Below, one piece after another: positions 1 through 64,000 of a stretch of 64,000 nucleotides of DNA. Under the pieces are notes generated by a model. That model saw only the letters and a list, made by a program, of their open reading frames with translations, did not search any database and was not told the DNA's origin. Positions within the stretch are counted from its first letter, which is position 1. Every line of letters starts with the position of its first letter. The position numbers and the translations under genes are program-made. Source of the stretch: Candidatus Gastranaerophilales bacterium (lineage in GTDB: Bacteria > Cyanobacteriota > Vampirovibrionia > Gastranaerophilales > Gastranaerophilaceae); assembly GCA_944325825.1 (NCBI GenBank), contig CALVBP010000003.1, forward strand, positions 16,081-80,080, written 5' to 3'.

Positions 1-1
1 T

Positions 2-571
2 CTATTTGATGCAGCCTATGAATGTTTTATATCTGATACAAACCTGCCAAGAAGTATTTATGAAATTGAAGGAGCAAAAGATTGCGCAATAGAGTTTTGT
101 TCTTTATCTAAAACTGCCGGTTTTACGGGAACAAGATGCGGGTACACTATTGTGCCGAAAGCTCTCGGTGCCCTTAATAAAATGTGGCTCAGACGTCAAA
201 CTACAAAGTTTAACGGAGTACCATATATAGTACAAAGAGCAGCTGAAGCTGTATTTACGGAGGAAGGTCAAAGGGAAATAAAAGAAAATATTAATTATTA
301 CAAAGAAAATGCCAAATTGATTTCAGACACACTTACAAAATGTAACATCTGGCATGTAGGGGGAAAACATTCGCCTTATATTTGGCTCAAATGCCCTAAT
401 AACATGAATTCGTGGGACTTTTTTGATTATTTATTAAAAGAAGCTCAAATAGTCGGAACACCCGGAGCCGGTTTTGGCAAAAACGGAGAAGATTACTTCA
501 GACTAACATCCTTCGGTTCTAAAGAAAACACTAAAGAAGCGATGGAGAGATTTGCAAAAATCTTCGGTTAA
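2..571 (+). CDS. dapL: LL-diaminopimelate aminotransferase (5'-truncated by window edge)
   Basis: Frame open from base 2: [10 protein letters not shown]...[17 protein letters not shown] (PLP-lysine motif), [22 protein letters not shown]...YFRLTSFG. Confidence 0.93.
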
Positions 572-586
572 TTATTAACTAAAGAA

Positions 587-620
587 GGGGGCGGGATTGA
601 TTTTCAATCCCGCCCCTTTT
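587..620. terminator. Bidirectional intrinsic terminator between convergent dapL and mlaD
   Basis: GGGGCGGGATTGA-ttt-TCAATCCCGCCCC perfect stem with A/T tails. Confidence 0.85.
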
Positions 621-635
621 TTATTCTTTATCGCT

Positions 636-1988
636 TTAGAACATCAATCTGAATAACAAAAATCTCTTATTAAGTTTTTCAGAAAATTTCTTAAGATTTG
701 CAATAGTATCTGTCGTGTCTTCAACTATTTGTTTAAGATTTTCTTCATTTTCGTCACCGTTAATAGTTTCAAGCGCTTTATTAACCTGACACATCGTCGC
801 ATTAAAGTTGTCAACGGAATCAACGAACTTCTTCTTAAGTTTTTCATCTTTACTCATTCTGTTCACGGTTGATGAAAGCTCATTCAGGTTTTTCATAATA
901 CTGTTCAAATCTTCCGCAAATTCTTCGGCGTTAATAGACCCGATAATAGGTGCAAGCTGTTTAGACATATTTGAAATAGCCTCGGCTGTTTCGTACATTG
1001 TCGGCTTAAATTTTTCATCCGTTATAATACCGTTAATATTAACAGCAAGCTTATTAAAATTACTTGAAACATCAGTCATCATCCAGACAAGGGCATCTAA
1101 ATCATTCTTAGATGAATCTATAAGTTTTTCTGCTTTTTCAAGCGTTGTTGTAGCCTGAGCAGTTAGGTTTTTAAAGTTTGTAACAGACTGCGTAATTTCC
1201 GCTATCATCTGGTCATTCAAAAGTTCATTAACAATCTTATTTGTCTCTGTTAAAGATTCTGCAGCTTCGTATTGAAGTTCCATAAAATCTGCAATTCGCA
1301 TCGGCTCTATGATTGTATAAGGAGATGTTTGATTAGGATAAGGCAGCGGAGTCTTGTCAAGCGGAGCAATTCTCAGTTTTTTAACACCATTACTGTTTAC
1401 AACATCTCCTGTCATAAACTTCGGCAAAATTAGTCCCGGAAGGTTTACAACATAGTCAACTTTATATGCATAATTTGTTTTAATCAAATCTTTTACTGAA
1501 TCCGGCACAAGTTTAGAAGACATTATTTGGGATTTTTTAACTTTTCCGACATCGTAGTATTTTTCATCCAGCATAATTTCTACATCAGTATCATTCGACA
1601 AAATGTCTCTACCCGTAACAGGTATATATACTGAACGAACTCTGGGAGGGGTAATTTCCAAAAATTGTTCCCCGATTAAACCTGATTGCTGAATAGAAAG
1701 CATAGAAGCCTTAGGAATCGTTATTCCGGGCTCTGTTATAACAAATTTTAATTTTACATAACTGGATTCATTTTCTACTACAGGAATAATTTCTTCTACC
1801 TGTCCGACTCTCAACCCCATCATCTGCACACCGGAGCCGGGTCTCATCCCGTTTACATCTTTAAAATGAACTTCAATTCTTTCAGCTGAAGAAAAAGAAC
1901 GTCCCTTTACCCACAATACTGTAAATAAAAAAATCGTTAATGCTACAAGTGTAAGTACTCCGACTTTAAAAGATGGTGAAAGTTTCAT
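636..1988 (-). CDS. mlaD: MlaD/MCE family lipid transport substrate-binding protein
   Basis: N-terminal TM, F.DVNGMRPGSGVQMMGLRVGQV MCE motif, QQSGLIGEQFLEITP, long helical C-terminus; operon with mlaE/mlaF. Confidence 0.88.
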   Translation of the reverse strand: MKLSPSFKVGVLTLVALTIFLFTVLWVKGRSFSSAERIEVHFKDVNGMRPGSGVQMMGLRVGQVEEIIPVVENESSYVKLKFVITEPGITIPKASMLSIQQSGLIGEQFLEITPPRVRSVYIPVTGRDILSNDTDVEIMLDEKYYDVGKVKKSQIMSSKLVPDSVKDLIKTNYAYKVDYVVNLPGLILPKFMTGDVVNSNGVKKLRIAPLDKTPLPYPNQTSPYTIIEPMRIADFMELQYEAAESLTETNKIVNELLNDQMIAEITQSVTNFKNLTAQATTTLEKAEKLIDSSKNDLDALVWMMTDVSSNFNKLAVNINGIITDEKFKPTMYETAEAISNMSKQLAPIIGSINAEEFAEDLNSIMKNLNELSSTVNRMSKDEKLKKKFVDSVDNFNATMCQVNKALETINGDENEENLKQIVEDTTDTIANLKKFSEKLNKRFLLFRLMF

Positions 1989-2002
1989 ATACTATAACCT
2001 CA

Positions 2003-2719
2003 TTAATTCATTTTCATTGGACCATCCAATGATGCATTGACAAACTGTTTTGTATACTCAGTATTCTCTTCGCACAGTTCATCGGGTGTTCCTTCAAACA
2101 CTGCTCTTCCATTATACAACATTAATACCGAATCAGAAGTCCTTCTTATAGTGGACATTTGGTGAGTAACAACTATTGATGCCGCATTCGTTTCATTTTT
2201 TAGCCGAACAATATAATCTTCAATAAGAGTTGATGAAATCGGATCCAAGCCTGCAGTCGGTTCGTCATAGAGTATAATCTTGGGCTCTGTTACAATTGCA
2301 CGTGCAAAACTGACACGCTTCTGCATCCCGCCTGACAGCTCTGAAGGGAACTTATCTTCAATTCCTGACAAACCCACCAGCTCCAATTTTTCCGCAACAA
2401 TCCTTTCCAAATCTTTTCTTGTATATTTTTTTCTCAACTCTTTTCTTTCCTGCAGAGCAAAAGAAATATTATCAAACACGTTTAATGAGTCAAAAAGTGC
2501 AGAGTATTGAAATACCATTGCAATATCCCCGCCCGTTGTAATAATTTCACCGGAATCTTTTTCCAGCAGTCCGCTTATAAGCTTTAATACCGTACTCTTC
2601 CCGGAACCGCTAAAACCTATTATAGATAAAATTTTTCCGTCATCCACTTTAAAAGAAAGATTATCAATTATCGTTTTCTTATCAAATGTTTTTACAAGAT
2701 TTTTTACTTCTATACTCAT
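2003..2719 (-). CDS. mlaF: MlaF/Mkl family ABC transporter ATP-binding protein
   Basis: Walker A GFSGSGKST, LSGGMQKRVSFARA signature, YDEPTAGLDP. Confidence 0.92.
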   Translation of the reverse strand: MSIEVKNLVKTFDKKTIIDNLSFKVDDGKILSIIGFSGSGKSTVLKLISGLLEKDSGEIITTGGDIAMVFQYSALFDSLNVFDNISFALQERKELRKKYTRKDLERIVAEKLELVGLSGIEDKFPSELSGGMQKRVSFARAIVTEPKIILYDEPTAGLDPISSTLIEDYIVRLKNETNAASIVVTHQMSTIRRTSDSVLMLYNGRAVFEGTPDELCEENTEYTKQFVNASLDGPMKMN

Positions 2720-2731
2720 TTATTCCGTCCC

Positions 2732-3487
2732 TTAATAAAAGTAAACCGCTGCAAAAATTAAATCAAGTATTACAATCGCAACAAAAGACCAGACAACAGC
2801 CTTGGTTGTTGCTATACCGACTCCTTTTGCACCGTCTTTTGCACTCATTCCGCAAGAACAGCTTATAAGCGTTATTGCAAATCCAAAGCTTAAGGATTTT
2901 AAAATTGACACATTTAAGTCACGCATGTTTAAGCCGAACCATACTGAATCAAAATATGCTTTATACGTCAAACCAGATGTTACATTTGAAGCAACGGCAG
3001 CCCCTAAAACACCAAAAAGAGCTGATACAATCACAACAAGCGGCATCATAAAAGTGCCTGCAATAATTCTCGGAGTAAAAAGGTACTGCACAGGATTAAC
3101 TCTCAAAACTTTTATCGCATCAATTTGCTCTGTTACCTTCATCGTTGCAATCTCGGATGCCAGAGATGAACCTATCATAGAAATAATGGCAAAACCTGCC
3201 ATTATAGCAGCTTCCTCCCTAACCATCAGAATTACCATAAGCATACCGACAAAATTCCCGCCGCCTTGCTTTACCATTTCTCCTGCCACCTGCATTGCTA
3301 TAATTATGGAAGTCATTCCAACTATAGATAATGTTATCGGTAACGACGAAACTCCAAATCGTGAACATTGATAAATAATTTCCTTAAACGGTGTATTAAA
3401 GTTTTTCAAGCCTTTTAAAACTTCAATCCCATACGTTATGATTTCGCCCAAAGTCGATACAAAATCCTTTATCTCCGCTTCAAGCAT
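2732..3487 (-). CDS. mlaE: MlaE family ABC transporter permease
   Basis: GSSLASEIATMKVTEQIDAIKVLRVNP and AKGVGIATTKAVV motifs; likely start MLEAEIK at 3487 (ORF extends to 3532). Confidence 0.9.
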   Translation of the reverse strand: MLEAEIKDFVSTLGEIITYGIEVLKGLKNFNTPFKEIIYQCSRFGVSSLPITLSIVGMTSIIIAMQVAGEMVKQGGGNFVGMLMVILMVREEAAIMAGFAIISMIGSSLASEIATMKVTEQIDAIKVLRVNPVQYLFTPRIIAGTFMMPLVVIVSALFGVLGAAVASNVTSGLTYKAYFDSVWFGLNMRDLNVSILKSLSFGFAITLISCSCGMSAKDGAKGVGIATTKAVVWSFVAIVILDLIFAAVYFY

Positions 3488-3647
3488 TTTATATAATTTA
3501 TAAGTATAAGTAGCTTTATAATATATTCTCATCTCAACTCTTTTTAAAGATTATAGCAAATAATCAAATTATTTAAAAGAAGATGATAAAATAGTTTGTT
3601 TATGATAAACTATAAGCTGTCAGGAGTCTGAGAGGGAAAAGAGATTT

Positions 3648-5027
3648 ATGTATGGATTAATATTAGCAGGCGGATCGGGGAGCAGACTTTGGCCTTTGTC
3701 CAGAGAACTGTATCCAAAGCATCTTTTAAATATTATTCAGGATTCTGAAAGTTTACTGCAATCGACTTTTATAAGATTAAAAGAATGCATGCCGGAAACT
3801 AATATTATAAGCATGACCGGCGTTAAACATTTTTCCAATGTTAAATACCAGTTATCCTCAGTTGCCGAAAACCCGGTTGTTCTATCCGAACCCATAGCCA
3901 AAAATACCGCTCCGGCCATAATTCTTGCGACAAAATATATTACCGAAGTCTCCAAAGAAGACCCCGTAATACTTGTTGTACCCTCAGACCACTTAATTAA
4001 GGATATTACAGGTTTTGCGCAATCTGTTAAAGAAGGTGAAAAACTTGCAGAGCAAGGGTTTATAGTCACATTCGGAATCAAGCCTTCATATCCCGAAACC
4101 GGTTACGGATATATAAATTCTACGGATGGTGTAAAAGTTAACAGGTTTGTTGAAAAACCGGACGAAGAACTTGCTAAAAAGTATTTAGCGGACGGTCATT
4201 ACTATTGGAACGGCGGAATCTTTATGTTTAAGGCTTCTACACTATTAAAAGAAGCTTCCAAGTGCGCTCCTGATATTTATGAGCTTTTAAAGAATTTTGA
4301 TTTTACAAAATCTTCAGAAATTCCGTTTACGGAATTTGATAAAATGCCAAATATATCAATTGATTATGCTGTAATGGAAAAATCAGACAAAATCGCACTT
4401 GTACAACTTAAAAGCGACTGGAATGATCTTGGCAGCTGGAAATCTATTTATGATGTGAACAAAAAAGATGAAAACGGCAATGTTCTGGTGGGACATGTTC
4501 TGGATGAAGGCTCAAAGAATTCTCTTGTCTATTCTTCATCCAAACTGGTTGCTACAATCGGACTTGAAGATACTATTCTGGTAGAAACAGAAGATGCTAT
4601 TCTTGCCTGCAAGATGGAAAAATCTCAAGACGTAAAAAAGGTCTATGAGTCTTTGAAAAAACAAAATGACGAAACGCATAAGATACATAAAACTGTTTAC
4701 AGACCCTGGGGATACTATACAGTTCTTGCGCAGGGTAATGGTTTCTTAACAAAAATGATTCAGGTTAACCCCGGTCAAAAACTTTCTGTCCAGTCACATA
4801 ATCACAGAAGTGAACACTGGGTCGTGCTTGAAGGTAAGGCAAAAGTTGTGCTTGAAGGTAAAGAGCTGATTTTAAGCCCTGGACACAGTGTTGATATTCC
4901 GGTCAAGGCTATACACTCATTGCAGAATCCTTTTGATGACATTATTAAAATTATTGAAGTTCAAAAAGGCGACCTTCTGATAGAAGAAGATATTATTCGA
5001 TACGAAGATATGTACGGCAGGGTATAG
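3648..5027 (+). CDS. manC: Mannose-1-phosphate guanylyltransferase / mannose-6-phosphate isomerase
   Basis: ILAGGSGSRLWPLSRELYPK, FVEKPD, WNDLGSW, C-terminal cupin YRPWG...LSVQSHNHRSEHWVV. Confidence 0.95.
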   Translation: MYGLILAGGSGSRLWPLSRELYPKHLLNIIQDSESLLQSTFIRLKECMPETNIISMTGVKHFSNVKYQLSSVAENPVVLSEPIAKNTAPAIILATKYITEVSKEDPVILVVPSDHLIKDITGFAQSVKEGEKLAEQGFIVTFGIKPSYPETGYGYINSTDGVKVNRFVEKPDEELAKKYLADGHYYWNGGIFMFKASTLLKEASKCAPDIYELLKNFDFTKSSEIPFTEFDKMPNISIDYAVMEKSDKIALVQLKSDWNDLGSWKSIYDVNKKDENGNVLVGHVLDEGSKNSLVYSSSKLVATIGLEDTILVETEDAILACKMEKSQDVKKVYESLKKQNDETHKIHKTVYRPWGYYTVLAQGNGFLTKMIQVNPGQKLSVQSHNHRSEHWVVLEGKAKVVLEGKELILSPGHSVDIPVKAIHSLQNPFDDIIKIIEVQKGDLLIEEDIIRYEDMYGRV

Positions 5028-5068
5028 AGTACTCGTGAATAGTGAATCAATAATAGTCACTAAGAGGT

Positions 5069-5117
5069 TCCCTCTCCTTAGGAAGAGACCCCGAAGGGGC
5101 GAGGTTGAGGTGAGGGG
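5069..5117. repeat. BoxC-like palindromic element
   Basis: TCCCTCTCCTTAGGAAGAG-ACCCCGAAGGGGCG-AGGTTGAGGTGAGGGG: pyrimidine-rich then purine-rich halves with two internal hairpins, resembling the CCCTCTCC...GGGTGAGGGG repeat class. Confidence 0.55.
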
Positions 5118-5152
5118 TTAACCTTAATCACTCAATCACTTAGGCACCTACC

Positions 5153-5203
5153 ACTATTCACTATTCACTATTCACTATTCACTATTCACTATTCACTATT
5201 CAC
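5153..5203. repeat. Heptamer tandem repeat (ACTATTC)x7
   Basis: Seven perfect copies directly after the flagellin stop; an inverted partial copy GTGAATAGTGAAT at 5035-5047. Confidence 0.95.
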
Positions 5204-5208
5204 GATAA

Positions 5209-8200
5209 TCATAGCAATCGCAAAGCTATCGCCGGTGTTTGATTAGCTGTCGATAGTAATGTTGCACTCGCCTGCTGTAATATCTGCTGGCGGATGTATT
5301 CGCTTGAGACTTCCGCTATATCCGCATCCCTTAGCGTTGAACGGGAAGAGACGAGGTTATCATAATGTATCGATATCTCTTCCAATACACTCATTAAACG
5401 GTTCTCTGCCGCACCAAATTCCGTCTGCTTTGCATTAACCGTTGATAATAGATTATCTATCTGTGATAAATAATCCTTATCATCTATGCCTATATTTCGC
5501 AGCTCGTCCAAGCCGGTAAGCTCAAATGAGGTACTTATTCCTATCTGGGATGACCAGTCTGAATCTATTCCTACCTGAAATATTATTGAATCAGGGGCAG
5601 GTGTTATAGGGCTGATTCCACCCGTATTACCACCGCCATTACCATTATTTCCGCCCTGATTCCCGGAACCGCCGCTTCCGGTATTATTACCTCCATCAGG
5701 ATCTGTAGGTGGTTTTGTTCCCCCGCCTGTATTTCCTCCGTCAGGATTAGGTGGGGTAGTTCCGCTACCTGAATTACCTCCGTCAGGATCAGGTGGAGTA
5801 GTTCCGCTACCTGAATTACCTCCATCTGGGTCTGTCGGTGGATTTGTTCCGCCTCCCTGATTTCCACCATCTGGATCGACAGGATCTGTCCCGCCATCTC
5901 CATCTCCGCCGGATGGGGTTGTTACCGTCAGTTTATCAGAATCCGTATTTACAGGAATTTCTTCTTTTTCTATTTCCACAGGTTTAAGATTCAATGAATC
6001 AAAAAGGTTGCTCCCGCCTGCTGCCTGCTCTATATACGCCCCATTAGTTGATTCCAGACTCACTAATCCGGAATTTAGACTGCCGACTATACCGAACTGG
6101 GATAATTTGGAAAACAATGTTCCTATCGTATCTGTCGGACTGACTTTTATTGTCGTTTTTGTTCCGTCTGACTGTACCACGCTTATTTCTCCGTTTCCGT
6201 TATTGTAATCCGGAAGATCCTGAAGCTCGCTTGTTTCGGTAAGAGATTTTGACGTTACTACATTCTGAACTGCGGATGTTGTATTTTCGTAAATGGTTTT
6301 ATAATTCATTCTAAAAGAGAAAAAGTCAGCAATATTGGAAGAATTCCCGTCAAGACTTTTCATAGTCATATCTGCTGACGATACAGTGAGAGTAGAACAA
6401 TAGACATTGCCGTATGCATCTATATCTGACAAATAAGACCTAAAGCCTTCTTCTTTCAGTTGCTGAGCTAATTCTTCACATGTACTAGTAGAATCTATTG
6501 TTATAGTTTTAATTATTTCGTCACCTTTATATACTCCGACATTACCACTTGTAATACCTAACTCTGAGATTGGAGATTCCGCTAAAATATTATTATTCCA
6601 ATCTCTAAATAATGATTCGCGTTCTTCTAAATCATCCGACCTTACTTTGCTTATTAATGAGTTATATCTTACATAGCCTGCTATATCACCACCGTATCTC
6701 GTGTTACGTGTTCCAGAAAAATATGCATTCCTGACAGTTGAAGCTTCCACATACTCAAAAAAACCATAAGCACTATATCCCACATTACCACTAGCATCGG
6801 TAAAATCCATATCGCTAGTTACATTTTCGACATAACTATTTTGAAGAAACCGAGCAAATCCCTCGCCATAAAGCATTGAACCTGTTGTAAAACAATCTCT
6901 AACCGTACTATTCTTTATAAAAGATGCAAAGCCCGTACCGTTCCGCATAAATGTTCCGGAGACATATGAATTGGAAATTGTACTATTTTCAATCGTATCT
7001 GCTAAACCAGAATTATTATTATTAAATGTTCCTGAAATGAAACAGTTTTCTATTGAAACATTGGTCATTGTACCTGCAAAAACACCCCAATCAGTACCTT
7101 CTATCAACTCAATATTTTCAAAACCCAAATTTTTAATAGTCATATTAGCAAGTTTAGTTGAAAAAAAAGGAACATCCAAAGATAGATTTGAAATCACATA
7201 CCCATTACCATCAAACACCAAACTGTCATGCCTATTTAAATTAGAAAATAACGATATGCTTTGCCCATTGCAGTCAATATTATTGGCTAAAATTAAGGTA
7301 TATGAGCCATCCTCAAAATCGTGCCTATTATCATAAATAGTCTGCAAATCTTCTGTTGTAGATATTTTATAAGTACCAGAATCCAAATTGCCTAAACCAC
7401 TAAGATTATTAAAAGCCTCGCTTATAGAAATCAAATCATCCGTATTAATGTGATTTACTTTAAGTTTAAATTCTCCAACTGGTACCATAGTGGTACCGGT
7501 AGCTGTTAAATCATTCTCAGGCACATTAGAATGATAACATGACATGGATGCTGTTATTGATGTTAGCTGAGTTTCTTGCGTTACTTGAATATCTAAGATA
7601 TTTGCCAATGCACCGCCTAACACATACTTATTATTAGTACTCAAACTCACAACCCCGTTTTTTATCGTCGCTGTGATATTATTTGCTGCAAGTTTGCTTA
7701 TCATATCGCCGATTGTATCCGTAGTCTTGACAGTTATCGTATTACACGCACTATTCGTCTCATCATATATTATCCCCGTCAAATTTCCGGTTGCGCCCAG
7801 CTCCCCAAACGTTGTACTCGTACTCGCAGTTACAGTCTCCGTATAAGTCACACTCAACGTCGATGATGTACTTGCTCCAGTTGTCTGAGTACTGTTCGTT
7901 ACCTCTATTCCCAACGAGTCTGCCAAAGCTCCGGATATATAGCTCCCGTCATCCGATTTTACGCTTATTACACCGTTCTCTATCTTTGCCTCAAACCCCG
8001 AATTATTCAACAACTCGATAAACTTTCCTATTGTATCCAAGCCCTCTAATGTATACTCATTCTGTAAGTCTCCGGCTGAATTATACACACCAAAGCTGCC
8101 GCCATTTATTCCTAATTCATCAAACGACGTACTCTCATCCGCTTCCGCTTCTATCTCCTCGGTCTCTGACAATACTTTCGGTGTTGATGACAATGATTTT

Positions 8201-8694
8201 GTTTGAATCTCAGGTGTAACTATTCGTACACTGTTGGACAAACGGTTTACGCTATTTGTCACTACATTATTCGTCTGTTTATTAAACAAGCTTATTCCGT
8301 TAAACGACGTTGTTCCGTACAAACGTTCTATCTCATCTATTATCGCATTTGCTTCCTGATTTATTGCATTTAATGACTGTTCTCCGTATGTCCCGTTTCC
8401 TGCCTGAGTTGCAAGACTGCGAAGACGGCTTAAGTGATCATTTATCTGATCCAATGATGACGATGCCGTACTTACCAAATCTAATGCCGTTGCTGCGTTA
8501 TCTACCGCTACCTCATATGAACTTATTCTTGTGCTCATATTTGTTGATATCGCATAGTTCGCAGCGTTATCCTTTGCTCCATTTATCTGAAAACCCGTAC
8601 TCATTCGCTCTATCGCTTCATTGAGTAATTGCGTAGAGTTTGTCAAACTGCGTTGGGCAATCAGGCTCGATAGATTGGTGTTAATACTTACCAT
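5209..8694 (-). CDS. Giant flagellin-like protein (about 1160 aa) with large mosaic central region
   Basis: Flagellin N-domain INTNLSSLIAQRSL...ERMSTGFQINGAKDNAANYAIS and C-domain FGAAENRL...SRSTLRDADIAEVSSEYIRQQILQQASATLLSTANQ; likely start MVSINT at 8694 with GGGGGT RBS. Confidence 0.88.
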   Translation of the reverse strand: MVSINTNLSSLIAQRSLTNSTQLLNEAIERMSTGFQINGAKDNAANYAISTNMSTRISSYEVAVDNAATALDLVSTASSSLDQINDHLSRLRSLATQAGNGTYGEQSLNAINQEANAIIDEIERLYGTTSFNGISLFNKQTNNVVTNSVNRLSNSVRIVTPEIQTKSLSSTPKVLSETEEIEAEADESTSFDELGINGGSFGVYNSAGDLQNEYTLEGLDTIGKFIELLNNSGFEAKIENGVISVKSDDGSYISGALADSLGIEVTNSTQTTGASTSSTLSVTYTETVTASTSTTFGELGATGNLTGIIYDETNSACNTITVKTTDTIGDMISKLAANNITATIKNGVVSLSTNNKYVLGGALANILDIQVTQETQLTSITASMSCYHSNVPENDLTATGTTMVPVGEFKLKVNHINTDDLISISEAFNNLSGLGNLDSGTYKISTTEDLQTIYDNRHDFEDGSYTLILANNIDCNGQSISLFSNLNRHDSLVFDGNGYVISNLSLDVPFFSTKLANMTIKNLGFENIELIEGTDWGVFAGTMTNVSIENCFISGTFNNNNSGLADTIENSTISNSYVSGTFMRNGTGFASFIKNSTVRDCFTTGSMLYGEGFARFLQNSYVENVTSDMDFTDASGNVGYSAYGFFEYVEASTVRNAYFSGTRNTRYGGDIAGYVRYNSLISKVRSDDLEERESLFRDWNNNILAESPISELGITSGNVGVYKGDEIIKTITIDSTSTCEELAQQLKEEGFRSYLSDIDAYGNVYCSTLTVSSADMTMKSLDGNSSNIADFFSFRMNYKTIYENTTSAVQNVVTSKSLTETSELQDLPDYNNGNGEISVVQSDGTKTTIKVSPTDTIGTLFSKLSQFGIVGSLNSGLVSLESTNGAYIEQAAGGSNLFDSLNLKPVEIEKEEIPVNTDSDKLTVTTPSGGDGDGGTDPVDPDGGNQGGGTNPPTDPDGGNSGSGTTPPDPDGGNSGSGTTPPNPDGGNTGGGTKPPTDPDGGNNTGSGGSGNQGGNNGNGGGNTGGISPITPAPDSIIFQVGIDSDWSSQIGISTSFELTGLDELRNIGIDDKDYLSQIDNLLSTVNAKQTEFGAAENRLMSVLEEISIHYDNLVSSRSTLRDADIAEVSSEYIRQQILQQASATLLSTANQTPAIALRLL
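5590..5910 (-). repeat. Intragenic Pro/Gly/Asp/Asn repeat (PDGGN units), including a 42-bp tandem duplication
   Basis: At least five P.DPDGGN-like units; GTTCCGCTACCTGAATTACCTCC occurs at 5760 and 5801. Confidence 0.85.
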
Positions 8695-8706
8695 AATAAC
8701 ACCCCC

Positions 8707-8904
8707 GGGGTAAATAAATAGGCTGAACAACTCGACACTTCTCTTGAATTGTGATTTGTGAGCAGTGAATCGGGGGTAAATCTTTTCCGGGTTTGGAAGC
8801 TAAACGCCAAGTTGGTAAGATGCTGAAAGGGGTAAATATAGTTTGGAGGACAAGCGTCAAGCTGCTCCGCCTGATGTAAAAAGTTCGGGATGACAGGGGA
8901 TATT
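8707..8904. repeat. Degenerate tandem units of about 60 bp, each starting GGGGTAAAT, upstream of the flagellin
   Basis: GGGGTAAAT at 8707, 8773, 8829 and GGGGATATT at 8896; units 2 and 3 share 18/25 nt downstream. Confidence 0.55.
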
Positions 8905-9105
8905 AGCGAGCCGGAGAGGTAGAACCAGAGTGTGTCGCGATAGCAGCTCATAGCCCCCTCCCGCAGCGCAAATACCGTCAGAGAGCGGGTCATAGACTTT
9001 ATCAAATTGTATCCAAACTGCCTTCTCATCGCCTTTACTCTTCAATTTCCGTATATCTTCTATATTCCACATTTTTAGAGTTTAATAACATATATTTTGC
9101 AAAAT

Positions 9106-9123
9106 TTTACAAATCTTTACATT
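9106..9123 (+). promoter_or_regulatory. HLR1-like direct repeat (OmpR-family/RpaB-type site)
   Basis: TTTACAAA-TC-TTTACATT, perfect match to (G/T)TTACA(T/A)(T/A)-N2-repeat. Confidence 0.5.
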
Positions 9124-9203
9124 ATAAACTTAAAACCGTAACACAGAGCTTATTTAAAAAGCTGAAAATTGTTTTTTTATTTCATTTAGGGTATAAATAT
9201 AGT

Positions 9204-10067
9204 ATGAGGAAGAGTTTGTTGGGGAGTATAGTTTTATCACTATTATTAATGCCTATCGGCGGAGTTTTTGCTGCCTCATCCGATGTGGTAACTCTTGATA
9301 AAAAGGATCTGGAAAAACCGCAATATTTGGAATACGAAAATCCTGCCGCACTAAAAGGAACCCTTCTTATTAACGATTCAGAAACTCTTGCAAACATTAT
9401 TGAAGAACAAAAAGAGCACGATTTAAAAGACTTGGAAAAACTCTGGCAGGGAACGGTTGAGAACAACAGAGTTATAGAATTTGCATTAAAAAAACTTGCA
9501 ACCCCCGAGTCACAAAGAAGAATACATTCCTCTTTAATGGCAAAAACTCTTTCCGCTATTGTTTCCGGAGCATCGTTTGTGCCCTGCCTTATGGGTGCAG
9601 ACCCAACAATTTCCACTTCCGCATTTTCGGCAGGAAGATTAGCAATGGGACTTTTAAACAGAAAAAATATTCCGCAGGAGACTCCGCTTACAGATACCGA
9701 ATTAATAGAACTTGCAAGTATGGTTGAAGAACTGCAGGATTCTTTGGTAAGTTCTTATTATAATTACAAAAATACTTTAACTCAGCTCAAAGCTACCAGA
9801 GCAAAAATGCTGTTATACAGCAGAAACTATTCTAAAGCCGTTAACAGCTCCGAAGTATTGGAACTTGCAATATCTTCATCACTATATGATTCTATGCGGC
9901 TTCAAGAATTTAATCTGGAACAATCCGCAAAAAAATACCATATTCAGCTTCAAAGACTTGCGGGGAAAAAAGCTGTTGATTCACTTGATATGTATCAGTA
10001 CGATTTTAATTCCGTACTGTATAAAGATGATACTAAACTTCCGGACAAGAAAGGGAAAAAGAAATGA
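9204..10067 (+). CDS. Secreted helical hypothetical protein (paralog of downstream gene)
   Basis: Sec-like signal peptide; LWQGTVENNRVIEFALKKLATPE similar to the downstream LWQGAAMRSDTIKFAIYKLSNPD. Confidence 0.75.
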   Translation: MRKSLLGSIVLSLLLMPIGGVFAASSDVVTLDKKDLEKPQYLEYENPAALKGTLLINDSETLANIIEEQKEHDLKDLEKLWQGTVENNRVIEFALKKLATPESQRRIHSSLMAKTLSAIVSGASFVPCLMGADPTISTSAFSAGRLAMGLLNRKNIPQETPLTDTELIELASMVEELQDSLVSSYYNYKNTLTQLKATRAKMLLYSRNYSKAVNSSEVLELAISSSLYDSMRLQEFNLEQSAKKYHIQLQRLAGKKAVDSLDMYQYDFNSVLYKDDTKLPDKKGKKK

Positions 10068-10957
10068 AAAGATACCTTTCTTTAGCTTTAATACTTTTTA
10101 TGACTGCTCAATCTTCTTTTGCAGGTTTAGTTCTTGATGACATAAAAGCCCCAAAAGAAAATTTTTACAGAATGGGAACATCCGACACTCCGGAAACCAA
10201 ATTTGACTATAATATAGAACCGACTATAAAACCCAGCGTTCAAAAAGAAGAAAAAAAAGAAACCCAAAATCTTACATACGCAGATTTGAGTATAAAAAAA
10301 ATGTCACTTGAAATTTCAAAATCAATTGATATTGACTATAATGAAATGCAAAGTGATTTATCACTTCTCTGGCAGGGAGCTGCAATGAGAAGCGATACTA
10401 TTAAGTTTGCAATATATAAACTTTCAAATCCTGACAGAGATAAGCCGGACAGCGGCGCTGTTAAAAAAGTTTTGACAACAATTGCCGGAATGTCTACCTT
10501 TATCGGAGCAGGAATGGGGAACCCCGTACTTGCAAGCGCAGCATTAATCGGAGGAAATACTTTAGGTATAATGTCACAGGATGCTAAAGCACTTAACTAC
10601 AAGTATTCTCAAGTAACAGATGCTGACATGATTATTCTGGTAAGAAAAGTAGAGGACCTCCAGCAAAAAGTTGTAGATATGTACTATGACTATATGACAG
10701 CAAGACAGCTTTATGATATGACAACGGGAATGGTTGAAAAATGTTACAGGAATTATCAAAATTCTCAAAAACTCTCAAAAGAAGTAATTTTGATAACAGA
10801 TACTTTTTACCGTGATGCTCTGGATGAACAGCAAAAAGCAAGAGGGCAGTTTTTTGAAAAACGCTCCAGACTTGAACAATTAGTCGGCAGCGATGTATTC
10901 AGAGACTTTGAAGCCTCTGTTGATAAAAGGCTCGGAAAAAGTACTGAGAATGATTGA
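10064..10957 (+). CDS. Secreted helical hypothetical protein (paralog of upstream gene)
   Basis: Signal peptide MKRYLSLALILFMTAQSSFA; 4-nt overlap with the upstream gene; shared motifs. Confidence 0.75.
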   Translation: MKRYLSLALILFMTAQSSFAGLVLDDIKAPKENFYRMGTSDTPETKFDYNIEPTIKPSVQKEEKKETQNLTYADLSIKKMSLEISKSIDIDYNEMQSDLSLLWQGAAMRSDTIKFAIYKLSNPDRDKPDSGAVKKVLTTIAGMSTFIGAGMGNPVLASAALIGGNTLGIMSQDAKALNYKYSQVTDADMIILVRKVEDLQQKVVDMYYDYMTARQLYDMTTGMVEKCYRNYQNSQKLSKEVILITDTFYRDALDEQQKARGQFFEKRSRLEQLVGSDVFRDFEASVDKRLGKSTEND

Positions 10958-11025
10958 TTTTAATCTTTGTAACCTTTACTTTTCCGCTCAAATATGGTAC
11001 TTATAGATTATCAGAAGGAAGAGAG

Positions 11026-12696
11026 ATGTTTGAAAAAAATCTGGAGTACATAGATAATCTTGCGTTAAAACGCCGTCTTTCCCGTATCTCCATTGAGCAA
11101 TCACGGATAGGCATTTCTTATTGCATAACTCCTTCTAATGATTATATATTGCTTAAAGATGATGTTCCCTCTGATGATTTAAATAATCCGAGAGAAGCCA
11201 TTCGTGAAATGTTAAAAAAGAATATCAAGAATGAAATGCATTCTAATGATATTATTATCACGTTTGGAATAGGACTTGGATATTTGCTGGATGAGGTTTA
11301 CAACACATATCCTTCAAGAATTTATATTTATGAACCTGATGTGAATTTTCTGCACTTTGTTCTGAATAATATTGATATTTCCCAGCATCTTGCAAGCGGA
11401 AGGGTATATATTACAAACGATTTAGATGAACTGCTCGCAAAACTAAATTCATCTTTTATTACAAAAGACCGGGTTGAAATTGTATATTTGCAAAACTACG
11501 CAGTATCACATAACAGAGACCTGCTCCTGCTTACTCAAAAGGTTTATGATACATGTAAAAGCAAAATGGTCGATATAAATACAATTAAAAAGTTTTCAAA
11601 AAAATGGCTTACCAACACAATCGAAAATATTGCAGCTGTTAATGAAACTGCCATGTATAAGTTGTCAGACCTTACGGGCAAGTTTTCCGGGCAGACGGCT
11701 TTAATAGCCGGGGCCGGACCTTCTTTAAACGATAACATTGCTCATATTCAAGCAAATAGAAACAATTTTATTATTTTCTGTGTAAATAAAGCTTTAAAAT
11801 ATTTAATACAAAATGGGATTACTCCTGATTTTGTAGTTTGCCTTGATGCTTCAAATATGAACAAAACCGTCAGGGAAATGGAATCACACATTGAGCGAAC
11901 AAACTGCATTATGGATATTAGGACCGATTCCGCATTAACCAAAATGAAATTTAACAAGATTTTTGTTAATTTTTCTAATACAGACTTCTTAATGAATAAA
12001 TTGGCTAAATTTAATAATAATCTGCAATTCTTTGAATCAGGCGGTTCTGCAACAATTTTGGCTTTAATCTCAGCAATAAAACTCGGCTTTTCAAGGATAG
12101 TACTTGCCGGATTGGATTTAGCATTTAAAGAGAATGTTATTTATGCTGACGGCGAAGCTATGAACAGAATTTCTCCGGAACAAATTATGGTTGATTCCGT
12201 TAAAAAGAATCTGGTTAGAATTAAATCTGTTAATGGTGAAATGGTCTACACAAGAGAAGATTATGAAGTCTACATTCACCACATTGAAAGTATTATAAGA
12301 GAATTAAAATACAGTGAAATATACAATCTTTCATCTTTTGGCGCATATATTGACGGGGTAAAAGCTGTAAAATTTGAAGACTTAAATTTGTGGGGAAATT
12401 CTTCCGCCTCTCCTATCGCAGATGCCGAACCTTTTAAGTTTGAACTGCAAGATTTTATGAAAGATGAGTTCTATAATATTAACAGTATAATCTCTCTTCT
12501 TTCTAAGGGAGTATTCTCTCCTGCTCTGGTCTCGTCAATCGTCAGATCTGTTTTCATTTATCAATATATGCAAGCTGATATTTTAAATGTACTTCAGCGT
12601 AATTTTGATTCAACACTTGCCGAAGACTTTGTAGAGAAAACAAAGCTAGCAATTAAAACAGTTGTTGAACTTTTGCAAAAACACAAATTAATTTAG
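11026..12696 (+). CDS. Motility-associated factor (Maf/DUF115, MptE-like) glycosyltransferase family protein
   Basis: ALIAGAGPSL, GITPDFVVCLD, GGSATILALISAIKLGFSRIVLAGLDLAF; likely start MFEKN at 11026 (ORF from 10954). Confidence 0.8.
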   Translation: MFEKNLEYIDNLALKRRLSRISIEQSRIGISYCITPSNDYILLKDDVPSDDLNNPREAIREMLKKNIKNEMHSNDIIITFGIGLGYLLDEVYNTYPSRIYIYEPDVNFLHFVLNNIDISQHLASGRVYITNDLDELLAKLNSSFITKDRVEIVYLQNYAVSHNRDLLLLTQKVYDTCKSKMVDINTIKKFSKKWLTNTIENIAAVNETAMYKLSDLTGKFSGQTALIAGAGPSLNDNIAHIQANRNNFIIFCVNKALKYLIQNGITPDFVVCLDASNMNKTVREMESHIERTNCIMDIRTDSALTKMKFNKIFVNFSNTDFLMNKLAKFNNNLQFFESGGSATILALISAIKLGFSRIVLAGLDLAFKENVIYADGEAMNRISPEQIMVDSVKKNLVRIKSVNGEMVYTREDYEVYIHHIESIIRELKYSEIYNLSSFGAYIDGVKAVKFEDLNLWGNSSASPIADAEPFKFELQDFMKDEFYNINSIISLLSKGVFSPALVSSIVRSVFIYQYMQADILNVLQRNFDSTLAEDFVEKTKLAIKTVVELLQKHKLI

Positions 12697-13517
12697 TGAA
12701 TCATATAAAGAGAATTTGCACCCAACACTTTATCTTTAAGGCGTTTAAAACCTTTTCCGTATATATATTTCATCTGCTCTACGAGGTTTTCTTCAACATC
12801 AATAAGATACATATCGTGGACAATAAATTCTTTTATAATAAACACAATACTTTTATTTTGGGTCCAAATAATATTTGTATTAAATAATTCATTTTTGTAA
12901 GATGAAATTTGTCCGACAACACCTTCGGAGTCATCAGCAGCAATAACAACCATCCTCCCGCCAAGTGACATTTCAATATCTCTTGCAAAAGCGTGTTCAA
13001 AAACAAGTCCGAATTTCGATGAAAAATTATCATATCCAACAATTCTTATTTCAACATTTCTGTTATATGCATTCAAGAGCTCTTGTTCAAAGATTTTGAA
13101 GTCTTGTGACCAGACCTCCATATAAATCTCTCGTTTGGCATTCTGAATAACTTCAAGAATTTTATTCTGAATATTTTGTTTTCCCGAAATTGTTATAATC
13201 GGTTCATTATAATCATCTTTAACCTCCGGAAGGTGCTTTTCCAAATAGTTAATAGCGGAAGTCATTTTTCTCTGATAGCTTGAAATGAGTTGCTTAGGTC
13301 TTATCGGTGTATAGGAAACCGGTTTAGTATTGGTTGCTGCCACAATATTTTTATCTTCAAGTGCTTTTAAGGTATCATACGTCCTTGATTGCGGAATATT
13401 AGCAATCTTTGATACTTCATATCCGGTTGCCGGATACTTTTTTAAAAGCGCAATATAAACTTTTGCCTCATATGTGTTAAAACCAATTTCTTTAAGCTTT
13501 TCAACTAAATCTGCCAT
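12693..13517 (-). CDS. TrmB family transcriptional regulator
   Basis: LKEIGFNTYEAKVYIALL...ATGYEVSKIANIPQSRTYDTLKAL wHTH plus C-terminal effector domain. Confidence 0.9.
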   Translation of the reverse strand: MADLVEKLKEIGFNTYEAKVYIALLKKYPATGYEVSKIANIPQSRTYDTLKALEDKNIVAATNTKPVSYTPIRPKQLISSYQRKMTSAINYLEKHLPEVKDDYNEPIITISGKQNIQNKILEVIQNAKREIYMEVWSQDFKIFEQELLNAYNRNVEIRIVGYDNFSSKFGLVFEHAFARDIEMSLGGRMVVIAADDSEGVVGQISSYKNELFNTNIIWTQNKSIVFIIKEFIVHDMYLIDVEENLVEQMKYIYGKGFKRLKDKVLGANSLYMIH

Positions 13518-13534
13518 AGATAGATTTTAACAAA

Positions 13535-16500
13535 TTATTTCTTTGGTTGCAAACTATCTAACTTATCTTTATATGCCAGAAGCTCTTTAAATTTTTCATT
13601 CATTTCTTCTCTGGATTTATTTTCCTCAGAATCCTCATTCAAAAGAATTTGATTAACTAAATCAAGCATGGTGGCATTTGAAGTCAAAATTAAATTTATA
13701 TTATTAATTTTTGCGGCTGCTTCAGCTGTGACTTGCTGTTTTGCATCAACCAGAGCTGCATCAAAAAGCAGCGTCCTGCTTCCGGATGGATTTTCTTTAT
13801 ATAGGTTTTTAATATTATCCAGAGCTTTGATTATAGATACTATCTCTGATTTATTTATATTACATGTTTTAGCAGCCTTGAGCAATTTGTTTTTTGACTT
13901 ATCAAGAATTTGTTCATAATCTTCTGTGTCTGAAACTTCCGACTTTGTTTCATTAAGGATTTTTTCTGTTTTCTTAATAAAAGAATTATAATTATTACTC
14001 ATATCATAAGCTTCTTTCATAATCTTTTTAAGATTGTCAAAATCCATGGCTTCGGAAATATATTTAACATAATCTTCACCAAGCCCAAGTTTATCAATAA
14101 ACATAAGAGCTGTGTCTCTTTCCTCATCAATAATTAGCTTGTGAATCATCTGCGCCAGTATCGTCCGGGAATTCATAGGAGTTTCTTCACCGGAAGCACT
14201 CACATATTTATAATTCTTAAACATGTCTTTAACACTGGTTTCAACCCCTTTAGAAACAGCTCCCATAAGAATGTCCTGAATATTGGCAAGCTGTGCATAC
14301 TGAAGCCCCCTTATCAAAAGAGTTTTATATGTTTCTTTATATTTTTCATCGGGAGAATCTTTAGCAACTGATATCATATATGCTTCTAAAAGTTCCTCCG
14401 GATTTCTTAAAATATGGTAATTTGAGAAACTTTCATACAATTCGTTCCTGTATTTTTCTTCTTCTTCCATATTATATTTGATGAGAGCATGAATATATTT
14501 ATGAGCAAGGGAAATTATATCATTACGGTATTTTTCCTGAATCAAACTTTTAGCAAAAACTTTTATAGTTTCATTTAAGGTATCTTTTTCAACTTTTAAA
14601 GCTTTATTAAGAGCTTCTTCCGACGTTGTATTCTCAAGACTTTTAATAACCGCAATAATTGTTTCAATATATGGTTTGTATTCCTTAAACAATGATCCTT
14701 TAGGAAGCTCCATAGCCTTTTCAGCTGCATCAATGAGTTCAGCCATTGAAGTATCATTATCATCCGTATTGAGAATGAGTCTGCCCAAAATTATATTGAT
14801 ATCTTTGAACAGTGAATCAGAAACAACCTCATTTTTATCAGTTCTTTTTATAAATTCCGACAACTTCGCAGCCATATGATAAGATTCTATCTGATCTTGC
14901 AAACCTTTTATCAATTCTTGCTTATAGCTGAGAGATTCTATGAAGGAATCATATGAATAACTCAATGCTTTTTCATCAAGGTACTCGAGTTTTGGATAAG
15001 CAGGGTAAGCTCCGTATTTAGTCAAATTTCTGCCCTTATATTTGTTGAACAATTTTGGGAGGGTAAGGTATGATAAATCCGAATTCATTTCTCTGTAAAT
15101 AGATGCTAAATTGTATTTATTGTGATACATTCCTTCTCTTGAAAAACGTTTATATCTATATGCTTTTTCAAAATCATCATGCCCGTAATTCGGATAAAAA
15201 GCATCATAGTATACCGTATTCATAAATGCTGTTTCGGCATTATCTTCGTACCTGAGGAGTTTTTTAAGAATATCATAGCCTGTATAATTTTTAATGCCCA
15301 AATCCTCAGGTTTAACCTTAGGTAAAATTTCTTTTTTAAACTCTTCAATTGTCAAGTTCTGGATATTTCTGTATATTTTTACAAGCTCATTATCATCAAT
15401 CGGTGAGAATTCTCTGTCTATGAATTTAACTATATTAGAGACACCTGATGAAATAATATCGTCTTTATTAAAATACATAGCTCGTTTAAAAAAGTCCTTA
15501 TAAACATTTAATATTTCTTTTTTAGCATCTTCATTATGTATAACTTTATCTAAATCACTCTTTATAATTTCACAGAACTTTTTAATAATATTTTTTGCAC
15601 TGCCGTCAAAATCATCCATATCAATCTCAAACTTTGAGCCGACCGAATCATACTCATTTTCGGTTAAATTAATATTATATTTATTTAAAATTCCGTCAAT
15701 TTTATTATATTCATCATCCCCGAATTCGCCGCAGACATAATCAGTTACATTTATATCTTTTGAAAATGCGTATTTAAAAGCATTCAATGCCCTGTTTTTC
15801 TGAGCGGTACGAAATTTTGTTAAATCTTTTACATTTCTAACCCTTGCTACTTCAGGCTCTAAACCCTGAATTGGATAATTCCATTTTAGAGCTGTTTTTT
15901 CCAGTACAACTTTTAAATAATCATCATCCGGCAATTTGTCATAGTCTTCTTTTGTTCTTATTACAGGTTGAAATGGAGAAAACAGTCTTTTATTAAGCAT
16001 ATCGTACGTATTTTTCCATCCGTTTGCTGCAGTATCTGAAAGTTTTATAATATGCTTGATTTCTTCGGGAGAGAGTTTACCCGCCAATTTTTCAAACTTA
16101 CTTATCAAAGAAAGGGACGGAATAAACATTGCATCATGTATTTCCGCAGCAATAGTTCTTGCATTTGGAGAATAACCGTCCAGAATAATACCTGTCATTT
16201 GCGGACTGTTATATAAATCATTATCAATATGTTTTAATTTTTTATAAATTTTGCTCTTGGTATTGTCCGGTTTTTCCCGGAGAACCATATCATTCAGTAT
16301 TCTATCGGTCAAATTGCCATTCTGGAATTTAGAGTTGGTTATATACCCGAGAGCACCGCCCCGCCTGTCGCTGTAGTCCGTTCTAAGCAATCCGTTAGAG
16401 TCAACCCAGTTATTTTCATGTTCTGAAGCTCCCCATGTATTATCATGAAAAAGGACATCTTTTTCCTGAAACGAACTATCACCGGTCTTTAAATTTACAG

Positions 16501-19306
16501 GCTTTATATCAGCAATATATTGTGCATGCCAGCCCATTGAATCATGATAAACAGAAGAAGAGGATATGCCTGAATACGGAGAAGTTTTGATTTTTTCTAT
16601 TGCATATTTTATATCATTTGTTTCATAGTGCGGTCTTCCTGTCATATGCTCAAGAATACGCACCTGTTCTTCCGATGATAGACCGGAGTGACCTTCTTCT
16701 CTTACCCAATAGTTTCCGTTTTGAATACCTATTACCCGTTTAAGCTCTTCAAGAGGTTCTTTTAATTCCCTATGCATGACAGGAATTTGCTTTTGAACAT
16801 AGGAAAGCATTTGATTAATGGTATTTTTAATTTCTTTTAGTGTTGCCTTTTCTGTTTTAGAAAAACTATAAAGGGCTTTATCGTGTAGTTTGCCCTGTCT
16901 TGTAGAAAATTCATCCTGTGAACGATCTTTTGATATTTTATTAAAATGTTCCTGAAGTTCCTTCAAGTTCTTTGCCGGAATAATTAATTTCTCATTTTCC
17001 CATTTCTTAATAATAATATCTTTCGGGTCAGCAGAAATTATTACATCCCCGTTATTTTTTTTAATGGTAAATGTTTTTACAAGGTCATCAATGAATAGTT
17101 TTGTAGTATTTATTTGCACATCCAAATCATTAAGTATTTGGTTCAGCTTGTCCTGGCTCAAATCTTCTTTAATATTGTTGGCTTCTGCAAATTTTTCAAT
17201 AAGCTCGCCGCCGTTTTCTCCGTTCATCTCGGAAATAAGTACATTAAAAGTATTTATAACATTTTGCAATTGCGAAGTATTGCTAAATTTATTAAAGATT
17301 TCCAAATATGTATTATCATCCCCGAAAATAACCTTAGCTTGCAAAGCTTCCATCGCAGCCGGAATATCGGAATGCCGCTTTACATTTAATATTTTTTTAA
17401 GAGCAAATATTGAATCTTTATCTCCGTATTCCGCAAAGTTTTTAATATGCTCCATTTGTTTAACAAGGGCACCACGCCTTCCGCCTTTTACCAGTAATTT
17501 TTCATAAATTTCATCCAGTTCTTGCGTAAGAATATTATTTAAATGAGAATCTAACTCTTTTATAACTGCCAGAACATCTGCTTTGGAATTTTTCGGCAGT
17601 TGAAATACATTTTTAACTCTTTCAATAATTTCAGCGGAATCTTCTGAATTATTTTTGAGTTTCTCACCTGCTTCATTAATCTTATCCCGCAAAATAGATT
17701 CGACATCTTTTAAACCTTCGCTTTGGATAAAACTTGATAACATAGTACTTTCTTCAAGCCCTTTTACCATTTGATATCTAAATGCGGCTGCAGCATTATA
17801 AAGAGCCTGAGCTTCCTGAATTTGAGAAACTTTTGTCTGTTCATTAGTTTTTAAAGATATAAAATACTCTGTAAAATCAAGGATTTTATCAAGCTTATCA
17901 TCCGGAACATCTTGTATTGCGGTATTTTCCAGAATGTATCCTTTTATTTTTTCTTTCTTGACCGACTCCTCTTCATTCGGAATATACGCAAACTTGTCTT
18001 CCGGCTTGATTCTGTCTGAAAACTTACGATTGAGGTTCAAAATTCCGGAAGAAATTTCTTGAATTTTTGAAGTCGAAAGTTCCGGATTAAGTTCGCCTAT
18101 TGTCCTGTTTAAAGCCTCTCTGGTTTTTGCCAGAGAAGAAAGGTTCCTTGAAAGATTTTGCCTTTTGTCCGTTTTAATTTCGTCTCTCTTTAAAACTTTT
18201 GCTTTATAATTACTTAAAACCGATTCAGCCTTCTTTAATGCCTGATAATAATTTTGAGTTTTTTTAAGTTCCGGATTATCAAATTGAATGTTATAAAAGG
18301 CATCTTTATTTACATCAAAATTTTCACTGTCAAAGGGTTTGTATTCATCAAAAGCAACACTGCTTGAGCCCGACATTTGTGCAACCTGCATCCAATGCAT
18401 GGTAGAAGCATCAATAATTCTGTATCCGTTAGCCAGAGCCGTCTCAAAATCAACGGGAACTTTTTGAACAGGTTTTTTCTCCTTGGTAAACAATTTACCT
18501 CGGTCATAAACCATAAGGGAATCACTTGAATCAAGTTCGGAAAGAATTGCATCTACATAATTTGGTTTGTCTTCGTATGCAAGTTTCTTTCTGACAATTG
18601 AAATTGCTGCACACATACCATGCTGCTTTTGATTAACAGCTTTTATATTAGGAACATCATGACCCGGAGTATGAATCGCCATGTCATTAATCATTTCCGC
18701 CACAGCAATAGATTTCTTATCTTTGAGTTGAGGATTTATTTCATATTCATCACTCATAAAATGATTTAATCTTTCAAGAACGTACTTTTTATGTTCTGTC
18801 GTTGTTTCACTTGAGACAATAAAATAGTCCAGATTATCCTTAAAATCTTTTATAGTCCCTACTGTTTCTTTTTGGATTTGTCCGATATCTACAGAATTCA
18901 ACAACCGCTCTCTTAATTTTAAAATTTCTTTTTCTTTATCTGTTAACCCTTTATCCGTCTGAATTTCACTAATTCTTTTATTAAATTTATCTTTTAATAA
19001 GGCAGGAGTAATAAGCGCTGCAGTTGTCGCAGCAGCCAGAAGGAGATTCTTCCAATTGTGTTTAGGAGTATTTTTGAGTTTAATATTTGTTGAATATTTT
19101 ACCCTGGAGGCTGTATCAAGAAGGAATTTAACATTTGCTTCTCCGGGAACCTTTGCCAGCTCTTTAATCGAATTTGTTATATATCTCTGATTGGGTTCCG
19201 TTAAAGAATACGGATTATTTTTTGCCAGTTGTTCTGCCGCTTTTCTCGCAGTTCTTTTACTCTTAAACCCTACTCCTGATTGGGTATTTATATTGTCAAC
19301 TTTCAT
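13535..19306 (-). CDS. 1923-aa hypothetical protein with putative split papain-like cysteine protease motifs
   Basis: Long ORF with GAGG RBS; QKQHGMCAAIS (C232), WHAQYIADI (H927), LFHDNTWG (N956). Confidence 0.8.
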   Translation of the reverse strand: MKVDNINTQSGVGFKSKRTARKAAEQLAKNNPYSLTEPNQRYITNSIKELAKVPGEANVKFLLDTASRVKYSTNIKLKNTPKHNWKNLLLAAATTAALITPALLKDKFNKRISEIQTDKGLTDKEKEILKLRERLLNSVDIGQIQKETVGTIKDFKDNLDYFIVSSETTTEHKKYVLERLNHFMSDEYEINPQLKDKKSIAVAEMINDMAIHTPGHDVPNIKAVNQKQHGMCAAISIVRKKLAYEDKPNYVDAILSELDSSDSLMVYDRGKLFTKEKKPVQKVPVDFETALANGYRIIDASTMHWMQVAQMSGSSSVAFDEYKPFDSENFDVNKDAFYNIQFDNPELKKTQNYYQALKKAESVLSNYKAKVLKRDEIKTDKRQNLSRNLSSLAKTREALNRTIGELNPELSTSKIQEISSGILNLNRKFSDRIKPEDKFAYIPNEEESVKKEKIKGYILENTAIQDVPDDKLDKILDFTEYFISLKTNEQTKVSQIQEAQALYNAAAAFRYQMVKGLEESTMLSSFIQSEGLKDVESILRDKINEAGEKLKNNSEDSAEIIERVKNVFQLPKNSKADVLAVIKELDSHLNNILTQELDEIYEKLLVKGGRRGALVKQMEHIKNFAEYGDKDSIFALKKILNVKRHSDIPAAMEALQAKVIFGDDNTYLEIFNKFSNTSQLQNVINTFNVLISEMNGENGGELIEKFAEANNIKEDLSQDKLNQILNDLDVQINTTKLFIDDLVKTFTIKKNNGDVIISADPKDIIIKKWENEKLIIPAKNLKELQEHFNKISKDRSQDEFSTRQGKLHDKALYSFSKTEKATLKEIKNTINQMLSYVQKQIPVMHRELKEPLEELKRVIGIQNGNYWVREEGHSGLSSEEQVRILEHMTGRPHYETNDIKYAIEKIKTSPYSGISSSSVYHDSMGWHAQYIADIKPVNLKTGDSSFQEKDVLFHDNTWGASEHENNWVDSNGLLRTDYSDRRGGALGYITNSKFQNGNLTDRILNDMVLREKPDNTKSKIYKKLKHIDNDLYNSPQMTGIILDGYSPNARTIAAEIHDAMFIPSLSLISKFEKLAGKLSPEEIKHIIKLSDTAANGWKNTYDMLNKRLFSPFQPVIRTKEDYDKLPDDDYLKVVLEKTALKWNYPIQGLEPEVARVRNVKDLTKFRTAQKNRALNAFKYAFSKDINVTDYVCGEFGDDEYNKIDGILNKYNINLTENEYDSVGSKFEIDMDDFDGSAKNIIKKFCEIIKSDLDKVIHNEDAKKEILNVYKDFFKRAMYFNKDDIISSGVSNIVKFIDREFSPIDDNELVKIYRNIQNLTIEEFKKEILPKVKPEDLGIKNYTGYDILKKLLRYEDNAETAFMNTVYYDAFYPNYGHDDFEKAYRYKRFSREGMYHNKYNLASIYREMNSDLSYLTLPKLFNKYKGRNLTKYGAYPAYPKLEYLDEKALSYSYDSFIESLSYKQELIKGLQDQIESYHMAAKLSEFIKRTDKNEVVSDSLFKDINIILGRLILNTDDNDTSMAELIDAAEKAMELPKGSLFKEYKPYIETIIAVIKSLENTTSEEALNKALKVEKDTLNETIKVFAKSLIQEKYRNDIISLAHKYIHALIKYNMEEEEKYRNELYESFSNYHILRNPEELLEAYMISVAKDSPDEKYKETYKTLLIRGLQYAQLANIQDILMGAVSKGVETSVKDMFKNYKYVSASGEETPMNSRTILAQMIHKLIIDEERDTALMFIDKLGLGEDYVKYISEAMDFDNLKKIMKEAYDMSNNYNSFIKKTEKILNETKSEVSDTEDYEQILDKSKNKLLKAAKTCNINKSEIVSIIKALDNIKNLYKENPSGSRTLLFDAALVDAKQQVTAEAAAKINNINLILTSNATMLDLVNQILLNEDSEENKSREEMNEKFKELLAYKDKLDSLQPKK

Positions 19307-19451
19307 TTATTACCTCATATCCTATATTTTTAATTAAAAAAGGTAAAAATTTATTTTGACAAATTGTTAAAATATCGTTACAAAAAAGTCAATTTTTAAT
19401 AATAAAAATACTTAATATATATAAGGTTAGATTATATAGGGTTAATTAGGT

Positions 19452-28905: not shown

Positions 28906-29718
28906 CTATGCAAGAGTATCCAAACTTTTAAAAGCACTTTCTGCAATCTGAACATCAAGATGAGCCGTGCTGCCGTCCGATTCAACCTCTACCAATGCAA
29001 ACATTCCGGTTTTATCCAGTTTTGTCTTTAATTCCTGAGCTTGTGCAAGAGTTAACCCGCCGCCCAAATCAAGTTTTGGATTTTCTCTATTATAATGACT
29101 TGCCGAGCTTTCACTTTTAACATGCGGAGATGTTTTTGTCCCCAGGGCTGAAGTTACGACAATATCTTCACCTATCATGTCCGAAACTTTTTCAAGTATA
29201 GCACCCGTGCCTTTTCTGGCATACGGAATGTCATTTATAAATGATGCATCACTTATAGACCAACCCTTTCCGCCGGACAATCTTTCAAGAGCGGAATCTG
29301 CTGCCGCCGCCTTGAGGGCAGCATCTCTGCTCATCGTTGAATAAGATATTCCGGTTGAAGGAGATGAACTTTGTAAATCCCATTGAAACTTCGTTTTCTC
29401 AGGAACTTTATAATCAGACCAAGAAAATCTGAACATATCATTATTCTTAAAGTTTACTGAATTATTACCGGTTGCTTTAAAAGATTTCCAAAAATCAGAA
29501 TAAAAATCTTTATTAGCTGTTTCATTTTCTGAAAAACCGTTATTCCAAATCCCTAAAGTATTAAAATTCCCTAATAAAGAAAAATTATTCCAATTATTCC
29601 ATAAGTTTAATCCGCCAAATGCAGCAGGCATGTTCCAAAAATTCCCGCTAAACGACGGAAGCTGAAGTTGATAACCCGCAAAGTTTATATTTTTGAATAT
29701 TGTAGATTCTATGGACAT
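28906..29718 (-). CDS. Hypothetical protein: low-complexity W/N/F N-terminus plus possible M15 (Hedgehog/DD-peptidase-like) C-domain
   Basis: IVVTSALG...SHYNRENPKLD...AHLDVQI. Confidence 0.55.
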   Translation of the reverse strand: MSIESTIFKNINFAGYQLQLPSFSGNFWNMPAAFGGLNLWNNWNNFSLLGNFNTLGIWNNGFSENETANKDFYSDFWKSFKATGNNSVNFKNNDMFRFSWSDYKVPEKTKFQWDLQSSSPSTGISYSTMSRDAALKAAAADSALERLSGGKGWSISDASFINDIPYARKGTGAILEKVSDMIGEDIVVTSALGTKTSPHVKSESSASHYNRENPKLDLGGGLTLAQAQELKTKLDKTGMFALVEVESDGSTAHLDVQIAESAFKSLDTLA

Positions 29719-29770
29719 AATTTCTCCTATAAATATATAAAGTATATAATGTTTGCATAATTGTCTTTTT

Positions 29771-29788
29771 GTTACAATTGTTTACACT
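29771..29788 (+). promoter_or_regulatory. HLR1-like direct repeat in divergent promoter region
   Basis: GTTACAAT-TG-TTTACACT. Confidence 0.45.
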
Positions 29789-29877
29789 GATGTTAGTCTA
29801 CATTTAATAAAGGATTTCAAAAGATGAATAATCGTTTATTATATTAAGTAGCAAATTGGAATATAAGGAGATGTTAG

Positions 29878-30264
29878 ATGAAAAGAATAATTTTAGCTTT
29901 AGGATTTTTGCTTGTTTTAAACAGCGCTGCATACGCCGACGGTAATGCATTTACACCGTTAAACTTTAATGATACCAGCTACGGAACCACATCAAATGCA
30001 GTTTATAATAAATCTATAGATGCGACGGCAAGCGAAGCTGTAGGCAACGGTAATATTCAAAATGCTTTAACTCAGCTTGAAAATGCCCAGGTTGATATTC
30101 GCAATGACCTTTTAAACTGCAAAACAAAATATGCTGATGTAGACGCACAGTATAAACTTATTAAAAACGAAAGATCCGCTTTGAAAAAACAAGTAAAAGC
30201 TATCGAAAAAAGAATTAAAGAAATAGATAATGCAAAAGAAAAAATCAGAAAAAATATGCTTTAA
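29878..30264 (+). CDS. Secreted coiled-coil hypothetical protein
   Basis: AAGGAG RBS, signal peptide, C-terminal heptads. Confidence 0.75.
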   Translation: MKRIILALGFLLVLNSAAYADGNAFTPLNFNDTSYGTTSNAVYNKSIDATASEAVGNGNIQNALTQLENAQVDIRNDLLNCKTKYADVDAQYKLIKNERSALKKQVKAIEKRIKEIDNAKEKIRKNML

Positions 30265-30286
30265 TTTTTATGAAGAATGAAGAGAG

Positions 30287-30316
30287 CGGCGGGTCTGATA
30301 AATATCAGACCCGCCG
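30287..30316. terminator. Intrinsic terminator between convergent genes
   Basis: CGGCGGGTCTGAT-aaat-ATCAGACCCGCCG. Confidence 0.8.
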
Positions 30317-30321
30317 TAGTT

Positions 30322-30639
30322 TTAATTTCTGTTTTGGAATAAAGTATCACTCCTGTCCTGAAGACACATTCCGAATTGACAGCTTGAATTATAACTGTAA
30401 TCTTTGTTTTGAGGACGGAAATCCCTCAACTGGCTTTCAACAGCATTGTTATTTGCAGGAGCGAGACGGGCCTCCGGAGAGTCTGCAAATTCATTAATCA
30501 TTGAATCTGTCTGATACGTCGGTGTCATAGGTTCTCTTATCTGTGCAATTGAACACGCAGTCTCGGTACCATCTACGGGGCAGGAAGCAAAGACAGGGGA
30601 TGAGATTAAAATAACGGCTGATATCAAAAACTTTTTCAT
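30322..30639 (-). CDS. Small secreted hypothetical protein with two Cys pairs
   Basis: AAGGAG RBS; signal peptide MKKFLISAVILISSPVFA; CPVDG..AC and SSCQFGMCL. Confidence 0.75.
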   Translation of the reverse strand: MKKFLISAVILISSPVFASCPVDGTETACSIAQIREPMTPTYQTDSMINEFADSPEARLAPANNNAVESQLRDFRPQNKDYSYNSSCQFGMCLQDRSDTLFQNRN

Positions 30640-30807
30640 AAGTTACTCCTTATTCACACTCTTTAGTGTACTTTAGTTTTTATAATTAACATTAGCTGTT
30701 CGGGCTACTCTAAAATATTGTTTTATATGTATTCTTATTTGAAAGTTTCCACTATTTGAAGGATTTTACAAAACTTAATATAATGTTAGCATACTAAAAG
30801 AAGGGGA

Positions 30808-32019
30808 TTGGAGGGCTGTTTTTTGTACGCATATAATCAGCAGAGAGAAGTCCGAACCTTACATGTAGTCCCGCAAAGACATGTTGTAAGAAGAAGGATT
30901 CAGCCAAAAAAAATCAGGGTTAAAAAAGTTAATCCTATTGTTGCTCTGTTTAGATTTGTTGTTGTAATGTCTTTTTTAGCAGCCTTCGCAGTATTTGTTT
31001 TGCCTGTAAGTTTTCACAGACTGGTAAAGCAGGTGTTTTTCTATTCCGGGATTCCTGTCAAAATATCTTACGAAAACAATATGAAAATACAAAACCCCGT
31101 TACGGATACATCAGTTAATCTATACAGCATTGCAAATCCTATTACAAACTATATAAGTAACGATTTATACAAAAACTACCTTCTTTTAACCCCTACTATT
31201 CAAAAAATGCATAGTGAAGTTACCACTATGTACCACACATCCGAAATGAGCGGATTAAAGAAACAGCTGCAAAATCTTATGGCTCAATACCCAGCTATCA
31301 AGCCTGCTATCTATGTTTGGGAATATGACAGAGGACAATATCTTGATATTAACGCAGAAAAAATTTATCCTGCTGCAAGTATAATCAAACTGCCCGTACT
31401 GGTCAGAATGTTTAAAGCAATTGAAGCAAATCAATTCACTATTTATGATGAGATGAAAATGCATGAACAATACCGTTCCTCCGGTTCAGGGAATCTACAG
31501 TACGCAAGAGCCGGCAATTCATATACAATAGATCATCTTGCCAAAATTATGATACAGGATTCCGATAATACTTCAACTAATATGATTATGGCAAAACTTG
31601 GCGGAATGGATGACATAAATATCGGACTGAGAGACTGGGGGATTTCAACCACTTATGTAAGAACCTGGCTTCCTGACTTAGGCGGAACAAATAAGACTAC
31701 TGCGGCAGACATTGCAAAAATTTTATACAACCTTGATAATCCCGGGTTTTTAAATATCAACTCCAGAGAAAGTATAATTGACTATATGAGTCATGTAAAA
31801 AATGACCGGCTTATACAGGCAGGGCTGGGCGACGGTGCATTATTTATACACAAAACCGGTGATATCGGCACCATGCTCGGAGATGCAGGAATTGTTTATG
31901 CACCAAACGGTAAAAAATATATAATTGTTATACTGGCAAACCGTCCTTACAATTCTCCACAGGGTAAAGACTTTATAGTTAAAGCTTCTGAGCTTATTTA
32001 CAAGACTATCGCAGGTTAA
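30808..32019 (+). CDS. Class A beta-lactamase-family serine hydrolase (cyanobacterial PBP-A-like)
   Basis: ASIIK (SxxK), SDN, HKTG; WLPD in place of the Glu166 loop; N-terminal TM; start may be TTG at 30823. Confidence 0.85.
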   Translation: MEGCFLYAYNQQREVRTLHVVPQRHVVRRRIQPKKIRVKKVNPIVALFRFVVVMSFLAAFAVFVLPVSFHRLVKQVFFYSGIPVKISYENNMKIQNPVTDTSVNLYSIANPITNYISNDLYKNYLLLTPTIQKMHSEVTTMYHTSEMSGLKKQLQNLMAQYPAIKPAIYVWEYDRGQYLDINAEKIYPAASIIKLPVLVRMFKAIEANQFTIYDEMKMHEQYRSSGSGNLQYARAGNSYTIDHLAKIMIQDSDNTSTNMIMAKLGGMDDINIGLRDWGISTTYVRTWLPDLGGTNKTTAADIAKILYNLDNPGFLNINSRESIIDYMSHVKNDRLIQAGLGDGALFIHKTGDIGTMLGDAGIVYAPNGKKYIIVILANRPYNSPQGKDFIVKASELIYKTIAG

Positions 32020-32036
32020 TTGTAAATTTTTGTTAA
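32019..32036 (-). promoter_or_regulatory. HLR1-like direct repeat
   Basis: Minus strand TTAACAAA-AA-TTTACAAT. Confidence 0.35.
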
Positions 32037-32139
32037 ATATCACCCCTATTTAGCGCAAATATTTTTATTTACGGCTTTTTTGATAGTATGATTAGAAAGT
32101 GTCTAAAAGGAGTAAGTTAGCATGAATTTCGTTCATCTC

Positions 32140-32157
32140 TTTACAAATTTTAACAAA
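32140..32157 (+). promoter_or_regulatory. HLR1-like direct repeat upstream of the haemagglutinin-like gene
   Basis: TTTACAAA-TT-TTAACAAA. Confidence 0.4.
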
Positions 32158-32212
32158 AAAGCAATTTTTAAAAGTATAGATTTTTTATATAAGTACATAG
32201 GTAATTAGAGGA

Positions 32213-34249
32213 TTGAAAATTATGAGAAATTTTGCAAAAAAACTATCAGCCATCGCTTTATGTACAGTATTTGCATCCATGCAAATAGCTTTTGCTGCCC
32301 CGATTGATACCGGTTTGGGCGGCGGTATCGGAGGTGCCGTAATAGATTCTACTCAAGGCGGGTTTGCAGGAGCTGACCTCTCAAAACCGGGTAATGCCGA
32401 CCTTAACTTTAACGGCAACGCTCATGTTAACTGGGGTTCTTTGAATATTAACAAAGGTGAAAGCCTTAATTTCAACGCTGTTGACGGTGCAAACGGACTT
32501 ACCATTGTTAACACTGTTAACGGAGGTATGTCTAAAATTTACGGCTCAATCAATGCGAATGACGGTATTGCAAAATTAATTATATCCAACCCGAACGGTA
32601 TGTTATTTGACGGGGCAAAATTTACTACAGCGGGAGATTTGATGTTAACAACTCAAGCTCTCGGTGTAAATTATGTTAACGGACAACTTGATATTTCAAA
32701 ATTAAATCAGGCTGCCATTAACGGTATTACAATTCAGAACACAGACTTCACTGTAGGCGGAGAATTTAACATCACAGCACCTTCAATTGAGATTATTAAA
32801 GGGGCTATTAACGCAGCTAACGGTTTAAAACTTGTTACCAGAAACGGTCAAGATTATTTAGTTGCTCCGGCTGAAGGTCAAAAAATCACTAATCCGGGAG
32901 TTAGATTAGAAACAGTAAGTGTTGACGGAAATGTTTATATTTTATCGGGAGAAGATATTGTTAAAGTTGTTAACGGCGGAACTATTAACGGCGATTTAAC
33001 AATTGATTCACAAGGTGTTGTGGCATTAAATTTTTCAAATGCTGATAAAAATCTTTTGCACATCACCGGAAATCTTGATGCAAAATCAACAGGCAGCGCT
33101 TCCACAAATATTATTGATGCTGCAACCGGCAACAATCTCGGCAGCATGATGTACGTCGCAAATACTAAAGTTGACGGTGATGTCTCATTAACTAATGCCG
33201 GCGGTATTATGGAAGTCGGAAACTTAACAACCGGCGGGGATGTTTCATTAACAACGACAACCGGTGTTAATGACCACATTAAACACTATGTTCACTTAAT
33301 CGGCAACAACTCTATCGGCGGAGACTTAAGTATAGATTCAATTCACAATATCCACATCGGCGGTTACAATTTTGAAGAAGGCCAAATTGCTGCAGGCAGC
33401 TTGAATGTAGCCGGGGCAATTGATGCATTGGCAAGAGAAGGCAGCATCGGGATTTCTGTTGATACCACAGCTGCAACAATAGCTCTTGAATCAGGGACAT
33501 TAAACATTATCACTGATGGTAAAGCTACTTTAACAGCTGATGAATACAGCTTAATTGCTAACGGTTATATCGGCGGCTTAGATTCAACCGAAAAATTTAT
33601 CGGCTCAATGGAAGGATACAAATTGCTTCCACCTGAAACATTATCACTCCTTAACGTTAACGGAGGAAAGATTACAGCTCTCGATGCCCCTTATGCAGCG
33701 GTTGGCTCTAAAACAAACCTCGATGTAACAGGTGTTAACGGTAATAAAGTTTATCTTGAAGCTGAAAACGACTTAAAGATTTCAGGCAACAATCACGCAG
33801 AACAAATCACTGTCGGCAACAAAACGGATAACTTAACAGTTGATACAGCAAGCAGAGATTATAATTTAAAATATACAAATATTCGAGATGCCCAAGAAAT
33901 CGTAATCAATGGTGATACTGAAATCACATACGAAATGGCAAACGGCGAAAACGGGTTAAACATTAACAGCAACGGAAGACCTGCTAACACTACTTACCTC
34001 GTAGTTGACGGCGGTGACCAACCGGGACCCGGCCCAGACCCGGAACCGCTTCCAAATCCGGAAGATAACGACAACGTTAAAATCTTGAACAACTTACAAA
34101 GAGATCAAATAAATGCAGCAATCGATGCAAACGCAGTATACACTCCGGTAGCATTCGCAGCTGACCTGGATGAAGAAATCGATAAAGGTGTTCGCAAGAA
34201 CGTTGACGGATCAGTAACAGTTGTTAAAACCTACGCTATGGGTAAGTAG
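32213..34249 (+). CDS. Filamentous haemagglutinin N-terminal (TPS) domain beta-helix protein
   Basis: Signal peptide, VNWGSLNINKGESLNF, SKIYGSINA, ISNPNGMLF (NPNG motif); Gly/Asn/Thr-rich beta-helix; start may be 32222. Confidence 0.8.
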   Translation: MKIMRNFAKKLSAIALCTVFASMQIAFAAPIDTGLGGGIGGAVIDSTQGGFAGADLSKPGNADLNFNGNAHVNWGSLNINKGESLNFNAVDGANGLTIVNTVNGGMSKIYGSINANDGIAKLIISNPNGMLFDGAKFTTAGDLMLTTQALGVNYVNGQLDISKLNQAAINGITIQNTDFTVGGEFNITAPSIEIIKGAINAANGLKLVTRNGQDYLVAPAEGQKITNPGVRLETVSVDGNVYILSGEDIVKVVNGGTINGDLTIDSQGVVALNFSNADKNLLHITGNLDAKSTGSASTNIIDAATGNNLGSMMYVANTKVDGDVSLTNAGGIMEVGNLTTGGDVSLTTTTGVNDHIKHYVHLIGNNSIGGDLSIDSIHNIHIGGYNFEEGQIAAGSLNVAGAIDALAREGSIGISVDTTAATIALESGTLNIITDGKATLTADEYSLIANGYIGGLDSTEKFIGSMEGYKLLPPETLSLLNVNGGKITALDAPYAAVGSKTNLDVTGVNGNKVYLEAENDLKISGNNHAEQITVGNKTDNLTVDTASRDYNLKYTNIRDAQEIVINGDTEITYEMANGENGLNINSNGRPANTTYLVVDGGDQPGPGPDPEPLPNPEDNDNVKILNNLQRDQINAAIDANAVYTPVAFAADLDEEIDKGVRKNVDGSVTVVKTYAMGK

Positions 34250-34281
34250 TTTAGGTAAGGGAATTAAATAAAGATGGTAAG

Positions 34282-34312
34282 AAAAGAGACCGGCACTAAA
34301 CCGGTCTCTTTT
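34282..34312 (+). terminator. Intrinsic terminator
   Basis: AAAAGAGACCGG-cactaaa-CCGGTCTCTTTT. Confidence 0.85.
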
Positions 34313-34372
34313 AATTTTATAAAAATACACAAGTCTATCGTAAGATAGTTAATTATGTGCTAAAATACTTTT

Positions 34373-34975
34373 ATGGACATTTTAAGAAGGCTTCTGAAAA
34401 AATTTAGAGAGATGGATAAGAAAAAGCGTACTTATCTCATTGCTATAATTTGCGTTGCAGGTGTAATGATATGGGCATTTGTATCAGCAGGAATTATTAC
34501 CAGTAACTTCAACAGAGCCCAGCTTAAAGATACTGAAAATGAACAAAAAGTTGATGCACTCGGAATTATTATTACAGAAACAAAAGACGGTAAAAAATAT
34601 TTTGAAATTTACGGAGAAAAAGGCAACTACAGTAACGAAGAAAGTTTGGCAATACTTCATAATGTTGTAGGTAACTTTTATAAGGATAATGAAGTAGCAA
34701 TGAGCTTTCAGTCCTCAAAGGGCTCCTATAATGAAGAAACCGGTGTGATTACATTATATGAAAACACTTACATTGTACTAAAAGACCAGACCTCTCTATC
34801 TACAGACAAACTCGTTTGGTCAGGTTCCGACAAAGATACTATTGCTGATGGAAATGTTATAATAAAAAAGGGTAATGAAATGACAGCTGTTGCTGATAAA
34901 TGTATAATAGGCGCAGGTTATGATAAGTTTAAAATAATAGGAAAAACTCAAACAAAATTGTATGGTGATAAGTAA
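34373..34975 (+). CDS. lptC: LPS export ABC transporter periplasmic protein LptC
   Basis: Single N-terminal TM then beta-jellyroll; LSTDKLVW; precedes LptA-like gene. Confidence 0.7.
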   Translation: MDILRRLLKKFREMDKKKRTYLIAIICVAGVMIWAFVSAGIITSNFNRAQLKDTENEQKVDALGIIITETKDGKKYFEIYGEKGNYSNEESLAILHNVVGNFYKDNEVAMSFQSSKGSYNEETGVITLYENTYIVLKDQTSLSTDKLVWSGSDKDTIADGNVIIKKGNEMTAVADKCIIGAGYDKFKIIGKTQTKLYGDK

Positions 34976-34984
34976 GGAGAATTA

Positions 34985-35938
34985 ATGAAAAAGATACTTA
35001 TAATCTCATTTTTAATATTTTCAAGCCTTGCGGTTTTTGCATCAGATTTAATTATTGAATCAAAAACCCAAACTTTTTCCGATAAGGAAAAGAAAATCAA
35101 ACTGGATGGAGGCGTTACGGTTAAGATTGATAATTTAACCGTTCAAAGTCCTCGAGCAGATGTCTCCATAAGACGCAACAACAGGCTTGATACAGCAACT
35201 TTCTATGACAAGCCTTATGCCTTTGAAGTAAATGCGAATAAAAAAAGAGAAGTTAAAGCAAATATATTACAGGTATCTTTAATTAATAAAATTGTAAGAG
35301 CGGAGGGAGATTCTCAATCAATCATTACGGAAGGGAACACTCCTATTGTAGTTATCAATGCAGACACTCAGGAGTATGATACTAAAAGCAGTGTAATGGT
35401 TGCAACAGGAGCTGTATCGATTAAATATAAAGATATAGAAAGTTTTTCAGACAAAGCAGTAATCATAGCTGATGAAAAGGGCGGACTGCGAAAAATTGAT
35501 CTGATTGGGAATGCTAAAGTTAAGCAGGAAAATAATAATTCAGAAGGGCATCATTTTATTTACAACCCGATAACAGAAGAAATGAGCGTTTCAGGAAACA
35601 CCAAGACCACAGCATTTACAGAAGACGGGAAAAAACTTGTTATTCATTCGGATTACCAACAGTATAATAAGAAACAAAACTCCTATATAGGAACCGGTCA
35701 TGTTAAAATCTGGTTTGATGAATATTATGCACAAGGACCTAAAGTCAGTGTTTTCCCGGATGCAAATACCGGAAAACCAAATGAAGTTTATTTTGTAGGA
35801 AGATCTAAGATTGTTCAGACAGACAAGGATATTATTGCTGATAAAATTAAAATGACTATGGATCCGAAAGATTTTGTAGCAGAAGGCAATGTAAGAACAA
35901 TTATTCATAATATAGATACAAAAGAAGAGGATTTATAA
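34985..35938 (+). CDS. LptA/OstA family protein (tandem beta-jellyroll)
   Basis: Signal peptide; IESKTQTF, ATGAVSIKY, IIADKI, AEGNVRT OstA-like strands. Confidence 0.7.
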   Translation: MKKILIISFLIFSSLAVFASDLIIESKTQTFSDKEKKIKLDGGVTVKIDNLTVQSPRADVSIRRNNRLDTATFYDKPYAFEVNANKKREVKANILQVSLINKIVRAEGDSQSIITEGNTPIVVINADTQEYDTKSSVMVATGAVSIKYKDIESFSDKAVIIADEKGGLRKIDLIGNAKVKQENNNSEGHHFIYNPITEEMSVSGNTKTTAFTEDGKKLVIHSDYQQYNKKQNSYIGTGHVKIWFDEYYAQGPKVSVFPDANTGKPNEVYFVGRSKIVQTDKDIIADKIKMTMDPKDFVAEGNVRTIIHNIDTKEEDL

Positions 35939-36708
35939 TGTCAGAAAAAATAGATAAGGCGATGAGCCTGTTTAAAGAGCATAAATACAACGAGGCGATT
36001 GATGCTTTCAGTTCCGTTTTGGAAACCGAGCCGGACAATGCGGATGTATATAACAATCTTGCTGTTGCATATTCTTGCGTAGGAGATTTTGAACAGGCAG
36101 AAAATTATTATATTAAAGCTCTTGAACTCGATCCGCAGCTTGCGCAGGCATACATAAATCTTTCAGACTTATACTACAAAGCCGGAGATTTAGCCTCCGC
36201 TGTAGGTACTCTGCAAAGAGGAAGCTATGAATTAACAGATAATATGGTTATAGCCCACCTTCTTGCAAGAGTATATATTGAAGACCAAAGATGGGATGAT
36301 GCTATTGAAGAATTGGACAAAGTCCTTGAAGATAATCCGGAAAATTATGATGCTTTTTATGATTTGGGACATGTGTATTTTGAACTAGGAGATTATGAAG
36401 GTGCTATTTCTTGTTTTGAAAATGTTGTAGCATACAAAGAAAATAACGAATTAATATACTACGCACTTGCTCAGGCTTATGAAGCTAATAACGAAATTGA
36501 TAAGGCAATTTCAAATTACTTAAAATCAATTGCCGTTAATGATAAATTTACCCTTGCATACAAAAAAGTCGGAATTCTTTTTATGGCAAGAGGAGATTAT
36601 GAAGACGCTATTGAGTATTTTGAAGATTATATTAATTTTGATATTCCGAAAGAAGAAAAGGACAGCGTTAATAAACTCATTGAAAGAATTCGGGCTAAAA
36701 TCGGCTAG
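35938..36708 (+). CDS. Tetratricopeptide repeat protein
   Basis: Multiple TPR units (YNNLAVAY, AYINLSDLY, AFYDLGHVYF). Confidence 0.9.
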   Translation: MSEKIDKAMSLFKEHKYNEAIDAFSSVLETEPDNADVYNNLAVAYSCVGDFEQAENYYIKALELDPQLAQAYINLSDLYYKAGDLASAVGTLQRGSYELTDNMVIAHLLARVYIEDQRWDDAIEELDKVLEDNPENYDAFYDLGHVYFELGDYEGAISCFENVVAYKENNELIYYALAQAYEANNEIDKAISNYLKSIAVNDKFTLAYKKVGILFMARGDYEDAIEYFEDYINFDIPKEEKDSVNKLIERIRAKIG

Positions 36709-36739
36709 GATATTTAATTATTTATGCTATGATTAGAGA

Positions 36740-37831
36740 ATGAATACAAAATACTGGACAGCTTTTTCATCAATAGAACAGTTGGATTCGACTTTTATCC
36801 GGAGACTTTATAATTACTTCGGAGAAATTGAAGCTGCTTATAATGCCTCCGAAAAAGATTTAAAACAAATAGAAGGACTTAGTGTCCGCAAAGCGGAATT
36901 TTTTATAGAAAAAAGAAGAAATCTTGATTTAAATAAAACCTTCGAATATGTGCTGGATAAGGGAATAAAAATTCTAACTTTTGATGATGAAAATTATCCG
37001 TACATGCTGAGACAAATTTCAGATCCGCCGGTTTGTCTTTATTATAAAGGAAACTTGTCTGAGTGCAATTTAGAAAAAACTCTTGCCTTTGTAGGTTCAA
37101 GAAGAGCCAGCTTTGGAGGTAAAGACAGTGTCAGGAAAATTATTTCGGACTTTGCAAACACTGATATATGTATTGTTTCAGGACTGGCAGCAGGAATTGA
37201 TTCCGTCTCCCACGAAAGCGCTCTTGATAATAATCTTAAAACAATCGGAGTTATCGCAAGCGGCTTAAATTATACCTATCCGGCCACAAACAAATACTTA
37301 TATGAACAAATTGAAAACGGCGGAGGAGCTGTTATAACAGAATATTACCCGACTTTTGAACCATTGAAATTCAGATTCCCTCAAAGGAACAGAATTGTCT
37401 CCGGTCTTTCTTACGGGACTGTTATTGCGGAAGCTGCAATAAGAAGCGGTGCTTTAATTACGGCCAACTTAACGCTGGAACAAGGACGTGAACTTATGTG
37501 TATTCCGGGCCCTATTTCCAGTTCAAATATGGAAGGAGTCTACAAACTGCTTAAAGACGGAGCGTCGATGGTAACTTCCGGAGATGACATACTCAATACC
37601 CTCGGATGGGAAGTTAAGCGGGTAGTTAACTCTGCTGATTCCGGAAAGTTAACAGAATTAAACATGGACGAAAAAAGACTTTTTGATATAATAAGTGTTG
37701 AGCCGAAAGGTTTTGATGAACTTATTGCCGCATCAGGCATGACCGCAGATGAGCTTTTAATCTGCCTGACGGGAATGGAGTTAAAAGGATTAATAGAACA
37801 GACAGCAGGAGACAGATATAAAAAAGCATGA
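36740..37831 (+). CDS. dprA: DNA-processing protein DprA
   Basis: LAFVGSR, IVSGLAAGID, FPQRNRIVSGLS, SGALITA. Confidence 0.95.
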   Translation: MNTKYWTAFSSIEQLDSTFIRRLYNYFGEIEAAYNASEKDLKQIEGLSVRKAEFFIEKRRNLDLNKTFEYVLDKGIKILTFDDENYPYMLRQISDPPVCLYYKGNLSECNLEKTLAFVGSRRASFGGKDSVRKIISDFANTDICIVSGLAAGIDSVSHESALDNNLKTIGVIASGLNYTYPATNKYLYEQIENGGGAVITEYYPTFEPLKFRFPQRNRIVSGLSYGTVIAEAAIRSGALITANLTLEQGRELMCIPGPISSSNMEGVYKLLKDGASMVTSGDDILNTLGWEVKRVVNSADSGKLTELNMDEKRLFDIISVEPKGFDELIAASGMTADELLICLTGMELKGLIEQTAGDRYKKA

Positions 37832-40128
37832 CGACCTCAGCAGCAGAAAAAAAACCTAAATCTAAAAAAGAAAGAGCTCTTGTTATTGTTGAGTCTCCGG
37901 CAAAATCCAAAACAATTAAAAAGATTCTCGGTGACGGATATCAGATAGAGGCGAGCTTCGGTCACGTAAGGAATCTTCCGGAAAACATACTCGGGTTTGA
38001 TGTACATAACAACTTCAAACCAACTTATGTTGTAATTCCTGAAAAGAAAAAAGTCGTTGCAAAACTGAATGAACTGGCTAAGCATTCAGATAAAATCTAT
38101 CTTGCTTCCGACCCTGATAGAGAGGGGGAAGCTATTGCATGGCATGTAAAAGAGCTTCTTGATGTTGATGACAGCAAAGTTTTCAGAATAGAGTTTAACG
38201 AAATTACCCCAAAAGCTGTTAAATATGCAGTTGAACATTACCGCCAAATTGATATGGACAGGGTAAAGGCTCAGCAGACAAGACAGATTCTGGACAAACT
38301 CGTAGGATATAAACTGTCTCCTGTTCTTTGGAAACAACTGGGAAATTATCATCTTTCTGCCGGAAGAGTTCAGTCGGTTGCGCTTAGAATGATTTGCGAA
38401 AGAGAAGAAGAAATCGAAGCTTTTGTACCAAAAGAATACTGGTCAATTCATGCTCTTATGGATAAAGACGGCAAAACGTTTGAAGCGGAAGTTAATAAAT
38501 ATAAAGGTAAGAAATTTGATATTAATAATGAAGAAGAAGCCCTTAAAATAAAAGAATACCTGCTGGCTCCCGATACTGAATTTAAAGTTGAAAAGGTTAC
38601 TAAAAAAGAAACCAAAAGGAAACCGACAGCTCCTTTTATAACTTCAACCCTTCAAAGAGCTGCTAGCTCAAAGCTGGGTTTTGGGGTCTCAAAGACAATG
38701 CAAGTTGCCCAAAAGCTCTATGAAGGTATTGATATTGACGGAACACCTATAGGTCTTATCACCTATATGAGAACAGATAGCGTAAGAATTTCCGATGATG
38801 CTCAGGCTATGGCTAAGGATTTTATTTTGAATAACTACGGTGAAAAATACTATCCTGCATCACCAAACATATATGCCAAAGGCAAACAAAACGTTCAGGA
38901 TGCTCACGAAGCTATAAGACCTTCTTATCCTGAAAGAACTCCTGAAAGTATTAAACAATATCTATCATCAGACCAGTATAAACTATACAAACTTATCTGG
39001 GAAAAATTTATGTCCTCCCAGATGGCCCCGGCAAATATTGCAAACAAAACTATTGATATTACTGCCGGAGACTATTCCTTAAAGGCAGGAACCAGCAAAA
39101 TTCTGTTTGACGGATTCTTAAAGCTATATAATGATTCTGAAGAAGACGAAAAAGAAGCGGATGCAAAGATTCCGGATTTAGAAGCCGGTGACAAAGTAAT
39201 TTGTAAAGAAATTACACCGAAACAGCACTTTACCCAGCCGCCGCCGAGATACAATGAAGCTTCTCTTGTAAAAGCGCTTGAAGAACACGGAATCGGACGT
39301 CCGTCAACTTATGCAACAATTATTACGGTTATTCAAACAAGAAAGTATGTTGAGAAAAAAGACAAGGCTCTTGTTCCGACCCTTCTCGGAAGAACCGTCT
39401 GTAAACAACTTGTAAGCCAGTTCTCAGAAATTATGGATTACAAGTTCACTGCAGGAATGGAAGAGAAACTGGACAAAATTGCGGAAAAGAAAGCTGTTTG
39501 GAATGTCGTACTTCAAGAGTTCTATACCCCTTTTATGGAAGTAGTTAATTCCGTAATGAAAAATTCTCAAAAAGTAGTCATTGAAAGTGATAAGGTTTGC
39601 CCTAACTGCGGACGGAAAATGCTTGTCAGAACAAGCCGCTTCGGAACCCAATTCCTTGGCTGTTCAGGGTATCCCGAATGCAAAACAATTATTTCTTTAA
39701 ATAACTCGGTTGAACTGGAATCCGCAGAAGACGGAGAAAATAATCAAGCTCAAACATCCAATGAAAAGTGTGAAAAATGCGGCAGTTCAATGGTAATGAA
39801 AACCGGACCTTACGGGAAATATCTTGAATGCGTTGAGTGCAAAAACAGAAAAAAATATGTACGCTCAACAGGTGTAACCTGTCCTAAATGCGGCGAAGGT
39901 ACTATTATTGAAAAAAAATCCAAACACGGAAAGATATTTTTCGGATGCAATAGATATCCAGATTGTTCTTACGCCCTCTGGGATGAACCTACCGGGAATA
40001 AATGTCCTGAATGCGGCGAACTTTTAGTTAAAAAGAATACTAAAAACGGTATTTTTGAAGTCTGCTCGAGCAGAACCTGTTCTTATAAAAAGCAGCTTGA
40101 AACACCTGCCGGAGAGAATGAAGCTTAA
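37828..40128 (+). CDS. topA: DNA topoisomerase I
   Basis: LVIVESPAK, ASDPDREGEAIAW, SAGRVQS, ITYMRTDS, C-terminal C4 zinc ribbons. Confidence 0.98.
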   Translation: MTTSAAEKKPKSKKERALVIVESPAKSKTIKKILGDGYQIEASFGHVRNLPENILGFDVHNNFKPTYVVIPEKKKVVAKLNELAKHSDKIYLASDPDREGEAIAWHVKELLDVDDSKVFRIEFNEITPKAVKYAVEHYRQIDMDRVKAQQTRQILDKLVGYKLSPVLWKQLGNYHLSAGRVQSVALRMICEREEEIEAFVPKEYWSIHALMDKDGKTFEAEVNKYKGKKFDINNEEEALKIKEYLLAPDTEFKVEKVTKKETKRKPTAPFITSTLQRAASSKLGFGVSKTMQVAQKLYEGIDIDGTPIGLITYMRTDSVRISDDAQAMAKDFILNNYGEKYYPASPNIYAKGKQNVQDAHEAIRPSYPERTPESIKQYLSSDQYKLYKLIWEKFMSSQMAPANIANKTIDITAGDYSLKAGTSKILFDGFLKLYNDSEEDEKEADAKIPDLEAGDKVICKEITPKQHFTQPPPRYNEASLVKALEEHGIGRPSTYATIITVIQTRKYVEKKDKALVPTLLGRTVCKQLVSQFSEIMDYKFTAGMEEKLDKIAEKKAVWNVVLQEFYTPFMEVVNSVMKNSQKVVIESDKVCPNCGRKMLVRTSRFGTQFLGCSGYPECKTIISLNNSVELESAEDGENNQAQTSNEKCEKCGSSMVMKTGPYGKYLECVECKNRKKYVRSTGVTCPKCGEGTIIEKKSKHGKIFFGCNRYPDCSYALWDEPTGNKCPECGELLVKKNTKNGIFEVCSSRTCSYKKQLETPAGENEA

Positions 40129-40198
40129 GCACTGATTTTCCCCATATAGGTACTCTTCCTTATATTTACCCACCTTCTATATTTACCCCCCCCCAGGA

Positions 40199-40227
40199 TT
40201 GCAAAGCAGAATAAAGTATGTCATAAT
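40199..40227 (+). promoter_or_regulatory. Sigma70-type promoter of the candidate 6S RNA
   Basis: TTGCAA-N17-CATAAT, preceded by a C9 run (40186-40194). Confidence 0.55.
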
Positions 40228-40231
40228 GTTA

Positions 40232-40405
40232 GTACTTTATATAGGTGTTTATTTTGTTCCTACATTTTTAATAAAAAGGGAGAGTAAGCTCTATAGTTTG
40301 CGAAGTATACCCGCCGATACAAAATCGCCAGCGGGAAACGGATATTCTAAGGCACTCACCCACCTGCTGGTCGGCAGGTAACAAAATCGCACTTATATAA
40401 AGTTT
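40232..40405 (+). ncRNA. ssrS: Probable 6S RNA
   Basis: About 172 nt; 5' arm 40234-40258 pairs with 3' arm 40380-40403; GGGAGAGT/ACTCACCC inner stem; AU-rich 5' bubble; 3'-bubble hairpin ACCTGC-tggtcg-GCAGGT; own promoter; T-run after. Confidence 0.65.
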
Positions 40406-40414
40406 TTTATTTAT

Positions 40415-41614
40415 CTACAGTAATATCTGCGTACCCACAAGAATTCTATGCGAATCTTTTGCCGCATCATTCTGACAGAAAACATAGTTGAGGATTAATC
40501 TCAAACCCTGACCTTTAATAAAATAATTCAATCCGAGAGAATATTCTCTTTGATTATTATGTGAAATATTCCTATCAGGATCAAATTCATCATATCTTGC
40601 AAGAATTTGAAGTTTTTTAGTAAGCATATACCCCAAAGTAGCGTAAAAGCCGCTTGCATGCTTATCGGTTGAAAACCCGCTCGGGCCGTTGTAACCGTCA
40701 GCATTTGCCCATTCAAAATTAGCCATAAATCTTTTATATTCATACCCGATGTAGGCACCTGCCACACAAAAACTGTTATCTCTGTTTCCGGCATCTATAC
40801 CGCCGCCGATTTTAAGATTACCGTATTTGCCGTTTGTTTTAGCAAGAGGTTTTAAGTTAACCCATCCTATAAATTCTGTACCCGGAAAAAATTCCTGAAA
40901 ATATGTATCTGAACTATATACACCCAAATCATAATCTATCAGACTATAGTCTCCTGAGACTCTGGCTCCAAGTTTACGGATTGTTCCAAAATTTCTCGAA
41001 ATTTGCGACCTGGCAATAAAAGGCAAGACAAACGGGCCGTAACCGCCTTCCATACCGACAGGAGGTCTGGTATGTCCCACCATAACTCTATGATGCGGAA
41101 TTTTATTTGTTGCAATATACATATCTGCAAAAAGGTTTTGAACTACGTTTCTTGAAGAAAGCGGAGCGTAGTTAAACATAATTCTAAAATCCGCATTATT
41201 ATTTTTCAATTTACCGTCTAAACCGACATTAATTGTATTGAAATCATATTGGCTGCTTGATGAAGCATCTTCGTTCATGTAAACTCCGATATCTCCGTTA
41301 TATCCGCCCCATAATTGAAGGCTTTCCATCGGAGAATCTTCGTCAAATTTTTTCGTTAAAATATCTTGAAAAAGGTAAGTCGGCTTGTCGTATTTCTCTA
41401 CTTCAAGATGATATACATCGCTGAGTTTTTCACGCAGAGTTTTTTCCCCCTGTATCGCCGGAGCTTTCTGGCTTAGACTGTCTCCAGCGGGCTCTACAAT
41501 GGCAGCAGACTCTTCTAATATAACTTCATCAAAATAACCCTCATTTGATAATTTTGCAAATGCTGTAGGGGTTATAAGTAAAAATGCTATTATTAACGGC
41601 AGTATCTTTTTCAT
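40415..41614 (-). CDS. Outer-membrane porin (phosphate-selective OprO/P-like)
   Basis: Signal peptide; shares YSSDTYF..FFPG.EF.GW..LKPLA.TNGK.G.LK.GGGI and HR.L.GTQILL with 27825..28904. Confidence 0.7.
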   Translation of the reverse strand: MKKILPLIIAFLLITPTAFAKLSNEGYFDEVILEESAAIVEPAGDSLSQKAPAIQGEKTLREKLSDVYHLEVEKYDKPTYLFQDILTKKFDEDSPMESLQLWGGYNGDIGVYMNEDASSSSQYDFNTINVGLDGKLKNNNADFRIMFNYAPLSSRNVVQNLFADMYIATNKIPHHRVMVGHTRPPVGMEGGYGPFVLPFIARSQISRNFGTIRKLGARVSGDYSLIDYDLGVYSSDTYFQEFFPGTEFIGWVNLKPLAKTNGKYGNLKIGGGIDAGNRDNSFCVAGAYIGYEYKRFMANFEWANADGYNGPSGFSTDKHASGFYATLGYMLTKKLQILARYDEFDPDRNISHNNQREYSLGLNYFIKGQGLRLILNYVFCQNDAAKDSHRILVGTQILL

Positions 41615-41638
41615 AACTACATTTTATATTTAAAATAG

Positions 41639-41666
41639 AAAAAGACCAAACATAATTGGTCTTTTT
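41639..41666 (-). terminator. Intrinsic terminator after FNT gene
   Basis: AAAAAGACCAA-acataa-TTGGTCTTTTT. Confidence 0.75.
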
Positions 41667-41677
41667 CAAAAATTAAC

Positions 41678-42544
41678 TTAACTATGTCTGCGCTCTTCCC
41701 TTAAATAAGCTGTCCAGGACAAAAGGACAACAAATACAAACGCACCGACAATATTACCTAAAGTAACCGGAATAAGATTGTGTATAAAAAAGGCTTTCCA
41801 GGTCATAGTTGACAGCTGCTCGGGTGTCATCCCGGAAGCCGCAACAATTGACGGGAAATGTTTCATTAAAATTCCGTTTGGAATAAAAAACATATTTGCA
41901 ATACTGTGTTCATATCCGGAAGCAACAAATGTTGTTATAGGAAAAAATATTGCAAAGATTTTTCCTATAACACGCTTGGATGTCGATGCCATAAAAATAG
42001 CAAGACATACCAACCAGTTACAGAGAATACCCCTGAAAAAAGCTTCACCAAAGCTTAAATTTACTTTGGAGAAAGCTGTCTGCATGGCTGTAACTCCAAC
42101 AGCATCCCCGCCATTGTGTCCCAGACCTGCGAAATAAACCAAACCGGCAAGAAGAATTGAGCCGATAAAGTTTGCAATGTACACAACTGTCCAGCTTCTC
42201 AATAATTTTACGAGACTAATTTTCTTTTCCAAAACAGCAAATGTCATCATAACGTTACCGGTAAATAATTCAGCTCCTGTCAGGGTAACAAGAATCAAAC
42301 CCGTAGCAAATGTCATTGCCCCTATTAATTTAGTAAATCCCCAGCCCATATTGGAATCACCTGTCATAACCGTAAGTGAAACCTGTGCCCCAAAAGCAAT
42401 AAAGGCACCTGCTGCTATTGCAAGCGCAAACATTTTTGTTTTACTGTAATCGGCTTTACCCGTCATAACATTGTCACTAAGCTCATGCACAGCAGCACTG
42501 GGCGTAATACTATCTATTGTTGAAAAAATCTTTTCTTCTTCCAT
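41678..42544 (-). CDS. Formate/nitrite transporter (FNT) family channel
   Basis: AIAAGAFIAFG, GAELFTGN, GILCNWLVCLA, GYEHSIANM, PVTLGNIVG. Confidence 0.95.
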   Translation of the reverse strand: MEEEKIFSTIDSITPSAAVHELSDNVMTGKADYSKTKMFALAIAAGAFIAFGAQVSLTVMTGDSNMGWGFTKLIGAMTFATGLILVTLTGAELFTGNVMMTFAVLEKKISLVKLLRSWTVVYIANFIGSILLAGLVYFAGLGHNGGDAVGVTAMQTAFSKVNLSFGEAFFRGILCNWLVCLAIFMASTSKRVIGKIFAIFFPITTFVASGYEHSIANMFFIPNGILMKHFPSIVAASGMTPEQLSTMTWKAFFIHNLIPVTLGNIVGAFVFVVLLSWTAYLREERRHS

Positions 42545-42671
42545 TTAATATTCTCCTGTGTATATTTCAGACACAACAAACTAAGGGTGATTCTATAATC
42601 TCTTCATCTTATAATGCCCGGCTGTGTCATAAATCCATATAGAATAATAGCACTTGAAAGATTTAGTGCAA
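42545..42671 (-). promoter_or_regulatory. Promoter (TTGCAC-N16-TATTAT) and structured 5' leader of the FNT gene
   Basis: Leader GACACAGC pairs with GTTGTGTC; the alternative TTGTGT/ACACAG pairing overlaps the SD AGGAGA. Confidence 0.4.
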
Positions 42672-42767
42672 GCAAAAATATTTATAACTCCCTAAAGTTA
42701 TTGGGTCTAAGTTATGTAAAGATTAATTAAAATAAGACTTTTAGGTGTTCACAATCAATCTTGAAAA

Positions 42768-43604
42768 GTGTATTATATTGGTATGATAAACTTAGAGGAG
42801 TTATATTCGGAAGTACCTCCGACGAAATTAAGAAATATTGATGAGAAGTTCTGTCCTGCCAAAACATCGCCATTCTGGTTATGGGTTGCGGACAGGTTTT
42901 TCTATGGCATGCTGGAGGATAGATTTTACGCTTTTCGATACAAAGGAATTGAAAACTACAATAAAAGAGATTTCAATGCTCCTATGATTTTATTTGCTCC
43001 ACACTCAAACTGGTGGGACGGTATTGTCGGATATAATATTTGTAACAGACTTCTCAAAAAAGAAATCCGCCTTATGGTAGAAGAGTTGAACAGATTTCCT
43101 CTTCTAAGAAGAGGAGGAGCTTTTAATGTTAACAAAAAGTCTCCTCAAGCTTCAATGCAGGCACTAAGATATTCTGTAGAAATATTAGGAGACCCTAATA
43201 ACATTCTATACATATTTCCGCAAGGAATAATCAAACCGCCTAATTTCAGACCGATAGAATTGCAAACAGGATTAACCTATGTAGCTGAAAAAGCCGCTAA
43301 AAGATATGGCAAAGTTCAACTAATTCCTGTAGCTGTTAATTATATGTTTCTGAGAGATAATCGGCCGGAAGTTCTTGTTGAATTCGGAGACTTAATTGAG
43401 CTCACAAATTGGAAAGTGGACAGAAAAGAGTACACTCAATACCTGGGAAATACATTAGAAAAACTCTGTGACAAACAATTTTATGAGATAAGCCATGCTC
43501 AATTCACAGGATATGATACCTTATTCCAGCAAAAATTAAAATGGTACAGAAGAATTGAACAAAGACTGAAAAAAATTGATATAAAGAAAGGATCCGGAGT
43601 ATAA
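42768..43604 (+). CDS. Lysophospholipid acyltransferase (PlsC-like) family protein
   Basis: APHSNWWD (HxxxxD), IFPQG; start may be ATG at 42783. Confidence 0.85.
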   Translation: MYYIGMINLEELYSEVPPTKLRNIDEKFCPAKTSPFWLWVADRFFYGMLEDRFYAFRYKGIENYNKRDFNAPMILFAPHSNWWDGIVGYNICNRLLKKEIRLMVEELNRFPLLRRGGAFNVNKKSPQASMQALRYSVEILGDPNNILYIFPQGIIKPPNFRPIELQTGLTYVAEKAAKRYGKVQLIPVAVNYMFLRDNRPEVLVEFGDLIELTNWKVDRKEYTQYLGNTLEKLCDKQFYEISHAQFTGYDTLFQQKLKWYRRIEQRLKKIDIKKGSGV

Positions 43605-43631
43605 AATCCGGATTTTTTCTGCCGTATTATT

Positions 43632-43675
43632 ATAATAAAAAAGAGAGATTCTAATGAATCTCTCTTTTTTATTAT
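43632..43675. terminator. Bidirectional intrinsic terminator
   Basis: 20-bp perfect stem ATAATAAAAAAGAGAGATTC-taat-GAATCTCTCTTTTTTATTAT. Confidence 0.9.
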
Positions 43676-43687
43676 TTAACTAAAATC

Positions 43688-44338
43688 TTAGTTTTCAAAT
43701 GCCCATCTGGCTGCAGGACCGTTTGGAACCGCATAGCCTGCTCTTAATCTGACACCGAACTGGTCTTTAATTACACGAGTAGTAGACGTACATTCATTTG
43801 TCTCTACATCTTCTGCCCCATTAGGTTCACCTGCACAATTTGACAGAATATTAGGACCTTTAGAACCATTTGTGTCATAAATAATACCAAAACCATGCAC
43901 CATACCGTCAGATTCCATTTCTTTAACAGAATCAACTGTCATCAGAGTATTTTCCGGATCAAAGAGTACCGCTGATCCATCACGGAAGAATACAGCATAG
44001 TTCTCAGATTTCTGCTCACCGCCTTGAATTGAGAAATGTTTGCCTTCACCGCTCTTTCCATAGTCCACAGATGCTCTTTTTGATAATAAAGCATATAGTG
44101 ATTGTGCATCAGTATCATCTGTATCGGAGCTTGTAAAAGAAGCATAGTCAAACCCGTCAATAGCCTGATTCATCTGAGCAGCTTCTGTTAAAGTGTTGAT
44201 ACCTTTCTTCAAGCCGGTTTTTGCTTGTTGTTCTGCAGTATTTGTCATCAATGCAGGCAATGTCATGGTCGCAACTACACCGATGATAGCTAATGTGATC
44301 AAGACTTCTGCAAGAGTAAAACCATTCTTCTTCATCAT
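43688..44338 (-). CDS. Type IV pilin-like protein (prepilin N-terminal cleavage/methylation domain)
   Basis: KKNG|FTLAEVLITLAIIGVVATMTLP; C-terminal Cys pair. Confidence 0.92.
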   Translation of the reverse strand: MMKKNGFTLAEVLITLAIIGVVATMTLPALMTNTAEQQAKTGLKKGINTLTEAAQMNQAIDGFDYASFTSSDTDDTDAQSLYALLSKRASVDYGKSGEGKHFSIQGGEQKSENYAVFFRDGSAVLFDPENTLMTVDSVKEMESDGMVHGFGIIYDTNGSKGPNILSNCAGEPNGAEDVETNECTSTTRVIKDQFGVRLRAGYAVPNGPAARWAFEN

Positions 44339-44513
44339 AAATTCCTTTCTCTTCTTATATTATTATGATTAGTTCCTTAATACCACATTCTCATTTTAAC
44401 AAACTATCAACACTGTGTCAACAGAGTAATTTAAACAATTAAGAGAATATGATGAACACTATAATGTTAGGCGGTTAAAACCCTTCTATATCGTTAATAT
44501 TACTTAATATTAA

Positions 44514-45023
44514 TTATGCCAGAGCTTCAAAAGACTGGCCGTTCTTTTTGATAAGAGCTACCGTCGCCTGTGCATTCAAAAAATTCAAAGCGCCCATAAA
44601 ACTTTGTTTTTTACTTAAAGCACTTCTTGCTTCATTCATATTTGATTCAATTGTACTCTTTATTATCTCTTCACCGGAATTTTTTATTTTATATTCTTGC
44701 CGCTTAACAACAGCATCAGCTTTTCGTGGCGGAAACCCTACCTCCTCCGCTTTTGAATCATTCTCGGAAACAGAATCCGGCGGCAATGAGTTTGTTTTAT
44801 TTTCCGGTGTTTTTACTTCGGCAGTTAAAGAAAACGGATTTTTTGAAGCGACAAAGGAATTTCTTGCAATTTCCATGACATCGTTCTGAGCCGAAGAAGT
44901 GTATTCTTCCTGAACATCTTTAGCTAAAGCTTCCGCACGCTCTCTCGCACGTTTAAAAATCATCTCTTTTAAAGCTTCTGCTTCATGCCTGCTGACTATG
45001 GAATTGTAATTATATCCTGTCAT
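44514..45023 (-). CDS. Hypothetical protein
   Basis: AGAGG RBS before MTGYNY at 45023; helical termini and low-complexity middle. Confidence 0.7.
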   Translation of the reverse strand: MTGYNYNSIVSRHEAEALKEMIFKRARERAEALAKDVQEEYTSSAQNDVMEIARNSFVASKNPFSLTAEVKTPENKTNSLPPDSVSENDSKAEEVGFPPRKADAVVKRQEYKIKNSGEEIIKSTIESNMNEARSALSKKQSFMGALNFLNAQATVALIKKNGQSFEALA

Positions 45024-45099
45024 AATTTGTCCTCTTATATATATTAAAACCATAAATGTAAAGAAAATTGACAAATTAGTATATATTATTTATATAATT

Positions 45100-45117
45100 G
45101 TTACACAATTTAACATT
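45100..45117 (+). promoter_or_regulatory. HLR1-like direct repeat
   Basis: GTTACACA-AT-TTAACATT. Confidence 0.35.
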
Positions 45118-45321
45118 TCCATATCTGTAAATATTAAATAAATTTAAGATTATAAGAGGGTTACAGCATGAACACCCGGCAGTATTGTTATACAAAACGT
45201 AAAATATTTATAAGAGTATTTGTATTTTAATAATTTCTATTGTATAATGAAATTGCTATTTATATTTCGGCTAGTGTAAAATCTTAACAGGAAGGATATT
45301 ACCGACCTGTTTTCTTTTTCT

Positions 45322-46326
45322 CTAAATTTTTGATTTTAATATTTCAGCCGCATCTTTGGGGTTATCGGAATTTATTATTGCTCTTACTACCGCGATTCTG
45401 CCAATACCCGTATTTAAGACCGTATCTGCATTTTCCAAATCAATGCCGCCAATTGCAAACGCAGGAATGTTAATATTCTTACTGACCCATTCTATATAAT
45501 CCAATCCGACAGAAGCTCTGCCCGGCTTTGTAGGTGTTATATATACAGGACCGGCACCTATATAATCAGCACCGTCTGCAACAGCTCTTCTTGCCTGTTC
45601 CGGAGCATGGGTTGAGACGCCTATTATTGTGTTATCCCCGAGGATTTTCCTTGCTTCTTGAGGACTAATATCATCCTGTCCCAAATGAACACCGTCAGCT
45701 CCGCTCAGATATGCGATATCAACTCTGTCATTTACTATAAATATTGAGTTAAATTCATCACATAATTGCCTGATTTTTTTAGCCAGTTCCAATGTACTTG
45801 CCGCATCACGTGTTTTTTCACGTAATTGCACAATATCGACACCTCCTTGAAGCGCTGATGCAACTGCATTTAAAAATTCGTCCTCCGTCTTGAATTTATC
45901 GGAATTTGTAACAAGGTATAGTTTTGTATCTTTTAACCTCAATTTGCTAAATTTTTCCAGTAATTTTGAGTACATCATCTTCTCAAGAGTATAGACTTTG
46001 TACCGCATTTTCTCAAATTCGCCCATTCCGGTATATTCAAAAAGAACCCTCAAAGCCTCTTCCAATCTTTTAATATTTGCTTTAAATATTGTATCTACAC
46101 CGGCTCTTGTGTCAGGATTACAAATATTTATTCCTATATCATGTTCGCTGTCTCTGGAAGACAGATTATCACTATAATAATTATCAGAAATTTTGTTTAT
46201 ACTATGTCTTATATTTTTGAAACTTTCCGAAAGACTTTCATCTTCCAATATAAACCTTGAGATTTCCTCAAGAACCCTTGCACCTTCTGACGAGCGATTG
46301 AAATTTGCATCAATTATTCTTTGCAT
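45322..46326 (-). CDS. thiE: Thiamine-phosphate synthase, cyanobacterial type with N-terminal ThiD2-like domain
   Basis: RIIDANFNRSSEGARVLEE N-domain; GVDIVQLREK, VNDRVDIA, GVHLGQDD, PAFAIGGI; likely start 46326. Confidence 0.93.
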   Translation of the reverse strand: MQRIIDANFNRSSEGARVLEEISRFILEDESLSESFKNIRHSINKISDNYYSDNLSSRDSEHDIGINICNPDTRAGVDTIFKANIKRLEEALRVLFEYTGMGEFEKMRYKVYTLEKMMYSKLLEKFSKLRLKDTKLYLVTNSDKFKTEDEFLNAVASALQGGVDIVQLREKTRDAASTLELAKKIRQLCDEFNSIFIVNDRVDIAYLSGADGVHLGQDDISPQEARKILGDNTIIGVSTHAPEQARRAVADGADYIGAGPVYITPTKPGRASVGLDYIEWVSKNINIPAFAIGGIDLENADTVLNTGIGRIAVVRAIINSDNPKDAAEILKSKI

Positions 46327-46408
46327 AGAAAAAACCTTAAATATTATACCTAATAGATTATATAACAAAGGGGATACCTTTTTACAATGGCAGATTACAA
46401 AATAAATT

Positions 46409-46978
46409 ATGTCTAAAGCCATGTATAGAAAAGAAGAGTTTCAAGAACTTATTCACCTTGCGCAAAAGGGGGATGCAAAAGCGCTTGAAGAACTTGTAAG
46501 AAGAGTACAAAAAAATATTTACACAATGTTTTCGCACCTGACAGTTTCAAAATCAGATATATCAGATTTAACTCAGGAAACTCTTTTAAAAATGGCACGA
46601 GCTCTTCCAAAATTAAAAGAGCCAAAAAATTTTAAACCCTGGCTTAACCAGATAGTAACTAATACCTTTTACGATTATGCAAAAAGAACGTCCAAAAATA
46701 ATCTTCTTGAATTCGACGATAAAAAGCTTAATGAAATAAAAGACAAGCTTGGATGCGAACCCGGTCAGAAATGTTTGTTTTCAGAAATTGAAAAACTTAT
46801 AAAAGCAGCATTAATGACCCTTCCTCAAAACTTAAGAATTACATTACTGTTAAGAGAATATGAGGGTTTAAGTTATGAAGACATATCTAAAATAACAAAT
46901 ACAACGCTCGGGACTGTTAAATCAAGGATTTCCAGAGCCCGACTGAAATTACAGGAAGAACTTAAAGAATTTATCTAA
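46409..46978 (+). CDS. ECF-type RNA polymerase sigma factor
   Basis: DLTQETLLKM, FKPWLNQIVTN (region 2); LLREYEGLSYEDIS...GTVKSRISRAR (region 4). Confidence 0.92.
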   Translation: MSKAMYRKEEFQELIHLAQKGDAKALEELVRRVQKNIYTMFSHLTVSKSDISDLTQETLLKMARALPKLKEPKNFKPWLNQIVTNTFYDYAKRTSKNNLLEFDDKKLNEIKDKLGCEPGQKCLFSEIEKLIKAALMTLPQNLRITLLLREYEGLSYEDISKITNTTLGTVKSRISRARLKLQEELKEFI

Positions 46979-46990
46979 AGGAGTAAAAAA

Positions 46991-47554
46991 ATGAAATTAA
47001 CCTGCGCCCAAATGGATGTACTTATCTCTTTTTATATAGATAACGACCTCAGCAAAACACTTAAAAGCAAGGTTGAAGAACACCTTGAAAACTGTCCGGC
47101 ATGCAAAGCAAAATACGAAATAATAAAATCTATGCTGACGGATTTAAAAACCGCTTTTGGGAAAGAAGAGTCCATTCCGGAAGAAATACTGTATTCGTCA
47201 GTTTCAAACGCACCTCTTTCAACTCAATACAGGGTTTTTAAAAACAATCTCTCCGCTTATGTTGATAATGAGCTATCAAATGAAGAAAATGTAAAAATAA
47301 AAAAATTTACTATTAATAACAAGAAAGCAAGAAAAGACCTTGAAGACACCTATAACATAAGAAAGCTAATGAATGACTCGTTCAGAAAAACTAAAGCAGA
47401 TGCACGGCATGACTTTTCCAAAAATGTTCTTAAACAGCTTGAACTTGAAGATGAAGCTTTTTTAGGAATTCATCCGGTTATAAAAATAATTATTGGATTT
47501 ACGATAAGTGTACTCGTTTTTACAAGTATTGTGCTTTTTTCGATTAGTGCTTGA
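46991..47554 (+). CDS. Anti-sigma factor with zf-HC2 (ZAS) domain and C-terminal TM
   Basis: HLENCPACK (HxxxCxxC); follows ECF sigma; C-terminal TM helix. Confidence 0.85.
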   Translation: MKLTCAQMDVLISFYIDNDLSKTLKSKVEEHLENCPACKAKYEIIKSMLTDLKTAFGKEESIPEEILYSSVSNAPLSTQYRVFKNNLSAYVDNELSNEENVKIKKFTINNKKARKDLEDTYNIRKLMNDSFRKTKADARHDFSKNVLKQLELEDEAFLGIHPVIKIIIGFTISVLVFTSIVLFSISA

Positions 47555-47557
47555 AAT

Positions 47558-47596
47558 AAACAGGGGGCGGAGCCTTTCAGGCTCCGCCCCCTGTTT
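47558..47596. terminator. Bidirectional intrinsic terminator
   Basis: AAACAGGGGGCGGAGCCT-ttc-AGGCTCCGCCCCCTGTTT. Confidence 0.9.
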
Positions 47597-47601
47597 TTAT
47601 A

Positions 47602-50202
47602 TTATACCTTATTAAAAACAAGTTCATCATCCTTGACATCAATCTGCAGATGGTCGCCATCAGTAAACTTCTGTGCAAGAATAAGTTTAGAAAGAGGATT
47701 TTCCACCATTTGCCTTATCACTCTCTTAAGAGGTCTGGCACCGTAGACCGGATTAAAACCTCTTGTTGCAAGGAACTCTTTAGCATCATCCGTAATATCA
47801 AATGTAATATTGTGGTCTTTAAGCAGACTGCGTAAATGTTCCATTTGAATATCGACAATGGAAGACAATTGCTGTAAAGTCAGAGCCTTAAAGAAAATGA
47901 TTTCATCAACCCTGTTAAGGAATTCCGGTTTAAATTTTTCTCTCATAATGGTCATGACTTTTTCTTTTGTCTCGTCAAAGTTACCTTGTTTTAGAGCTGA
48001 ATTTAAGGAATCTTCAAGGATGATATCGCTTCCTATATTGCTTGTCATAATAATTACAGTATTTTTGAAATCTATTGTTCTGCCTTTAGAATCAGTTAAT
48101 CGCCCGTCATCAAAGATTTGAAGCATAAGGTTGAACACATCAGGATGGGCTTTTTCTATCTCATCAAACAAGACAACCGAATAAGGTTTTCTTCTGACGG
48201 CTTCTGTTAACTGCCCGCCTTCTTCGTAGCCGACATATCCCGGAGGAGCTCCGACTAATCTTGAAACATTATGTTTTTCCATATATTCTGACATATCAAT
48301 TCTTATGATTGCATCTTCATCATTAAATAAGAATTCTGCAAGAGTTTTAGCAAGTTCCGTTTTACCGACACCGGTTGGCCCTAAGAAAATAAATGTACCA
48401 ATCGGACGCTTAGGGTCTTTTAAACCTGAACGGGCACGTCGAATAGCATCAGAAACAGTGTCAACCGCTTCATCTTGTCCTATCAAACGCTTGTGAAGCA
48501 CATCTTCCATTTTTAGAAGTTTTTGCATTTCACTTTCAACAAGCTTATTAACAGGGATTCCCGTCCATTTGCTGACAACTTCCGCTATATCATCACCGTC
48601 AATTTCTTCTTTCAGAAGCTGATTTTCACTTCTTTCCTTCCCTTGCATAGATTGAAGTTTCTTTTCTAATTCCATCAACTTGCCGTATTTAAGCTCTGCT
48701 GCGGTCTGCAAATCTGTGTTTCTTTCGGCTTCCGCAATCTTGTTTTTAACCTTATCAATTTCATCTTTAATACCGGCTTCTCCGGAAATATTTTCTTTTT
48801 CAACTTCCCATTGAGCTTTAAGTTTAGAAATTTTGCTTTCCAAATCATCTATTTCGGAAGTCAGCTTATCAATTTTTGCAATACACTCAGGAGAAGTTTC
48901 TTTTTTAAGAGCTTCTCTTTCGATTTCAAGCTGAATTTTTTGTCTCATCATTGTATCAATTTCTTCCGGCATAGAATCAATTTCAATTCTAAGAGCGGAA
49001 GCTGCTTCATCAATAAGGTCAATTGCCTTATCCGGCAGGAATCTGTCGGTAATATACCTATCGGAGAGTCTTGCAGCTTGAATAAGAGCGCTGTCTAAAA
49101 TTCTGATTCCGTGATGGACTTCATACTTTTCCTTTAACCCTCTTAAAATTGAAATCGTATCTTCTACAGACGGCTCGTCAACCATTACCGGCTGAAATCT
49201 TCTTTCAAGAGCCGGATCTTTTTCTATATATTTACGGTACTCGTTAATAGTCGTAGCACCAATTGTTCTCAATTCGCCTCTTGCAAGCATCGGTTTGAGA
49301 AGGTTTCCGGCATCCATTGAGCCTTCTGTAGCACCTGCACCTACAACCGTATGAAGTTCATCAATAAACATAACGATTTCACCGTTAGACTCCTGAACTT
49401 CTTTAAGAACCGCTTTCAAACGTTCTTCAAACTCGCCTCTAAACTTAGCACCGGCAACCAGTGCACCTAAATCAAGAGATATGAGTTTAACATCTTTCAA
49501 GCTCTCAGGAACATCTCCACGGATAATTCTTTGAGCTAACCCCTCAACAATAGCGGTCTTACCAACTCCCGGCTCACCTATAAGAACCGGATTGTTTTTT
49601 GTTCTTCTGTTTAGCACCTGAATTATTCTTCTGACCTCTTCATCACGACCAATTACAGGGTCCAACTTGCCCTTGCGTGCCATTTCTGTAAGGTCGGTTG
49701 AATATTTTTCAAGAGCCTTCATATTTTCTTCTGCATTTTTTGTATCCACTTTTTTATTACCTCTTATTTTCTTCATTGCATTCAAAACAGAGTTTGTAGT
49801 AACCCCCTGCTTTTTCATTAAATCTTGGATAAAAGAGCCTTCCAGCTTTGTCATCGCAAGCAAAATACATTCAATCCCGATAAATTCATCTTTTAAACTT
49901 TCGGCTTCTTGAGTTGCAATCTCCAGAATGGAGTTTGTATCTCTTGATAAAAATACCTGCTGAGATGAAGGCGGAGTCGAAATTGTTGGATAAGACTTAA
50001 TCTTTGCAACTACTTCGTTTATAAAATGCTGGTTCAACAATTTAAGTTCTTCCAGGTAATCCTTCGAGATTCCCTTATCCTCAATCATCGCCATAACAAT
50101 GTGCTCAGGCTGAACTTCAGTATTCTTATAAAAGTCTTTTTTAGCGTTTGCAGCAAATATAATTTCCTGCGAATAGTTAGTAAATTTTTCAAAATCAATC
50201 AT
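47602..50202 (-). CDS. clpB: ATP-dependent chaperone ClpB
   Basis: Two AAA modules ([16 protein letters not shown]), middle coiled coil, [11 protein letters not shown]. Confidence 0.98.
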
Positions 50203-50295
50203 AGTTTAAACTCCGGAGGGAAAAATCTTCTTTTGTTTTTACCCTTACAATTATATTTTAATGATATTTTTGAAAAATCAACTTATTTTTAATGA

Positions 50296-50712
50296 TTAAT
50301 TAATATTTTTCTTATTCTTAACCTTTTCAAAAACTTCATCAAAACTTACTATAGGCTCAAATCTGTAACCACAGTGTTCCGCCAGAGTTCCTCCCATCAT
50401 AAATAGTTCTTCCTGAGGATACCGTCTGCAAATTCCGGGGCGCTTTTTATGGATTTTACACTTATTAGTTTCTTTATCAAGATTCATGCATTCAAAAACA
50501 AGCCCTGTTTCATCTTTATCTATTACTTTTAAGTACGTATAAAACGGATGCAGATATTGCAATTTTTTAAACTCTTCTTCTGTTTGAATAACATTTTTAT
50601 GTTTTACGTAAATCTTCTGGCAGCATCTTCCGCAAGCATTACAACTCCCAACCCTGTAGTACTTGCGTCTTAAAATATACAAATAAAAAAATTTTTTTAC
50701 TCTTTTAAACAT
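50296..50712 (-). CDS. YkgJ family cysteine cluster protein
   Basis: CNACGRCC...C...CKIHKKRPGICRRYP. Confidence 0.85.
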   Translation of the reverse strand: MFKRVKKFFYLYILRRKYYRVGSCNACGRCCQKIYVKHKNVIQTEEEFKKLQYLHPFYTYLKVIDKDETGLVFECMNLDKETNKCKIHKKRPGICRRYPQEELFMMGGTLAEHCGYRFEPIVSFDEVFEKVKNKKNIN

Positions 50713-51889
50713 TTACCAACCGTGATTTTGCAAATCTATATTCGGAAGAATCTTCATTTGATAAAACCATAATCTTGGAAAAATACTTATTTGCCTGTTT
50801 ATAATCTTTAATTGAATAAAGAGTTGAGCCTTTTTCCAAACAGATTTTTATAATGCGCTCCTCCGGATTTATAAAAGATTTTAAATCCTGAATAATTCCG
50901 CTAAAATCAGCTGCCATTTCGGGATTTAGTATAATACAATTTTCATATTCATATAATGAAAAATGATAGTTATTTTCCTTATAATAATTTTCCGCCCATG
51001 TCTTATGACCTATATAACTGGACCTATTAAATCCTCGCTCAAGTTCATTAACAGCTTTTATTATTTTCAAATATTCATTTTGATTATTTAATACAAGAGG
51101 CAGAAGTCTTTTCATACAGCAATATGCACCGGTATAATCTCCCAGTTCCAGCATAACAAACGGAAGCCTTTCAAGAACATCAAAGGATTTAGAATCAAGA
51201 CAATATGCTTGTTTTAAATAAGCCAGAGCTTGCATATATTCTTTTCTTTCATAATAAAGTTTTCCCAGTAAGAAATTTATATTAAAACTCGTAGGATAAA
51301 TATTTGCAGCCTGCGAAAGAGCTTGTATAGCAGTTTTATAGTCTTTTGCCGCAACAGCTCTCATTGCTTTCTGATACAAATCCTCACCCATATTAATAAA
51401 TTCACTTATACTTTTTTTTATTTCCAGATAATGCGCAGAATTCTTATCTTTAGCGTATTTCAAATATTTCTGATAATAAAATACCGATTGAAATCTCATT
51501 CCTCTGGTAAAATAAGATGTCGCCAGATTTAAACATACCGACTCATCATCCGGTTTGACAGCATGTGCTTTTACCCAGTACCCAATCGCTTTAGATGAAT
51601 CTTGTACTTTGTATGCAATGTTTCCTAAATATAAATAAGAGGGATTTTTAAAAGCTTCAAGCTCAACAGACCTGATAAAAGCATCCTCAGCCTTTTGCAT
51701 ATTGTTCAGTTTATAATAGCAGCGTCCTATCTCGTAATACAATTTGTAAGAAAAGCTTGTATTAACCATATCCAGATAGAGATTAAGCGCATTAGAATAC
51801 TTCCCTTCCCTGTAAAGATTCTTAGCGGCTTCAATCTTCTTATCTTCTATATCGGAGTTATCTTCTATATAATAATCAGAGCCAGCCAT
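50705..51889 (-). CDS. Tetratricopeptide repeat protein
   Basis: Repeated TPR helices (YYEIGRCYY, YLYLGNIAY, NFLLGKLYY). Confidence 0.88.
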   Translation of the reverse strand: MAGSDYYIEDNSDIEDKKIEAAKNLYREGKYSNALNLYLDMVNTSFSYKLYYEIGRCYYKLNNMQKAEDAFIRSVELEAFKNPSYLYLGNIAYKVQDSSKAIGYWVKAHAVKPDDESVCLNLATSYFTRGMRFQSVFYYQKYLKYAKDKNSAHYLEIKKSISEFINMGEDLYQKAMRAVAAKDYKTAIQALSQAANIYPTSFNINFLLGKLYYERKEYMQALAYLKQAYCLDSKSFDVLERLPFVMLELGDYTGAYCCMKRLLPLVLNNQNEYLKIIKAVNELERGFNRSSYIGHKTWAENYYKENNYHFSLYEYENCIILNPEMAADFSGIIQDLKSFINPEERIIKICLEKGSTLYSIKDYKQANKYFSKIMVLSNEDSSEYRFAKSRLVNV

Positions 51890-51907
51890 AGCTGTATTCT
51901 AGCACAT

Positions 51908-52264
51908 TTACAAGCCTAAATCATCACGTAATTTAGAATTTGTTACAAGGTTTGTTAAGACATCATCTTCAAAAACGTCTACAACACCCTCTGCGAAAAG
52001 CTCTCGCATTCGCTGTAAATGGGATAAATCTTCTTCATCACTCATTGCGATTTTATTAAATTTTTTAATATCGCAATCTTTTTGGAAAAGTTCAATTGCA
52101 CTTGATGAAATCTCTGTTCTGTCAACATACGGATTTAAAGAAGCTGTTTGTGCATACTTCTGTGCATTTGCCCTGATTGCGGCAAGATTAATGACATTAT
52201 TCTCTCTTGTTAATTGAGAATTATACAATAAATCTTGATTATTATCGTTAATGTTGTTGAACAT
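51908..52264 (-). CDS. Hypothetical protein, weak FlgM-like pattern
   Basis: DRTEISSSAIELF...QRMRELFAEGVVDV. Confidence 0.6.
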   Translation of the reverse strand: MFNNINDNNQDLLYNSQLTRENNVINLAAIRANAQKYAQTASLNPYVDRTEISSSAIELFQKDCDIKKFNKIAMSDEEDLSHLQRMRELFAEGVVDVFEDDVLTNLVTNSKLRDDLGL

Positions 52265-52344
52265 GAGACCCTAATCTCCCCGATTATCCGATAATATTAT
52301 CGTATATTTTTCCGCTCTTGTTATCAACTATTTGGAGGAATTAT

Positions 52345-53238
52345 TTACTGATGACCTTTCTTTTTAAAACGGACACCTTCAACCTCGTGAACATCTTCTG
52401 TAACAATAAATGCTTTCGGGTCAATAGTATGAACCAACTCTTTTAATTTAGGCATATCAAACTTATTTACAACGCAGTATGTAAGAATTTTTTCCTGCCT
52501 TGAATAACCGCCTAAAGTTTTCATATATGTAACGCTTATATCAAGCTCCTGTATAATGGAATCACCAATTTCACGTGATTTATCCGATACAATTCTAACA
52601 GACTTAGCTTTATCAAGGCCTTCAAGAACCGTATCAATAACTTTTGACGCAACATAGTACGTAAGAACCGAATACAACGCTCTGTCCCAGCCAAGTAAAA
52701 AGCCTGCACCCATATATATAAAGAAATTTATCCCCATTAACAACTCGCCGACAGAAATAATTTTCAGCTTTTTGGAAAGTTCTATGGAAATCATCTCTGT
52801 ACCGTCAAGAGATGCATTATTTTTTAATATTAAACCTACGCCGAGACCTAATAATATTCCGCCGAACACTGTCGAAAGCAGTAAATCCTGTGTAACTATC
52901 CGCCAGTGAATCATATTTGTTGCTATTGACAGCATTAAAATTGCAAAAAAGGTCTGAATAACAAAAACCTTGCCTAAAGTCCTTAAAGCAATCAAAACAA
53001 ACGGCAGGTTAATCAACATAATGAAAATACCAAGATTACCATTAGTAATATATGTTGCCATCATTGAAATACCTATAACACCGCCGTCAATAATTTTATT
53101 CGGCAGTAAAAACATCTCAAGCGCAACAGCGACTATAAAAGCACCCAGCATTAAAAATATTGCTTTTATTATATAACTTATAATAATCTGTCCTCGGGTT
53201 TTTACTACTTTTACAGGCTTTTTTCTTTGTGAAAACAC
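52345..53238 (-). CDS. YitT family membrane protein (DUF161/DUF2179)
   Basis: IIDGGVIG, NLPF, SLDGTE, IDPKAFIVTEDVHEV. Confidence 0.92.
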   Translation of the reverse strand: MFSQRKKPVKVVKTRGQIIISYIIKAIFLMLGAFIVAVALEMFLLPNKIIDGGVIGISMMATYITNGNLGIFIMLINLPFVLIALRTLGKVFVIQTFFAILMLSIATNMIHWRIVTQDLLLSTVFGGILLGLGVGLILKNNASLDGTEMISIELSKKLKIISVGELLMGINFFIYMGAGFLLGWDRALYSVLTYYVASKVIDTVLEGLDKAKSVRIVSDKSREIGDSIIQELDISVTYMKTLGGYSRQEKILTYCVVNKFDMPKLKELVHTIDPKAFIVTEDVHEVEGVRFKKKGHQ

Positions 53239-53255
53239 AAATATCCTCTCCGTTA

Positions 53256-54146
53256 TTAGTCTTTTTTCCTAAGCATTTCAAAAATATTTTTATGTTTAAC
53301 TGCTGTTTTATCAATTGGTTTTATCCCTAAAATAGATTCCAAATCCGTTTTTAGAGTTGTTAAATCATCATATTTCTTCAATAAACCATCCATACAGACA
53401 GAAACATCCCCTGTTTCTTCAGAAACAACAAGACATGCGGCATCAGAAACTTCTGACATGCCGATTGCGGCTCTGTGACGGGTACCATATTTCCAGCTGA
53501 GCTTCGGATCTTCCGTAAGCGGGAGCAAGACCCCTGCTGAATGTATTTTATTTCCGTCAATAATCATTGCTCCGTCGTGTAATGGAGTGTTCGGGTGAAA
53601 GATTGTAAGAATCAATTCTGTTGAAATTCTTGCATCTAAAACAGTTCCCACTTCCGAGTAAACATTTGTACTCAACGCTTTTTTAAATACTATCAAAGCT
53701 CCTGTTTTAGTTTTTGTAAGATATTTAACTGCTTCTATAATTTCTTTTAATATATCAACTTCACTTTCCGCTGCTTCTTTATATGTACCGGAAGAGAAAA
53801 ATGTTCTTTTAATAAACCCCGGCTGTCCCAAATACCCTAAAAAGCGCCTTAATTCCGGCTGAAATATAACAATGAGACTCAGCGCAATAAGTGTTACAAG
53901 AGATTTTAAAAATACACCGACAATTTTTAAATCAATTAAGATTAAAATTTCACTTAAAATCCAGGCAAAAACCAGAATAAACAAGCCTTTTACAAGGTTT
54001 TCCGACTGTGTATTTTTAATAAACTTTTGATAAAATATAAATAGAACTGCAGCAATAAAAAGTATTTCAAGTATATTAATCCAGTTTAAAGTCCACTGGA
54101 GCGGGCTAAAGAAACTGTGAATTAATGAAATCAGTCCGTCTATCAT
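53256..54146 (-). CDS. cdaA: Diadenylate cyclase CdaA
   Basis: Three TMs, FQPELRRFL, PLHDGA (DGA), GTRHRAAIG (RHR). Confidence 0.95.
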   Translation of the reverse strand: MIDGLISLIHSFFSPLQWTLNWINILEILFIAAVLFIFYQKFIKNTQSENLVKGLFILVFAWILSEILILIDLKIVGVFLKSLVTLIALSLIVIFQPELRRFLGYLGQPGFIKRTFFSSGTYKEAAESEVDILKEIIEAVKYLTKTKTGALIVFKKALSTNVYSEVGTVLDARISTELILTIFHPNTPLHDGAMIIDGNKIHSAGVLLPLTEDPKLSWKYGTRHRAAIGMSEVSDAACLVVSEETGDVSVCMDGLLKKYDDLTTLKTDLESILGIKPIDKTAVKHKNIFEMLRKKD

Positions 54147-55465
54147 TGCTGCCTCAATCTATCGGGAATATTTTCTCTCGCTATCAAATCCTCTAAAGAT
54201 TCTCTACTTACTATCATATCAGATTGTGAATTATTTACAAGTACCATTCCAGGTTTTGGAACTCTGTTGTAGTTTGAAGCCATCGAATAATTATAAGCTC
54301 CTGTGTTGTATACGCAAATAATATCACCTGTTTCAAGATAAGGAAGCTCAATATTTTCAATTAAAATATCTCCGCTTTCACAATATCTTCCTGCAAGTGT
54401 AACGAGTTCCGTTTCACAATTGTTCACTTTATTTGCAACTTCAGCAGTATATTTTGCCTGATACGTACTCGGGCGGGGATTATCAGCCATTCCGCCGTCA
54501 AGCGCAACATACTTACGAACATTCGGAATATTTTTTACGGAACCTACAGTATACAATGTTACTCCCGCTGTTGAAATTATACTTCTCCCGGGTTCTATAT
54601 AAATAACGGGTTCAGAAATATTATATTTTTCAAGAGCAGCTTGCATCGCTTCAGTCACAGCAGCTGCAAGTTCTTCGACAGAGGGAGGGCAGTCGTTTTC
54701 CGTATATTTCACCCCAAGGCCTCCCCCTATATTTACCTCTTCCAATTCTATCGAATGAACTTCTTTTATTCTCGCCGCTTCTTTTATAAGGATTTCTACT
54801 TCATCATAATAACTTCTTGCCTCAAAAATCTGAGACCCGATATGCGCATGAATTCCTTTCAAATTGAGATTATTATACTTGTTTTTAATCAGGTTAATAA
54901 TTTCATCAACCTGAGACAAATCAAATCCGAATTTAGAATCAATTTGTCCTGTTTGAATATAGTCGTGAGTATGACATTCAATACCCGGAGTTATTCTTAA
55001 AAGAATATTGGCTGTTTTTCCTTTTGACTCAGAAATTCTGTTAAGAAGTTCCGCTTCATAAAAATTATCGACTGAAAACCTGCCAACACCTAATTCCAAG
55101 GCAAGTTCAATCTCTTCAAGCGACTTATTATTACCATTGAAGAGAACTTTAGACATTTTTACCCCTGCTTTGCTGGCAGTAAAAATTTCTCCTGAAGAAA
55201 CCGTATCAAACCCAAACCCTTCTTCATCAAGAATCTTCAATACGGCAAGATTGCAAAGAGACTTGCAGGCATACATCATTCTTATATTTTTATAATTTCT
55301 GAACGCCTCCTTGTATTCTCTGCAAATTTGTCTTATAGTCGCTTCATCCAACACATAAAGAGGTGTTCCGTATTTTTTTGCCAAATCAATCGTATCACAT
55401 CCGCCAATGTAAATATGCTCTCTTTTTTCCGTAGTAACCGGTCTTAAATACTGATTTGTACTCAT
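54143..55465 (-). CDS. lysA: Diaminopimelate decarboxylase
   Basis: YGTPLYV, YACK (PLP Lys), HAHIGSQI, GGGLG, EPGRS, GRYCESGD, GAYNYSMASNYN. Confidence 0.97.
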   Translation of the reverse strand: MSTNQYLRPVTTEKREHIYIGGCDTIDLAKKYGTPLYVLDEATIRQICREYKEAFRNYKNIRMMYACKSLCNLAVLKILDEEGFGFDTVSSGEIFTASKAGVKMSKVLFNGNNKSLEEIELALELGVGRFSVDNFYEAELLNRISESKGKTANILLRITPGIECHTHDYIQTGQIDSKFGFDLSQVDEIINLIKNKYNNLNLKGIHAHIGSQIFEARSYYDEVEILIKEAARIKEVHSIELEEVNIGGGLGVKYTENDCPPSVEELAAAVTEAMQAALEKYNISEPVIYIEPGRSIISTAGVTLYTVGSVKNIPNVRKYVALDGGMADNPRPSTYQAKYTAEVANKVNNCETELVTLAGRYCESGDILIENIELPYLETGDIICVYNTGAYNYSMASNYNRVPKPGMVLVNNSQSDMIVSRESLEDLIARENIPDRLRQQ

Positions 55466-55468
55466 ACA

Positions 55469-55521
55469 AAAAACCCTCTTATGCTCTAATATCTTTATAC
55501 TAGCAAAATAAGAGGGTTTTT
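55469..55521 (-). terminator. Stem-loop between the 80-aa gene and lysA
   Basis: AAAAACCCTCTTAT...ATAAGAGGGTTTTT 14-bp stem. Confidence 0.7.
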
Positions 55522-55543
55522 ACAATATGAAGTAAGACTATAT

Positions 55544-55786
55544 CTAAACAGCTTCCGTCACTACATACTTGGCAGACTTTGATACAACTCCGTAACATAC
55601 CATTGTTAATCGATTATTCAGAGCAAGCATTGTTCTGTAATTATTTGCATAATTGTTCATTGCCCCTAACATATCATCTGCGGAAACTTTTGACACCAAA
55701 GAATCTGCTTCATGGTTATCTACTTTTTCCTGTGCATATTTTTCAACTAGTAATTTGTCAATAAAATCTCTTGCTCCGATTGCCAT
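55544..55786 (-). CDS. 80-aa protein, possible FliE/SctI-like axial component
   Basis: AAGGAG RBS; DDMLGAMNNYANNYRTMLALNNRL matches the FliE pattern. Confidence 0.65.
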   Translation of the reverse strand: MAIGARDFIDKLLVEKYAQEKVDNHEADSLVSKVSADDMLGAMNNYANNYRTMLALNNRLTMVCYGVVSKSAKYVVTEAV

Positions 55787-55956
55787 AATAAACTCTCCTT
55801 ATTTACATTAATACTCTATTCAATTTTTAAGAGATGATAAAACTAAACCTTAATAAAAGTCTCATTGTTATGGACTTTATTTGGTTTTTGTCTTATTTTA
55901 TATCTCTTGTATATATAAAGTATTTAACTTTTAAAAAATTGCCTTTTTAGATGGCA

Positions 55957-55974
55957 ATTGTAAAGTTATGTAAA
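55957..55974 (-). promoter_or_regulatory. HLR1-like direct repeat
   Basis: Minus strand TTTACATA-AC-TTTACAAT, perfect match. Confidence 0.5.
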
Positions 55975-56061
55975 GTTGGTAATTATTTTTTTGAAAATTG
56001 TTTACATATAACAATGTTTGGAGAATTGCCTAAAAGGCATTTTAATTTTACAATTTTTTAG

Positions 56062-56101
56062 GAATAAGTGAATAAGTTAATAAGTGGTTGAGTGAATAAG
56101 G
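56062..56101. repeat. Degenerate octamer tandem repeat (GAATAAGT)x5
   Basis: GAATAAGT GAATAAGT TAATAAGT GGTTGAGT GAATAAGG. Confidence 0.7.
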
Positions 56102-56115
56102 TGTTTGTATAACAT

Positions 56116-56196
56116 GTCATGCTGAACTTGATTCAGCATCTATCCATTCAATACAAAACCAACATTAATAAATTCCGGGTCAAAGCCCGGAATGAC
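56116..56196. mobile_element. Double-palindrome miniature repeat element (dRS3/RPE-like)
   Basis: GTCATGCTGAACTTGATTCAGCATC...ATTCCGGGTCAAAGCCCGGAATGAC; terminal GTCAT/ATGAC inverted ends. Confidence 0.7.
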
Positions 56197-56307
56197 GGGA
56201 AAATACCTCCTTTTCAAGCAGTGGAAGTGCATCTCGTATAAAAGTTATCATTTACCCCTGCAGCATAATAGTCATTATGCTGCATAAGAAGGTAAGCGTT
56301 ATTAATT

Positions 56308-64000: not shown

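Follow-up and report, generated by a model that had tools for sequence, protein, structure and literature searches.

The DNA analysed here (the window, 64 kb in its whole length) comes from a chicken-gut Gastranaerophilales MAG (Vampirovibrionia/Melainabacteria). The genome has 1.85 Mb, 35% GC and 90% coding sequence, and its intergenic DNA amounts to 178.6 kb with 32% GC. A first-pass annotation of the window had taken the lineage to be non-photosynthetic, which is borne out by its placement in the Gastranaerophilales; photosynthesis is absent from this lineage (PMC3787301).

Several regions of the window carry a direct repeat that resembles HLR1, the site bound by RpaB, which consists of two (G/T)TTACA(T/A)(T/A) units 2 nt apart (Riediger et al. 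2019, PMC6525291). The repeats and associated promoter-like elements are given below, with scores from a 25-nt position weight matrix (PWM) built from genome-wide seed sites.

9064..9089, minus strand: "type C" promoter-like element, GTTATTAAAC-N8-TGTGGAAT, 14 nt beyond the box on the side of the flagellin gene
9096..9123, plus strand: triple tandem HLR1-type unit, TTTGCAAAAT TTTACAAATC TTTACATT; 27.7 bits (9106) and 15.6 bits (9096)
24899..24916, plus strand: HLR1-type box; 17.6 bits
24998..25023, minus strand: sigma-28 (FliA)-type promoter by genome-derived consensus, TAAAGTTTTT-N10-GCCGTTA, facing the gene cluster 24196-24815
25052..25069, plus strand: weaker HLR1-type box; 13.1 bits
29771..29788, plus strand: HLR1-type box between an orphan gene, 28906-29718(-), and 29878-30264(+); 22.3 bits
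32019..32036, minus strand: HLR1-type box at the end of a beta-lactamase-family gene (30808-32019), pointing to the TPS gene; 15.9 bits
32140..32157, plus strand: HLR1-type box in the "co" orientation; 16.0 bits
45100..45117, plus strand: HLR1-type box, in its minus-strand reading upstream of 44514-45074(-); 16.7 bits
55957..55974, minus strand: perfect HLR1-type box; 19.6 bits

The strict pattern has four matches in the window, where 0.06 are expected. All seven main sites listed in the first-pass annotation are present (15.9-27.7 bits), and every site in the window is intergenic or at a gene end, as had been stated. Two "weaker copies" fail, since their scores (8.9 bits for 30765, and 7.9 bits on the minus strand for 42713) lie in a range where real and control matches are about equally frequent. 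The site at 9096, which is the third tandem unit, and the one at 25052 extend the earlier list.

The triple unit lies in a divergent region between a giant flagellin gene, 5209-8730(-), and an operon, 9204-12696(+), whose last gene encodes a Maf-like flagellin glycosyltransferase according to Pfam. The adjoining type-C element recurs before two other flagellin genes and flgK in the genome (T17, T25, T51). Read on the minus strand, box 24899..24916 is upstream of a type-B-like promoter (24852-24881) and a small ORF, 24546-24815(-), and box 25052..25069 is 28 nt (17 + 11) upstream of the minus-strand sigma-28-type promoter. Box 32140..32157 lies 3 nt upstream of AGCAAT in a type-B promoter (32160-32193), and the gene for a TPS-domain exoprotein follows, 32213-34249(+). 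Downstream of the perfect box at 55957..55974 are a type-B promoter, 55915-55943(-), and an 80-aa ORF, 55544-55786(-).

Genome-wide, the sites yield the direct-repeat consensus TT-GTTACAAATCTTTACAWT. Written as TTGTTACAAATCTTTACAWT, the repeat is a pair of octamers spaced by 2 nt (10-bp period), as in HLR1; in the sense of the gene, the box reads TGTAAA-N4-TGTAAC. Direct pairs of KTTACA occur 47 times in the genome at the 10-bp period, compared with about 3-5 times at other spacings, and inverted pairs show no peak. In intergenic DNA, exact KTTACA-N4-KTTACA was observed 37 times, against 0.2-0.6 expected from AT-matched Markov-1 and Markov-3 backgrounds, and PWM matches of at least 14 bits were observed 86 times, against 1.8-2.8. 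Depending on the background, the exact pattern is in ~60-170-fold excess; for the PWM matches, the excess is ~30-50-fold. It is restricted to the 4-nt spacer, as spacers of 2, 3, 5, 6 and 7 nt give 0-2 intergenic matches each. Sites of at least 14 bits number 111 genome-wide (86% intergenic), and we estimate ~85-110 sites in total.

These data confirm that the repeat is real and far above chance. The first-pass annotation had cautioned that AT-richness inflates matches, and had called for an AT-matched scan; given the enrichment over Markov intergenic backgrounds and the spacer specificity, this caveat can be dismissed. The sequences between box and promoter, and outside both, differ from site to site, so the boxes do not belong to a MITE/REP-type mobile repeat. 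An origin by chance in an AT-rich genome, or by spread of a mobile repeat, is refuted by the background counts, and we assign it practically no weight.

Most sites keep a rigid spacing to a promoter downstream of them, and at least three promoter classes are involved. From the end of the proximal hexamer, it is 17 nt to the sigma-28 -35 element TAAAG, 15 nt to the type-B element TGCAAT/TGAAAT, and 14 nt to the type-C element GTGTTAT. Promoters of the sigma-28 form, TAAA(G)-N15-GCCGATAA, are found together with a gene for a FliA/WhiG sigma factor (C9:59908-60750; TIGR02479, 225.8 bits vs a cut-off of 189.6). The genome has 33 strict matches to this promoter, 31 of them intergenic; in 23 of the 33 a box is present, each time with the same orientation. 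Of these 23, 20 share one fixed offset and the variants are displaced by 10-11 nt, and box spacing is equally rigid at type-B and type-C promoters. For about half of the PWM matches at or above 13 bits, no promoter could be classified. The boxes are upstream elements at set distances from the promoters of several sigma classes, not generic "promoter" elements. A search turned up no RNA-seq run that contains this organism, and start-site positions are taken here from promoter consensus: with 17 nt between box and TAAAG, box centers would be at about -60, with some near -51. Relative to mapped start sites, HLR1 in Synechocystis is associated with activation at -66 to -45 and with repression at -38 to +23 (PMC6525291), and a center near -60 would fall within the activation window.

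The composite of box, N17 and sigma-28 promoter is present in 9 of 11 sampled genomes of the family (6 genera) and absent from reversed-pattern controls. Elsewhere in the family, it precedes the same protein families (MGxAASQAR, T41-like, T26-like). Genome G004, from a different family, has the same layouts, in which the sigma-28 promoter lies at 7 nt and a "co" box abuts GGCAAT. At the conserved gene fliA, boxes were found in only 3 of 30 genera, and the site failed the conservation test.

The identifiable targets include flagellins, FlgK, the Maf glycosyltransferase (flagellin-glycosylation) operon, and the TPS exoprotein. Others encode LysM, EF-hand and RHS proteins, an uncharacterized coiled-coil family, and a large number of lineage-specific proteins that lack Pfam matches; two candidate sRNAs are also among the targets. 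The first-pass description of the targets as secreted, envelope and export genes is only roughly right, and no box accompanies the flhA/fliH export cluster of the window. No photosystem, hli or light-acclimation genes are among the box targets, which in this respect differ from those of HLR1.

Only three OmpR-family genes are present in the genome. One of these, located outside the window (C13:33253-34038), encodes an RpaB ortholog, for which the first-pass annotation had proposed a search. Its product is the sole protein of the three to pass the NCBIfam equivalog model NF045944 (353.1 bits, cut-off 330), with 209 and 202 bits for the remaining two. The ortholog shares 57-70% identity with the RpaB proteins of two Synechococcus MAGs (L033, L030). 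Compared with these MAG sequences, rather than with model-strain proteins, its recognition helix (DTRVVDVHISRLRSKLE) is identical and its wing is near-identical (LILTARGIGYMFQ vs LILTARGTGYLFQ in Synechococcus); both paralogs deviate in this region. In one receiver-domain column, RpaB has Thr here (YGVT), in contrast to Cys in the Synechococcus and Obscuribacterales proteins (YGVC). This column probably corresponds to C59 of Synechocystis RpaB, a redox-sensitive thioredoxin target (PMC4361706), and the redox-sensitive Cys would then be absent here. No strong site lies upstream of rpaB itself. Homologs of RpaA, RpaB and NblS were noted previously in Melainabacteria, where they "may have another function" (Di Rienzi et al. 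2013, PMC3787301; Soo et al. 2014, PMC4040986), and the cognate kinase Hik33/NblS has been reported as well (PMC3787301; bioRxiv 10.1101/2025.01.21.633742).

Among 61 genomes of the class, grouped into families f1-f10, an RpaB ortholog is present in every motif-rich family (f1, f2, f5, f9), and the families that lack one (f4, f6, f10) show no motif enrichment. Families f3, f7 and f8 retain RpaB, yet show no enrichment; thus, regulator presence and site abundance do not correspond one-to-one. As a positive control, photosynthetic cyanobacteria show an excess of the exact pattern (10-32 sites vs 2-9). The first-pass annotation had called the regulon ancestral, which is plausible because photosynthetic cyanobacteria share the signature, although three families with RpaB lack enrichment.

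The interpretation of the sites as an RpaB-like regulon is supported by these findings; neither of the outcomes that the first-pass annotation had named as refuting it, a lack of intergenic enrichment over controls or of an RpaB-like OmpR regulator, was observed. The repeat probably serves the RpaB ortholog of this bacterium as an HLR1-type operator, and the protein most likely activates transcription from the upstream box. The data show that the motif exists, is enriched, has a defined geometry and is conserved, and that RpaB is present and conserved in sequence; RpaB as the binder, activation as its effect, and the input signal are what we infer. RpaB, an OmpR-family response regulator, would bind as a head-to-tail dimer to two 8-bp units with a 10-bp period, and triple sites could accommodate a trimer on three such units. 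Acting from about -60 (or -51) in the manner of a class-I activator, the protein most likely brings in RNA polymerase, irrespective of the sigma factor bound. Its regulon would be non-photosynthetic and made up of late flagellar genes, genes for surface or secreted proteins and for small RNAs, and a large number of lineage-specific genes that evolve fast.

OmpR-family proteins typically recognize direct repeats with a period of 10-11 bp, and a real regulatory site of this kind might be bound by one of the two RpaB paralogs (C2:40536-41243 or C1:7657-8379). WalR (YycF) and Bacillus subtilis PhoP, also OmpR-family proteins, bind head-to-tail to direct hexamer repeats, often before envelope-related genes; the former is an essential regulator with the operator TGTWAH-N5-TGTWAH, and the latter binds TTAACA repeats. 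Because these hexamers are similar to those found here, binding by a paralog is conceivable from sequence alone. The distribution of the C2-type regulator (f1, f2, f9 and most of f5) also resembles that of motif-rich genomes, but this regulator is missing from motif-rich G035 and G053. The C1-type regulator occurs in nearly all genomes, including those of motif-poor f4, f6 and f10. Neither paralog has the RpaB recognition helix, and neither comes close to the RpaB model cut-off; the motif, for its part, fits HLR1 in sequence and in its 4-nt spacer. Binding by either of them is therefore unlikely. A WalR-type operator itself was rejected, because WalR and PhoP sites have an 11-bp period (N5), a 5-nt spacer gives one intergenic match here compared with 37 for 4 nt, and the YycF equivalog model (cut-off 340) gives the RpaB ortholog 218 bits.

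Predicted box positions of about -45 to -70, spaced rigidly from the -35 elements of different sigma promoters, are also the territory of UP elements, and the box flanks are A/T-rich with 10-bp phasing. The box could accordingly be contacted by the alpha C-terminal domains of RNA polymerase with no dedicated transcription factor. However, UP elements are A/T tracts that lack conserved G/C positions and have a fixed orientation to the promoter, whereas an invariant C is the most informative position here (2.45 bits per hexamer), amid fixed T/A in a strict direct repeat, and a minority of boxes are reversed and one helical turn nearer the promoter. The box is missing in class members without RpaB, though all have RNA polymerase; in the sister class, an identical site is known to be bound by a protein. 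We regard contact by polymerase alone as very improbable. Repression or anti-activation by RpaB, which would silence late flagellar and surface genes for as long as no signal leads to its dephosphorylation, appears only slightly less improbable. RpaB does repress many cyanobacterial promoters (PMC6525291), a few co-oriented sites lie 0-35 nt from ATG, adjoining or covering start codons or probable promoters, and there is a weak half-site overlapping the leader of rpaB. Most sites, however, are well upstream of -35 and clear of the -35/-10/start region, a placement that goes with activation in Synechocystis (PMC6525291), and rigid helical phasing to the promoter is typical of activators.

The closest known system is the regulon of RpaB (Ycf27, Rre26) in Synechocystis 6803 and S. 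elongatus 7942, which has the same motif and an orthologous regulator, and is likewise large (~100 sites here). It differs in that no photosynthesis, high-light or redox genes are targets here, in an organism that lacks them; that site density per Mb is ~5-8 times higher; that boxes are coupled rigidly and in specific orientation to several alternative sigma promoters, including sigma-28; and that few sites occupy repressor positions. At flagellar promoters of the sigma-28 (FliA/SigD) type, class-I activator sites and UP elements likewise provide an element near -60 that boosts late flagellar promoters, as proposed here, but the element described here is a sequence-specific direct repeat that is common to non-flagellar promoter classes and tied to a two-component regulator. 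Published work on RpaA, RpaB and NblS in Melainabacteria concerns the same lineage and gene, but covers gene presence and no site, regulon or promoter architecture (PMC3787301, PMC4040986). We found no paper that joins HLR1 with Melainabacteria or Vampirovibrionia and no published report of the box-plus-promoter architecture in Melainabacteria, which is new here.

RpaB is essential and is among the most important regulators of photosynthetic genes in cyanobacteria and red-lineage plastids. To our knowledge, no function for it has been proposed in non-photosynthetic Melainabacteria since the gene was noted in 2013. The present data delineate a regulon of ~100 sites, describe how its promoters are built, and name candidate families of targets (late flagellar genes, coiled-coil proteins, sRNAs). 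More tentatively, and with somewhat less than even likelihood in our judgment, RpaB may be an old global class-I activator whose first role, which Gastranaerophilaceae would still display, was to turn on motility, surface and sRNA genes through a modular multi-sigma cassette of box and promoter, often before fast-evolving orphans, with photosynthesis control co-opted later in oxygenic cyanobacteria and plastids. The role of RpaB before or without photosynthesis becomes testable, though the organisms are uncultured. For annotation, boxes paired with sigma-28, type-B or type-C elements flag transcription units in these genomes.

The first-pass annotation described a recurrent direct repeat in promoter regions that resembles HLR1, the site bound in cyanobacteria by the OmpR-family response regulator RpaB. 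The strict form of that pattern matches the window four times versus 0.06 expected, and a looser form matches 18 times versus 8. Across the assembly (1.85 Mb, 57 contigs, 35% GC), in which the window is C3:16081-80080, direct pairs of KTTACA have a single sharp maximum, at a period of 10 bp (47 pairs, versus ~3-5 at every other distance genome-wide), which defines the box KTTACA-N4-KTTACA; inverted pairs show no spacing peak genome-wide. A 25-nt matrix (PWM) derived from intergenic seeds detects 111 sites of at least 14 bits genome-wide, 96 of which are intergenic according to a rough ORF model with 1688 ORFs and 90% coding DNA, and 31 sites in the reversed-sequence control.

The decisive control was confined to intergenic DNA, which amounts to 178.6 kb at 32% GC. 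The exact pattern occurs there 37 times, compared with 0.22 (Markov-1) or 0.58 (Markov-3) expected, and 86 PWM matches of at least 14 bits were observed versus 1.8-2.8 expected. The 37 matches have a 4-nt spacer, and spacers of 2, 3, 5, 6 or 7 nt yield only 0-2 each. Thus, AT-richness, which the annotation had suspected of inflating matches, does not explain the signal, and the intergenic enrichment that it proposed to look for is evident. Origins by chance or from mobile elements were both considered and rejected. The seven main window sites are confirmed, with scores of 15.9-27.7 bits, and further sites were added at 9096, as a third tandem unit, and at 25052. Two weaker copies noted previously, at 30765 (8.9 bits) and 42713 (7.9 bits), do not stand out from background.

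The genome carries only three OmpR-family genes, one of which encodes an RpaB-like regulator:

G000:C13:33253-34038, minus strand: rpaB ortholog of the source genome

The protein is 82-95% identical to proteins from Gastranaerophilales metagenome-assembled genomes (MAGs) and shares 57-70% identity with RpaB from two Synechococcus MAGs. It alone of the three passes the NCBIfam RpaB equivalog model, with 353 bits (cut-off 330) compared with 209 and 202 for its two paralogs. Synechococcus RpaB has exactly the same recognition helix, DTRVVDVHISRLRSKLE, from which both paralogs deviate. The linker between its domains has ~12 extra residues relative to cyanobacterial RpaB (…IIPTSSSNGAPAAGG…). A receiver-domain Cys conserved in Synechococcus and Obscuribacterales RpaB is replaced by Thr. 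Because this Cys is a thioredoxin target in Synechocystis (PMC4361706), the redox input may be absent, judging from the substitution, and phosphorylation by a Hik33/NblS-like kinase would be the likely remaining control. No strong box was found 5' of rpaB itself, where the best match (10.8 bits) has a single good half-site. In a separate observation, contig L023 (DATNPN010000022.1), labeled Planktothrix sp., encodes an RpaB that differs from the Synechococcus protein and almost matches the one in an Obscuribacterales MAG (L025); this contig, or its bin, probably bears the wrong label.

Homologs of rpaA, rpaB and nblS in Melainabacteria were noted earlier, with their function left open (PMC3787301, PMC4040986). 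Our literature searches found no paper tying HLR1 to the Gastranaerophilales/Melainabacteria lineage and no published report of the box-promoter arrangement described below, which is a variant of a known regulator-site pair.

We compared exact-pattern counts with reversed controls in 61 genomes of the class, which fall into families f1-f10. Enrichment is clear in the source organism's own family, f1 (13-47 versus 2-14), in f2 (28 and 35 versus 4) and in f5 (17-30 versus 0-5), and is weak in f9. RpaB orthologs (61-89% identity) are present in all four of these families. Within this sample, f4, f6 and f10 have neither an RpaB ortholog nor motif enrichment, and f3, f7 and f8 have RpaB and no motif enrichment. 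In photosynthetic cyanobacteria, with genomes of 5-8 Mb, the pattern is likewise in excess (10-32 versus 2-9); thus, the signature is phylum-wide, and box density is ~5-8 times higher here than in those organisms.

Each site was oriented toward the nearest gene start. In its dominant orientation, the box reads AATTGTAAAnnTTTGTAACAATTT on the sense strand of the gene, and its edge lies 57-83 nt from the start codon. Recognizable promoters of three types occur downstream of the box; type B was searched by using its -10-like core, ACTTTATATA.

Sigma-28/FliA-type promoter: cTAAAGtttt-N11-GCCGATAt
Promoter type B: tGCAAT or TGAAAT, N16, then ACTTTATATAtatGTAAG
Promoter type C: GTGTTAT, ~12 nt, then AATGTGGAATTA
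Window 9064-9089, minus strand: type C promoter-like element; others at C1:28040, C9:15375 and C25:3583

The genome contains 33 strict sigma-28-type promoters, 31 of them intergenic. A box in the dominant orientation accompanies 23 of the 33, and 20 of these 23 share one offset, with 17 nt (16 nt in two cases) separating the proximal hexamer from TAAAG; of the remainder, two are 10 nt closer and one is 11 nt further. At type B promoters, the box lies 15 nt upstream of the upstream hexamer (TGCAAT/TGAAAT) or, alternatively, is in the opposite orientation and ends 3-5 nt before nGCAAT. At type C promoters it lies 14 nt upstream. Of the eight sigma-70-family proteins encoded in the genome, one is a true FliA/WhiG member and another resembles SigB/F/G, which makes three promoter classes plausible. 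The SigB/F/G-like factor (C9:19360-20262) is a candidate for recognizing type C promoters. Another of the eight, an ECF-type factor with a Sigma70_r2 match, is encoded in the window (46409-46978, plus strand). The type C element precedes flagellin and flgK genes, and other genes have the classical sigma-28 consensus instead.

The composite box-N16-18-TAAAG-N14-16-GCCG is found in 9 of 11 sampled f1 genomes (6 genera), with none in the reversed control, and one f5 genome has the same promoter layouts. The ORFs that follow composite promoters in five other genera are members of the families seen here, chiefly the MGxAASQAR family described below. Conservation at single loci is weaker than that of the composite pattern. 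The 18.5-bit box upstream of fliA is specific to this genome, as matches of at least 12 bits occur in only 3 of 30 genera and at differing positions; fliA was therefore dropped as a core target.

The best-supported interpretation of these sequence patterns is that the box is an RpaB operator, at which RpaB would act as an activator from an upstream, helically phased position at promoters of several sigma factors. The regulon would comprise motility, surface and orphan genes in a lineage without photosynthesis. This supports and refines the earlier RpaB/HLR1-like proposal, with binding itself predicted. A paralogous OmpR-family protein might bind the box instead, but the data fit this less well than an RpaB operator. 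Of the two other regulators, the C1-type (C1:7657-8379) is universal and the C2-type (C2:40536-41243) is missing from two motif-rich genomes (G035 and G053), and both distributions match motif abundance worse than does that of RpaB. The box might also be an UP-like element, although this too fits less well than an RpaB operator.

A mainly repressive role is likewise possible. In Synechocystis, HLR1 sites centered at -66 to -45 are associated with activation and those at -38 to +23 with repression (PMC6525291). Textbook sigma-28 geometry, with start sites expected ~7 nt downstream of GCCGATAA, would place box centers here near -60 (around -51 in the variants that lie closer), and the data fit repression less well than activation by RpaB. 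Public RNA runs yielded low-coverage contigs of related chicken-gut strains, none clearly RNA; the DNA runs containing the window are chicken gut and manure metagenomes.

Targets with Pfam domains include three flagellins (one of 1173 aa in the window and one of 1374 aa elsewhere), FlgK, a sigma factor, SurE, EF-hand, LysM and RHS-repeat proteins, and a metallophosphatase. In the window they also include an operon ending with a Maf-like flagellin glycosyltransferase, and a TPS-domain exoprotein; the flhA/fliH export cluster there has no box. Most targets lack a Pfam domain, among them many with an N-terminal ...PSF(K/R)(G/S) and the following family:

Window 26042-27628 and 24196-24525, minus strand: MG(M/L)(A/S)ASQAR(L/Y)L family; also target genes T02, T08 and T19 elsewhere in the genome

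A box and predicted sigma-28 promoters would drive members in this genome and in five other genera, whereas the member of 528 aa in the window has an ordinary TTGACT...TAAAAT promoter instead. These proteins have coiled-coil regions at both termini and differ in the middle, and searches of PDB (T19) and Pfam (T02, T08, T19 and two window members) gave no informative match. Many box-controlled proteins, such as that encoded at 28906-29718 (minus strand), carry N-x-PSF(K/R)(G/S) within their first 20-40 residues and no Sec signal, and the motif may tag them for export or sorting. A search of 30 other genomes of the family, which included one from the same genus, gave no homolog of the 270-aa protein encoded at 28906-29718 at E ≤1e-15; it is an orphan at strain level that lies under a conserved control element (a 22-bit box).

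Outside the window, a candidate sRNA occurs as two identical copies, each also behind a box and type B promoter:

G000:C16:16800-17330 (L134) and G000:C19:30300-30810 (L135), minus strand: candidate sRNA, ~110 nt

Rfam searches of the window and these candidates gave no match. The 5' part is CA-rich and unstructured, with three AACCU(U/A) repeats, and is followed by a strong intrinsic terminator that accounts for most of the fold z-score of -3.6.

At window position 9121, the end of an HLR1-type box, matching related-strain contigs from two other runs diverge, and beyond it both continue with the same unrelated sequence, which suggests that this box marks a recombination or rearrangement junction.
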